The translations under genes were made by a program, and so were the position numbers. Under the pieces are notes generated by a model. It worked only from the letters and a program-made list of their open reading frames with translations, ran no database searches and was not told where the DNA came from. From Macrostomum hystrix (lineage: Eukaryota; Animalia; Platyhelminthes), in NCBI GenBank assembly GCA_950097015.1, contig CATNEN010000038.1:25048001-25112000 (forward strand): a stretch of DNA of 64,000 bases, written 5' to 3'. This document shows positions 1 to 64,000 of the stretch, piece after piece. Numbering within the stretch: the stretch's first letter is position 1; each line of letters begins with the position of its first letter.

Positions 1-2551
1 CGACCATGCTGCAGATATCATTAACAAACGTGTCGATCAGCAGCAAATCTCTTTCTGTTTCAGGTATGCATGAAAACAAGCACTCCAAAATCATGTTGCC
101 AACCACGAAGACAGGAGCGAAACCGAAGATTCGCTTGTGCCTCTGTACGGTTAGCAAATGCCTTTGTTTGCCTAGTGCGTCAAGAGTTAGACTAGGATCG
201 GCCTGTGCAGGTGATAGTCCCACCACAATGAGCAGCTATCGTCAAGTCCAGTGGCGCATGAGTAAAAAGCTGAACTAGCGAGGCAAAGAACAGCAGTTTC
301 TTCTTTGAATCGTCAATGTTTGTCAGTAGAAGCTCCACAAATTCTTTGATTCGACGGTAATCTTTTTTAAAATACCAAACGCCGAACAGAAATGGGGTGC
401 ATTCCGTTTCATCGCCAACTTCAGTGGCAAACTTTTCAAATGTGACATCACCCCCGACACTGTCGTAAATAGCAGTGAAGGCTTTCGTTTCTTCCTCGTT
501 GAGCTCCATAGTGACTGTGTGACTGCGTGACTGTGCGGTCGCTTGACTGCGTGACTGCGACGATTCGGGGGCCACCTGTTCAACAAATAAGGCAATGAAC
601 TTAGGCGTTGGCTGGAGTAGCCTTAGCTCGCTTACAAAAGTTTGGACCGTAATGAAGTCTGCAGTATGTGAGTCGAAAAGTATTAGCACGGGAATCCCGG
701 AGTCTTTAAAAACAATACAAACAGCGTCAATAATGTCTTTCAGTTTACCTATGCTTTTTACCTCAATGCATGGATAATCCTCACGAAGCTGCCACAATAC
801 AGCCCTGGCGATGGTGGTGGCTCCTGATAGTGGATCGTGATACAGTCGGACAATCTGGTTTTCCCAAGGGTTAAAGCTAGCTCCAGTTCGATCTCTGCTA
901 TTCTCCAGTGAAGCTTTGACCCGATTCTTAAGTTTGTCTATCTCCCTACGCCTGACGAACACTCGCTTGCTGGAGTTCCTGTACTCCATCTGCTCATTAG
1001 CATAGAGCATCTCCTTGGTCAGCTCACTTCCTGCAAGAAACTCTCGAATTAATGAAACTTCTCGTTCCTCTGTTTGCTTTTCATTTAGTTGGCTTTGGCT
1101 CCTTTGACCAGATTTGATGTGATACAGCCTCAGATATGGTTTGTGGCAAGCAAAGCTCTCACGCGACAGGAGGAATCGCCCTGAGATACCTGGCAGCTCA
1201 TAATCTTGCTTCGAAGAGTCGGACGGACTCAAGGAATCCAGAACGTAGCTGATTTGATTGGCGGGTGAGACAAAAGATTCTGAACAGTCCGTTATTTTAA
1301 CACTATTCTTCACACATTCGTGCGTAAAAAGTGCTATTAGTTGAAATTCTTTTGCATTGCCAGACTCTGACTCATAAGCGTCCTTTAGCATGCTGGGAAT
1401 TTCGTCAGGCCTAAGGGTTGAGGCCAAAAAGTCATCCACAGAAGCGGTTAGAAACAAAGCCAGGCAAATGACTGGCTTTGGGGTCAAATTCCTTTCGAAT
1501 ACTGGCTCAAGCGCATTCGACCTGATCAACTTTTTTACCTTAGCCGGATTCTTTTCTTCCTTAATGGAACGTAATTCGCAGCCGTTTGTTTGAATGTTGA
1601 GAGTTCTATCGCCTCGCTGACACTCTTCCATGTCCTTTATTTCAATCTTTTCGTTTAGTTCATTCCAGGCCTTCATGGTATAGAGCCGACCTTGCTTGTT
1701 CATCTCTTCTTCAATTAATGCACAATGATTGCCTGGCTTTCTACTATTGCGATCAAAGTCCAATATAATGCTCCACTTTCCGCGACCCAAGGCCCTAACC
1801 AAAGTGTTCATATCTTCATCCCTCTCGACACCAGAGAACCGCGTTAGTAGGAGCACTCGAAAGTAATTGTATGCACTTTCCAACTTATCCTTGACTAACA
1901 GCATCGCGCTGGCATCGTAATGCTTTGTGAATAGTTTTTTCACACGCTCGTGAATAGTCTGGGTCCATTCTTCTTCAGGCAGGTTTTTCGCGTCACTTCT
2001 GGTATATAACATAAGCGGCTTGTTCGTCCTCGAGTTTGCAGACTTACGCCTGGATTTATTTTTGAAGTACGCTGGACCACACTCTCCCTTGGGTATCTCA
2101 AGCAGCGCGTAAGATCCCGAGGGAATAGTTCCGGTAGCTTCAAAGTGCAAATCCGAATCAAACTTTACAAGGTGAAAGTAGACCTCAATAGTCGGAAGAG
2201 TGCTCGAGTTAAATAAATCCTGGATCTCTTCTTCACCTTTCCAATGATTGAGTGGACAAAAAGTCTTTTTGCTAAAAGAACACTTTCGACCCTCCTCTTC
2301 GATGCCATAGAGCACGTAAGAACTATATTGAGAAGAGTGAGCAATGCTGGGCTCCCGGAGGTCCGGTTGCAGGCCGTTGTACATTGAACAAGCCGAGCGA
2401 AGCATGCGGAAATCGATGTCCTCTGACATCATTGACGTTTTGAACTCCACGTGGGTGGACTCCTTCTCATGCCTGCTGACCAGGTAGACGAACATTTTTT
2501 GTTCCTTGCTAAGGTACACAAACTTGTCTTTGTCGACTTTCAGAGAGCCAC
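1..2551 (-). CDS. SAMD9/SAMD9L-family protein, main exon (AlbA_2 + SIR2-like + STAND P-loop NTPase); frameshift near 195-236; 3' end outside window
   Basis: ORF 192..2519 has the motifs ESTHVEFKT...ACSMYN...VLYGIEE (AlbA_2), YFRVLLLT...KWSIILDFDRNS (cf. SAMD9 KWFAVLEFDPES), IVRLYHDPLSGATTIARAVLWQL (cf. [23 protein letters not shown]), PVLILFD, ELNEEETKAF and PFLFGVWYF, in SAMD9 order. Acceptor ttttag|GT GGC at 2551. Past the TAG at 192-194 a different frame stays open to position 1. Confidence 0.85.
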
Positions 2552-2754
2552 CTAAAATTAAATATAGATGTACTTTTATTTTCTTACTTTCAAGTCTCTT
2601 TCAGAGAAAAAAATTGTTAAAACAAAATTTGCTTTTGAAATTTTCTTTATATCTTGACATTTGAATTGAAGTATGAAATGCTTTCATACTTTTTTGTACT
2701 ACATGGCAACAATTTTTTCCGAATTGAGAATTCTAGATAATAATGATTGCTCAC

Positions 2755-3267
2755 AGTTTTTGAAAAGAATGGCATCCAGTCTGTCAATTTCAATTTCTTC
2801 ATCTTCTTCTTGCGATGCCACTTCATCTCCACTGACAGTTTCTAAAAACGAAGTTTTTTTTAAATCATTTTTTAATGCAGTTCAGTTTCAGCTAGGCTAG
2901 TTCAGTCTAGTAAATAATTTTTTAATGTATTTAATGAAATATTTGTTCTATGAGCAATAAAAACCATAATAGATGATGATTTAGGCCCGCCTGCTTGACC
3001 TGCCTAACCTAATTGCAAAAGGTATTGCTAAAGCAGGTAAAAGACATCATGATATCAGTATGTAGTTCTAGTTATAAAATATATATATATTTATGTTGTT
3101 TTTTAACTTTAATGAACAGTGCTCACCTGTGGCTGTAACGTCCATAAAATCTAAAATCTAATCCACACACACTGAAATTATCGCTATTTAAAAAAATACT
3201 TCCGACTTCTTCATTCTTAAAATTGTACAATAGTACACATAGTCACCTGTGACTGAACTGGATGGAG
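2755..3267 (-). CDS. Candidate upstream exons of the SAMD9-like gene: 3247-3267 (21 nt), 3127-3150 (24 nt), 2755-2841 (87 nt)
   Basis: Each has an AG acceptor and a GTGAC/GTGAG donor. All are symmetric phase-1 and splice in frame to the 2551 acceptor, giving ..PSSSVT-DFMDVTAT-ETVSGDEVASQEEDEEIEIDRLDAILFKN-CGSLK.. Confidence 0.5.
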
Positions 3268-4204
3268 CTAATTTATTGATTTTTTGTCATATAAACAGGT
3301 ACTTAGTACTTATGGTTTATTATCGCAGCTTCCCAAACAAAATATGATAACTGCGAGTCTGTCACAAGGCCTAATCAGAAAAACTTATGCAATAACTGCA
3401 CTGCATTGCATGTTTATCATTTTTATATTTATGGTTGTGAAGTCGTAGTTTCGTCGTTTAACTAATCTAACTAAATCTTCAGAACCTCAGGTAAGAGAAA
3501 ATAAAAGTTTTTTGTTAGTGGCACATTTCTACTATCGTAAGAGCTGAATTCCCTACTTATAAAAGCTTTTAAGTGCAAAACAAACAAAACAAATATTTCG
3601 TTCTTAGGAAGTCAAAAAATTAGCATCACGCAAAGTCTTGATCACCATAACAAATACTAGAATTTTCCAAACGAAAATTGCAGTGTGTGTACTGTAAATG
3701 TATGTGACAGGGCTATAATCATGTGAACAAAGTTGTCACGCAGGTGTAAACTACTTCCTTAAATAATTTCCTTTAACGACGCTGATCCATTATTATGATC
3801 AGATTATTACCAACATACGTGAAGGTCAAACTTTATTTTTTAACTTTGAATTTTGAAATTTTGATCAACATTAAAATTTTCCCATTACCATTAACATTTT
3901 TATATGACCATAATTACAATTTAAAAATTCTGTTAACATTTTGATCAACAAGAAAACTGGATTATATAAAGCTAGTACACTAGTTGAATAAAAATGGCAT
4001 TCACGCTGTAAAGATTCAAATATAGACTGTAGCTAGACTGAAATGAGAGGTAAAAAACTAAATGTAAATGTATCGTAAAGGATGCATTTTTATAAAAGCA
4101 TATGCCAAACACTGCACGAATTAATATGCACATGTAGGGTGTTGAATCATGGGTTACATTTATAGGACTTTGGCAATTGTAAATATGCATCAGCATAAAG
4201 AAGT

Positions 4205-5910
4205 ACACTAGGCGACTAGGGGGTGATCAGATGGCAGAGCTGTCTATCGCGTTCCTGAGCTCGATTCCATGGCGAAATATCGCGTACGGAGAGAAGTCTT
4301 GTTTAACAATTGTCGTACAATTTATTATGTTTCAGCTAGACGGGCAGACGATCAAGCTCGCCTACATTGGCGGTCTGGAACGTGCTCCACTTGGAGGAGG
4401 ACATCCAGCGAGTCAGATGATCGCCTGTGTAGTGTCAGCTTGTTTGTACTTCTATCTCCCCGTGTTATTTTTCAGTGCTTAATTATCTATTTTTAGACGC
4501 GTGTGTTTTTTTTCTAAGAGTCACCCACGCCAAGCCGGGCCGGACCAGCTGGGGGAACGGACGCCCACCACCCCGCGAGCGCTACCCCTGGGCTACGGTC
4601 CCGGCCAATCAGCGAGCGACCTGGCCTCACTGCCTGTCTACCCTCGGCAAGAAGCAACCCCGGGGCTCAGAACGGCGGTCGCAAGTCTACTGTGATTTGT
4701 CACCTTGGCTCAAGCTACAGCCAGGCATCCACCTCGCCGATCGACCTAGTTTGGGGTTGAAATGACTCTATATAACGAAGCGTGTTTTTGTAGTCCAAAA
4801 TTATCTCTTTTCCTGCAATCCGCCTCACACTGTGAGAAGCACGTGCAAATTATCGCTATCGGCAATTCGCCTCACACTGTGAGAAGCACGCGCCAGCAAA
4901 TTAAGTCCACTTGTTTTGTCCTTCCCCGCCCGACCACGCTCCGCTTGTTCAGTTAGGTAGCTTTCGGCGCTACGCGTCTTGAGAGTGCGCCGCTGACAAG
5001 GGTGGTCTAGATAGGCGCTGGTTGTCGAAGTCAGTACGTGCTCTCTTCGGAGACTCCGCCGTCCGGCAGAAGGAGTGCCAACCGATAGGATTTGTCGGGG
5101 CAGCGCTGAAAGCAGAGACAACCGGAGCCTCTCGGGAAGAGTAGGGCGCGGATTAGGCCAGTTAGGTAAAATTGTTATATCCAAATTGTTAGGCCAGACT
5201 TGCTTCTCACTGTGAGCGCGCTACAATTTATTTCTGTGCAAACATTTATTCTGTCAGTATAACTTTTAAGTCAAGTAAACGATATTCAAAGTAATTCCTA
5301 TTCGTATCTGGAATCTTAGTCACAGCTGATCAAATCACTTCTAATCAAATTATTCGAGTCTTGTGTTCACACTGTGTTATTCCTTTTTCATTGGGAGTTT
5401 CGCCGGGCCGGAGGACGACATTTCCTATTCCGCTTCGCTTGCTACCCTAGTACTCTAACGCTATTTAATTTCAGATTCCCTGCTGCTATTGAAACGATTG
5501 GTAGGACACCGACCCCGGTGAATAGTGAATAGTCGCTAGCTTTAAAATTCCTCTCGCTCCAGCTAGGACATTCATTTTATTACACCTGAGTGGCCTACCG
5601 GATCAGGTTCACGCCGACCTTCAGTTACATTGCCTGCAACGACGCTGAAATTTGGAGACTGATGGCAACGATCAGGGGCTGATGAACGAGGGCCCAGCTG
5701 CAGCGCTGCTGTTTAATTATTACTATGCTGCGCCGGTGGCCGCAAGATAATAATAAACTAGGGAGCCTCTTCTTTAAGTCCAGCTGCTCACTTTCGTAGG
5801 GCTCAAACGGGGGGGCCAAGCTCGGAACCGTAGCTGCAGTTTATGGACCATACATGCATTCTGAGCGACAGTCAGACACCTCTGAAGGACTGTGGCCTTG
5901 CGGCCCCATT
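4205..5910. mobile_element. GC-richer non-coding segment, probable transposon/LTR remnant
   Basis: Abrupt compositional shift from the AT-rich flanks; internal direct repeat cgcctcacactgtgagaagcacg (~4821 and ~4868); no convincing ORF; termini and TSD not identified. Confidence 0.25.
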
Positions 5911-8235
5911 TTAATGTCGTTGTCGATGTTTGTATACATTACTATATACTTACTGTACCAACTTTTACTAGCGTAAACTCATTGGCTTAATTGTTATGCT
6001 TAAAAATACAATAACATGTGCGCATTTATTTTATATGACTACGAATATGTACTGATATTTCTAAATTTCCATTATATTTATCGCGTCGGATCGAAAGTCA
6101 CGAAGAGAAACCGCGATAACAAGTTGCCCGAGCGTATGTATATGTACAGACACACGATCTACATTTTTCTGAAATATCTATTGCAGTTTCTTGGTTTCTG
6201 AGGCCAAGTATGTGTGCGAAAAAAATGAAAATGCATTGGAATGGACAGTAAAGTAGCATTCTTTTATGCTTCTACCATAAGGGGTTGACCCCAAATTTAT
6301 TGTCCAAGCTTTTGTTGGCAGTTGGCTATTGTCTTCAACGAATTTTTTAGCGTAGTTTTTATAAATCACCCACGTGCGTATGAATTAAACCCACCACTTC
6401 AGACCAGCATTCTTTTGCGCGAGTAACTATAGACTCAATTCTCATTTTGCATTCTGTGGAGGCTGCGAATTCTACCTTTTGAAACGAATTCAAAGTGGAC
6501 AGTCGTGGGGTTACTCATCGGGGGGTGGACAGTGTAGTTGGATTGACCCTAATTTGGTACTGCAATGGTTACGAGTGCAGCCATATAGCCGAGGGCTACT
6601 AAAGATGAAGGCTATACATTGCAGCGTGTTTTCTATAATTTGAGGTCGAGCATTTGGAAGCTTGGAAATTAATTTGAATAAAAGGCTTTCGCTGAGTGCA
6701 ATATCTACAAAATGCCGCTATGCACAATGACTGTGACCTCTGCATGGCACTTAGAGAATAAATGCTGCAGCTTATTTACAACAGATTATTACGTTTTTAA
6801 CGTTTTCTTTGTTTTAAAGTTTTGCGTAGGCAAAATTTAGCATATTAATATAGAGGAAAATATAAATGCGATCTTCATCCTCCAATCGTTCCCCAATCAT
6901 ACCACTAACACTGGTTAAACCTACTATACGTTCTCGACGAAATACAAGCGATTAAACTTCCTAACTCTTTCCCTGTTTCGCTATTAAATAGACCGAGTTC
7001 CTTAGTTATTTTCCTAATAAGATTAAAACAGTTAAGATACCTTTGCCTTTCCAATCCTCTCCCAAAGATCTCTCGTCGGCCTTCTTTACCCAAATCCACC
7101 CTATTACATGATCCCTCCTAAGTTATCTTATGTGAGTCCACCTAAAGTTATCTAAATACCCCCCTAAAGTCCCAAAACTCCGCCTTTATCCCTCATGAGA
7201 CTGTACTAATTCCGGAGTGCGAAGGACGTTCACCAGGCAACTTCAATCCATCCTGATACGCCCCACGGACTGTGTGCCCCAGATCAGTGACCTAAGCCCT
7301 CGTGCCAGCAACAGTAAATTCCGCTCCCATTGTTAGTAGCTAGTGTCTTGCCGCTCGGGCATTACTAGCGCTACCTTAGGTATAACCCGAACAGCGTGGA
7401 AAATACCTATTCTCACCCTCATAACTTACGCTACCATTCCCCCCAAATACTCAGCTCACCAATCCCAAATCCAACAAATAGAGAGAGAGAGAGCTGAGAG
7501 GTCTGCTACACAAGATTTTAACCTTATTTAAGGTGTACTTAAAATATCAGGTCGACAGTTATACATTAGCATTCCAAGGTCTATATTCCACTGAGCATGC
7601 AGTTCTCCCAAGAGAAGAATAGGCATGCATGTAGACTTGTTTGCAAAACATGTTTATACTTGAAATTTTAATACATGTGAAATTAATCAGTTTTCAACTT
7701 TTTGTTAGTCTGGAGCTCATTATACTCGTAAAATTATGGAAAATTCCAATGAATTCCACTCAGTGCTAACATAACATTTGTTAACTCTCATATTTAGTCA
7801 AGGTCTAGAGATTTTCGTTTGAGAGCGTAAAATAGCTTGGCCCACTCGCACAATAGACGCCCAGATGAGGCTTTTGAGATGCTAAAAGAGAGATAAAGAA
7901 AAAAACAGAACTCGTATCAGAGCTTCTCTTAATCGGCTCGTCTCTGGTTTTGAGTTTTGCGTGCTCAGCATTCTTGTTTGCCAGCGACAATGCTTACTCA
8001 GTGAGTTACCATACTGTACCCTGTATAATATAGAAAAGGGTTGGCACGTAAAGTGAGTTAGGAAATGCATGACGCTGAATGCAATGCCTGTCTATGAGCA
8101 CACAGCTAGCTAGCACAATGCTTCACAATATAGACATTAGAATTTTCGAATCATAGAATGTCTTCTGTCCAAGGAGAAATAGTTTTGTTTCGGGGGGGGG
8201 GGGCTAGGAATGCCACTCGAATGTGCTCCAAACGG

Positions 8236-8435
8236 TATAAAAGGGCCAACTGGGTCATCGCGGTCTATTTTTTCCTCACCCCAGCCCGAAGAAGAAACAT
8301 CGCCAGTTTAAACTAAGACGCGAAAGCCTCGATTTGTTCTCGACAAAAACTCTCAACTGTTTACAGGTCACATTATACTGCTTTCCGGTCTTCATTTTGT
8401 TGTTAAAGCGGCCAGCTACTGTCATACCTGTTAAA
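8236..8435 (+). promoter_or_regulatory. Putative TATA box and non-coding first exon of the plakin-repeat gene
   Basis: TATAAAAG at 8236; donor GTAAGT at 8436; acceptor tttcaacag at ~8911 just before the ATG at 8932. Confidence 0.4.
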
Positions 8436-8931
8436 GTAAGTATTCACTTGTGTCAACTAAAGGACAAAATAATTTATATCTAATTATTCTATTTTTTCGG
8501 TTTTGATCCAATTAAAATGCTCGTCTGTATCTTGACTATGTATGCTAAGATTTCTGGGCACCCTACGCTCGTAGAAATTTAAAATTATTCCTCTGCATTT
8601 CAATTTTTTAATACTCTACATAATATTACCAGATTGCATAAACTGGTGAATGTACTGTTAATATTAAATCAGACTTAATAAAAGTAACCCGAGTTTTTTA
8701 AGTTAACGAATGATTTCGGTGTTCAAACAATGCAGGAAGATATGGAGTGCATGTACACATTGTTTCTTATTAAGTTTCTTATTCTTCGCAGCAATTAATT
8801 TCCATTTATTTTGCCGTTGAAACTCATTTTATGATGGAAAAATCCAACCTACTCATCGTTTTATACTACTAACAGTAGAAGTATAATAAAACTATTTGAC
8901 AATTTCAACAGAGAAAAATACAGGAGACACC

Positions 8932-11900
8932 ATGACGTCAGGTGGTGGCGGAGCGGCCATCAAGATCGAGCATCGAGTTCAGGCCTGGCTGTCTGACAAC
9001 AAAAGCGGCGTTGAGCAACCGATATTCGGCTGCACCCAGCAGGCCCTGGCTCGTCAGGAGATCGTCCAAAAGGCGCTACTAACCCAGATTCACCGGCTGG
9101 AGCGACAGATTGAGCTGTCTAGCGAGAAGCTGACGGCCAGCTCAGCACAGCTTGAGCAAGCTCGCACAGAGGTCGGCCTCAACCAGGACGCCATCCGGTA
9201 TCTGGGCCGCATATCAGCCCTGGAGAATGTCTTCATGGAGGCAACCAATCAGGTGGCTGAGCAGGCTATCAGCCTGGCCCAGGTGCAGGACGATGTTGTC
9301 ATCGGTGGAAAGAAGGTCAGCAAGACGGCTTTTAGTCGGGAATTTATGTACTTAAGATGCGTTTTGCGTTTCTTTCATATCATAATTTTTAACTCCAATG
9401 CCACTGTAGACGACATAGATCAAAAACAGTCATTGAGGTCGATACCTTAAACATTGCTACTTCAGGTTGATACCTTAAACATTGCTACTTCAGGTTGATA
9501 CCTTACAGATTTATACTTGAGGTCGATACTTAAAATTTACTACTTGAGGTCGATACTTAAACATTTCTACTTCAGGTCGATACCTTAAAGATTACTACAT
9601 AAGGTCGATACCTTAAAGATTAGTACGTAAGGTCGATACTTTAAACATTACTTCTTGAGGTCGATACTTAAACATTTTTACTTGAGGTCGATACTTAAAA
9701 ATTACTACGTAAGGTCGATACCTTAAAGATTACTACGTAAGGTCGATATCTGAAAGATTACTACGTAAGGTAGATATCTGAAAGATTACTTCTTGAGGTC
9801 GATACTTAAACATTTTTACTTGAGGTCGATACTTAAAAATTACTACGTAAGGTCGATACTTTAAAGATTACTACGTAAGGTCGATACCTGAAAGATTACT
9901 ACTTGAGGTCGATACCTGAAAGATTACTACTTGAGGTCGATACCTTAAACATTACTACTTGAGGTCGATACCTTAAACATTACTTCTTGAAGCCTTAACC
10001 GTTAGTCCATAGGGTCAATACCTCAACATTTAGTTCGTGAGATCGATACCTTAACTCATTGTTCGTGATATCCATATTTTACCAATTTTTCGATATGTCG
10101 CAATTGCAAATTACCCATCAGATGCTTAGTGACGTGGTCACCCAAAGCTGGGACTGGGTCAGCAAGCTGGGCGAGCTAATGCAGTTGCACCTGAAGAACT
10201 CTGCTGACTACCACTCCTTCTACCACAATGCCAACGAGCTCGACGGCCTGTTGAACTCCCGTCGGGCCAACAACAGCCAACTAGTCGGCTCAATTCCGTC
10301 CAACGGCCTGCCCGCCTCCATGCATCGGATGAACACCGTGCTGGGCGTAAGTTTTGGCGATGCAACTACTGACTTAGTAGTATGGCGAACATGTCTGTTT
10401 TAAGCATATTGAAAATATGGTGGACTTTCACGAAACTCGGCTTAGCTAAACTATTACTGCGACCTTTGAGCACACGCATGCATACGTACTCAGGCACGTA
10501 CTCACGCAGGGGCGTGCATGTACATCCGCCCTGAATTTGCACCGCAGGACAACCTGTCCCAGTTCCTGTTTCTGTGGCAGCGCACGGACGACCTGGTGTC
10601 AAAGAGTCACAGCGTTGTCCCGGTGTATAGACGGACTCACCCCATCGATACCGGCTACCCGGGCCGCAATATTCATCGCTTCGACGATGGAGAGGTGAGC
10701 GCTTCTCTGATGCCTGCTCACTGGGTGTCGCAGAAATGTACTTTTGTTGCTTTTTTGTATCAAAATTAGTCTATTCTATTCACAGTGCGCCCCCGTTGAC
10801 TGGCTACCCCGTCCACGCAGTCAATAGATCTATTATCGATTTTTCGCCGATTCCCACTCGCTGCTAAACATCAACTTTCGTTCCCCTCCATCGGTTTCCT
10901 CAGCCTCATTGTCTCTCCGCTAAATGGACTCTCCTTTCAAACACAGCCTATCATATTTATCTAATAGTTAGTTTTTTATAACTGCTACATTTAATTCATT
11001 TAGTCAACCGGATCAGATATTTACTCTGCACTTTTCACTTCTTTAACTTAAATCTACGACATAGCTCGTAATTTGTCAGCTCACATTTTCCCTCATGATC
11101 CCCTATCCAAAAATATGATTCTCCATTATGATTCCTTATCTCTGATGTCTGATCCCGATCATGATCCCTTATCCCTGAAGTCTGATCCCAACCATGATCC
11201 CTTATCCCTGAAGTCAGATATATCCTGATCCCTTATCCCTGAGATCTGATCCCTATATGATCCCTTATCTATGATGTCTGATCCCGATCATGATCCCTTA
11301 TCCCTGAAGTCAGATCTATCATGATCCCTTATCCCTGAAGTCAGATCTATCATGATCCCTTATCCATGAAGTCAGTTCTATCCTGATCCCTTATCCCTGA
11401 AGTCAGATCTATCATGATCCCTTATCCCTGAAGTCAGATCTATCCTGATCCCTTATCCCTGAAGTCAGATCTATCATGATCTCTTATCCCTGAAGTCAGA
11501 TCTATCATGATCCCTTATCCCTGAAGTCAGATCTATCCTGATCCCTTATCCATGAAGTCAGTTCTATCCTGATCCCTTATCCCTGAAGTCAGAACTATCA
11601 TGATCCCTTATCCCTGAAGTCAGATCTATCCTGATCCCTTATCCCTGAAGTCAGATCTATCATGATCTCTTATCCCTGAAGTCAGATCTATCATGATCCC
11701 TTATCCCTGAAGTCAGATCTATCCTGATCCCTTATCCCTGAAGTCAGATCTATCCTGATCCCTTATCCATGAAGTCAGTTCTATCCTGATCCCTTATCCC
11801 TGAAGTCAGAACTATCAGGATCCCTTATCCCTGAAGTCAGATCTATCCTGATCCCTTATCAAGAAGTCAGATCGTCATTAATCCAGTTTTATCCCAACAA

Positions 11901-14528
11901 AAACCTGGCATAATTTCACAGAACGTACTGCAAGACGCCGAAGAGGTGACAGTGCTGGACAACTCGCATCCGCTCACCTGGCAGGTGAAGAAAGCCGATG
12001 GCACCGTGATGCAAGTGCCCAGTATTTGTATCTGGCTTCCGCCGCCAGACACTGAAGCCGTCGAAGTAGCTTATGCGTGAGTGATTGATTGATTTAGTTC
12101 TATAGAGCAATTCGAGATGGGATTACTGATGGATTCTCAAGTAATAATGGGAGTACTTGATTTCTAATCGATAAATATTACAATCGTGTAATATATAACT
12201 TTTCGTTATAAGCGTGCGTCGCAAGCTGCTAAACACGTGGGCCGCGTTGCTTAGCAAACTCCGCGTTTGGCTTGTGGACTTTTACACCAGCTACCTGCAA
12301 CTGCTGGGCAGCAGAACTGTGGTAAGCTGCTTCATTGCACCCGCTAGTTTTTTTAAAGCTGCCCATACAACTAACTCAATATGTCAGTAGAGTAGTTCGA
12401 GTTTTTTGTGACAAAATTTCAGCGAGTGAAAGCCAAAGTCCTGGCAGGATTCGAAGACTTTCTAAACCAGGTTGAGAAGGCCACAACGGATGTGTTCTCA
12501 GACACGGCTAATTGCTACCTTCTCTCGCAATCCATACGTGATGTGCGTGCCAACCTCACGCAGTGGCGTACGTAAAAATACACTGGCTGCATTTCAAAAT
12601 CCACTGTTATCCCAGTCCCTTCAAAGCATCCACTGTTACCCCAGTCCCTTCAAAGCATCCACTGTTACCCCAGTCCCTTCAAAGCATCCACTGTTACCCC
12701 AGTCCCTTCAAAGCATCCACTGTTACCCCAGTCCCTTCAAAGCATCCACTGTTACCCCAGTCCCTTCAAAGCATCCACTGTTACCCCAGTCCCTTCAAAG
12801 CTTCCACTGTTACCCCAGTCCCTTCAAAGCATCCACTGTTACCCCAGTCCCTTCAAAGCATCCACTGTTACCCCAGTCCCTTCAAAGCATCCACTGTTAC
12901 CCCAGTCCCTTCAAAGCATCCACTGTTACCCCAGTCCCTTCAAAGCTTCCACTGTTACCCCAGTCCCTTCAAAGCATCCACTGTTATCCCAGTCCCTTCA
13001 AAGCATCCACTGTTACCCCAGTCCCTTCAAAGCATCCACTGTTACCCCAGTCCCTTCAAAGCATCCACTGTTACCCCAGTCCCTTCAAAGCATCCACTGT
13101 TACCCCAGTCCCTTCAAAGCATCCACTGTTACCCCAGTCCCTTCAAAGCATCCACTGTTACCCCAGTCCCTTCAAAGCATCCACTGTTACCCCAGTCCCT
13201 TCAAAGCATCCACTGTTACCCCAGTCCCTTCAAAGCATCCACTGTTACCCCAGTCCCTTCAAAGCATCCACTGTTACCCCAGTCCCTTCAAAGCATCCAC
13301 TGTTATCCCAGTCCCTTCAAAGCATCCACTGTTACCCCAGTCCCTTCAAAGCATCCACTGTTACCACAGTCCCTTCAAAGCATCCACTGTTACCCCAGTC
13401 CCTTCAAAGCATCCACTGTTACCCCAGTCCCTTCAAAGCATCCACTGTTACCCCAGTCCCTTCAAAGCATCCACTGTTACCACAGTCCCTTCAAAGCATC
13501 CACTGTTACCCCAGTCCCTTCAAAGCATCCACTGTTACCCCAGTCCCTTCAAAGCATCCACTGTTACCCCAGTCCCTTCAAAGCATCCACTGTTACCCCA
13601 GTCCCTTCAAAGCATCCACTGTTATGCCAGTCCCTTTAAAGCATCCACTGTTACCCCAGTCCCTTCAAAGCATCCACTGTTATCCCAGTCCCTTTAAAGC
13701 ATCCACTGTTACCCCAGTCCCTTCAAAGCATCCACTGTTATCCCAGTCCCTTCAAAGCATCCACTGTTAAGCTAGTCCCTTCAATGCGTCAAATGTATTT
13801 TCCGATGAAGTCTTGAGTGTCATCCTCTAAGGCCCTTGACAACAGCAGATTCATATCTTTCTTTCGCTTTCCAGTCGGTGGTGACGAAGCACCATCCGTG
13901 AAGGAAAGCGAGGTGCCTTTGCTCCAATCTCTGCTAAGAAAACTGCTGGAGCACATGCGACACTGGAAGTACTTCAACGAGCAGATGGAATTTGCGCGCG
14001 ACGACAGACGCCAGCTGATGCAGGAGACTTCAAGAGTCATGAATGCCTTCCACACGCTCAGGTGTGAAACCGTTAAGCAAGCTTACTTAGCAGTATACGC
14101 TCGTACAATCTTAGCAAAAGTCAAAAGTAGTATCTATAACGAGAGGTGACTTGCTCTCACTGCTCTAACTCAAAAGCAAACAGCTTATTATTTTCTCCTG
14201 ACAAGGGAGCTGCATTTCTTCTCTAACAGTGACGTCGCGTTAGTCGTGATTAAACCACATAATTATGATAGATTTAAGGTAGAGAAAGTTCTCTTCAGGC
14301 TTCTTTTCGAGCATATAAGTGGCCACTCTATTTGGACATTTGAATTGTATATTTTTATTTTACTCAGAGACAGATTAAAATTTCCCCTTCATTCTTGTAC
14401 ACAGTCGCATACAGGATGAGAGTCGCTCCCAGCTAGAAGAGCTGCAGAACAAGATGGAGGAGTGGCGACTCTACACGCCAATGTCCGTGGAGTCTCGACG
14501 CTCGTCAACAATGCGAGTAGAAATGCTG
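8932..14528 (+). CDS. Plakin-domain (spectrin repeats + SH3 insert) N-terminus of a giant protein; exons 8932-9315, 10122-10346, 10548-10694, 11922-12076, 12213-12321, 12423-12567, 13875-14061, 14405-14528 (492 aa)
   Basis: All junctions are GT-AG and phase-compatible. VTQSWDWVSKLGELMQLHLKNSADYHSFYHNANE matches plectin/dystonin [38 protein letters not shown]...EEVTVLDNSHPLTWQVKKADGTVMQVPSICIWLPPPDTEA matches the plakin SH3 (..SHWKV..VPSVCFLVPPPNQEA). Confidence 0.85.
9430..9990. repeat. Intronic minisatellite, 27-28 bp unit
   Basis: gaggtcgataccttaaacattactactt repeated about 20 times in plakin intron 1. Confidence 0.95.
11090..11872. repeat. Intronic minisatellite, 31 bp unit
   Basis: gatcccttatccctgaagtcagatctatcat repeated about 24 times. 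Confidence 0.95.
12598..13785. repeat. Intronic minisatellite, 29 bp unit
   Basis: catccactgttaccccagtcccttcaaag repeated about 40 times, starting ~30 bp after the donor at 12568. Confidence 0.97.
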
Positions 14529-14752
14529 GTAAGTTATTTTTGCAGCGCAATTTTCGCTTCAGAGTCCCATTTAGAGTCTGATAATCTGTCAATCAAAATT
14601 ATGCGCGCAATTACAAATCAACAACTTACGAGTATATAATGCATTTTCCGCATAAATATTTTTTCGCATATTTAGAAAATATTTCTTTCGATTTCTACGC
14701 TCTTTCTATGCTACAGCCTTTGGCTTTTACAATGTCAACAAACAACTTGCAG

Positions 14753-17700
14753 GAAGTTGCTCAAAAACTCCAGGAGGAGGAGGTAAACTCCACTAGCACC
14801 CTAGCGGGTGAAGACTCTGAACAAGTCGACAGGACGGCGGACATTGTTTTCGAGGGAGGCGGCGGCGACAGAGATAGAGACTGGCAACTCTCCGAATGGT
14901 TAGGCAGCCTGCAATCCAAAAGCATTGAGGCCGCCTGTCAAACGGATTGGACTGTCAGTGACGAGAGAGCGCAGGGTGCTATCGAGCGCGCCAGGCACGA
15001 TCAGAGTGTCTCCACCCAGTCCGAGAAGGTCATCATAGTCGAAGAGAAACGGCTGGCTCCAACCCCCAGCAACTGGGTTAGCGCATACTCTGAGTATAGA
15101 AACCCGGGTCACAGAGTGACTGAGGATCGATCCGTTAGACAGCTGGTGTACAACTATATCGAAGAAAATGCCAGAGAAGTGAAGTCCTATCTGCACCAGC
15201 ATCATCCAGAGCTAATTGTGAATTCCACTTCAATGCATTCTCACCACACGCTGATTGTCAATAGCGGCGCTGCTGGCGGTATCGAAGCTGCCGAACGGGA
15301 CTTGGTGGATGCCGTGTTTCGACAACAGCAAAGGACGACGCCAAAAGCAACAGGCACCGAGGAAGCTATGGTGGTCGCACGGCCCAGCACCAGAGGAAGA
15401 GGTCTGCAGACAGTGCAAGAAAGAGAAATACCACTGATATCAAACTCCTTAGTGGCATTTGAGGTGCCGATTCTGACAACTCTTCTGGATGTGCGAGTTG
15501 ACACTAGCGACTCAGGGAATCAAACAGTGTGGTCAAAGATCAGTCATACCGAGTGCAGTGCCGAATTGCTCACACAGAGCACTGCCGTCGCGTGGCATCC
15601 ATTGCTGACAGCCAACGGACATGGAGTGTTTCAAGAAATCGACACAGCGACTACGCTAGCTCAAACAAAAAAAGACCTTAACGTTAGCGGAAGCGGCGTA
15701 TACAGAGAAGTCAGACTAGAAAACAACTGCATGGCCGCTGAACCCCTCTGTTTCACTGCCATCGTGCAAACAGATGCTCCGATTGCCGCCGCCAACGCCG
15801 TGTACTTAGAAGTCGAGTATAAGACTACTACGATTGAGTTCGCAGCAGCGCAAACACGAGAGGCCGCATTGCAAACCTCAGCAAGTGTGTACAACAGTAC
15901 AAATTGCAGTGGTGAGCTTCGCTACCTCAATAGCGATGTTCAAAAGCGCGAAGACTTAGTAAAAACTCACGCAACCGAAGCGAGTCAAGAAACTTTGGCA
16001 AGATCGGCTCGAATAGATGCAAAGCCGCAAATTTCTACAGCTAGCATAAAATTTTCGCCAACAGTCACAAGCTCGGGTGTCTACCAGGAATTAAAAATGA
16101 AACAAGAAAATGTGCTCGCGAAAAAAGATTTCCTAATCAGTGCAACGCAAAGCAGCATAGAGATAAAAACTGAAGCCGCTTTAGTTGCAGCGAAACAGGA
16201 CCTAACTTCAACAGGAGCACACAAAGAATTCCAAAGTCAAGACAGTTGCATTCACTGGCAATTCAAAAACAAAACAGCTACAACAACGGCGCACCATACT
16301 TCCCAAATGATCGAGGCAAAGATAAACGTTTACCAGACAACTTCAGCAACACAAGCATCCAGGGAAACACAATACCTTGACTGTGCAGTAAAATCAGAAA
16401 CAAGAAGTGGTGACGCAATTGTATGCGTCAAACAAGCGATAACAGCCATGGGAGTCTACGATCAAATAGACACAGACACAGCATCAGTGACGAAAAAAAG
16501 CGATATTGCTGTAGCATCAACCCAATGCCACAGGGAAACCCATCTCATTGAAAGAAAAGCTATGTTTCGGAACAACATTAAACTCACAAGCAGTGGCGTC
16601 TTCAGAGAGATGAGGCTACAGAATGGCAGAGCGCAGTTCAAGGAAGAAGTCGCCGTGACCGCTAGCGGATGCTTCAAAGAGTCACATCTGAGCGAGAGCA
16701 GAGCGCAGTTCAAGGAAGAAGTCGCTGTGACGAGCAGTGGCGTCTTCAGAGAGATGAGCCTCAACGAGAGCCGAGTGCAGTTCAAGGAGGAGATCGCCGT
16801 CACTGGAAGCGGCTGCTTCAAAGAACAAGCGTATGCGCAGAGCCAGGTGCAGCACGGAGAGATCATCGAGGTCAGTGCCACAGGCTGCTACAAAGAGTCA
16901 CATCTGAGCGAGAGCAGAGCGCAGTTCAAGGAAGAAGTCGCCGTGACCGCTAGCGGATGCTTCAAAGAGTCACATCTGAGCGAGAGCAGAGCGCAGTTCA
17001 AGGAAGAAGTTGCTGTGACGAGCAGTGGCGTCTTCAGAGAGATGAGCCTCAACGAGAGCCGAGTGCAGTTCAAGGAGGAGATCGCCGTCACTGGAAGCGG
17101 CTGCTTCAAAGAACAAGCGTATGCGCAGAGCCAGGTGCAGCACGGAGAGATCATCGAGGTCAGTGCCACAGGCTGCTTCAAAGAGTCAAATCTGAGCGAG
17201 AGCAGAGTGCAGTTCAAGGAAGAAGTCGCTGTGACGAGCAGTGGCGTCTTCAGAGAGATGAGCCTCAACGAGAGCCGAGTGCAGTTCAAGGAGGAGATCG
17301 CCGTCACTGGAAGCGGCTGCTTCAAAGAACAAGCGTATGCGCAGAGCCAGGTGCAGCACGGAGAGATCATCGAGGTCAGTGCCACAGGCTGCTTCAAAGA
17401 GTCAAATCTGAGCGAGAGCAGAGTGCAGTTCAAGGAAGAAGTCGCTGTGACGAGCAGTGGCGTCTTCAGAGAGATGAGCCTCAACGAGAGCCGAGTGCAG
17501 TTCAAGGAGGAGATCGCCGTCACTGGAAGCGGCTGCTTCAAAGAACAAGCGTATGCGCAGAGCCAGGTGCAGCACGGAGAGATCATCGAGGTCAGTGCCA
17601 CAGGCTGCTTCAAAGAGTCAAATCTGAGCGAGAGCAGAGTGCAGTTCAAGGAAGAAGTCGCTGTGACGAGCAGTGGCGTCTTCAGAGAGATGAGCCTCAA

Positions 17701-20700
17701 CGAGAGCCGAGTGCAGTTCAAGGAGGAGATCGCCGTCACTGGAAGCGGCTGCTTCAAAGAACAAGCGTATGCGCAGAGCCAGGTGCAGCACGGAGTGATC
17801 ATCGAGGTCAGTGCCACAGGCTGCTTCAAAGAGTCACATCTGACCGAGAGCAGAGCGCAGTTCAAGGAAGAAGTCGCTGTGACGAGCAGTGGCGTCTTCA
17901 GAGAGATGAGCCTCAACGAGAGCCGAGTGCAGTTCAAGGAGGAGATCGCCGTCACTGGAAGCGGCTGCTTCAAAGAGTCACATCTGAGCGAGAGCAGAGC
18001 GCAGTTCAAGGAAGAAGTCGCCGTGACCGCTAGCGGATGCTTCAAAGAGTCACATCTGAGCGAGAGCAGAGCGCAGTTCAAGGAAGAAGTCGCTGTGACG
18101 AGCAGTGGCGTCTTCAGAGAGATGAGCCTCAACGAGAGCCGAGTGCAGTTCAAGGAGGAGATCGCCGTCACTGGAAGCGGCTGCTTCAAAGAACAAGCGT
18201 ATGCGCAGAGCCAGGTGCAGCACGGAGAGATCATCGAGGTCAGTGCCACAGGCTGCTTCAAAGAGTCAAATCTGAGCGAGAGCAGAGTGCAGTTCAAGGA
18301 AGAAGTCGCTGTGACGAGCAGTGGCGTCTTCAGAGAGATGAGCCTCAACGAGAGCCGAGTGCAGTTCAAGGAGGAGATCGCCGTCACTGGAAGCGGCTGC
18401 TTCAAAGAACAAGCGTATGCGCAGAGCCAGGTGCAGCACGGAGTGATCATCGAGGTCAGTGCCACAGGCTGCTTCAAAGAGTCACATCTGACCGAGAGCA
18501 GAGCGCAGTTCAAGGAAGAAGTCGCTGTGACAAGCAGTGGCGTCTTCAGAGAGATGAGCCTCAACGAGAGCCGAGTGCAGTTCAAGGAGGAGATCGCCGT
18601 CACTGGAAGCGGCTGCTTCAAAGAGTCACATCTGAGCGAGAGCAGAGCGCAGTTCAAGGAAGAAGTCGCCGTGACCGCTAGCGGATGCTTCAAAGAGTCA
18701 CATCTGAGCGAGAGCAGAGCGCAGTTCAAGGAAGAAGTCGCTGTGACGAGCAGTGGCGTCTTCAGAGAGATGAGCCTCAACGAGAGCCGAGTGCAGTTCA
18801 AGGAGGAGATCGCCGTCACTGGAAGCGGCTGCTTCAAAGAACAAGCGTATGCGCAGAGCCAGGTGCAGCACGGAGAGATCATCGAGGTCAGTGCCACAGG
18901 CTGCTTCAAAGAGTCACATCTGAGCGAGAGCAGAGCGCAGTTCAAGGAAGAAGTCGCCGTGACCGCTAGCGGATGCTTCAAAGAGTCACATCTGAGCGAG
19001 AGCAGAGCGCAGTTCAAGGAAGAAGTTGCTGTGACGAGCAGTGGCGTCTTCAGAGAGATGAGCCTCAACGAGAGCCGAGTGCAGTTCAAGGAGGAGATCG
19101 CCGTCACTGGAAGCGGCTGCTTCAAAGAACAAGCGTATGCGCAGAGCCAGGTGCAGCACGGAGAGATCATCGAGGTCAGTGCCACAGGCTGCTTCAAAGA
19201 GTCAAATCTGAGCGAGAGCAGAGTGCAGTTCAAGGAAGAAGTCGCTGTGACGAGCAGTGGCGTCTTCAGAGAGATGAGCCTCAACGAGAGCCGAGTGCAG
19301 TTCAAGGAGGAGATCGCCGTCACTGGAAGCGGCTGCTTCAAAGAACAAGCGTATGCGCAGAGCCAGGTGCAGCACGGAGAGATCATCGAGGTCAGTGCCA
19401 CAGGCTGCTTCAAAGAGTCAAATCTGAGCGAGAGCAGAGTGCAGTTCAAGGAAGAAGTCGCTGTGACGAGCAGTGGCGTCTTCAGAGAGATGAGCCTCAA
19501 CGAGAGCCGAGTGCAGTTCAAGGAGGAGATCGCCGTCACTGGAAGCGGCTGCTTCAAAGAACAAGCGTATGCGCAGAGCCAGGTGCAGCACGGAGTGATC
19601 ATCGAGGTCAGTGCCACAGGCTGCTTCAAAGAGTCACATCTGACCGAGAGCAGAGCGCAGTTCAAGGAAGAAGTCGCTGTGACGAGCAGTGGCGTCTTCA
19701 GAGAGATGAGCCTCAACGAGAGCCGAGTGCAGTTCAAGGAGGAGATCGCCGTCACTGGAAGCGGCTGCTTCAAAGAGTCACATCTGAGCGAGAGCAGAGC
19801 GCATTTCAAGGAAGAAGTCGCCGTGACCGCTAGCGGATGCTTCAAAGAGTCACATCTGAGCGAGAGCAGAGCGCAGTTCAAGGAAGAAGTCGCTGTGACG
19901 AGCAGTGGCGTCTTCAGAGAGATGAGCCTCAACGAGAGCCGAGTGCAGTTCAAGGCGGAGATCGCCGTCACTGGAAGCGGCTGCTTCAAAGAACAAGCGT
20001 ATGCGCAGAGCCAGGTGCAGCACGGAGAGATCATCGAGGTCAGTGCCACAGGCTGCTTCAAAGAGTCACATCTGAGCGAGAGCAGAGCGCAGTTCAAGGA
20101 AGAAGTCGCTGTGACGAGCAGTGGCGTCTTCAGAGAGATGAGCCTCAACGAGAGCCGAGTGCAGTTCAAGGAGGAGATCGCCGTCACTGGAAGCGGCTGC
20201 TTCAAAGAACAAGCGTATGCGCAGAGCCAGGTGCAGCACGGAGAGATCATCGAGGTCAGTGCCACAGGCTGCTTCAAAGAGTCACATCTGAGCGAGAGCA
20301 GAGCGCAGTTCAAGGAAGAAGTCGCTGTGACGAGCAGTGGCGTCTTCAGAGAGATGAGCCTCAACGAGAGCCGAGTGCAGTTCAAGGAGGAGATCGCCGT
20401 CACTGGAAGCGGCTGCTTCAAAGAACAAGCGTATGCGCAGAGCCAGGTGCAGCACGGAGAGATCATCGAGGTCAGTGCCACAGGCTGCTTCAAAGAGTCA
20501 CATCTGAGCGAGAGCAGAGCGCAGTTCAAGGAAGAAGTCGCTGTGACGAGCAGTGGCGTCTTCAGAGAGATGAGCCTCAACGAGAGCCGAGTGCAGTTCA
20601 AGGAGGAGATCGCCGTCACTGGAAGCGGCTGCTTCAAAGAACAAGCGTATGCGCAGAGCCAGGTGCAGCACGGAGAGATCATCGAGGTCAGTGCCACAGG

Positions 20701-23700
20701 CTGCTTCAAAGAGTCACATCTGAGCGAGAGCAGAGCGCAGTTCAAGGAAGAAGTCGCTGTGACGAGCAGTGGCGTCTTCAGAGAGATGAGCCTCAACGAG
20801 AGCCGAGTGCAGTTCAAGGAGGAGATCGCCGTCACTGGAAGCGGCTGCTTCAAAGAACTAGCGTATGCGCAGAGCCAGGTGCAGCACGGAGAGATCATCG
20901 AGGTCAGTGCCACAGGCTGCTTCAAAGAGTCACATCTGAGCGAGAGCAGAGCGCAGTTCAAGGAAGAAGTCGCTGTGACGAGCAGTGGCGTCTTCAGAGA
21001 GATGAGCCTCAACGAGAGCCGAGTGCAGTTCAAGGAGGAGATCGCCGTCACTGGAAGCGGCTGCTTCAAAGAACAAGCGTATGCGCAGAGCCAGGTGCAG
21101 CACGGAGAGATCATCGAGGTCAGTGCCACAGGCTGCTTCAAAGAGTCACATCTGAGCGAGAGCAGAGCGCAGTTCAAGGAAGAAGTCGCTGTGACGAGCA
21201 GTGGCGTCTTTAGAGAGATGAGTCTCAACGAGAGCCGAGTGCAGTTCAAGGAGGAGATCGCCGTCACTGGAAGCGGCTGCTTCAAAGAACAAGCGTATGC
21301 GCAGAGCCAGGTGCAGCACGGAGAGATCATCGAGGTCAGTGCCACAGGCTGCTTTAAAGAGTCACATCTGAGCGAGAGCAGAGCGCAGTTCAAGGAAGAA
21401 GTCGCTGTGACGAGCAGTGGCGTCTTCAGAGAGATGAGCCTCAACGAGAGCCGAGTGCAGTTCAAGGAGGATATCGCCGTCGCTGGAAGCGGATGCTTCA
21501 AAGAACGAGCGTATGCGCAGAGCCAGGTGCAGCACGGAGAGATCATCGAGGTCAGTGCCACAGGCTGCTTCAAAGAGTCATATCTGAGCGAGAGCAGGGT
21601 GCAGTTTAAAGAGGTAGTCACCGTGACTGGAAGCGGGTGTTTCGTGGAGATGCCTTTTATGGAGAGTAATTTTAAGTTTAAGCATGAACGACCTGTCGTA
21701 TTTACAGATAGTTCACTTGAAGTTGTTTACTTGACAAACTCGATTTTCGCGAATCGAAGTATTAATTTTTCTTGCACTGAAGCTCATCATGAAATATTTA
21801 CTAGTAATGCCGAAACTGATAACGACGAGTACGTTGAAGTAAAAGTAGCGAAACGCTTTTTCAAAGAAGGCCGACCTAGCGTTGAGACACAAACTGTAAA
21901 TGAGATTGCTAATACTGAGTGCAAAATAGAGTACAAACATACAGACGCACAAGTACAAATCAACCTGTGCAACGTCACCTCGACAGAATGCAACATTGAG
22001 AGAGAATATATTGCTAGTAAAATGGCTCATAATGAGCCAAAGAACATCAGTGTAACCAGTTGTCATTTAGAAACAAAAAGTATAAATAGCAACTTACAGT
22101 ATAAGGACGAAGTCGCCGTGACCGCTAGCGGATGCTTCAGAGAGTCACATATGAGCGAGAGCAGAGTGCAGTTCAAGGAACAAGTCGCTGTGACGAGCAG
22201 TGGCGTCTTCAGAGAGATGAGCCTCAACGAGAGCAGAGTGCAGTTCAAGGAGGAGATCACCGTCACTGGAAGCGGCTGCTTCAAAGAACAAGCGTATGCG
22301 CAGAGCCAGGTGCAGCACGGAGAGATCATCGAGTTCAGCGCCACATGCTGCTTTAAAGAATCACATCTGAGCGAGAGCAGAGCGCAGTTTAAGGAAGAAG
22401 TCGCTGTGACGAGCAGTGGCGTCTTCAGAGAGATGAGCCTCAACGAGAGCCGAGTGCAGTTCAAGGAGGAGATCGCCGTCACTGAAAGCGGATGCTTCAA
22501 AGAACTAGCGTATGCGCAGAGCCAGGTGCAGCACGGAGAGATCATCGAGGTCAGTGCCACAGGCTGCTTTAAAGAGTCACATCTGAGCGAGAGCAGAGCG
22601 CAGTTCAAGGAAGAAGTCGCCGTGACCGCTAGCGGATGCTTCAAAGAGTCACATCTGAGCGAGAGCAGAGCGCAGTTCAAGGAAGAAGTCGCTGTGACGA
22701 GCAGTGGCGTCTTCAGAGAGATGAGCCTCAACGAGAGCAGAGTGCAGTTCAAGGAGGAGATCGCCGTCAGTGGAAGCGGCTGCTTCAAAGAACAAGCGTA
22801 TGCGCATAGTCAGGTGCAGCACGGAGAGATCATCGAGGTCAGTGCAACAGGCTGCTTCAAAGAGTCACATCTGAGCGAGAGCAGAGCGCAGTTCAAGGAA
22901 GAAGTCGCTGTGACGAGCAGTGGCGTCTTCAGAGAGATGAGCCTTAACGTGAGCCGAGTGCAGTTCAAGGAGGAGATCGCCGTCACTGGAAGCGGCTGCT
23001 TCAAAGAACAAGCGTATGCGCATAGTCAGGTGCAGCACGGAGAGATCATCGAGGTCAGTGCAACAGGCTGCTTCAAAGAGTCACATCTGAGCGAGAGCAA
23101 AGCGCAGTTCAAGGAAGAAGTCGCCGTGACCGCTAGTGGATGTTTCAAAGAGTCACATCTGAGCGAGAGCAGAGCGCAGTTCAAGGAAGAAGTCGTTGTG
23201 ACGAGCAGTGGCGTCTTCAGAGAGATGAGCCTCAACGAGAGCAGAGTGCAGTTCAAGGAGGAGATCGCCGTCACTGGAAGCGGCTGCTTCAAAGAACAAG
23301 CGTATGCGCAGAGCCAGGTGCAGCACGGAGAGATCATCGAGGTCAGTGCCACAGGCTGCTTCAAAGAGTCACATCTGAGCGAGAGCAGAGCGCAGTTCAA
23401 GGAAGAAGTCGCTGTGACGAGCAGTGGCGTCTTCAGAGAGATGAGCCTCAACGAGAGCCGAGTGCAGTTCAAGGAGGAGATCGCCGTCACTGGAAGCGGC
23501 TGCTTCAAAGAACTAGCGTATGCGCAGAGCCAGGTGCAGCACGGAGAGATCATCGAGGTCAGTGCCACAGGCTGCTTCAAAGAGTCACATCTGAGCGAGA
23601 GCAGAGCGCAGTTCAAGGAAGAAGTCGCCGTGACCGCTAGCGGATGCTCCAAAGAGTCACATCTGAGCGAGAGCAGAGCGCAGTTCAAGGAAGAAGTCGC

Positions 23701-26700
23701 TGTGACGAGCACTGGCGTCTTCAGAGAGATGAGCCTCAACGAGAGCCGAGTGCAGTTCAAGGAGGAGATCGCCGTCACTGGAAGCGGATGCTTCAAAGAA
23801 CAAGCGTATGCGCAGAGCCAGGTGCAGCACGGAGAGATCATGGAGGTCAGTGCCACAGGCTGCTTTAAAGAATCACATCTGAGCGAGAGCAGAGCGCAGT
23901 TCAAGGAAGAAGTCGCTGTGACGAGCAGTGGCGTCTTCAGAGAGATGAGCCTCAACGAGAGCAGAGTGCAGTTCAAGGAGGAGATCACCGTCACTGGAAG
24001 CGGCTGCTTCAAAGAACTAGCGTATGCGCAGAGCCAGGTGCAGCACGGAGAGATCATCGAGGTCAGTGCCACAGGCTGCTTTAAAGAATCACATCTGAGC
24101 GAGAGCAGAGCGCAGTTCAAGGAAGAAGTCGCTGTGACGAGCAGTGGCGTCTTCAGAGAGATGAGCCTCAACGAGAGCCGAGTGCAGTTCAAGGAGGAGA
24201 TCGCCGTCACTGGAAGCGGCTGCTTCAAAGAACAAGCGTATGCGCAGAGCCAGGTGCAGCACGGAGAGATCATCGAGGTCAGTGCCACAGGCTGCTTCAA
24301 AGAGTCACATCTGAGCGAGAGCAGAGCGCAGTTCAAGGAAGAAGTCGCTGTGACGAGCAGTGGCGTCTTCAGAGAGATGAGCCTCAACGAGAGCAGAGTG
24401 CAGTTCAAGGAGGAGATCACCGTCACTGGAAGCGGCTGCTTCAAAGAACTAGCGTATGCGCAGAGCCAGGTGCAGCACGGAGAGATCATCGAGGTCAGTG
24501 CCACAGGCTGCTTTAAAGAATCACATCTGAGCGAGAGCAGAGCGCAGTTCAAGGAAGAAGTCGCTGTGACGAGCAGTGGCGTCTTCAGAGAGATGAGCCT
24601 CAACGAGAGCCGAGTGCAGTTCAAGGAGGAGATCGCCGTCACTGGAAGCGGCTGCTTCAAAGAACAAGCGTATGCGCAGAGCCAGGTGCAGCACGGAGAG
24701 ATCATCGAGGTCAGTGCCACAGGCTGCTTCAAAGAGTCACATCTGAGCGAGAGCAGAGCGCAGTTCAAGGAAGAAGTCGCCGTGACCGCTAGCGGATGCT
24801 TCAAAGAGTCACATCTGAGCGAGAGCAGAGCGCAGTTCAAGGAAGAAGTCGCTGTGACGAGCAGTGGCGTCTTCAGAGAGATGAGCCTTAACGTGAGCCG
24901 AGTGCAGTTCAAGGAGGAGATCGCCGTCAGTGGAAGCGGCTGCTTCAAAGAACAAGCGTATGCGCATAGTCAGGTGCAGCACGGAGAGATCATCGAGGTC
25001 AGTGCAACAGGCTGCTTCAAAGAGTCACATCTGAGCGAGAGCAGAGCGCAGTTCAAGGAAGAAGTCGCTGTGACGAGCAGTGGCGTCTTCAGAGAGATGA
25101 GCCTTAACGTGAGCCGAGTGCAGTTCAAGGAGGAGATCGCCGTCACTGGAAGCGGCTGCTTCAAAGAACAAGCGTATGCGCATAGTCAGGTGCAGCACGG
25201 AGAGATCATCGAGGTCAGTGCAACAGGCTGCTTCAAAGAGTCACATCTGAGCGAGAGCAAAGCGCAGTTCAAGGAAGAAGTCGCCGTGACCGCTAGTGGA
25301 TGTTTCAAAGAGTCACATCTGAGCGAGAGCAGAGCGCAGTTCAAGGAAGAAGTCGTTGTGACGAGCAGTGGCGTCTTCAGAGAGATGAGCCTCAACGAGA
25401 GCAGAGTGCAGTTCAAGGAGGAGATCGCCGTCACTGGAAGCGGCTGCTTCAAAGAACAAGCGTATGCGCAGAGCCAGGTGCAGCACGGAGAGATCATCGA
25501 GGTCAGTGCCACAGGCTGCTTCAAAGAGTCACATCTGAGCGAGAGCAGAGCGCAGTTCAAGGAAGAAGTCGCTGTGACGAGCAGTGGCGTCTTCAGAGAG
25601 ATGAGCCTCAACGAGAGCCGAGTGCAGTTCAAGGAGGAGATCGCCGTCACTGGAAGCGGCTGCTTCAAAGAACTAGCGTATGCGCAGAGCCAGGTGCAGC
25701 ACGGAGAGATCATCGAGGTCAGTGCCACAGGCTGCTTCAAAGAGTCACATCTGAGCGAGAGCAGAGCGCAGTTCAAGGAAGAAGTCGCCGTGACCGCTAG
25801 CGGATGCTCCAAAGAGTCACATCTGAGCGAGAGCAGAGCGCAGTTCAAGGAAGAAGTCGCTGTGACGAGCACTGGCGTCTTCAGAGAGATGAGCCTCAAC
25901 GAGAGCCGAGTGCAGTTCAAGGAGGAGATCGCCGTCACTGGAAGCGGATGCTTCAAAGAACAAGCGTATGCGCAGAGCCAGGTGCAGCACGGAGAGATCA
26001 TGGAGGTCAGTGCCACAGGCTGCTTTAAAGAATCACATCTGAGCGAGAGCAGAGCGCAGTTCAAGGAAGAAGTCGCTGTGACGAGCAGTGGCGTCTTCAG
26101 AGAGATGAGCCTCAACGAGAGCAGAGTGCAGTTCAAGGAGGAGATCACCGTCACTGGAAGCGGCTGCTTCAAAGAACTAGCGTATGCGCAGAGCCAGGTG
26201 CAGCACGGAGAGATCATCGAGGTCAGTGCCACAGGCTGCTTTAAAGAATCACATCTGAGCGAGAGCAGAGCGCAGTTCAAGGAAGAAGTCGCTGTGACGA
26301 GCAGTGGCGTCTTCAGAGAGATGAGCCTCAACGAGAGCCGAGTGCAGTTCAAGGAGGAGATCGCCGTCACTGGAAGCGGCTGCTTCAAAGAACAAGCGTA
26401 TGCGCAGAGCCAGGTGCAGCACGGAGAGATCATCGAGGTCAGTGCCACAGGCTGCTTCAAAGAGTCACATCTGAGCGAGAGCAGAGCGCAGTTCAAGGAA
26501 GAAGTCGCTGTGACGAGCAGTGGCGTCTTCAGAGAGATGAGCCTCAACGAGAGCAGAGTGCAGTTCAAGGAGGAGATCACCGTCACTGGAAGCGGCTGCT
26601 TCAAAGAACTAGCGTATGCGCAGAGCCAGGTGCAGCACGGAGAGATCATCGAGGTCAGTGCCACAGGCTGCTTTAAAGAATCACATCTGAGCGAGAGCAG

Positions 26701-29700
26701 AGCGCAGTTCAAGGAAGAAGTCGCTGTGACGAGCAGTGGCGTCTTCAGAGAGATGAGCCTCAACGAGAGCCGAGTGCAGTTCAAGGAGGAGATCGCCGTC
26801 ACTGGAAGCGGCTGCTTCAAAGAACAAGCGTATGCGCAGAGCCAGGTGCAGCACGGAGAGATCATCGAGGTCAGTGCCACAGGCTGCTTCAAAGAGTCAC
26901 ATCTGAGCGAGAGCAGAGCGCAGTTCAAGGAAGAAGTCGCCGTGACCGCTAGCGGATGCTTCAAAGAGTCACATCTGAGCGAGAGCAGAGCGCAGTTCAA
27001 GGAAGAAGTCGCTGTGACGAGCAGTGGCGTCTTCAGAGAGATGAGCCTTAACGTGAGCCGAGTGCAGTTCAAGGAGGAGATCGCCGTCAGTGGAAGCGGA
27101 TGCTTCAAAGAACAAGCGTATGCGCATAGTCAGGTGCAGCACGGAGAGATCATCGAGGTCAGTGCAACAGGCTGCTTCAAAGAGTCACATCTGAGCGAGA
27201 GCAGAGCGCAGTTCAAGGAAGAAGTCGCCGTGACCGCTAGCGGATGCTCCAAAGAGTCACATCTGAGCGAGAGCAGAGCGCAGTTCAAGGAAGAAGTCGC
27301 TGTGACGAGCACTGGCGTCTTCAGAGAGATGAGCCTTAACGTGAGCCGAGTGCAGTTCAAGGAGGAGATCGCCGTCAGTGGAAGCGGCTGCTTCAAAGAA
27401 CAAGCGTATGCGCATAGTCAGGTGCAGCACGGAGAGATCATCGAGGTCAGTGCAACAGGCTGCTTCAAAGAGTCACATCTGAGCGAGAGCAAAGCGCAGT
27501 TCAAGGAAGAAGTCGCCGTGACCGCTAGTGGATGTTTCAAAGAGTCACATCTGAGCGAGAGCAGAGCGCAGTTCAAGGAAGAAGTCGTTGTGACGAGCAG
27601 TGGCGTCTTCAGAGAGATGAGCCTCAACGAGAGCAGAGTGCAGTTCAAGGAGGAGATCGCCGTCACTGGAAGCGGCTGCTTCAAAGAACAAGCGTATGCG
27701 CAGAGCCAGGTGCAGCACGGAGAGATCATCGAGGTCAGTGCCACAGGCTGCTTCAAAGAGTCACATCTGAGCGAGAGCAGAGCGCAGTTCAAGGAAGAAG
27801 TCGCTGTGACGAGCAGTGGCGTCTTCAGAGAGATGAGCCTCAACGAGAGCCGAGTGCAGTTCAAGGAGGAGATCGCCGTCACTGGAAGCGGCTGCTTCAA
27901 AGAACTAGCGTATGCGCAGAGCCAGGTGCAGCACGGAGAGATCATCGAGGTCAGTGCCACAGGCTGCTTCAAAGAGTCACATCTGAGCGAGAGCAGAGCG
28001 CAGTTCAAGGAAGAAGTCGCCGTGACCGCTAGCGGATGCTTCAAAGAGTCACATCTGAGCGAGAGCAGAGCGCAGTTCAAGGAAGAAGTCGCTGTGACGA
28101 GCAGTGGCGTCTTCAGAGAGATGAGCCTTAACGTGAGCCGAGTGCAGTTCAAGGAGGAGATCGCCGTCAGTGGAAGCGGCTGCTTCAAAGAACAAGCGTA
28201 TGCGCATAGTCAGGTGCAGCACGGAGAGATCATCGAGGTCAGTGCAACAGGCTGCTTCAAAGAGTCACATCTGAGCGAGAGCAAAGCGCAGTTCAAGGAA
28301 GAAGTCGCCGTGACCGCTAGTGGATGTTTCAAAGAGTCACATCTGAGCGAGAGCAGAGCGCAGTTCAAGGAAGAAGTCGCTGTGACGAGCAGTGGCGTCT
28401 TCAGAGAGATGAGCCTCAACGAGAGCAGAGTGCAGTTCAAGGAGGAGATCGCCGTCACTGGAAGCGGATGCTTCAAAGAACTAGCCTATGCGCAGAGCCA
28501 GGTGCAGCACGGAGAGATCATCGAGGTCAGTGCCACAGGCTGCTTTAAAGAATCACATCTGAGCGAGAGCAGAGCGCAGTTCAAGGAAGAAGTCGCTGTG
28601 ACGAGCAGTGGCGTCTTCAGAGAGATGAGCCTCAACGAGAGCAGAGTGCAGTTCAAGGAGGAGATCGCCGTCACTGGAAGCGGATGCTTCAAAGAACTAG
28701 CCTATGCGCAGAGCCAGGTGCAGCACGGAGAGATCATCGAGGTCAGTGCCACAGGCTGCTTTAAAGAATCACATCTGAGCGAGAGCAGAGCGCAGTTCAA
28801 GGAAGAAGTCGCTGTGACGAGCAGTGGCGTCTTCAGAGAGATGAGCCTCAACGAGAGCCGAGTGCAGTTCAAGGAGGAGATCGCCGTCACTGGAAGCGGC
28901 TGCTTCAAAGAACAAGCGTATGCGCAGAGCCAGGTGCAGCACGGAGAGATCATCGAGGTCAGTGCCACAGGCTGCTTCAAAGAGTCACATCTGAGCGAGA
29001 GCAGAGCGCAGTTTAAGGAAGAAGTCGCCGTGACCGCTAGCGGATGCTTCAAAGAGTCACATCTGAGCGAGAGCAGAGCGCAGTTCAAGGAAGAAGTCGC
29101 TGTGACGAGCAGTGGCGTCTTCAGAGAGATGAGCCTCAACGAGAGCAGAGTGCAGTTCAAGGAGGAGATCACCGTCACTGGAAGCGGCTGCTTCAAAGAA
29201 CTAGCGTATGCGCAGAGCCAGGTGCAGCACGGAGAGATCATCGAGGTCAGTGCCACAGGCTGCTTTAAAGAGTCACATCTGAGCGAGAGCAGAGCGCAGT
29301 TCAAGGAAGAAGTCGTTGTGACGAGCAGTGGCGTCTTCAGAGAGATGAGCCTCAACGAGAGCAGAGTGCAGTTCAAGGAGGAGATCGCCGTCACTGGAAG
29401 CGGATGCTTCAAAGAACTAGCGTATGCGCAGAGCCAGGTGCAGCACGAAGAGATCATCGAGGTCAGTGCAACAGGCTGCTTCAAAGAGTCACATCTGACC
29501 GAGAGCAGAGCGCAGTTCAAGGAAGAAGTCGCCGTGACCGCTAGCGGATGCTTCAAAGAGTCACATCTGAGCGAGAGCAGAGCGCAGTTCAAGGAAGAAG
29601 TCGCTGTGACGAGCAGTGGCGTCTTCAGAGAGATGAGCCTCAACGAGAGCAGAGTGCAGTTCAAGGAGGAGATCACCGTCACTGGAAGCGGCTGCTTCAA

Positions 29701-32700
29701 AGAACTAGCGTATGCGCAGAGCCAGGTGCAGCACGGAGAGATCATCGAGGTCAGTGCCACAGGCTGCTTTAAAGAATCACATCTGAGCGAGAGCAGAGCG
29801 CAGTTCAAGGAAGAAGTCGCTGTGACGAGCAGTGGCGTCTTCAGAGAGATGAGCCTCAACGAGAGCCGAGTGCAGTTCAAGGAGGAGATCGCCGTCACTG
29901 GAAGCGGCTGCTTCAAAGAACAATCGTATGCGCAGAGCCAGGTGCAGCACGGAGAGATCATCGAGGTCAGTGCCACAGGCTGCTTCAAAGAGTCACATCT
30001 GAGCGAGAGCAGAGCGCAGTTTAAGGAAGAAGTCGCCGTGACCGCTAGCGGATGCTTCAAAGAGTCACATCTGAGCGAGAGCAGAGCGCAGTTCAAGGAA
30101 GAAGTCGCTGTGACGAGCAGTGGCGTCTTCAGAGAGATGAGCCTCAACGAGAGCAGAGTGCAGTTCAAGGAGGAGATCGCCGTCACTGGAAGCGGATGCT
30201 TCAAAGAACAAGCGTATGCGCAGAGCCAGGTGCAGCACGGAGAGATCATCGAGGTCAGTGCCACAGGCTGCTTCAAAGAGTCACATCTGAGCGAGAGCAA
30301 AGCGCAGTTCAAGGAAGAAGTCGCTGTGACCGCTAGCGGATGCTTCAAAGAGTCACATCTGAGCGAGAGCAGAGCGCAGTTCAAGGAAGAAGTCGCTGTG
30401 ACGAGCAGTGGCGTCTTCAGAGAGATGAGCCTCAACGAGAGCAGAGTGCAGTTCAAGGAGGAGATCACCGTCACTGGAAGCGGCTGCTTCAAAGAACAAG
30501 CGTATGCGCAGAGCCAGGTGCAGCACGGAGAGATCATCGAGGTCAGTGCCACAGGCTGCTTCAAAGAATCACATCTGAGCGAGAGCAGAGCGCAGTTCAA
30601 GGAAGAAGTCGCCGTGACCGCTAGTGGATGTTTCAAAGAGTCACATCTGAGCGAGAGCAGAGCGCAGTTCAAGGAAGAAGTCGCTGTGACGAGCACTGGC
30701 GTCTTCAGAGAGATGAGCCTCAACGAGAGCAGAGTGCAGTTCAAGGAGGAGATCGCCGTCACTGGAAGCGGATGCTTCAAAGAACAAGCGTATGCGCAGA
30801 GCCAGGTGCAGCACGGAGAGATCATCGAGGTCAGTGCCACAGGCTGCTTCAAAGAGTCACATCTGAGCGAGAGCAAAGCGCAGTTCAAGGAAGAAGTCGC
30901 TGTGACCGCTAGCGGATGCTTCAAAGAGTCACATCTGAGCGAGAGCAGAGCGCAGTTCAAGGAAGAAGTCGCTGTGACGAGCACTGGCGTCTTCAGAGAG
31001 ATGAGCCTTAACGAGAGCCGAGTGCAGTTCAAGGAGGAGATCGCCGTCAGTGGAAGCGGATGCTTCAAAGAACAAGCGTATGCGCAGAGCCAGGTGCAGC
31101 ATGGAGAGATCATCGAGGTCAGTGCCACAGGCTGCTTCAAAGAGTCACATCTGAGCGAGAGCAGAGCGCAGTTTAAGGAAGAAGTCGCCGTGACCGCTAG
31201 CGGATGCTTCAAAGAGTCACATCTGAGCGAGAGCAGAGCGCAGTTCAAGGAAGAAGTCGCTGTGACGAGCAGTGGCGTCTTCAGAGAGATGAGCCTCAAC
31301 GAGAGCCGAGTGCAGTTCAAGGAGGAGATCGCCGTCACTGGAAGCGGATGCTTCAAAGAACAAGCGTATGCGCAGAGCCAGGTGCAGCACGGAGAGATCA
31401 TCGAGGTCAGTGCCACAGGCTGCTTTAAAGAATCACATCTGAGCGAGAGCAGAGCGCAGTTCAAGGAAGAAGTCGCTGTGACGAGCAGTGGCGTCTTCAG
31501 AGAGATGAGCCTCAACGAGAGCAGAGTGCAGTTCAAGGAGGAGATCGCCGTCACTGGAAGCGGATGCTTCAAAGAACTAGCGTATGCGCAGAGCCAGGTG
31601 CAGCACGGAGAGATCATCGAGGTCAGTGCAACAGGCTGCTTCAAAGAGTCACATCTGAGCGACAGCAGAGCGCAGTTCAAGGAAGAAGTCGCCGTGACCG
31701 CTAGTGGATGTTTCAAAGAGTCACATCTGAGCGAGAGCAGAGCGCAGTTCAAGGAAGAAGTCGCTGTGACGAGCACTGGCGTCTTCAGAGAGATGAGCCT
31801 CAACGAGAGCAGAGTGCAGTTCAAGGAGGAGATCGCCGTCACTGGAAGCGGATGCTTCAAAGAACAAGCGTATGCGCAGAGCCAGGTGCAGCACGGAGAG
31901 ATCATCGAGGTCAGTGCCACAGGCTGCTTCAAAGAGTCACATCTGAGCGAGAGCAAAGCGCAGTTCAAGGAAGAAGTCGCTGTGACCGCTAGCGGATGCT
32001 TCAAAGAGTCACATCTGAGCGAGAGCAGAGCGCAGTTCAAGGAAGAAGTCGCTGTGACGAGCAGTGGCGTCTTCAGAGAGATGAGCCTCAACGAGAGCCG
32101 AGTGCAGTTCAAGGAGGAGATCGCCGTCACTGGAAGCGGATGCTTCAAAGAACAAGCGTATGCGCAGAGCCAGGTGCAGCACGGAGAGATCATCGAGGTC
32201 AGTGCCACAGGCTGCTTTAAAGAATCACATCTGAGCGAGAGCAGAGCGCAGTTCAAGGAAGAAGTCGCTGTGACGAGCAGTGGCGTCTTCAGAGAGATGA
32301 GCCTCAACGAGAGCAGAGTGCAGTTCAAGGAGGAGATCGCCGTCACTGGAAGCGGATGCTTCAAAGAACTAGCGTATGCGCAGAGCCAGGTGCAGCACGG
32401 AGAGATCATCGAGGTCAGTGCAACAGGCTGCTTCAAAGAGTCACATCTGAGCGACAGCAGAGCGCAGTTCAAGGAAGAAGTCGCCGTGACCGCTAGTGGA
32501 TGTTTCAAAGAGTCACATCTGAGCGAGAGCAGAGCGCAGTTCAAGGAAGAAGTCGCTGTGACGAGCAGTGGCGTCTTCAGAGAGATGAGCCTCAACGAGA
32601 GCCGAGTGCAGTTCAAGGACGAGATCGCCGTCACTGGAAGCGGCTGCTTCAAAGAACAAGCGTATGCGCAGAGCCAGGTGCAGCACGGAGAGATCATCGA

Positions 32701-34488
32701 GGTCAGTGCCACAGGCTGCTTCAAAGAGTCAAATCTGAGCGAGAGCAGAGTGCAGTTCAAGGAAGAAGTCGCTGTGACGAGCAGTGGCGTCTTCAGAGAG
32801 ATGAGCCTTAACGAGAGCCGAGTGCAGTTCAAGGAGGAGATCGCCGTCAGTGGAAGCGGATGCTTCAAAGAACAAGCGTATGCGCATAGTCAGGTGCAGC
32901 ACGGAGAGATCATCGAGGTCAGTGCCACAGGCTGCTTCAAAGAGTCACATCTGAGCGAGAGCAGAGCGCAGTTCAAGGAAGAAGTCGCTGTGACGAGCAG
33001 TGGCGTCTTCAGAGAGATGAGCCTCAACGAGAGCCGAGTGCAGTTCAATGAGGAGATCGCCGTCACTGGAAGCGGCTGCTTCAAAGAACAAGCGTATGCG
33101 CAGAGCCAGGTGCAGCATGGAGAGATCATCGAGGTCAGTGCCACAGGCTGCTTCAAAGAGTCACATCTGAGCGAGAGCAGAGCGCAGTTTAAGGAAGAAG
33201 TCGCCGTGACCGCTAGCGGATGCTTCAAAGAGTCACATCTGAGCGAGAGCAGAGCGCAGTTCAAGGAAGAAGTCGCTGTGACGAGCAGTGGCGTCTTCAG
33301 AGAGATGAGCCTCAACGAGAGCCGAGTGCAGTTCAAGGAGGAGATCGCCGTCAGTGGAAGCGGCTGCTTCAAAGAACAAGCGTATACGCAGAGCCAGGTG
33401 CAGCACGGAGAGATCATCGAGGTCAGTGCCACAGGCTGCTTCAAAGAGTCACATCTGAGCGAGAGCAAAGCGCAGTTCAAGGAAGAAGTCGCCGTGACCG
33501 CTAGCGGATGCTTCAATGAGTCACATCTGAGCGAGAGCAGAGCGCAGTTCAAGGAAGAAGTCGCCGTGACCGCTAGAGGATGCTTCAAAGAGTCACATCT
33601 GAGCGAGAGCAGAGCGCAGTTCAAGGAAGAAGTCGCTGTGACGAGCAGTGGCGTCTTCAGAGAGATGAGCCTCAACGAGAGCCGAGTGCAGTTCAAGGAG
33701 GAGATCGCCGTCACTGGAAGCGGCTGCTTTAAAGAACAAGCGTATGCGCAGAGCCAGGTGCAGCACGGAGAGATCATCGAGGTCAGTGCCACAGGCTGCT
33801 TCAAAGAGTCACGTCTGAGCGAGAGCAGAGCGCAGTTCAAGGCAGAGCATTTTCGGGTTCAAGAGATGTTGAAAAGGGTTGTTGTTGAGTCGTCAGGTTG
33901 TTCGCGAGAGATTAACATTGCTGAAAGCTTGATTTTGTGTCACTCTCTAGTGTGCAAGGATTGCTTCGCTTTTTCTACTGAGAATGTTGCGTCCGGAAAC
34001 GCTATTCGTGATTATGTTGACGCCTCTGTGCTCGCGAGGTTTTTCGTCAGTGAGAGCGGTGCTGAATGCATTAAGAAACAGTTTAGCCGGAGCACTCAGA
34101 TTAGTGTGTCCATCGCTGTTGAAAGCGGGACATACTTCGAGGCACCTTCGCCGTTAGAGTCTCAGATAGATGAAGTAAGTCGCGGGGCGTCGTTTACATT
34201 TGCCGGTATGTCTGTTAGTGAGAATTCAGTCGGACGCCTTGATTCAGCTGATTCGGCAGGATTCCCTCGACGCACCGTAGCCTCAACATTTAGCCGGCCT
34301 TCACTGGCATCCATTTCGATTTCGGAGACCGGGGCCGAGGGACTTGTTCCGCCTGATCTGCTGCCGTGGCCTGGTGTGCAGCACGACGAAGCAATTACTG
34401 AATCAGAAGTACAGACGGACACAGAGTCGGAAGCTGACTTTCTGGGCATGGCGGAGCGATACCATGTTGGAAAGATTTATGGCTTTAG
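14753..34488 (+). CDS. Giant ~19.7-kb coding exon of the same gene (~6,580 aa, ~230 tandem 24-aa repeats)
   Basis: Uninterrupted ORF 14639..34558. A phase-0 acceptor ttgcag|GAA at 14753 (alternative ctacag| at 14717, also in frame) fits the phase-0 donor at 14528. Donor TTTAG|gtacgt at 34488 is phase 2. Confidence 0.85.
16580..21650 (+). repeat. Coding 72-nt tandem array 1 (~70 units; 216-nt higher-order trimer)
   Basis: Units AVTSSGVFREMSLNESRVQFKEEI / AVTGSGCFKEQAYAQSQVQHGEII / EVSATGCFKESHLSESRAQFKEEV / AVTASGCFKESHLSESRAQFKEEV. Confidence 0.97.
22105..33845 (+). repeat. Coding 72-nt tandem array 2 (~163 units)
   Basis: Same four unit types as array 1; includes a near-exact 2160-nt (30-unit) tandem duplication. 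Confidence 0.97.
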
Positions 34489-34721
34489 GTACGTCTTTTT
34501 GGGGAAATACTGGAACTACTTTTACTGGAACTTTTATGTGCTATTAACACAAGGATGAAATTTTTTCTGGTAGTTGTTTTAAGTCTGTATGAAGCTAATG
34601 TGTATGTTACTTTTGCAAACAATTCGCCTGCGGTTATTCTTTTTTATCTTTCTGCTTCATATAGTTGGTAAACTTTTTTAATTATTCAAAGATTAACCCT
34701 CAAAATCTCTGTGCCACTAAG

Positions 34722-35520
34722 GCTGGATCATCTAAGCCGCCACAGGAGTGATGCTTCTGCGCAGACGGATTTGAAGCACAATTCTACAATCTGGCGCATG
34801 CTTCGACTGCAAGAGGGAAATTTCGAATTCGATGTACGCACAATGGTCAAGGTCATTGGAGCTGATAGCTTTGCCCAAGTTATTCGCCAGTTGAGACATG
34901 TCGCCGACGCCAGTGTGCAGACACTGTCAACCGACGATCAACAGCAACAGCAGGAACTGCGCCTCAGTGGCCAATGGCGTTTCGAAGCTGAGGACGGTTC
35001 CGTGCTGCTGGGCGAAAGAGGCAGCGTTGTCATCTCGCAGACAAATGTCGAACGTTACGTTCCTTCTAGGCCGACGTCTGTGGCATCGTCAGTTGCCGGA
35101 GACGATCTGGCTGAGGACCAGATAATGTCGCTCTTCCAGCAGCATCACGGCTCACTACATCATTCGCAGCATCTACATCAACAGCATCAGCATCACCAGC
35201 AGCATCAGCAGCAGCAGCAGCAGCAGCAATATCCTCATCCAGTCAACCTTCTAAGCCCACCGATGGCGACGTCTACCGGAAGTCAGTTGCTATCGCCATC
35301 AATTCATCTGCGACCACGTCCAATAAGCGGCTTCGGCACCGGGAGCTACGAGCCTATGCCGCCGCAACAGCTTCACAGCCATTTTCATTTCCAGCAGCAG
35401 CCGCAATCGCTGCAGACACCAACAATCACCGGGCAACAGCCACTTCACCATCAACCTAGCGGCGCCGTGACACCGCAGTCTGCCCGGATGACAACTGGTC
35501 GGCAAACGAGAACTGGACAG
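34722..35520 (+). CDS. Next exon of the giant gene: QT motifs followed by a Q/H/P-rich low-complexity tail; 3' end uncertain (further short exons possible at ~35630 and ~35795)
   Basis: Acceptor ctaag|G CTG GAT completes the phase-2 AG|G Arg codon; matches ORF 34711..35562. Candidate donors at 35520 and ~35550. Confidence 0.75.
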
Positions 35521-37982
35521 GTGCGCATGGGGTCTGTAAAGCATCCAAATGTAGGTCGATAGAAATACTGGTGCGCAGGCATAGATTAAGTAATTAGAAG
35601 CGTAGATAAATTTTATAAATATTTTATAGTTTGCAAACGGCTGAAGGCACTGTCAGATTTATTCGGTGACCGTAGACCCGAGTCAGGCAAAAGGCAGCTC
35701 TGTCAATTATACAGACTCCTGACATGCCGTGTGCAGGCACATACGCAGCGATATTATAATAATAACCAACAGTAACCAACTTAATTACTTTCAGTATCCC
35801 AGCGTGGAAGCCTTCCTAAGCCAGAGAAGACTCTAGGAAGTGATGCGAATGTGCCGACTTTGGCACAAATTAAAATAATTCGAGTATGAATCGGATAACT
35901 TGATTGTAAATGTAACCTAGTAGACTTTTATTATTTAGCTGTCTATTCTCTGTTCGCTTGTAACATGCTAGCTACAAGTGTGCTTTGCAACTGGAACCGC
36001 AACGTAATATATACAAAAATGGTAAAGTTGTTTTTCACTTTGAAGCTGAAATTACTAGTATATACACAGGGTTCAAATTAATGACTGGATTACTAAAATA
36101 TTATTCATAAAGAAACTACATCGGACTAGAAGGTCAAATATGAGCTGACTTCACTTGGTATCGTAATTCCTTTTGCAAGCAATAGTAAATCAAATCTGCT
36201 TAAAAGTTTAAATAGACTGTTTGTTATACTATTTTAATTTCAATTTTTATCATTACGAGCACTTGTCCTAACCATAATGTTATCAATTGTAGAAAACTGC
36301 GATGTTTTTTAATCTGTCGATACTAACATTAGACACTCTTAATGACATCGTGAGCCATTTTTATTTGTACGTGAATTTGTTTCTAGGTTTTGCTAATTTT
36401 TCATTAAAAAACTAACGAATAAAAAGGAAGACTAAAATATCAATAAATTTTTGCAAACATAATTCCGTGCTCAAGTATTTTTTTCTAAAATACAAATATT
36501 TGTATATTTAATACGATTTTGGAGCAAAGGTCAGTACATTCTACTTACTACGAGCTAGTAGTGTGCTTCGTAAAGCGACATCCGTGCTTGAAAGTCAAGC
36601 GTCACACAATCAGTCCATGAAGATACTTATGATTAGAAATGAAAAAAATTAAGCATGTTATGTGGAGATATGTTAGTAATAATTTTCTCAGGGGATGTTT
36701 GGGTATTGGCGCATTATTTAACCGTGGACCCGCAGCCAGCATGACAATGGAAAGACCATCGGGAAGACTATAGGGGTATTTGAAACACACACTGCATGCC
36801 TATACTTCACGATAGCTCCCAAACCGATTGACCAAATTTCGTAAAATTCCACCATGGATCAACAATTTCCGCCCTTTACGGTGAACTAACTTGCAACAGA
36901 TTTTGGAGATACAGAAAACAGAAAGATGGGGATATTTGAAATGCCCCAGTTGTCATTCTACAGCAAAAGGATGAAGCAATATGGTACAATATGTATGTCC
37001 ACTTCTCTTACTATAGGTGTTGAGGGGAATGATAAACCGCAGTATCGAGTTAAACTTTTAATTAAATTTTCTCTGTTAGTTTTATCGCAAATGTGACAAA
37101 AAGCTGTCAGATAGCGGATTCACTTTGCTCAGAAGTTTAAATTTGGGACTTGTCAGCCGTTTCATGTCGTGACTCCCAGCTCCTGAAGGTTGCATTTCGT
37201 GCGTTCTGTTGAGTCGATGGCGCTATATCAGTTTTGACAGTATTTGTATACATGTGTGCACTGCCAATGCTCGCACAGACAAGTTGAATTTCAATATAAA
37301 ACTCTTCAATTTTAGCAGAATTCGTCACGAACCAAGAACCGACCCAGGTGCCTACAGTAAAAGCATCAGTATTGATTGAAGAACAATTTAGAAATTGGAA
37401 ATCGTCCACATCAGTGACCTCGTCGTAAAAAGCCAATTCATCAATACGCGTTTCAGATCCGTCAACAAAGCTAACTGTTTAGCCTAACTACAGTTTGTTT
37501 CACGGCTTATAGTTTCTGAATCCGGATATTCAGAAAAAATTATAGAAATATTGTAGGAGCTTCTATAAAGATTAATTAACAGTAGGACTACCAAGCCATT
37601 TTGCCGCCCGTTTTTATACCAAGGGGGGGGGGAAATCCCCCCCTGACAATTCTTTGCTGCACCCGAACAGAACAATGCAAGCACACGAAACTCTAGAACA
37701 CGGGCCAACTTTTTGTTGCGCATCTTCTGAAACAAGAAACAAGTCGCCAGCTCTTCAGACCGTCGAGATATTCAATGTTTCTGGCCGAAGGTCCGATTTT
37801 TCCTATAAGAGCTAGTGTATTTCATACACCCCTATACACGAATTTGCACTTCGCCTCAGTGCGGCCTTTCAAGACCTTCAAACTTTATCAGCATGTCACC
37901 CGAATGTGCTTGCATCATCTCCGTCTTCGGCGGTCACCGACCTTTATCTAGACGGAGCTGCTGGACCGTCGACCCGTAGGCA

Positions 37983-38032
37983 GCGCTGACTCCTGAGCAC
38001 ACGTACGGATACCGTATGCGGGCATGCGCTTA
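37983..38032 (-). mobile_element. Fragment of SINE family 1
   Basis: gctgactcctgagcacacg...gataccgta matches the copy at ~48610-48650. Confidence 0.55.
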
Positions 38033-39257
38033 CACGAGAGCACATGTGCACACCTGCCCTGCCCTAATAGGTGCCAATTGCATGACATGCCCCAACGCCA
38101 AATCAATGTCTGGAGTCTCAACGTTAATCGAGCTCAGGGTCCTCGGTGCGAGACGCAAGCTACTTTGTAAAAAGTTACTTTATATTACCCACTAAAGTGC
38201 AAATGCTCGATTGTAAAGCAGCTGATGGCTAACAGAAAGTTGTTGAATTTAGAGCCGAATTCGTGCTGAAAACGGCAGCTGTGCAGCGCGTGTCATAGCC
38301 TGTACACTGGACGAGTGTATGGCTGCTTTGAATTTAAGGCGAGTTCTATAATTAACACGTTAGATGTCGAATGGAGACTGTGGACTATAGGGGATTACAC
38401 GAACCGGCTTAGCGGTAGTACAGGTGTGCCAAAGCAGGCGGCCACGAGGCTCAACTCATCCAGATCTCTATACCACCTGTCTCCATTAATAATCACATCG
38501 AGCTACAGGCTACGTATAATTTTCACTTCACTCGCTTTGTTAATCTGGCGATAATTAATTATTCAACCGAATAACTGCAAGCCTAAACAATGTGCGCACC
38601 CGTGTGTTGCTTTCATTGGCCAAGAAACTCAATTTTTTTTAATTGCATTTTCTTCTAATTCGTCAAAAGCTTTTTTTGCTTTCTGATCTTATTGGATGTT
38701 CGGTCCATTGTTTTCTTCGTCGCATAGAAGTTCAAGTCAAGATACATTTAAATACGAGTAGGACGTTTTTATTCTATTTTTTGTTCGCAATAATTTCTAC
38801 TAATAATTAAAGGAACGATTTGAATAGATGTGACAATTAATAATTTGTGAAATTTCGAAAGCCTAACAGCTGATGACAAAATTGTGTATTTAATGACACA
38901 GGAAAGCACAGAATTAACAGAAAGTTTTGTGGACTTGATAGAAAGCATACTTATAGCTAGTTAAAAAAGCCACTGCCCTGAGGCCCATAGTTGAAATTCA
39001 AAAACACAATAGCTATTCTCCTTTCGGTCAGTTTTTATTTTCTCTTTAAATTTCAATATTATATTTTTTGTTTTAATGCCTTGTTTATTTCAAAAAGGTG
39101 TTTTTTTATTAAAAAAAATCGAATTGTTCAGCATCGTCGGTATATTCAGCGCTTCTTGTCCATGAACCTGGTGGCAAATGCATCTAACATTTAAGTATTT
39201 GATATACCCACTTAAACTGTACTGTTATTTCTGCTGTTAACCCATTCGGGTAAACCG

Positions 39258-39885
39258 ATGCGCTATGAGCTCTCTGATACCAATCTCAGGTGTTTGAATC
39301 TCAATTTTCATTCGCTCCTTTAGAATGGAGAAGGCTATAGTTTCTGCCGACCAATAAAATTGTGACCGCCCTGACTTAAATAGACTTAGAGATGCTTTGC
39401 AGAGTGACTCGCTGGTTCCAATGACAGACTCGCTGGTTGGCCCAGGTTTCACAGGTAAATTAAACTAGGCGTAAAATAAATTTAAATGAAGGCCTTATTA
39501 TATAGCTTATTAGTTCCGTGCCTACTTTTGGGTGAGTTAATTTTTTTAGTTTTGCTGCAGTTTAATAAAATTTTAGATACGCAATAGGAAGCTCGCAATG
39601 TTCTTCCTTTTAAATTGTTTCAATTCCTTCAGGACACGCTGTCACGCAAAGGGACACTGGCCGGCTGCACTCTACGGCTGAGGTAATGGCATACAAGATA
39701 TTATATAGCTTATTAGTTCCGTGCCTACTTTTGGGTGAGTTAATTTTTTTAGTTTTGCTGCAGTTTAATAAAATTTTAGATACGCAATAGGAAGCTCGCA
39801 ATGTTCTTCCTTTTAAATTGTTTCAATTCCTTCAGGACACGCTGTCACGCAAAGGGACACTGGCCGGCTGCACTCTACGGCTGAG
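39258..39885 (+). pseudogene. Small-exon gene remnant of unknown family
   Basis: Phase-compatible GT-AG exons 39258-39289, 39324-39454, 39514-39531 and 39577-39682 give a continuous frame with two in-frame stops. The last two exons are tandemly duplicated. Confidence 0.3.
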
Positions 39886-39902
39886 GTAATGGCATACAAG
39901 AA
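39498..39902. repeat. Exact tandem duplication, 203 bp period
   Basis: tatagcttattagttccg...ggcatacaaga starts at 39501 and again at 39704. Confidence 0.95.
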
Positions 39903-39976
39903 AACTATTTTACTTTATCATGACAAACTTGTAGGACCAAGCAATGAATTAAGACTATATACAAAGAGCAACCCCC

Positions 39977-40325
39977 GGGAGTGAGTGGCAGAGCAGTTAT
40001 CGCGTTCGCCTCTCGCACCAAGGTCCCTGGGCTCGATTCCGCGGCGAGGCCACATTTATTTGGGGGCGCAGCCGCGTACAGAAGGCTTGGGGGCTTGTCA
40101 TGAAATTTACTCCCATTATATGGATAATGTACATGGCACAGTGAGAGAGTGCACTGCCTGACGTTGAGAATGTCAGGGCAGATGTACACAGCTGTGTGAG
40201 TGTATGCCTGCGTACAGTATCTGTGTGCGTGTGTGCTCAGGAGTCAGCGAAATAGGCAGAATTGTCTCCTCGCTGGCTTCGGGTTTAGTATCGGCAAATG
40301 ATGTGCCATCGCGCAGAGCTATTGT
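39977..40325 (+). mobile_element. tRNA-derived SINE, family 1
   Basis: A-box-like TGGCAGAGC and B-box-like GCTCGATTC; body shared with the copies at 42280, 48525 and 55049. Confidence 0.85.
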
Positions 40326-40484
40326 GTAAATATTAATTATTTGATATTGAATGTACCCCACATCATTATCAGACCATCCTTGATGGTTTCAGTTGGCTAG
40401 CGAAGTTGACGATTTGTTGCGTCACAGTGATGTCATCAGTCCAACCAATGACAATTTTGAAGTCATCGTAGGACATAGAAGACT

Positions 40485-41060
40485 TTGGCTGTCTGATGGA
40501 ATTCGGTCCAAGAAGTGGCTGTCTGATGGAATCCGATCAAAGAAGTGGCTGTCTGATGGAATCCGTTCCAAGAAGTGGCTGTCTGATGGAATCCGATCAA
40601 AGAAGTGGCTGTCTGATGTAATTCGGTCCAAGAAGTGGCTGTCTGATGGAATCCGATCAAAGAAGTGGCTTTCTGATGGAATCCGGTCCAAGAAATGGCT
40701 GTCTGATGGAATCCGTTCTAAGAAGTGGCTGTCTGATGGAATCCGGTCCAAGAAGTGGCTGTCTGATGGAATCCGGTCCAAGAAGTGGCTGTCTGATGGA
40801 ATCCGGTCCAAGAAATGGCTGTCTGATGGAATCCGTTCTAAGAAGTGGCTGTCTGATGGAATCCGGTCCAAGAAGTGGCTGTCTGATGGAATCCGGTCCA
40901 AGAAGTGGCTGTCTGATGGAATCCGGTCCAAGAAGTGGCTGTCTGATGGAATCCGGTCCAAGAAGTGGCTGTCTGATGGAATCCGGTCCAAGAAGTGGCT
41001 GTTTGATGGAATCCGGTCCAAGAAGTGGCTGTCTGATGGAATCCGGTCCAAGAAGTGACT
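40485..41060. repeat. Minisatellite, 30 bp unit
   Basis: tggctgtctgatggaatccggtccaagaag repeated about 19 times. Confidence 0.97.
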
Positions 41061-41427
41061 GTCTGTCGATGAAGCTATCAAAGGAATCCTGTTGAAAACA
41101 TTATATTCTGATACGGGTTTCTATATTCTTAGTAAAACGTACTGCTAAGTAACAAAGGTAACTCAAAACATCTACAGGAAACAGCATCGCCCTCTGAGCA
41201 GAAAACCTGATTTAATAGCTTGTAAGTTACTTTGTCTGCAGTCTTAGTAAAAAACAAAAATAAATTGAATCACCAATTGTGGCATCAGAAACTGGCAACA
41301 TACTTTGCTGATTTGGCAAATAAACTAGGCGATACAGCAAGAGAATAGTTATGAAATAATGTATTTATTAAAACAAAACAGTAAAAAAAATTGGTTGCGG
41401 ATTAAAAATCTTTGATCTTTAATTTGA

Positions 41428-41815
41428 ATTGAGTAGGGATTGGGAAGCTGGGATCTGTGATGACTTGAGTAGGGATTGGGAAGCTGGGATCTGTGATGAC
41501 TTGAGTAGGGATTGGGAAGCTGGGATCTGTGATGACTTGAGTAGGGATTGGGAAGCTGGGATCTGTGATGACTTGAGTAGGGATTGGGAAGCTGGGAACT
41601 GTGATGACTTGAGTAGGGATTGGGAAGCTGGGATCTGTGATGACTTGAGTAGGGATTGGGAAGCTGGGATCTGTGATGATTTGAGTAGGGATTGGAAAGC
41701 TGGGATCTGTGATGATTTGAGTAGGGATTGGGAAGCTGGGATCTGTGATGATTTGAGTAGGTATTGAGAAGCTGGGATCTGTGATGATTTGAGTAGGTAT
41801 TGAGAAGCTGGGATC
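41428..41815. repeat. 36-bp satellite, copy 1
   Basis: ttgagtagggattgggaagctgggatctgtgatgat repeated about 11 times. Confidence 0.97.
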
Positions 41816-41947
41816 TATATTCACTAAACGCATTGGCCAATCAGGCAAGCATTCAAGACTTGACAACTGGCCTAGAGTCTGTTGGCAGCAACAGAGTCAT
41901 TTTCGCAGCGGCATCCTCTTGTAGTTTAACCCAGGAATAGGCGAACA
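41811..41947 (-). pseudogene. Duplicated 3' fragment of SLC35E3 (last ~31 codons, stop and start of 3' UTR)
   Basis: Identical by eye to 47382-47518. Confidence 0.9.
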
Positions 41948-42279
41948 AATTCAATTGTATGTTACAATTTACTATTGACAATGCGATACAGCAAATTAAT
42001 CTTACTTTGTAAAAATCTGAAATTGATATTTGGACGCGATATCTTTTATTAAGGTTAATATCTACTCAATTATCAATCAAGAAATAGCTGTTAATTCTCA
42101 GCCAAAGCTGAGACATGCAAGTTGTGTAAGTAAAGCTAGTTTTACAAGTTAACAACCAAAGAAGGGATTGCTAATCTTATTTTTAGAGAAAGGTTACAAT
42201 TAAATGTTTTTTTTTAGTTTCGAAAAACGCAGCATTTTTTAAGGCTGGAAAAAGTAAGCAATTTATAATTAAATTCTGA

Positions 42280-42625
42280 TGGGGGTCGGTGGCAGAGCGG
42301 TTAACGCATTTGCCTCTCCAATGTCCCTAAGTTCGATTCCGCGGCGAGGCCACATTTATTTGGGGCGCAGCCGCGGAGAGAAGGCTTGGGGGCTTGCCGT
42401 GCAATTGACGCCCTTAGGGCCAACATCCAAGGCACAGTGAAGTGTACACTGCCTGACGATGAGAAAGTCAGGGCAGATGTACACACCTGTGTGAGCGTGT
42501 GCCTGCGTACGTTATCTGTGTGCTCAGGAGTCAGCGAAATGGGCAGAATTGCCTCCTCGCTGGCTGCGGGTCTAGTGTCACCAAATGATGTGCCATTGCC
42601 CGCAGCCCTACTGCAAAAGATAAAA
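42280..42625 (+). mobile_element. tRNA-derived SINE, family 1
   Basis: GGTGGCAGAGCGG A box, GTTCGATTCC B box, A-rich tail; possible degenerate TSD aattaaatt. Confidence 0.88.
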
Positions 42626-43189
42626 AATTAAATTGTGTCGCATGTCTCTTCGAGTGCACGAAGTCGCAACTTATTTACCCTTAGAGCACACTAAAAAACA
42701 CTGCGAATTCGTTTTAACAAGCCAGTTTGGTATTGAAAATTTTTTTAACCTATAGTTCATAAAAATAAAACAAGTAAATCTTTATTTTGGTCCCAGACTT
42801 ACAGTTGTCGGACAATCAGTTTCTGTTTCAAACTAATTATAGAAAGCAATTTTTTAATCTATATTTTTATTCCGCCGAGTAGCAGCAAATGCGGCTTCCA
42901 AATACTGAAAAAGTTTCCGTTGCGAAAGTCGAGAAATATTAATCCGAGATTTCTCCCTATTTGATCTGCAGGGCGACTTTTATACTTTCCTAGAAATCTG
43001 TTTCACCCATCATCTTTTGCTCGACGATAAACAGATTTCTAAGCTCATGCAATTAAAAAATGCAATCTAAAATCTAAAAACATAAAAGGAGTATATGAAA
43101 TTGATTTTTTAGGTCCGAAGGCACAACAGAGGAAATTGAAAATCCATGATTTTATTGAAGAAAGAGGACAAATGCAGGACAAAACACTT

Positions 43190-44990
43190 CGATTCCATGA
43201 GCCAGCAAAGTCTTGGTTCGATTCCATCAACGAGTGTCTTCTTGGTTCGATTCCATCAACGAGCCACTTCCTGGTTCGATTCCATTAACGAGTGTCTTCT
43301 TGTTTCGATTCCATCAACGAGCCACTTCCTGGTTCGATTCCATCAACGAGTGTCTTCTTGGTTTGATTCCATCAACGAACCACTTCCTGGTTCGATTCCA
43401 TTAACGAGTGTCTTCTTGGTTCGATTCCATCAACGAGCCACTTCCTGGTTCGATTCCATTAGCGAGTGTCTTCTTGGTTTGATTCCATCAACGAACCTCT
43501 TCTTGGTTCGATTCCATCAACGAGCCACTTCCTAGTTCGATTCCATCAACGAGTGTCTTCTTGGTTCGATTCCATCAACGAGCCACTTCCTGGTTCGATT
43601 CCATCAACGAGCCACTTCCTGGTTCGATTCCATTAACGAGCCACTTCCTGGTTCGATTCCATCAACGAGTGTCTTCTTGGTTCGATTCCATCAACGAACC
43701 ACTTCCTGGTTCGATTCCATTAACGAGTGTCTTCTTGGTTCGATTCCATCAACGAGCCACTTCCTGGTTCAATTCCATTAACGAGCCACTTCCTGGTTCG
43801 ATTCCATTAACGAGTGTCTTCTTGGTTCGATTCCATCAACGAGCCACTTCCTAGTTCGATTCCATCAACGAACCACTTCTTGGTTCGATTCCATCAACGA
43901 GCCACTTCCTGGTTCGATTCTATCAACGAGTGTCTTCTTGGTTCGATTCCATCAACGAGCCACTTCCTGGTTCGATTCCATCAACGAGCCACTTCCTAGT
44001 TCGATTCCATCAACGAACCACTTCTTGGTTCGATTCCATCAACGAGCCACTTCCTGGTTCGATTCCATCAACGAGTGTCTTCTTGGTTCGATTCCATCAA
44101 CGAGCCACTTCCTGGTTCGATTCCATTAACGAGTGTCTTCTTGGTTTGATTCCATCAACGAGCCACTTCCTGGTTCGATTCCATTAACGAGCCACTTCCT
44201 GGTTCAATTCCATTAACGAGCCACTTCCTGGTTCAATTCCATTAACAAGCCACTTCTTGGTTCGATTCCATCAACGAGCCACTTCCTAGTTCGATTCCAT
44301 CAACGAACCACTTCTTGGTTCGATTCCATCAACAAGCCACTTCCTGGTTCGATTCTATCAACGAGTGTCTTCTTGGTTCGATTCCATCAACGAGCCACTT
44401 CCTGGTTCGATTCCATCAACGAGCCACTTCCTAGTTCGATTCCATCAACGAACCACTTCTTGGTTCGATTCCATCAACGAGCCACTTCCTGGTTCGATTC
44501 CATCAACGAGTGTCTTCTTGGTTCGATTCCATCAACGAGCCACTTCCTGGTTCGATTCCATTAACGAGTGTCTTCTTGGTTTGATTCCATCAACGAGCCA
44601 CTTCCTGGTTCGATTCCATTAACGAGCCACTTCCTGGTTCAATTCCATTAACGAGCCACTTCCTGGTTCAATTCCATTAACAAGCCACTTCTTGGTTCGA
44701 TTCCATTAACGAGCCACTTCCTGGTTCAATTCCATTAACGAGTGTCTTCTTGGTTCGATTCCATCAACGAGCCACTTCCTGGTTCAATTCCATCAACGAG
44801 CCACTTTCTGGTTCGATTCCATCAACGAGCCACTTCCTGGCTCGATTCCATCAACGAGCCACTTCCTGGTTCAATTCCATTAACGAGTGTCTTCTGGGTT
44901 CGATTCCATGATCAAACTACTTCTTGGTTCGATTCCATTCCCCTGCAACTTCTTGTTTCGATTCCATATCCCAGCCACCTCGATTCCGTA
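43190..44990. repeat. Minisatellite, 29 bp unit with 435-bp higher-order duplication
   Basis: cctggttcgattccatcaacgagccactt repeated about 60 times, alternating with a gagtgtcttc variant; identical ORFs at 43930 and 44365. Confidence 0.97.
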
Positions 44991-45334
44991 GATTAAATAA
45001 GCTAAAAATAAGACTTAAAAATAAAAAATAATAGTTTAACGTTGGTTATTATTCAACTAAATCTAAAGCAGTAGTTTTATGTTGCTTTAAATAATTGGCA
45101 CGAAACAATAATGCTTTTATTCAACTCGAATTTGCAAAAAATCTCTTTTTTAACACATGCAGTTTAAAAATGTATGAAAACCGTAACAAACATAAGAAAT
45201 AATCAAAAACGAGAAAGAAATAATTTTTTTAAATATATTCGAATGTATCCGAATAAGCATGCAGTCAAGTCTTAATTTGAAGCTGCATTCGACTAGCTTT
45301 CGAATGCCCAAGGTATCAGCCATGATCAAAATGG

Positions 45335-47386
45335 GGATTTGTGTTGATTTGAGTAGGGATTGGGAAGCTGGGATCTGTGATGATTTGAGTAGTGATTGGG
45401 AAGCTGGGATCTGTGATGATTTGAGTAGGGATTGGAAAGCTGGGATCTGTGATGACTTGAGTAGGGATTAGGAAGCTGGGATCTGTGATGATTTGAGTAG
45501 GGATTAGGAAGCTGGGATCTGTGATGGTTTGAGAAGGGATTAAGAAGCTGGGATCTTTGATGATTTGAGTAGGGATTGGGAAGCTGGGATCTTTGATGAT
45601 TTGAGTAGGGATTGGGAAGCTGGGATCTGTGATGATTTGAGTAGGGATTGGGAAGCTGGGATCTGTGATGATTGGAGTAGGGATTGGGAAGCTGGGATCT
45701 GTGATGATTTGAGTAGGGATTGGGAAGCTGGGATCTGTGATGATTTGAGTAGGGATTGGGAAGCTGGGATCTGTGATGATTTGAGTAGGGATTGGGAAGC
45801 TGGGATCTGTGATGATTTGAGTAGGGATTGGGAAGCTGGGATCTGTGATGATTTGAGTAGGGATTGGGAAGCTGGGACTGTGATGATTTGAGTAGGGATT
45901 GGGAAGCTGGGATCTGTGATGATTTGAGTAGGGATTGGGAAGCTGGGATCTGTGATGATTTGAGTAGGGATTGGGAAGCTGGGATCTGTGATGATTTGAG
46001 TAGGGATTGGAAAGCTGGGATCTGTGATGATTTGAGTAGGGATTGGGAAACTGGGAGCTGTGATGATTTGAGTAGGGATTGGGAAACTGGGATCTGTGAT
46101 GATTTGAGTAGGGATTGGGAAGCTGGGATCTGTGATGATTTGAGTAGGGATTGGGAAGCTGGGATCTGTGATGATTTGAGTAGGGATTGGGAAGCTGGGA
46201 TCTGTGATGATTTGAGTAGGGATTGGGAAGCTGGGACTGTGATGATTTGAGTAGGGATTGGGAAGCTGGGATCTGTGATGATTTGAGTAGGGATTGGGAA
46301 GCTGGGACTGTGATGATTTGAGTAGGGATTGGGAAGCTGGGATCTGTGATGATTTGAGTAGGGATTGGGAAGCTGGGATCTGTGATGATTTGAGTAGGGA
46401 TTGGGAAACTGGGAGCTGTGATGATTTGAGTAGGGATTGGGAAACTGGGATCTGTGATGATTTGAGTAGGGATTGGGAAGCTGGGATCTGTGATGATTTG
46501 AGTAGGGATTGGGAAGCTGGGATCTGTGATGATTTGAGTAGGGATTGGGAAGCTGGGAGCTGTGATGATTTGAGTAGGGATTGGGAAACTGGGATCTGTG
46601 ATGATTTGAGTAGGGATTGGGAAGCTGGGATCTGTGATGATTTGAGTAGGGATTGGGAAGCTGGGATCTGTGATGATTTGAGTAGGGATTGGAAAGCTGG
46701 GATCTGTGATGATTTGAGTAGGGATTGGGAAGCTGGGACTGTGATGATTTGAGTAGGGATTGGGAAGCTGGGATCTGTGATGATTTGAGTAGGGATTGGG
46801 AAGCTGGGACTGTGATGATTTGAGTAGGGATTGGGAAGCTGGGATCTGTGATGATTTGAGTAGGGATTGGGAAGCTGGGATCTGTGATGATTTGAGTAGG
46901 GATTGGAAAGCTGGGATCTGTGATGACTTGAGTAGGGATTAGGAAGCTGGGATCTGTGATGATTTGAGTAGGGATTGGGAAGCTGGGATCTGTGATGGTT
47001 TGAGAAGGGATTAAGAAGCTGGGATCTTTGATGATTTGAGTAGGGATTGGGAAGCTGGGATCTGTGATGATTTGAGTAGGGATTGGGAAGCTGGGATCTG
47101 TGATGACTTGAGTAGGGATTAGGAAGCTGGGATCTGTGATGATTTGAGTAGGGATTGGGAAGCTGGGATCTGTGATGGTTTGAGAAGGGATTAAGAAGCT
47201 GGGATCTTTGATGATTTGAGTAGGGATTGGGAAGCTGGGATCTGTGATGATTTGAGTAGGGATTGGGAAGCTGGGATCTGTGATGATTGGAGTAGGGATT
47301 GGGAAGCTGGGATCTGTGATGATTTGAGTAGGTATTGAGAAGCTTGGATCTGTGATGATTTGAGTAGGTATTGAGAAGCTGGGATC
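45335..47386. repeat. 36-bp satellite, copy 2 (immediately 3' of SLC35E3)
   Basis: About 57 units, with 35-bp variants and a 180-bp higher-order block. Confidence 0.97.
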
Positions 47387-47423
47387 TATATTCACTAAAC
47401 GCATTGGCCAATCAGGCAAGCAT

Positions 47424-48365
47424 TCAAGACTTGACAACTGGCCTAGAGTCTGTTGGCAGCAACAGAGTCATTTTCGCAGCGGCATCCTCTTGTAGTTTAA
47501 CCCAGGAATAGGCGAACACACCACAGCACACTAGCAGAATGGCCAGCATCTGCTCAAGTGAGATGGGATCATTAAAGATCAGGTAGCCTAAGGTGAGGGC
47601 AGAGCAGAACTTCAAATGGCCAGCCATGTTATAAGTCAAGGCGGACGTGTTGCCAATAATCCAATAGATGGACAGATTGACAAGGAAAGCTATGGCGGCG
47701 GACAGTGTTACCATAGCAACAGCGTTTGCGCTGAGATTCAAATTCTGACTAGCAGGCGGCTCAAAATACGCAATGGGAGGCAGCAGAAGCAGAGCAGACA
47801 GAGGTGCTTGATAGAACAGCAGCTGAGCAGAGTCACACTGCAAGCCTGACTGGAATGTGCCAACCCAGATCTGGTAGAGCGACGTCACCAGTACACCGGC
47901 GGCGGCAAACGACAAGCCAAGGGCGCTGAACTTCAAGTCGTAGTGCGAATTCAATGCTACACCCATGACAACAGGGACAAAGGTGAGACGCAGGCGCCAG
48001 GATGACGGCTTGCCGTAAAAGACAGAGTTAATAGCTATAATGCATGGCGTGGTCAACGTCTTTAAGACCTGATAGGTGCCGACCGTGTTAAATTGTAGGC
48101 TTAGATTAGTGAGTGCCACAAAACCGCAGAAGGTTAATGACAAAGGCAGCATCCGTAGAACTGACAGGGATTTGTGACGAAATACACCAAACAGTCGGCA
48201 GATTATGAGGCCGAGAAATGTCACCACGAAGTGCAGCATTGTTAGGGTCAGATTGGGGAAGCCGTAGTGTGTGTACACGTATTTGTTGACACCGACAATG
48301 GCCACGGAGACAAGGATGTTAAGGCACAGGACGGTGCCAATAAAGAAGCGAGATTGCTGAGCCAT
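47424..48365 (-). CDS. SLC35E3: Solute carrier family 35 member E3 (nucleotide-sugar/TPT-family transporter), 313 aa, intronless CDS
   Basis: NILVSVAIVGVNKYVYTHYGFPNLTLTMLHFVVT, FCGFVALTNLSLQFNTVGTYQ, LVTSLYQIWVG, QLLFYQAPLS and TYNMAGHLK are collinear with SLC35E3. Confidence 0.93.
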   Translation of the reverse strand: MAQQSRFFIGTVLCLNILVSVAIVGVNKYVYTHYGFPNLTLTMLHFVVTFLGLIICRLFGVFRHKSLSVLRMLPLSLTFCGFVALTNLSLQFNTVGTYQVLKTLTTPCIIAINSVFYGKPSSWRLRLTFVPVVMGVALNSHYDLKFSALGLSFAAAGVLVTSLYQIWVGTFQSGLQCDSAQLLFYQAPLSALLLLPPIAYFEPPASQNLNLSANAVAMVTLSAAIAFLVNLSIYWIIGNTSALTYNMAGHLKFCSALTLGYLIFNDPISLEQMLAILLVCCGVFAYSWVKLQEDAAAKMTLLLPTDSRPVVKS

Positions 48366-48524
48366 CGCTAGACTGTGGCCAAGTTTATGTCGATGCTAAT
48401 TGAGCTAAATGATCTCAGCAATCAGAAATATAGCATGGGTGAGGATTCCACCACCGAACTGAAATGAGTAAGGTTAAGCATGAGAATGATTGAGAGCATG
48501 TTGATTGAAATGTGAAATATATAT

Positions 48525-48720
48525 GCAGGAGGGCTGCGGGCACTGGCACATAACAATCCTTTGGTGACACTAGACCCGCAGCCAGCGAGGAGGCAATTCT
48601 GCCCATTCCGCTGACTCCTGAGCACACACGCACACATGGATACCGTACGCAGGCCTTGGATATTGGCCATAAAGGACGTAACGGACAAGCCTCCCCAAGC
48701 CTTCTCTCTGCGGCTGCCTT
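48525..48720 (-). mobile_element. 5'-truncated SINE family 1 copy (in probable SLC35E3 5'UTR intron)
   Basis: Reverse complement of the SINE body ctcaggagtcagcg..gggcagaattgcctcctcgctggctgcgggtctagtgtcacc; donor CAG|GTGAGT at ~48893. Confidence 0.85.
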
Positions 48721-49267
48721 CAACTTGGCAACTTCAAATTAAGGGAAGGGAATTATAACAAAAGAAATTTACTAGTTAAATTTTTGCTTCTTTTAGAAGC
48801 GCAGTTAAGACTGATGAAAATGAAAATACCGAATAATTATATATTTTTGCTGATCAAAATATATTCATATTCACTTCTAATGTATCCACTCACCTGTAAC
48901 TTATTGATGAAGCTAACAGACACATTACAAAACAGATTTCAAATGCCATATTTAGTATTATTAAACTAAAAATAGGACCAGCTAAATCGACAACAACAAG
49001 CTGAGTAAACAAATAGAAAGTTAAAAATAAACTGTTTCTTTTTCGAATTAAAGCCTTATAGAAAACTGCGTAGACTAAATTCTTATTCTAGCGGTTCATT
49101 TGTATCGGATTCTATGGAAAACCTGCTATTTATTCATAGACTAAAATAGAAAGTTTTTACTTTTACTCATCTAAGCATAATTAAAATAAATTTATTTTCT
49201 AAAGAACCTGTTTATTTGTTGTATAACATTTTTACCATAAACTATCTCAATGCAAAAGATGGCCCAA

Positions 49268-49652
49268 TACCATGGAACCCAGCGCGTTTTACCATAGACA
49301 ATCTCAATATGAACAATAGACTATTATCATAGAACCCAGCGTGTTTTTACCATAGTCTTAGTCTTAATGTGAACGATAGACTATTATCATGGAACCCAGA
49401 GTGTTTTTACCATAGACAATCTCAATATGAACAATAGACTATTATCATGGAACCCAGTGTGTTTTTACCATAGACAATCTCAATGTGAACAATAGACTAT
49501 TATCATGGAACCTAGAGTGCTTTTACCATAGACAATCTCAATATGAACAATAGACTATTATCATGGAACCTAGAGTGTTTTTACCATAGACAATCTCAAT
49601 ATGAACAATAGACTATTATCATGGAACCCAGTGTGTTTTCACCATAGACAGT
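49268..49652. repeat. Minisatellite, 58 bp unit
   Basis: accatagacaatctcaatatgaacaatagactattatcatggaacccagtgtgttttt, about 6.5 copies. Confidence 0.93.
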
Positions 49653-49794
49653 CCCTAAAAAACATCGCAGCGAACACTGGAGAACCCATTGTGACGCAAA
49701 AAGTTTTTTATTAAGGTGTCACATTATTAATTTATTTCTACACTACAGTAATTTATTGACATTATTTCAATTTCGACTTTAGTCTGGTAAAGTT

Positions 49795-50217
49795 TTAGGC
49801 AGCCGAACTGCTACTAGTGGAGTCTTCGATAGCGTGCAGCGCTGTCTGCTTTTGCAACAATTCGACTAAGTCGGCGGCGCTAAACTTGCCAGTATTCACA
49901 ACCAGAGCTTGGCCGTCAATGTAGGCCACGCGGAGACTGGGCTCAGAGCGGTCGCCTTTGATCACAACCTGGCAGGAACAGGTGAGATTTGTAGCACGCC
50001 ATCTCGGAGTATGCAGAATACTGCACAGCTGCCTAACTGAAGCCGACTTTGGATCAAATGGGTCGTATTCGAATTTCAAGCTTGATACTGGTTTCAAATC
50101 GAACTTTAACAGCCTCGCCTTGGTAATCTGTTGGTCATTTTCTGATAGGCGATTGCGAAAATATTTAATTACAGGCGACATCTTCTGCGGCCGCAGTGTG
50201 CCCCATCTTGTGGCCAT
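49795..50217 (-). CDS. MRPL53: Mitochondrial ribosomal protein L53 (mL53), 140 aa
   Basis: LKPVSSLKFEYDPF..SVRQL..RATNLTCS..DRSEPSLRVAYIDGQAL matches mL53 LRPVKQVRVQFCPF..RSTNLNCS..DGSEPCVDVLFGDG; ATG at 50217. Confidence 0.88.
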   Translation of the reverse strand: MATRWGTLRPQKMSPVIKYFRNRLSENDQQITKARLLKFDLKPVSSLKFEYDPFDPKSASVRQLCSILHTPRWRATNLTCSCQVVIKGDRSEPSLRVAYIDGQALVVNTGKFSAADLVELLQKQTALHAIEDSTSSSSAA

Positions 50218-50332
50218 ATTATCTTGTGGATTTTGTTTTGATGATTTCACTGAAATATAAGTATAGTGAAACTATCTGGCAGGCTTCAATAATTACCTGT
50301 CCTAGCCACAAAATATTTGCTATTAGCATGTG

Positions 50333-51297
50333 TTGGGATCTGTGATGATTTGAGTAGGGATTGGGAAGCTGGGAACTGTGATGATTTGCGTAGGGATTGG
50401 GAAACTGGGATCTGTGATGATTTGAGTAGGGATTGGGAAACTGGGAACTGTGATGATTTGAGTAGGGATTGGAAAGCTGGGATCTGTGATGATTTGAGTA
50501 GGGATTGGGAAGCTGGGAGCTGTGATGATTTGAGTAGGGATTGGGAAACTGGGAACTGTGATGATTTGAGTAGGGATTGGGAAGCTGCATGGGATCTGTG
50601 ATGATTTGAGTAGGGATTGGGAAACTGGGAACTGTGATGATTTGAGTAGGGATTGGGAAGCTGGGATCTGTGATGATTTGAGTAGGGATTGGGAAACTGG
50701 GAACTGTAATGATTTGCGTAGGGATTGGGAAACTGGGAACTGTAATGATTTGCGTAGGGATTGGGAAACTGGAATCTGTGATGATTTGAGTAGGGATTGG
50801 GAAGCTGGGAACTATGATGATTTGAGTAGGGATTGGGAAGCTGGAATCTGTGATGATTTGAGTAGGGATTGGGAAGCTGGGAACTGTGAGGATTTGAGTA
50901 GGGATTGGGAAACTGGAATCTGTGATGATTTGAGTAGGGATTGGGAAGCTGGGATCTGTGATGATTTGCGTAGGGATTGGGAAGCTGGGATCTGTGATGA
51001 TTTGAGTAGGGATTGGGAAGCTGGGATCTGTGATGATTTGAGTAGGGATTGGGAAACTGGAATCTGTGATGATTTGAGTAGGGATTGGGAAACTGGGAAC
51101 TGTAATGATTTGCGTAGGGATTGGGAAGCTGGGAGCTGTGATGATTTGAGTAGGGATTGGGAAACTGGAATCTGTGATGATTTGAGTAGGGATTGGGAAA
51201 CTGGGAACTGTAATGATTTGCGTATGGATTGGGAAGCTGGGAACTGTGATGAATTGAGTAGGGATTGGGAAGCTGGGATCTGTGATGATTTGAGAAT
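50333..51297. repeat. 36-bp satellite, copy 3 (upstream of MRPL53)
   Basis: Same unit as copies 1 and 2, with its own variants (gaaactgggaactgtaat, tttgcgt). Confidence 0.97.
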
Positions 51298-52142
51298 GTA
51301 TTCGGGATCGGGCATGTATAGTACAATTCACAATTCACAATGCGATAAAACAAGTTAATATTGTTTTGTAAAAATTATAAAAATCTGAAATAGATATTTG
51401 GACGCGATATCATTTGTTAAGGTTAATATTGACTCAATGATAATTTAACAAATAGTAGTTAATTTCCTGTTGCGGAGAATTTTGGCTATTGCCATTCATA
51501 AACCTGAGCAGCGATTCTGAAGAAGAAATAGTTAGCTAGAAAAATAGTTCCACTATCAGTATAGAAAAGTCTAATCAATACAAGAAATCGCAGTGTAAAA
51601 AAGAGGATCTCCCACGCGAATAAAAAGACACATCAATTAAAAACATTTACAACTCGATTCTGTGAATTTAAGTATCATTAAGCAAACGTACCGATATAAT
51701 CACATAGTTACCATGACAGTCTATTAATGACTGCCAACAATAGATACTCGTAAAAAAGATCACGGAAGCGATGGTAATGTACTGACGCAAAATAGACATG
51801 CAGGATATTCCACGTAACTATAAATCAATAGTAAATCACTATTTTTCATTTACAAACAAATGTACAAACGTTTACGTTTTTCGAAAAAAATATGACCTGA
51901 CCCTTTTGTAGAGTTTAAATTTTATAGAAGTTTTCCTTATCAAATCATAACCAGTTGTTATCAATTACATCGGTGTCAAATAGTAATATGTCTAATTGGT
52001 CATAAATCACGGAATAAAAAAAATAAAAGAATACACAGCAGTGTTTGTGTTTTGAAATGAATAAATCAACACTAGTGCTATCAAGAAAAAAACTGGATAG
52101 CTAATGAGCATCACAGAATAGTGTTTGTTTGGATCGACTGTA

Positions 52143-53035
52143 AGTAATAGGAAAATGGTCCCCTCTGGCGCAGCTCGCTGATTGGCTGGCTGGGTGGGGT
52201 GGGTGTCGACGTGGGTAGGGTTTGTGGAGGGGTTGGTGTCGGGGTCAGTAGGTTCTGTGGAGGGGTTGATGTCAGAGTCAGTAGGGTCTGTGGAGGGGGT
52301 GGGTGTCGGGGTCAGTAGTGTCTGTGGAGGGGTGGGTGTCGGGGTCAGTAGTGTCTGTGGAGGGGTGTGTGTCGGGGTCAGTAGGGTCTGTGGAGGGGGT
52401 GGATGTCGGGGTCAGCAGAGTCTGTGGAGGGGTGGTTGTCGGGGTCAGTAGGGTCTGTGGAGGGGGTGGGTGTCGGGGTCAGTAGGGTCTGTGGAGGGGG
52501 TGGATGTCGGGGTCAGCAGAGTCTGTGGAGGGGTGGTTGTCGGGGTCAGTAGGGTCTGTGGAGGGGGTGGGTGTCGGGGTCAGTAGGGTCTGTGGAGGGG
52601 TGGGTGTCGGGGTCAGTAGGGTCTGTGGAGGGGTGGGTGTCTGGGTCAGTAGGGTCTGTGGAGGGATGGGTGTCGTGGTCAGTAGGGTCTGTGGAGGGGT
52701 GGGTGTCGGGGTCAGTAGGGTCTGTGGAGGGGGGTGGGTGTCGGAGTCAGTAGGGTCTGTGGAGGGGTGGGTGTCGGGGTCAGTAGGGTCTGTGGAGGGA
52801 TGGGTGTCGGGGTCAGTAGGGTCTGTGGAGGGGGTGGGTGTCGGGGTCAGTAGGGTCTGTGGAGGGGTTGGTGTCGGGGTCAGTAGGGTCTGTGGAGGGG
52901 GTCGCTAGGTTCGGAGGACGGGGTGAGTAGGGTCAAATCACCACCCCGTCCAAAGACCCTACCAACTCCGACACCCACCCCACAAAGCCAGCCAATCAGC
53001 GAGATGCGCCAGAGGGGACCATTTTCCTGCTACTG
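52143..53035. mobile_element. MITE (Tc1/mariner-like ends) filled with a G-rich 33-34 bp minisatellite
   Basis: ~90-100 bp inverted repeats aggaaaatggtcccctctggcgca.ctcgctgattggctggc..gtggggtgggtgtc at both ends; right end ..ctactg|ta, and TA also on the left. Confidence 0.8.
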
Positions 53036-53063
53036 TATAAACAATCATTTATTGCAGCAGGGC

Positions 53064-56000
53064 TCATCCTAGATTCACACAACCGCGCCACAGAGCCAAT
53101 GAACTTCGACTGAGTCCGTTCTCTTGCGCGCCGAGACACAGCACCGCACCGCAGTCAGCTGACAAAGGAGCAAATTCTACGCAGACATCGTCCGCTTCGT
53201 CGGCTTCGTCGGCGGAGAATGCGCCAATGGTGGAGCCGCAGCCGGATGACACAGACAGGGAAGGATTAGCGAAGGCCCACGAGGCGGCGGCTGGGGCCCC
53301 AGCATTGTTGAACAAAGTTTCGGCAGTCTCCGAGCCACGAATTGGGGCCAGTTCAATAGCTGATTGATTAGATAACTGAGCAGACTGAGCTGGATGGTCA
53401 GAGTAGGTCGACGCGAACTCGCGACCTCGGTTAGGATCATGCTGTTGTTGTTGTTGCTGGGGATTGTAATTATAAAGGTTTGGCGGAGACAATGGAATCA
53501 GGGTGTGATGCACGTAGCCGCGAGGTCGCAGGTGCCGGGGCTGGGAGGGCCGCACAGGTGCCCAGGTCTCAGTGGCCAGTTTAAGCGACCACAACTGCTC
53601 TGTTGGTCTCTGGTCTCTGGTCTCGCCGCCGAACACAAGCATGTGGCCTGCGGAGCAGGGTGGGGGCGGGCAGTGGATCTCCGGTGGATCTCGACGGGTC
53701 TCTATCTATCTATTTGCAGGGGGGCCCGGGGCACTTGTCGCACAAGCGACGGAGCGGCACGCCCCCAGACCGGCGAACTAGGCGCTTAGCGCCCATCGCG
53801 CCGCCTCCCCTGAGCAGGCACCACACACAGCAGCACAGACCAGCCGGGGAGGGCAGGAGGCACCCAGAATAGGCAGCAGTGCCCCCACCCAGCCCCACAC
53901 GCACAGAGCAGACTAAGCCGGGGCGGAAGGCTGATAAGAAATCAGTCCTCAGGGGGGGGGGCGGGTGATGAGTGTACCCTTATCCAATCGCGCTGATGGA
54001 AATCCAGAAAGCGCGCGGCGGTGTACACCCGCCCCCAGCCACCCGCCGCAAGGCCTCACGCCCCAGCGCCAACGCACACAACTCACACAACGCAGAACAG
54101 GCACACAGAAGGTAGGAGAGAAGCTATTATTTCAAGCTTTGATTGCACGAAATATGGTGCACCTCCGCCGGTCGCTACTGTACAAACCCTCCAACAAGTC
54201 CCGAAATTAATCGTGACTTGAAGGGAGAATCGAACTAGCGTCCATTGGAGTGCGAGGCAGCGATGCTAGCCGCTGACCCTCTCGCCCCCTTATCTCGACG
54301 GGTCTTTTTAGAAACTATTAATTTAATAAAGCCAGATTACATCTAATCAATAATAATAACATAAGGCTGCGTACGGCTGTTCAGTCCATGGACTGGGTGG
54401 ACGTCACACTGTGCTTTAATTACCCTAACTAATTCTGGAACCCATTTTAACAGCTGGGTGAGCTGAAGTAAAGCAAAGTTGTGTCTGTTGCTAAAGGACA
54501 CAGATTTGCTTCGAAGCAAGCAAATAAAACTGAAGCAATAAACACTAAAAATGTAAATCATAAAATAAATGATTGCGTTTAAATGAACTATCCAAAAATG
54601 AGTTCTAAGTTCACTTTTAGTAAAAAAAACAAATTAAAGGAACAACGCCTTCCATTGCCCAATAAAATAGAATAATTTAAGTATCCCGATAACTGTTATC
54701 TGGACGTGATACACTAGATGTTTGTCTTTTTTTAAAAACCTTCACTGTTGATAGGGTAGTTTAGTTTTTTGTGACGTGCACTTTTTTTAAACAGTGGATC
54801 TAGAAATGTGATGCTCTGATGCAAAAAAACGGCAGAAGAAAATTAATTATAAGAGAATCATTCAGTTTAAAGGCAGCAACAGTTTTGGAATTCAAATTAG
54901 ATTTGGTTCAGCTCAAATAAGATCAAATTATGTCATTTATAAATCAGAATTCAAGACAATACAGAATCGAATTCTGTATACATAACTCTCATAAAAATGC
55001 CATCGGACATAAATGTAAAAAAAGTTAACTGCCAAATATGGAACTCGATGGGGGTGAGTGGCAGAGCGGTTATCGCGTTCGCCCTTCGCACCAAGGTCCC
55101 TAAGTTCGATTCCACGGCGAGGCCACATTTATTTGAGGCGCAGCCGCAGAGAGAAGGCTTGGGGGCTTGTCGTGCAATTCACGCCCTTGAGGGCCAACCT
55201 CGATCCAAGGCGCAGTGAAAGAGTACAATGTCAGACGATATGAGAAAGTCAGAACAAATGTACACACCTGTGTGTGCTCAGGAGTCAGCGAAATGGGCAG
55301 AATTGTCTCCTCGCTGGCTGCGGGTCTAGTGTCACCAAATGATGTGCCACTGCCCGCAGCCCTCTCGCAATTATGATTATTATTATCACATCGCATCCGG
55401 AATGACTAGGAAACAGGCATCAAACTGATGATTAAAAATAATTGGTGCTCAGAAAGCAATATCCGGATAGTGGGTAAAACACAAGTCCATTTTAGTCGAA
55501 AAAGCCACTGAAAAAGAGTTTCTTTATAATGACTTTCGATCATTTACGCGAAAACATAAATGAAATTTTACTAAAAACTAACGACCTACTTGATTAAAAT
55601 ATATTTTATTAATGCTGACAATAACTGTGAAAACCTAGGACAAAACAATGAGACACAATGGCGTACGGCTGTTCAGTCCATGGACTGGGCGGACTCCAAA
55701 AGCCTTAAGTACCCCAGCTAATGCTGGTAACCATTTAACAGTTAATTGAACGGGGGGAGTGCAGAGTTAGGTGTCTTGCTAAACGACACGAATTGTTCCA
55801 GCGGAGTCGTGTCGGGAAGCGAACCCCCGACCCTTAAGCCGAGTCCGACGCTCTAGCCACTAGGCTACGCCTCCTGTAACCAGGGACAAATACATAATTC
55901 GCTACCTTTTTGCTTCTTTTGACAGTTCGGAATGAGAACTAACGAAAATTTACAATAATTATTTAACTTTATTAATTCACAATTAAATTTTGCATTTCTG

Positions 56001-59000
56001 TACTTATAAAAGACATGAAAGTAAATAGAAAAAACCCCGCTTAAAAAAACTACGTGAAAATGCATATTATCGCATACTAAAAGTAATACAATAAGCAAAT
56101 ATAGCCCGTAAAAAAAGAGAAAAACATGCTTGCACAGAGATCCAGAGATACAGAAATAAATTTGTGGCTGAAGGATCAGAGGAGAGAAATGGATAGTGGC
56201 TGAAGGATCAGGGGAGAGAAATGGGTGGTGGCTGAAGGATCAGGGGAGAGAAAAATGGGTGGTGGCTGAAGGATTAGGGGAGAGAGAAATGGGTGGTGGC
56301 TGAAGTATCAGGGGGGAGAGAGAAATGGGTGGGGGCTGAAGGATTAGGGGAGAGAGAAATGGGTGGTGGCTGAAGGATCAGGAGAGAGAGAAATGGGTGG
56401 TGGCTGAAGGATCAGGGGGGAGAGAGAAATGGGTGGTGGCTGAAGGATCAGGGGGGTGAGAGAAATGGGTGGTGGCTGAAGTATCAGGGGGGAGAGAGAA
56501 ATGGGTGGTGGCTGAAGGATCAGGGGGGGAGAGAGAAATGGGTGGTGGCTGAAGGATCAGAGAAGACGGTGTAGCCAGCTGGCCTTACCCTGTACAACAC
56601 AGGCAGCGTGAAATGCCACCGACTGCGGCCCAGCGCCGAAGGTTTCTCCGCCATCAGCCGCTGAGCCAGACGAAGATTCCGTTGGCAATCGAATTCGGGA
56701 CCATTGTCCGATGCGAAAGCTCCAGCGCCACAGATCTGGTTGGCACAGGTTTAAACCGGAATATCCGCCGAAGACGTACATGCCGCAGTCGTGCGCGCAG
56801 GCCGAATGACCGAATCGTGGGCCGGGACCGAAGCTATTTAAGTCGGCTGATTCGCTGCTAATAGCGGGTGAATTGTCCGAATTGACATCGGACAAGGCTA
56901 GCGTGACTGGCCAAACCAGCTGCCAATCTTCTGTGCGAAGGTTGAAGCGCCACAATTCATTGGTTGGCCTATCAGCGTAGCCTCCGAAGATATATAATTG
57001 ACCATTGTGCAGTACGGCGCTGTGATTTCTACGACTGCTAGGCTGCTGATGAGGATTCTGATGCTGCAGCGGAGACAACCGACCCGTAGAGGCTGTTGGG
57101 TTTGTTATAACAAACAAATGTTCAAATCTTTTTATACGATTTTAGGCAGTCATCGAACGTTAACAAGGAGCGAAAATCCACCTTTAGATGAGATAAGAAC
57201 TCCTGCTTCGGATGAGATAAGAACTCCTCCTTCGGATGAAATAAGAACTCCTCCTTCGGATGAAATAAGAACTCCTGCTTCAGAGATAAGAACTCCTCCT
57301 TCGGATGAGATAAGAACTCCTCCTTCGGATGAAATAAGAACTCCTGCTTCAGAGATAAGAACTCCTCCTTCGGATGAAATAAGAACTCCTGCTTCAGAGA
57401 TAAGAACTCCTGCTTCAGAGATAAGAACTCCTGCTTCAGAGATAAGAACTCCTGCTTTGGAGATAAGAACTCCTCCTTCAGAGATAAGAACTCCTGCTTC
57501 GGATGAGATAAGAACTCCTGCTTCGGATGAGATAAGAACTCCTGCTTCGGATGAGATAAGAACTCCTGCTTCGGATGAGATAAGAACTCCTGCTTCGGAT
57601 GAGATAAGAACTCCTGCTTCGGATGAGATAAGAACTCCTCCTTCGGATGAGATAAGAACTCCTTCTTCAGAGATAAGAACTCCTGCTTCAGAGATAAGAA
57701 CTCCTGCTTCAGAGATAAGAACTCCTGCTTCAGAGATAAGAACTCCTCCTTCAGAGACAAGAACTCCTGCTTCAGAGATAAGAACTCCTCCTTCAGAGAC
57801 AAGAACTCCTGCTTCAGAGACAAGAACTCCTCCTTCAGAGACAAGAACTCCTCCTTCAGAGACAAGAACTCCTCCTTCAGAGATAAGAACTCCTGCTTCA
57901 GAGACAAGAACTCCTCCTTCAGAGATAAGAACTCCTGATTCAGAGATAAGAACTCCTGATTCAGAGATAAGAACTCCTGCTTCAGAGATAAGAACTCCTG
58001 CTTCAGAGATAAGAACTCCTGCTTCAGAGATAAGAACTCCTGCTTTGGAGATAAAAACTTTTTACTATAAAAATAAGACATAGGATAATTTGCCAACAAT
58101 ATTTAAAAAACGATCAAAGCTTACCAACAGGTGCTACCAGCTGCTGATCGGTGGCAGCAGCAGCTACAACAGCTCCCGCCTGCCACTGTTTGCTAAGCCG
58201 CAGCCTTGGCGTAATAATCCACATTGGACAATCCGGATAACCGCCATGAGTGCCGCCAAACAGGTAGAGCCTACCGTTAGCTCCTGTCATTGTGTGACCG
58301 TCCAAGTGCGGCGGCGCGCAGCCAGTTAGGACTAGACGCTCCCAGCCGATACTGCTATGCCAACGCCATGTGTCCTTCAATGGTTGACGGCCGCGCCTGC
58401 CACCGTGAATGTAGAGCCAGCCATTCAACAGGGCGCTGGCTTGCTTCCAGCGGCCTAGCGGACTCGACTGAAGCTCATCGACGTCGCCACAATCGTCGTC
58501 GCGGCTGAGATTGTCGCCGATGTTGCCATCTAACTGCTGCTGCTGCTGGGCTGCAGCTCCGGGCCCAGTGATCTGAAGCCACTCAACTGAGTTACTAGTA
58601 TTCTGCTGCTGCTGCTGTACGAATCAGAGAGGCAATAATGATTAGGCAAGGTGATATAAATTTGATATTGACTATCCGAATGTCGAGTAAGCAATTTTTA
58701 TTATAATCCAGCCTATAGATCTGTTCGATCTCAGGAAAATCTCAGAATTTAGTGGGATTAAACCTAACCTGAGGATCCGGAAAGGTTAACTGAAATCTGA
58801 GACTCTGAAGTTGTAAGGTTTGTCTTTTAAGCAAAGCAAAGCACAATTCAAAATATTTTTCAGTTGAAGTGTTAATTTAATGTTTAACTGTTATCACTCA
58901 AAGACTCAAAATCAATAATATGACAAGCTATTAAAGACTTGAATTGGTATCTGCATTTAGCAACATTCAGACCAATAACCACACGCTGATGCAATCATTA

Positions 59001-59420
59001 TTGTTTTCATTTATAACTATATTATTTTATACATATTCAAATGGTGTTACCATATACAATTTTACTTTTAAAGGCTTTTTGTAGATTTTTTGACATCAAT
59101 GCACTGCATTCGATGCCATATTGATTTTTATTAATAAAAACCTACTGTTAAAAATAACTTTATCTAAATTTACCAGTGAACACAACCGAGAATATGGTGA
59201 CACATGAACTGCATCAGTGCAAAATAAAGCCTGAGAAATAGAAATGTTGACATAAATTGTTTAACCTAGCTTTATATTTACAGAACTCACATATTTATTT
59301 GATTTATAAATAATTTTAAAGGATTTGGCAGGTAGGCTTAACAGGTTATTGTAAGATAATAAAACCAAATCTTACCTTAATTCTTGATGCAAATGCACTT
59401 GTATAGTCATACATAGACAT
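53064..59420 (-). CDS. Kelch-repeat beta-propeller protein, ~540 aa; exons 59376-59420, 58125-58614, 56589-57092, 53064-53647
   Basis: Phase-compatible GT-AG junctions. Kelch blades LYIHGG..DTWRW, GHTM..LYLFGG, RRNHSAV..LYIFGG..ELWRF, PRFGHSA..MYVFGG..DLWRW and FHAACVVQG|HMLVFGG..QLW (spanning the last junction). Confidence 0.85.
53702..54291 (-). mobile_element. Full-length tRNA-headed SINE, family 2, with 14-bp TSD
   Basis: TSD atctcgacgggtct at 53688-53701 and 54292-54305; 5' head GGGGGCGAGAGGGTCAGCGGCTAGC..GTTCGATTC; (ATAG)n 3' tail. Confidence 0.85.
54368..54503 (-). mobile_element. 5'-truncated SINE family 3 (CORE-like)
   Basis: Shares the 3' end gcgtacggctgttcagtccatggactggg with the 55660 copy; minus strand reads tgtgtcctttagcaa..cacccagctgttaaaatggg. 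Confidence 0.75.
55049..55392 (+). mobile_element. tRNA-derived SINE, family 1
   Basis: A and B boxes, shared body, (TTA)n tail. Confidence 0.88.
55658..55876 (-). mobile_element. tRNA-derived SINE family 3 with CORE-like central domain
   Basis: Minus strand: GGCGTAGCCTAGTGGCTAGAGCG..GGTTCGCTTCC head, then gtgtcgtttagcaagacacctaactc..ctgttaaatggttacc. Confidence 0.8.
56163..56560. repeat. Intronic purine-rich minisatellite, ~35-39 bp unit
   Basis: gggtggtggctgaaggatcagggggagagagaaat, about 11 copies, starting ~28 bp after the kelch donor at 56588. Confidence 0.93.
57185..58056. repeat. Intronic minisatellite, mixed 21/24 bp units
   Basis: gagataagaactcctgcttc(a|ggat), about 39 copies, filling kelch intron 2. 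Confidence 0.95.
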
Positions 59421-60526
59421 GTATTAAATATTGTGCAGAATTATTTTACTTGTCCAGCCAATGTCACTTGTTGCAAATTAGCTGCAGATGAAAAATGAAT
59501 ATTAAGTAAAAATCTAATAAGTAGTACACGGATCAAGTTAAATGTACTAGCAAAGAAACATGCCCATTCCTTAACAAAAAGTGAGAACTAACTTGGGTTG
59601 CTCATCGGCAAAAGGTGACTAATGTATCAGCATTTCTTATATAGGCTTTATTGGCTAAATTTCTTGCTATAATTAATGACAATAATCTATATTGCTGCGA
59701 CAAATGGATTTTTATAAAACAAATAAAAAAATGTGATGAAACTTTTGGCAATCGTGCTCTATTGGAATAAATATCAAAAACCTGCGGACGCAGGGCATGG
59801 GTATAAAAAATCTGGCTCCAAAGCACGACGCAACACAAAATGCTAGGGCCTATAATAACCTAACCAACTAACTACACTTTATAAAAAAAGAAAAGCTCGC
59901 ATGCTATGGCGTGATGCCCTGAAATTTGATGCGATACCAAAAAAGTCTGAAAATCGATGGACAGTCGGATGCAATTTGTCAACTTATTCCAATATGGCAA
60001 TTGTGCAATTTATTATATGCCTATTAACAAATTTGAATATTCCTATATAGATTATAGATTATTCTTGAAGCAATATGCTATTGGCAAAATGCTAATATGA
60101 AATTACTAACTAGGACTAGGTTTACTGTGTTTGCCTAGTTAATAGTGCTTGCTATAGTCTGTTTTAATTTAGTGTGACAAACTTGCCAGGGTGACAAATA
60201 AATTGATGGGTATACCTGGGGCTACCACAATTGTCGGAACCAACATTGGTGGGCTCCTTCATTGATGGCTCTTATATACAGCTGGCCAAGATAGTGCAGC
60301 TCACCTACTTTTGGTCCCTGAGAAGTGAGAACAAGACAGTGATTTTCTTCTGAATGACTGAACACATGTGTCATGACTATTTTGAATCATTTCTGTTTGT
60401 TGTTCTATGTTCAATTCATATTTTTTAGATTTTCCATTAATGAAGAAGTACAATTTCAAAAGGAAAAATAATTATGCAAAGCAAAGTTAAACATAGCTAA
60501 TTTGTGACTAGTCATAAAAAACAGTA

Positions 60527-60952
60527 CCTAGACACTTCGTCATCCAGATGATGATCTGTCCAATATCTTAGAGGGTGGATGACAAGGAGACTTAGACTTG
60601 TGGACATTTCGTCATCTATAGGCCTAAAACAAAAGTTTTCAAAGTTAGAACAGAACCACCCCTCACCACCCCTCCTTACATCATGTTGGCACCTATCTTT
60701 TAACTCTTATAATGAAATCCATTTTGAAACCTCTTTTTGACAATTTAGAGTGTGAAGTGTGTTCACACCTCTGCTCCACCACCCCACCCTCACTTTATTG
60801 ATGATGAACTTGATTGCTTGTTATGCCTATTAAGATGACGAACTGACCAAACTTAAAAGCATGCCAATTGGCTGGATAACAAAGTGTCCTACCTTCCAAG
60901 TGGATGACGAAGTTGTAAGATGATGAAGTTGTAAGATGACAAAGTGTCTAGG
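60527..60952. mobile_element. Degenerate MITE
   Basis: Inverted termini cctagacacttcgtcatc / gatgacaaagtgtctagg; internal gatgac..agt sub-repeats. Confidence 0.6.
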
Positions 60953-60969
60953 AGTAGGATCCTAAAAAC

Positions 60970-61457
60970 GGTCCCAGGTCATTTCGGTGACAAGACATTT
61001 CGGTGACAGTCATTTTGGTGACAGAATTGGTCAGTTTGGTGACAACTATTTTTGCACCTAAATATGCTGAGAAAACAGCCTTCCACGATCCAGCAGCTGC
61101 TTAAAGCCTACACTCGCCTTGTCAATCCAAAACTTGAAAAAAGATTATTATACACATTAGGAACGAATAACTATTGAAACTATTGACTACTCATTAAATA
61201 ATTTAATAATTTAACTCATTTAAAGTAAAACCCAGACTTATTCAGAGCGATGCAGCTTCTTATTAATACTTTTAGCATTATTTAATTAATACTTTATAAG
61301 TGTGCATAGTTAAAATGGAAGGCCGTTTTTTAGCATATTTAGGTGCAAAAATAGGCCTAGTTGTCACCAATCTGACTAATTATGTCACTGAAATGACTTG
61401 AGTTGTCACCGAAATGACTGTCACCGAAATGTCTTGTCACCGAAATGACCTGGGACC
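60970..61457. mobile_element. MITE with long TIRs and 8-bp TSD
   Basis: Termini GGTCCCAGGTCATTTCGGTGACAAGACATTTCGGTGACAG... are inverted over ~115 bp; TSD ctaaaaac on both sides. Confidence 0.92.
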
Positions 61458-62163
61458 CTAAAAACAGCCCAATATATAGTTCAATGCATGACATGCTTAT
61501 AAATTTTATGAAATGCATAACTTAACATTGTGATAGATAGGCCTAGCTAGTTATGCTTGAAATCAATTGTAGAACTGTAAATTTAATAATTGACTATAGA
61601 CCATAAGTAGGCCTAATGAAGCCATGAAGCCATGCCGCATGGTGTTAGGCCTAGTAGGCCTAATGTCGTTATGCATCCTGCATGAGTCAGAGAACACTAT
61701 ACACTGAGGGCCTCTCAGTGAACATTCATGTCAAAATTTATTGGAAATTGGAAATACACAAATTATCAGCCTGTCTTTAGTTATATGAAAGCCTGTCCTT
61801 CAGGCTCAATTTAATTTTGTACACCAGTTAGCTAGCTAAGCTCTTGATCCAAGCCTTGATGTAAGATGTCTTGGAAAGCAGCCGAAAAGGAAAGTAGCTT
61901 TACACGCTATATAATATATCTAACTAATATCAGATGATATATATCTCATATATCTAACTTAGGTACGTAATCTTTTAGCTAAAAAGGAGCAGAGTATTCA
62001 ATAAAATAAATGAGATGTTTTAACGCGCAAAAATCGTGCGTTTAAATTCTTTTTTTCTAAGAAAGTCCTGCTCCTTGTAAACCACAGTTTAACTTACTTA
62101 CTTGCTTTTGCATATAATTAACTTTTATTTTTAACTGCATATACTCGGCCTGAAAATTTTACA

Positions 62164-63861
62164 ATGGCTGCTAAAAAGCTGTATAGACATGTCTTACAGG
62201 CCGTGCTTAATAATAGGTATCGGTCTGTTTCTCAGCAGTCGGAAAAACTTTCTTTGGTAAGTAAACAGGGTGCATAGACCCTGCTAAGTTGCTAGCGAGC
62301 TAAATTGTGTTCTTTTTAATCAAAGTAGCGAGTTTACGGTAGCCCTTACTAGTTGTCCTTGCATTTCGTTAATTAGTGCCATGCATTTCAGCGCCAGGTA
62401 TTTCAGTAGGTCCACCACTCAATCTGTTGCTGTTCATGTGTTAACGAGTATACTCATACCTTATTAAAGAATATATTTTTGAAGAGCAAGTTTATTGAAG
62501 ACTCTGGCCATACTATTGCATTTTTTGCACTTTGCACATTAGATGGCTAAGTTTACATGGCTACAATGTCCATGGTGCATTTCACATAAAATATTTAGGA
62601 TATTTTTTACATGGATTAAAGTCTAAAAAGTAAATATCTGAGTAAAATATAGATTTTTGCATGTCTAGTGTATCAGCATGGTTTAATTTATAATTAATAA
62701 TATTCCATATAAATTTTCTTCATATTAGTGCATACATGGAATCAACCAGCTAAATCTATAGAAATCTAAGATAAACTTTTTGACATTGTTGGTCATTTCT
62801 AAAAAAGTAATTTTCAGTACATCTGCTTGATATATAAATCGAATTTCAACCACAAAAAGTATTTTTCTTTTGTATTTTTGGGGTCTTTTGTGATATCTTC
62901 TTAAATATTTAATAGGCTTTTTTATAGGTAGGCCTAATTTCAATGAATTTTAACTAGTGATGTCTATTTTTGTGGATTTGGTCTCTATAGATACAACAAG
63001 GCAGTGGCTTGAGATCTGGCACTGGACCCTGGGATTATTAGTTCTATGCTCTACCAACTGAGCTAGCCAAACTTATCAACTGAAGCTATAAATGTTGCAT
63101 ATGTTTAAGAAAAAACAGTTGGATCTCTAGCCATTTAACATTAGGGTCTGTTGCCAGATGTCTAGCCATTTCCATACAACAATTTGTGCATGTTTATAGA
63201 AAAAATTATGTGATTTCCTGTTAGTAATCTTAAAAAATAGTAATCTATTGTGTAAATTTCAATTCAAAATCAAGTGCTAGATCATGGCTATTGACAGTCT
63301 AAAATTTGGCTATTTTATTTCTTTAGCACTGCTTTGCACTATTATACAGTTAGACAAAGCAGTGAATAAAATGGGCCAACATATAAAAAGTAAAAAATCT
63401 CTTTAAAATTTTTGGAAGCTTTCTCCATTTGCATAATCTAAATTTCAAACATCACAGGCAGGTAAGCATTTTTAAAAGATAATTTAAGGATACATTTTAT
63501 CATTTGGTAGGTTTAATATTGTATCTGACACTGTTGTTACTGTCCACTCATTATATTTTGAATTCGCAAAGTTTGGACCTAAATGTAAATATTTTTCATG
63601 TATAGGGTATCTGTTCACACTATAGTATTTTAGCAACTAAGATAACTACATAAGTAATTAATATCTGATATGGTTTATTTATTATATTTTACTTCAATTC
63701 TGAAATCGCAGGTGATACAACAGGACCCTCTGGTGCGTTACATCACTGGCGAGTTTAAACGACACCAGGCCACCCAGGAGATCAACTGTAAAGCGCGTAA
63801 TGAAGCAGCTTTTCTGGCTGACACATATCGCTGCTATCTGACTAGCTGGCAGAAGCATCAG
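62164..63861 (+). CDS. FMC1: FMC1 homolog (mitochondrial complex V assembly factor, LYR-like); exons 62164-62256 and 63712-63861; last exon outside window
   Basis: Not in the ORF track. The spliced product MAAKKLYRHVLQAVL...DPLVRYITGEFKRHQATQEINCKARNEAAFLADTYRCYLTSWQKHQ aligns to FMC1 AYRYLVKAFRAHRVTSEKLCRAQHELHFQAATYLCLLRSIRKH; phase-0 GT-AG intron. Confidence 0.8.
63008..63070 (-). pseudogene. Degenerate tRNA-Ile(AAT)-like sequence or SINE head in the FMC1 intron
   Basis: Minus strand TAGCTCAGTTGGTAGAGC..CTAATAA..CAGGGTC; T-arm and B box are broken. Confidence 0.55.
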
Positions 63862-64000
63862 GTTCGCGTGCACTTCAGTTCCTGTTGTTATCTATACAAT
63901 CTTGTTTATTTAGTTTTTAAATTCTATGAAGTGTTTTCACAGACACGAAGTTTTATTAACCTAAAAAATACAACAGCGGTTATATCACAACTTCGTTGCA

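What the first reader, a model, noticed from the sequence alone, without database searches (positions are those of the whole stretch)
8932..35520. Plakin head spliced to a ~20-kb exon of 24-aa repeats: candidate new giant cytolinker/filament protein (~7,300+ aa)
Seen: eight small exons encoding an SH3-containing plakin domain splice in frame onto the 6,639-aa ORF, which the ORF track shows as an orphan. Known: plakins and spectraplakins continue into coiled-coil or spectrin rods and end in plakin-repeat domains or EF-hand/GAS2 modules, and many start with CH domains. None of these is recognisable here. The rod is replaced by ~230 non-helical-looking 24-mers and a Q/H/P tail. Inference: a lineage-specific junction-anchored tether or filament of very great length, for example in epidermal, anchor-cell or muscle-attachment cytoskeleton. 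I do not recognise this architecture.
Basis: partly seen in the sequence, partly recalled or inferred. Interest (0 to 1): 0.92.

Follow-up and report, generated by a model that had tools for sequence, protein, structure and literature searches.

The report
Flatworm giant plakin with beta-repeat rod
A Macrostomum flatworm gene really does splice a plakin-type (junction-anchoring) head onto a 20-kb exon of about 235 nearly identical 24-residue units. The product is an expressed, roughly 7,350-residue protein whose rod matches no described domain, and it belongs to a flatworm-specific group of similar giants that nobody has studied.

Summary
Eight small exons (8932-14528, 492 codons) encode a divergent plakin domain. 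It carries the plakin SH3 (Pfam SH3_10, E 1.5e-9) and aligns with plectin and desmoplakin SR4-SR5.

Transcriptome contigs from four runs of one study match the window with no mismatches. They join 12567|13875, 14061|14405 and 14528|14753, so the head is spliced to the 6,639-codon ORF.

The rod holds 235 canonical 24-mers. They are almost free of Pro and Asp, have beta-type hydrophobic periodicity, and are predicted at low confidence to form a beta-solenoid. No Pfam family matches them.

In 1.84 billion representative proteins the only true relatives are uncharacterised, fragmentary Macrostomum lignano models with the same architecture. No paper mentions them.

The gene is not unique in its genome. 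At least six other plakin-SH3 loci carry a giant ORF just downstream, with different repeats. Two of these were noted earlier by this scan on other DNA. Two canonical spectraplakins lie elsewhere.

Best reading: a lineage-specific, plakin-anchored cytoplasmic rod or tether. The architecture and the head-to-ORF splicing are shown. The last splice and the ~7,350-residue total are modelled, not read from transcripts. The fold, the cell type and the function are inferred. This is a new variant of a known kind. Interest 0.62.

The parts
8932..9315 (+). Exon 1 (start codon; 128 codons; N-terminal helical part of the plakin head)
   Evidence: Collinear with M. lignano P0001 residues 1-127. The donor is AAG|GTCAGC. 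It is conserved in three paralogues. A stop lies 42 nt upstream in frame. There is no signal-peptide-like hydrophobic start.
10122..10346 (+). Exon 2 (plakin spectrin-repeat SR4-like)
   Evidence: Aligns with desmoplakin 174-216 and plectin 92-132. It is 64-66% identical to the C38 paralogues. Splice sites are shown.
10548..10694 (+). Exon 3 (end of SR4 and first half of the SH3 region)
   Evidence: 94% identical to P0001 residues 201-249. On the spliced orthologue the SH3_10 profile is matched in full, 1-65.
11922..12076 (+). Exon 4 (second half of the plakin SH3 domain)
   Evidence: Pfam SH3_10, E 1.5e-9. PDB plectin 3pe0, E 4.6e-4, and desmoplakin 3r6n.
12213..12321 (+). Exon 5 (helix after the SH3, SR5)
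   Evidence: 89% identical to P0001. Conserved in all three paralogues.
12423..12567 (+). Exon 6
   Evidence: 83% identical to P0001. Its 3' end, 12538-12567, is the loose end of the transcript contigs that continue at 13875.
13875..14061 (+). Exon 7
   Evidence: Covered by the contigs of four runs. The joint to 14405 has GT..AG borders.
14405..14528 (+). Exon 8 (last head exon; ends ...RVEML)
   Evidence: 100% identical to P0001 residues 448-489. The joint 14528|14753 is seen in four runs.
14753..34488 (+). Giant exon (19,736 nt; 6,578 codons plus 2 nt)
   Evidence: Uninterrupted ORF. Transcripts enter it at 14753 and cover it, mismatch-free, as far as the laid stretch reaches (16500) and on into the first repeats. 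The donor is TTTAG|GTACGT.
14753..16528 (+). Non-repetitive and degenerate-repeat N-terminal part of the giant exon. It contains the motif SAYSEYR...RQLVYNYIEENAREVKSYLH, which the paralogues share.
   Evidence: 64% identical to P0001. The motif is conserved in C38 genes A and B and is present several times in the C7 gene. No Pfam match.
16529..33860 (+). Array of about 235 canonical 24-residue units in four types. V4, G8, F10, E12, S18, Q21 and E24 are near-invariant. Position 9 is Cys in 165 units and Val in 70.
   Evidence: Among distinct variants between copies, 25 are synonymous and 38 non-synonymous, against about 20% synonymous expected at random.
33861..34488 (+). Post-repeat Ser/Glu-rich segment
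   Evidence: 55% identical to M. lignano P0002 residues 99-214.
34722..35562 (+). Last exon. It holds a conserved roughly 50-residue motif (QTDLKHNSTIWRML...VIRQLRHVA, 34762 to about 34932), then a Q/H/P-rich low-complexity tail and the stop.
   Evidence: 62% identical to P0002. The motif is shared only with the C7 paralogue and its M. lignano orthologue. The AF2 model of it is uninformative, pLDDT 46.

Best explanation
This is a genuine, transcribed gene of a Macrostomum flatworm. The species is not M. lignano itself. The predicted protein has about 7,350 residues (roughly 0.8 MDa) and no signal peptide.

Its 492-residue head is a divergent, shortened plakin domain: spectrin-like repeats with the embedded plakin SH3. 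In characterised plakins this module docks the protein at cell junctions and membrane adhesion complexes.

Plakins normally continue into a coiled-coil or spectrin rod with plakin-repeat or GAS2 ends. Here the head continues into about 235 near-identical 24-residue units. They most likely fold as stacked beta rungs, a beta-solenoid of about 0.48 nm per unit, which would give a rod of roughly 110-125 nm. The protein ends in a short conserved motif and a Q/H/P-rich tail.

The proposed mechanism is a plakin-anchored, stiff, acidic cytoplasmic rod or tether with ladders of Cys, Gln, Lys and Glu along its surface. It would space or link a junctional or membrane site to another cytoskeletal or matrix partner.

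Shown: gene structure, head-to-giant-exon splicing, expression, the plakin identity of the head, the restriction to Macrostomum, and membership of a group of at least seven similar loci in the genome. Inferred: the last splice (34488|34722), the beta-solenoid fold, junctional anchoring, and the tether role.
For: - **Gene and splicing.** The ORF and the array are present. Spliced, mismatch-free contigs from four runs join E6|E7|E8|giant exon. They carry about 1,335 nt upstream of E7, which is the whole head plus about 170 nt of 5' UTR.
- **Plakin head.** SH3_10 hits the window exon at E 1.5e-9 and the orthologue over profile positions 1-65 at E 5.5e-11. A paralogue's M. lignano orthologue (P0025) aligns collinearly with desmoplakin 176-372 (E 2.3e-8) and plectin 88-277 (E 5.2e-8). 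The best non-Macrostomum relatives of the head are dystonin/MACF1/Shot-type spectraplakins, at 25-27% identity and E 1e-12 to 3e-9.
- **Family context.** The same head-exon order lies directly upstream of a giant repeat ORF at C7 and twice at C38:23.1 Mb. A giant ORF also follows the SH3 exon at C3, C34 and C39.
- **Orthologues.** The M. lignano models P0001, P0020, P0002, P0006 and P0021 show the same layout.
- **Beta rod.** Pro is 0.1% and Asp 0.2% of the rod. Gly8 is invariant. The hydrophobic moment is enriched at 160-180 degrees (about +12 to +19 SD against shuffles) and depleted at 100 degrees. The AF2 model is all-beta, and its best structural neighbours are right-handed beta-helices (Z 17, rmsd 2.6 A over 195 residues).
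- **Selection.** Variants between repeat copies show an excess of synonymous changes.
- **Not an isoform of a spectraplakin.** No CH, Spectrin, Plectin or GAS2 match lies in the locus, and the canonical spectraplakins are on C2 and C39.
Against: - The AF2 model is of low confidence (mean pLDDT 61; the other four models score 38-50). AF2 is also prone to build solenoids from any 20-25-residue repeat.
- The Foldseek search found nothing at E below 0.1.
- The short-read contigs collapse about 175 nt into the array, so transcription of the full 17-kb array and the copy number of 235 rest on the genome assembly alone.
- The 3' junction was not seen in reads.
- No known cytoskeleton-binding module is present at the far end. 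The tail fold is unresolved.
- No tissue, localisation or protein-level data exist.
- S plus E make up 29% of the rod, so partial disorder remains possible.
Confidence: 0.6

Rival explanations
1. The architecture is the same, but the rod is not a folded solenoid. It is a largely disordered or reversibly unfolding, acidic Ser/Glu-rich chain. It would act as an entropic spring or a very long flexible tether (up to about 2 um if extended), or as a multivalent scaffold that binds one partner per unit.
For: S plus E make up 29% of the rod. AF2 confidence is low. Paralogues carry quite different repeats (46-, 57- and about 50-residue units) behind the same head. That fits rods whose bulk properties matter more than a precise fold. 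An earlier scan note reads another paralogue as a multivalent binding array.
Against: Pro is nearly absent (0.1%). Hydrophobic residues make up 38% of the rod. Gly, Phe and Val positions are invariant. The strong beta-type amphipathic periodicity is atypical of disordered linkers. The units are net acidic, which argues against tau- or nebulin-like binding to microtubules.
Confidence: 0.22
2. The protein is a building block of a cross-linked intracellular structure rather than a linker between two sites. Examples would be the epidermal terminal web, the anchor-cell core, or the intracellular hard parts of the copulatory organ. Like envoplakin and periplakin in the vertebrate cornified envelope, it would be recruited by its plakin head. 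It would then be fixed through its ladders of Cys (disulfides) or Gln/Lys (transglutaminase).
For: Q21 is near-invariant. Position 11 is Lys in 161 units and Arg in 72; position 23 is Lys in 167 units. Cys9 is present in 165 of 235 units. Cys and Gln recur in the paralogues' repeats. Rapid, concerted evolution of the rods is typical of structural matrix proteins. From general knowledge, periplakin and envoplakin are head-only plakins that become cross-linked.
Against: This rests on composition only. The position of Cys shifts between paralogues. No expression site is known, and no transglutaminase link was tested.
Confidence: 0.13
3. The array is an assembly-inflated or non-translated satellite that happens to stay open, or the product is secreted (an adhesive or matrix protein) rather than cytoplasmic.
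For: The copies are 95-99% identical at the DNA level, which makes the assembly of the copy number uncertain. Macrostomum does make giant repetitive secreted adhesive proteins (PMC6410801, from its abstract).
Against: A 19.9-kb open frame is present, and unit spacing is kept at exactly 72 nt in 230 of 234 cases. There is a synonymous excess. Transcripts run from the head into the array. M. lignano models also carry at least 90 units in frame. The N-terminus has no signal peptide, and the head is a cytoplasmic plakin domain.
Confidence: 0.05

Closest known systems
Macrostomum lignano gene models PAA91320.1 (BOX15_Mlig024865g2, partial), UniProt A0A1I8I886, A0A1I8GFV0 and A0A1I8F6F1
   Same: These are orthologues. 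The head is 83-100% identical in exons 3-8 and about 66-77% in exons 1-2. The splice ...RVEML|EVAQKLQEEE is the same. They have the same unique region (64% identity), the same 24-mers (FKEEIAVTGSGCFRETSYNESRVR), and the same tail motif and Q/H-rich end.
   Different: The models are fragmentary or chimeric: one is fused to a retrotransposon ORF, and others are cut inside the array. They are named only 'hypothetical' or 'SH3_10 domain-containing'. No paper in the searchable library mentions them. The window gives the first uninterrupted full-length model.
Periplakin and envoplakin (vertebrate head-only plakins)
   Same: The plakin domain with SH3 sits at the N-terminus with no calponin-homology actin-binding domain. 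A long rod follows, then a short C-terminal module.
   Different: Their rods are heptad coiled coils, and their tails are the IF-binding linker or plakin-repeat domain. Here the rod is beta-type 24-mers and no linker or PRD is detectable. The head is closer to spectraplakin heads than to these proteins.
Giant-exon isoforms of spectraplakins (Drosophila Shot plakin-repeat exon, PMC2173965; C. elegans VAB-10A)
   Same: The plakin head is joined to one very large exon of tandem repeats. The proteins are invertebrate epithelial cytolinkers.
   Different: Those exons encode 38-residue plakin repeats (Pfam Plectin) and are alternative parts of a CH/spectrin/GAS2 gene. This locus has none of those domains, and the two canonical spectraplakins of the genome lie on C2 and C39.
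AHNAK/desmoyokin
   Same: It resembles this protein in design: a small N-terminal domain, one giant exon of beta-strand-prone repeats and a short tail, with a location at the cell cortex and junctions (general knowledge).
   Different: No sequence relationship was found in 1.84 billion proteins. AHNAK has 128-residue units and a PDZ head, not a plakin head.
Beta-helical repeat proteins (bactofilin, left-handed beta-helix proteins, SufBD-type and pectate-lyase-type beta-helices)
   Same: The only non-Macrostomum sequences with a 24-residue periodic match (P0005 and P0007, E about 1e-11 and 3e-10) carry Bactofilin or LbH/Hexapep signatures. The AF2 model superposes on beta-helices at Z 13-17.
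   Different: These are probably analogues, not homologues. Repeat queries inflate summed scores, as the spurious Pfam sums show. No eukaryotic cytoplasmic beta-helix of this length is known.

Membership tests
Plakin family (plakin-domain proteins) | SH3 domain of the plakin type embedded in a spectrin-like repeat (SR5) | tested here: met
   Pfam SH3_10 hits the window exon 4 at E 1.5e-9. On the spliced orthologues P0001, P0006 and P0025 the full profile 1-65 is matched at E 5.5e-11 to 2e-10. The plectin and desmoplakin SH3 regions align.
Plakin family (plakin-domain proteins) | Flanking spectrin-like repeats collinear with SR4-SR5 of solved plakin domains | tested here: met
   Exon 2 aligns with desmoplakin 174-216 and plectin 92-132. 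P0025 residues 133-328 align with desmoplakin 176-372 and plectin 88-277 at E about 1e-8. The head hits dystonin/MACF1 at E 1e-12. Only about four repeats fit into 492 residues, so the domain is shortened. Pfam Spectrin itself does not hit.
Plakin family (plakin-domain proteins) | Intermediate-filament-binding plakin-repeat domain or linker at the C-terminus (present in most but not all plakins) | tested here: not met
   No PF00681 hit lies in the window. The hits in the genome are on C39, C2 and C1 only. Pfam finds nothing on the tail.
Plakin family (plakin-domain proteins) | Alpha-helical rod (coiled coil or spectrin repeats) | tested here: not met
   The hydrophobic moment is depleted at 100 degrees and enriched at 160-180 degrees. 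The AF2 model is all-beta. There are no Spectrin hits.
Spectraplakins (Shot/VAB-10/MACF1/dystonin) | CH-domain actin-binding domain, spectrin-repeat rod, EF-hands and a GAS2/GAR domain in the same gene | tested here: not met
   No CH, Spectrin or GAS2 hit lies in C38:25,048,001-25,112,000. The transcript starts about 170 nt upstream of the ATG. The next genes downstream are on the opposite strand.
Beta-solenoid / beta-helix repeat proteins | One repeat forms one coil of stacked parallel beta strands with a hydrophobic core and a conserved turn glycine | tested here: inconclusive
   The AF2 model is all-beta at pLDDT 61 and pTM 0.63. VIA-align gives Z 17 to beta-helices, but Foldseek gives E above 0.1. 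The sequence periodicity supports beta structure. An experiment is needed.
AHNAK family | Sequence homology of the repeat units or the PDZ head | tested here: not met
   No AHNAK-like protein is among the 18 hits of the exhaustive HMMER search.

The most novel reading that the evidence does not exclude
Macrostomid flatworms have evolved a new class of cytoskeletal element. It is a radiation of plakin-anchored giant proteins whose rods are cytoplasmic beta-solenoids more than 100 nm long. This one would have about 235 rungs, the longest predicted beta-helix in any eukaryotic intracellular protein. Such rods would replace the alpha-helical rods used by all characterised plakins.
Probability: 0.3. 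Interest if true: 0.85.

Novelty: new variant of a known kind. Interest (0 to 1): 0.62.

Why it matters
All characterised plakins and spectraplakins use alpha-helical rods (coiled coil or spectrin repeats) and a small set of end modules. This gene keeps the anchoring head but replaces everything else with a repeat that has no described family.

The same genome holds at least seven loci of this head-plus-giant-ORF design, each with a different repeat. That shows the plakin head can serve as a general anchor for newly evolved giant rods. It also points to uncharted cytoskeletal or structural biology in flatworms, in the epidermis, the adhesive anchor cells or the intracellular hard parts.

M. 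lignano has working RNAi, in situ hybridisation and transgenesis, so the question can be tested directly. If the rod is a real beta-solenoid, it would also be an unusual natural nanorod of defined length.

The window supplies a complete, uninterrupted gene model where the public M. lignano models are broken.

Tried and rejected
1. A search for long relatives of the giant ORF's first 700 residues among proteins of 3,650-11,600 aa found nothing.
2. A head search among proteins of 600-1,900 aa found only M. lignano proteins.
3. Pfam on the repeats gave only spurious summed hits with zero significant stretches, such as Tet_res_leader and eRF1_2. These were rejected as repeat artefacts.
4. The ESM Atlas search gave scores of 0.87 or less with recognition far below threshold, so it was uninformative.
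5. The AF2 model of the conserved tail reached pLDDT 46, so no fold could be called.
6. Foldseek on the rod model found nothing at E of 0.001 or below.
7. The ANKRD26-like and other low-complexity hits of the exhaustive search (P0004, P0008, P0010, P0016) were judged coiled-coil or low-complexity noise.
8. Literature searches for Macrostomum with plakin, desmoplakin, plectin and related terms, for flatworm plakins, and for the M. lignano gene and protein identifiers found nothing relevant. The supplements of two M. lignano papers held no occurrence either.
It was repeated on 13790-16500.
Exons were searched one by one by reference, and whole-head searches used the M. lignano proteins returned by the tools.
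Full report

Yes. The window holds one open frame from 14639 to 34558, 6,639 codons long. Tandem Repeats Finder reports a single array at 16589-33846 with periods of 216 and 288 nt, which are 3 and 4 times 72 nt.

Translation gives four near-identical 24-residue unit types:
- EVAVTASGCFKESHLSESRAQFKE
- EVAVTSSGVFREMSLNESRVQFKE
- EIAVTGSGCFKEQAYAQSQVQHGE
- IIEVSATGCFKESHLSESRAQFKE

Anchoring on the conserved G-[CV]-[FYS]-x-E motif finds 235 units, and 230 of the 234 spacings are exactly 24 residues. V4, G8, F10, E12, S18, Q21 and E24 are almost invariant. Position 9 is Cys in 165 units and Val in 70.

Distinct nucleotide variants between copies are 25 synonymous against 38 non-synonymous. About 20% synonymous would be expected from random change, so the copies are under some purifying selection.

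**2. The head.**

Stop-free segments upstream encode eight exons. I placed their borders in two ways: by collinearity with the Macrostomum lignano protein P0001, and by GT..AG sites.

| Exon | Coordinates |
|---|---|
| E1 | 8932-9315 |
| E2 | 10122-10346 |
| E3 | 10548-10694 |
| E4 | 11922-12076 |
| E5 | 12213-12321 |
| E6 | 12423-12567 |
| E7 | 13875-14061 |
| E8 | 14405-14528 |

The lengths sum to 1,476 nt, which is 492 codons with compatible phases.

Exon 4 matches Pfam SH3_10, the plakin SH3, at E 1.5e-9. It also matches the SH3 region of plectin (3pe0) and desmoplakin (3r6n). Exon 2 aligns with the preceding spectrin-like repeat of the same two structures.

For whole-head tests I used M. 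lignano proteins that the tools returned:
- SH3_10 is matched over its whole profile (positions 1-65) at E 5.5e-11 to 2e-10.
- P0025 aligns collinearly with desmoplakin 176-372 and plectin 88-277 at E about 1e-8.
- The head region of P0020 finds dystonin/MACF1/Shot-type spectraplakins and desmoplakin at 24-27% identity, E 1.4e-12 to 9e-6.

The head is therefore a real but divergent and shortened plakin domain.

**3. Are head and giant exon one gene?**

Yes, on three independent lines of evidence.

(a) Transcripts. Four public runs of one study hold 76% of the sampled words of 13800-16600, which is about its exonic share. Each run has only 43-50 million letters of contigs, so the runs are transcriptomes by inference. 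Their contigs, laid on 13790-16500, have no mismatches. They show the joints 14058|14402 (GT..AG with the cut 3 nt further right, i.e. 14061|14405) and 14527|14752 (cut 1 nt further right, i.e. 14528|14753). The contigs' upstream loose end is identical to window 12538-12567, so E6 is joined to E7 as well. One contig carries 1,335 nt upstream of E7. That is the 1,165 nt of E1-E6 coding sequence plus about 170 nt of leader, so no CH-domain exons lie upstream in this mRNA.

(b) Orthology. The M. lignano models P0001 (PAA91320.1), P0019 and P0020 read ...RVEML|EVAQKLQEEE... across the same junction and continue into 24-mers.

(c) Paralogy. The same order of head exons lies immediately upstream of a giant repeat ORF at three other loci of this genome: C7:1.124-1.137 Mb, C38:23.110-23.125 Mb and C38:23.130-23.158 Mb.

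The 3' junction 34488|34722 has a good donor (TTTAG|GTACGT) and a good acceptor. It reproduces the ...GFR...QTDL... sequence of the M. lignano model P0002.

With that junction the protein has 492 + 6,578 + 1 + 279 = 7,350 residues.

**4. What is absent?**

Pfam finds nothing else on any exon, on the unique part of the giant exon, or on the tail. On the repeats it gives only summed-score artefacts with no significant stretch.

Whole-genome scans put no CH, Spectrin, Plectin-repeat or GAS2 match inside the window. Two canonical spectraplakin genes with the CH - plectin repeats - spectrin repeats - GAS2 layout lie at C2:0.43-0.48 Mb and at C39:9.35-9.42 Mb.

Downstream of 35562 the next ORFs are on the minus strand. 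The gene is therefore not an isoform of a spectraplakin.

**5. Organism and distribution.**

An exhaustive HMMER search of 1.84 billion representative proteins used 900 residues spanning the degenerate and the canonical repeats. It returned only 18 hits.

The real relatives are all M. lignano proteins: P0001 (E 2.9e-123), P0002, P0003, P0006 and P0013. They are named 'hypothetical', 'SH3_10 domain-containing' or similar. The window therefore comes from a Macrostomum species other than M. lignano. The head is mostly 83-100% identical and the unique region 64% identical, and the genome is 220 Mb.

The remaining hits are low-complexity or coiled-coil noise, apart from two proteins with 24-residue periodic repeats that carry Bactofilin or LbH/Hexapep signatures.

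Full-text searches found no paper linking Macrostomum or flatworms with plakins. They also found no mention of the M. lignano identifiers.

**6. A family, not a singleton.**

The genome has 12 SH3_10 loci. Besides the four with 23-24-residue-type repeats, three more have a giant ORF on the same strand just downstream of the SH3 exon:
- C3: at least 6,037 codons, running off the fetched DNA.
- C34: 2,259 plus 1,470 codons, with repeats of about 50 residues.
- C39: 2,447 codons.

One locus (C37) does not, and four could not be fetched. For C3, C34 and C39 I saw only the SH3 hit and the nearby ORF; their full heads, splicing and expression were not examined.

Two earlier first-stage notes of this scan describe such paralogues on other DNA of the same genome. 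I had found the first of them (gene A, 46-residue units) independently.

The rods differ in sequence. The 24-mer query does not hit the C3, C34 or C39 ORFs. The conserved tail motif QTDL..S..W.M..L..G is shared only with the C7 gene. The motif SAYSEYR...LVYNYIEE..EVK.YLH at the start of the giant exon is shared with the C38 genes, and a related F..V..YVEEH..EF motif occurs several times in the C7 gene.

**7. How it probably works.**

The N-terminus has no signal peptide and the head is a cytoplasmic docking module, so the protein is intracellular (inference from family knowledge).

The rod is nearly free of Pro (0.1%) and Asp (0.2%). It is 38% hydrophobic and has an invariant Gly in each unit. 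Its hydrophobic moment is far below shuffled controls at the alpha-helical angle (0.63 against 0.90). At 160-180 degrees it is far above them (1.07-1.12 against 0.80-0.90). That indicates amphipathic beta strands and argues against a coiled coil.

AlphaFold2 was run on ten units with a seven-row alignment of paralogous repeats. It gives an all-beta model with turns at the S-S-G motif, with mean pLDDT 61 and pTM 0.63. Foldseek finds nothing significant. VIA-align places the model among right-handed beta-helices: SufBD-type at Z 17.0 with rmsd 2.6 A over 195 residues, then adhesins, pectate lyases and tailspikes at Z 13-17.

Taken together this favours one unit forming one rung of a beta-solenoid. 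At 0.48 nm per rung, about 235-260 rungs would give a stiff rod of roughly 110-125 nm. The rod would be net acidic and would carry ladders of Cys, Gln, Lys and Glu.

This is an inference of moderate strength only. AF2 tends to build solenoids from such repeats, and four of its five models were poor.

The tail motif could not be folded (pLDDT 46), so the partner at the far end is unknown.

My best reading is a plakin-anchored rod or tether. The rivals are a disordered spring or multivalent scaffold, or a cross-linked structural matrix protein in the manner of envoplakin and periplakin. A secreted product or an untranslated satellite is unlikely.

**8. Comparison and novelty.**

The protein qualifies as a plakin by its head. 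It fails every test for the rest of the known architectures: no alpha-helical rod, no plakin repeats or linker, and no CH, EF-hand or GAS2 domains.

In design it resembles AHNAK, but without homology. It also resembles the giant plakin-repeat exons of Shot and VAB-10, but with an unrelated repeat and as a separate gene.

Orthologues are already in public databases, but only as broken, unnamed models, and nothing has been published on them. I therefore rate it a new variant of a known kind.

The claim of an orphan, singular architecture is tempered, and the cellular role is untested.

**9. Limits.**

- Only short-read-derived contigs from one study were available.
- The array itself and the 3' junction are not covered by transcripts.
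- The copy number rests on the assembly.
- There are no tissue or protein data.

Noticed in passing
window 9433-9990, 11128-11873, 12599-13784: Introns 1, 3 and 6 of the gene are filled with minisatellites of 28-31-bp units, with 20-41 copies at 86-97% matches. The paralogous genes on C7 and C38 also carry intronic minisatellites. The array at 12599-13784 made read laying refuse the first request.
   Followed up: partly
G000 C3:9602918-9622916+, C34:5587628-5601863, C39:10045627-10037098 (loci L019-L030): Three further plakin-SH3 loci have a giant ORF just downstream on the same strand: at least 6,037 codons, 2,259 plus 1,470 codons, and 2,447 codons. Their repeats are unrelated to the 24-mer. 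Together with the window gene, C7 and two C38 genes, at least 7 of the 12 SH3_10 loci have this layout.
   Followed up: partly
G000 C7:1129717-1136176; C38:23114174-23125349; C38:23139129-23158251 (loci L013, L010-L017): Unlike the window gene, each of the three closest paralogues has its giant repeat region split into two overlapping or adjacent open frames. These could be frameshifts, short introns or assembly errors inside the arrays. Which of these applies was not resolved.
   Followed up: no
protein P0020 (M. lignano UniProt A0A1I8I886): This 4,429-residue public gene model is a chimera. Its first roughly 1,620 residues are retrotransposon-like (RNase H and reverse-transcriptase-like sequence), fused in frame to the plakin head and about 90 24-mers with scattered frame errors.
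   Followed up: partly
G000 C2:432732-477397 (+) and C39:9354635-9421613 (-): There are two canonical spectraplakin loci with CH, Plectin-repeat, Spectrin and GAS2 matches in the expected order. The C39 copy has a highly regular plectin-repeat array with hits every 150 nt.
   Followed up: no
window 40393-41866, 45326-47437, 50219-51358, 52504-52908, 56998-58099: There are large minisatellite blocks downstream of the gene, several sharing the same unit (read on the minus strand as ...PSFPIPTQIITD...). They explain the strong GC-skew spikes in the composition profile.
   Followed up: no
window 47424-48365 (-), 49795-50250 (-), 53064-53642 (-), 56557-57117 (-): These are minus-strand ORFs of neighbouring genes. 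One is a 313-residue multi-pass membrane protein that looks like a solute or sugar-nucleotide transporter. One is a 151-residue ORF. Two are exons with Kelch-like motifs (LYIFGG/MYVFGG). They were named by eye only and not searched.
   Followed up: no
window 16888-21621 (-), 28702-32868 (-) and other long antisense or off-frame ORFs: ORFs of up to 1,577 codons on the opposite strand and in other frames of the array are by-products of the repeat. A stop-free unit copied many times stays stop-free. They are not evidence of further genes.
   Followed up: partly
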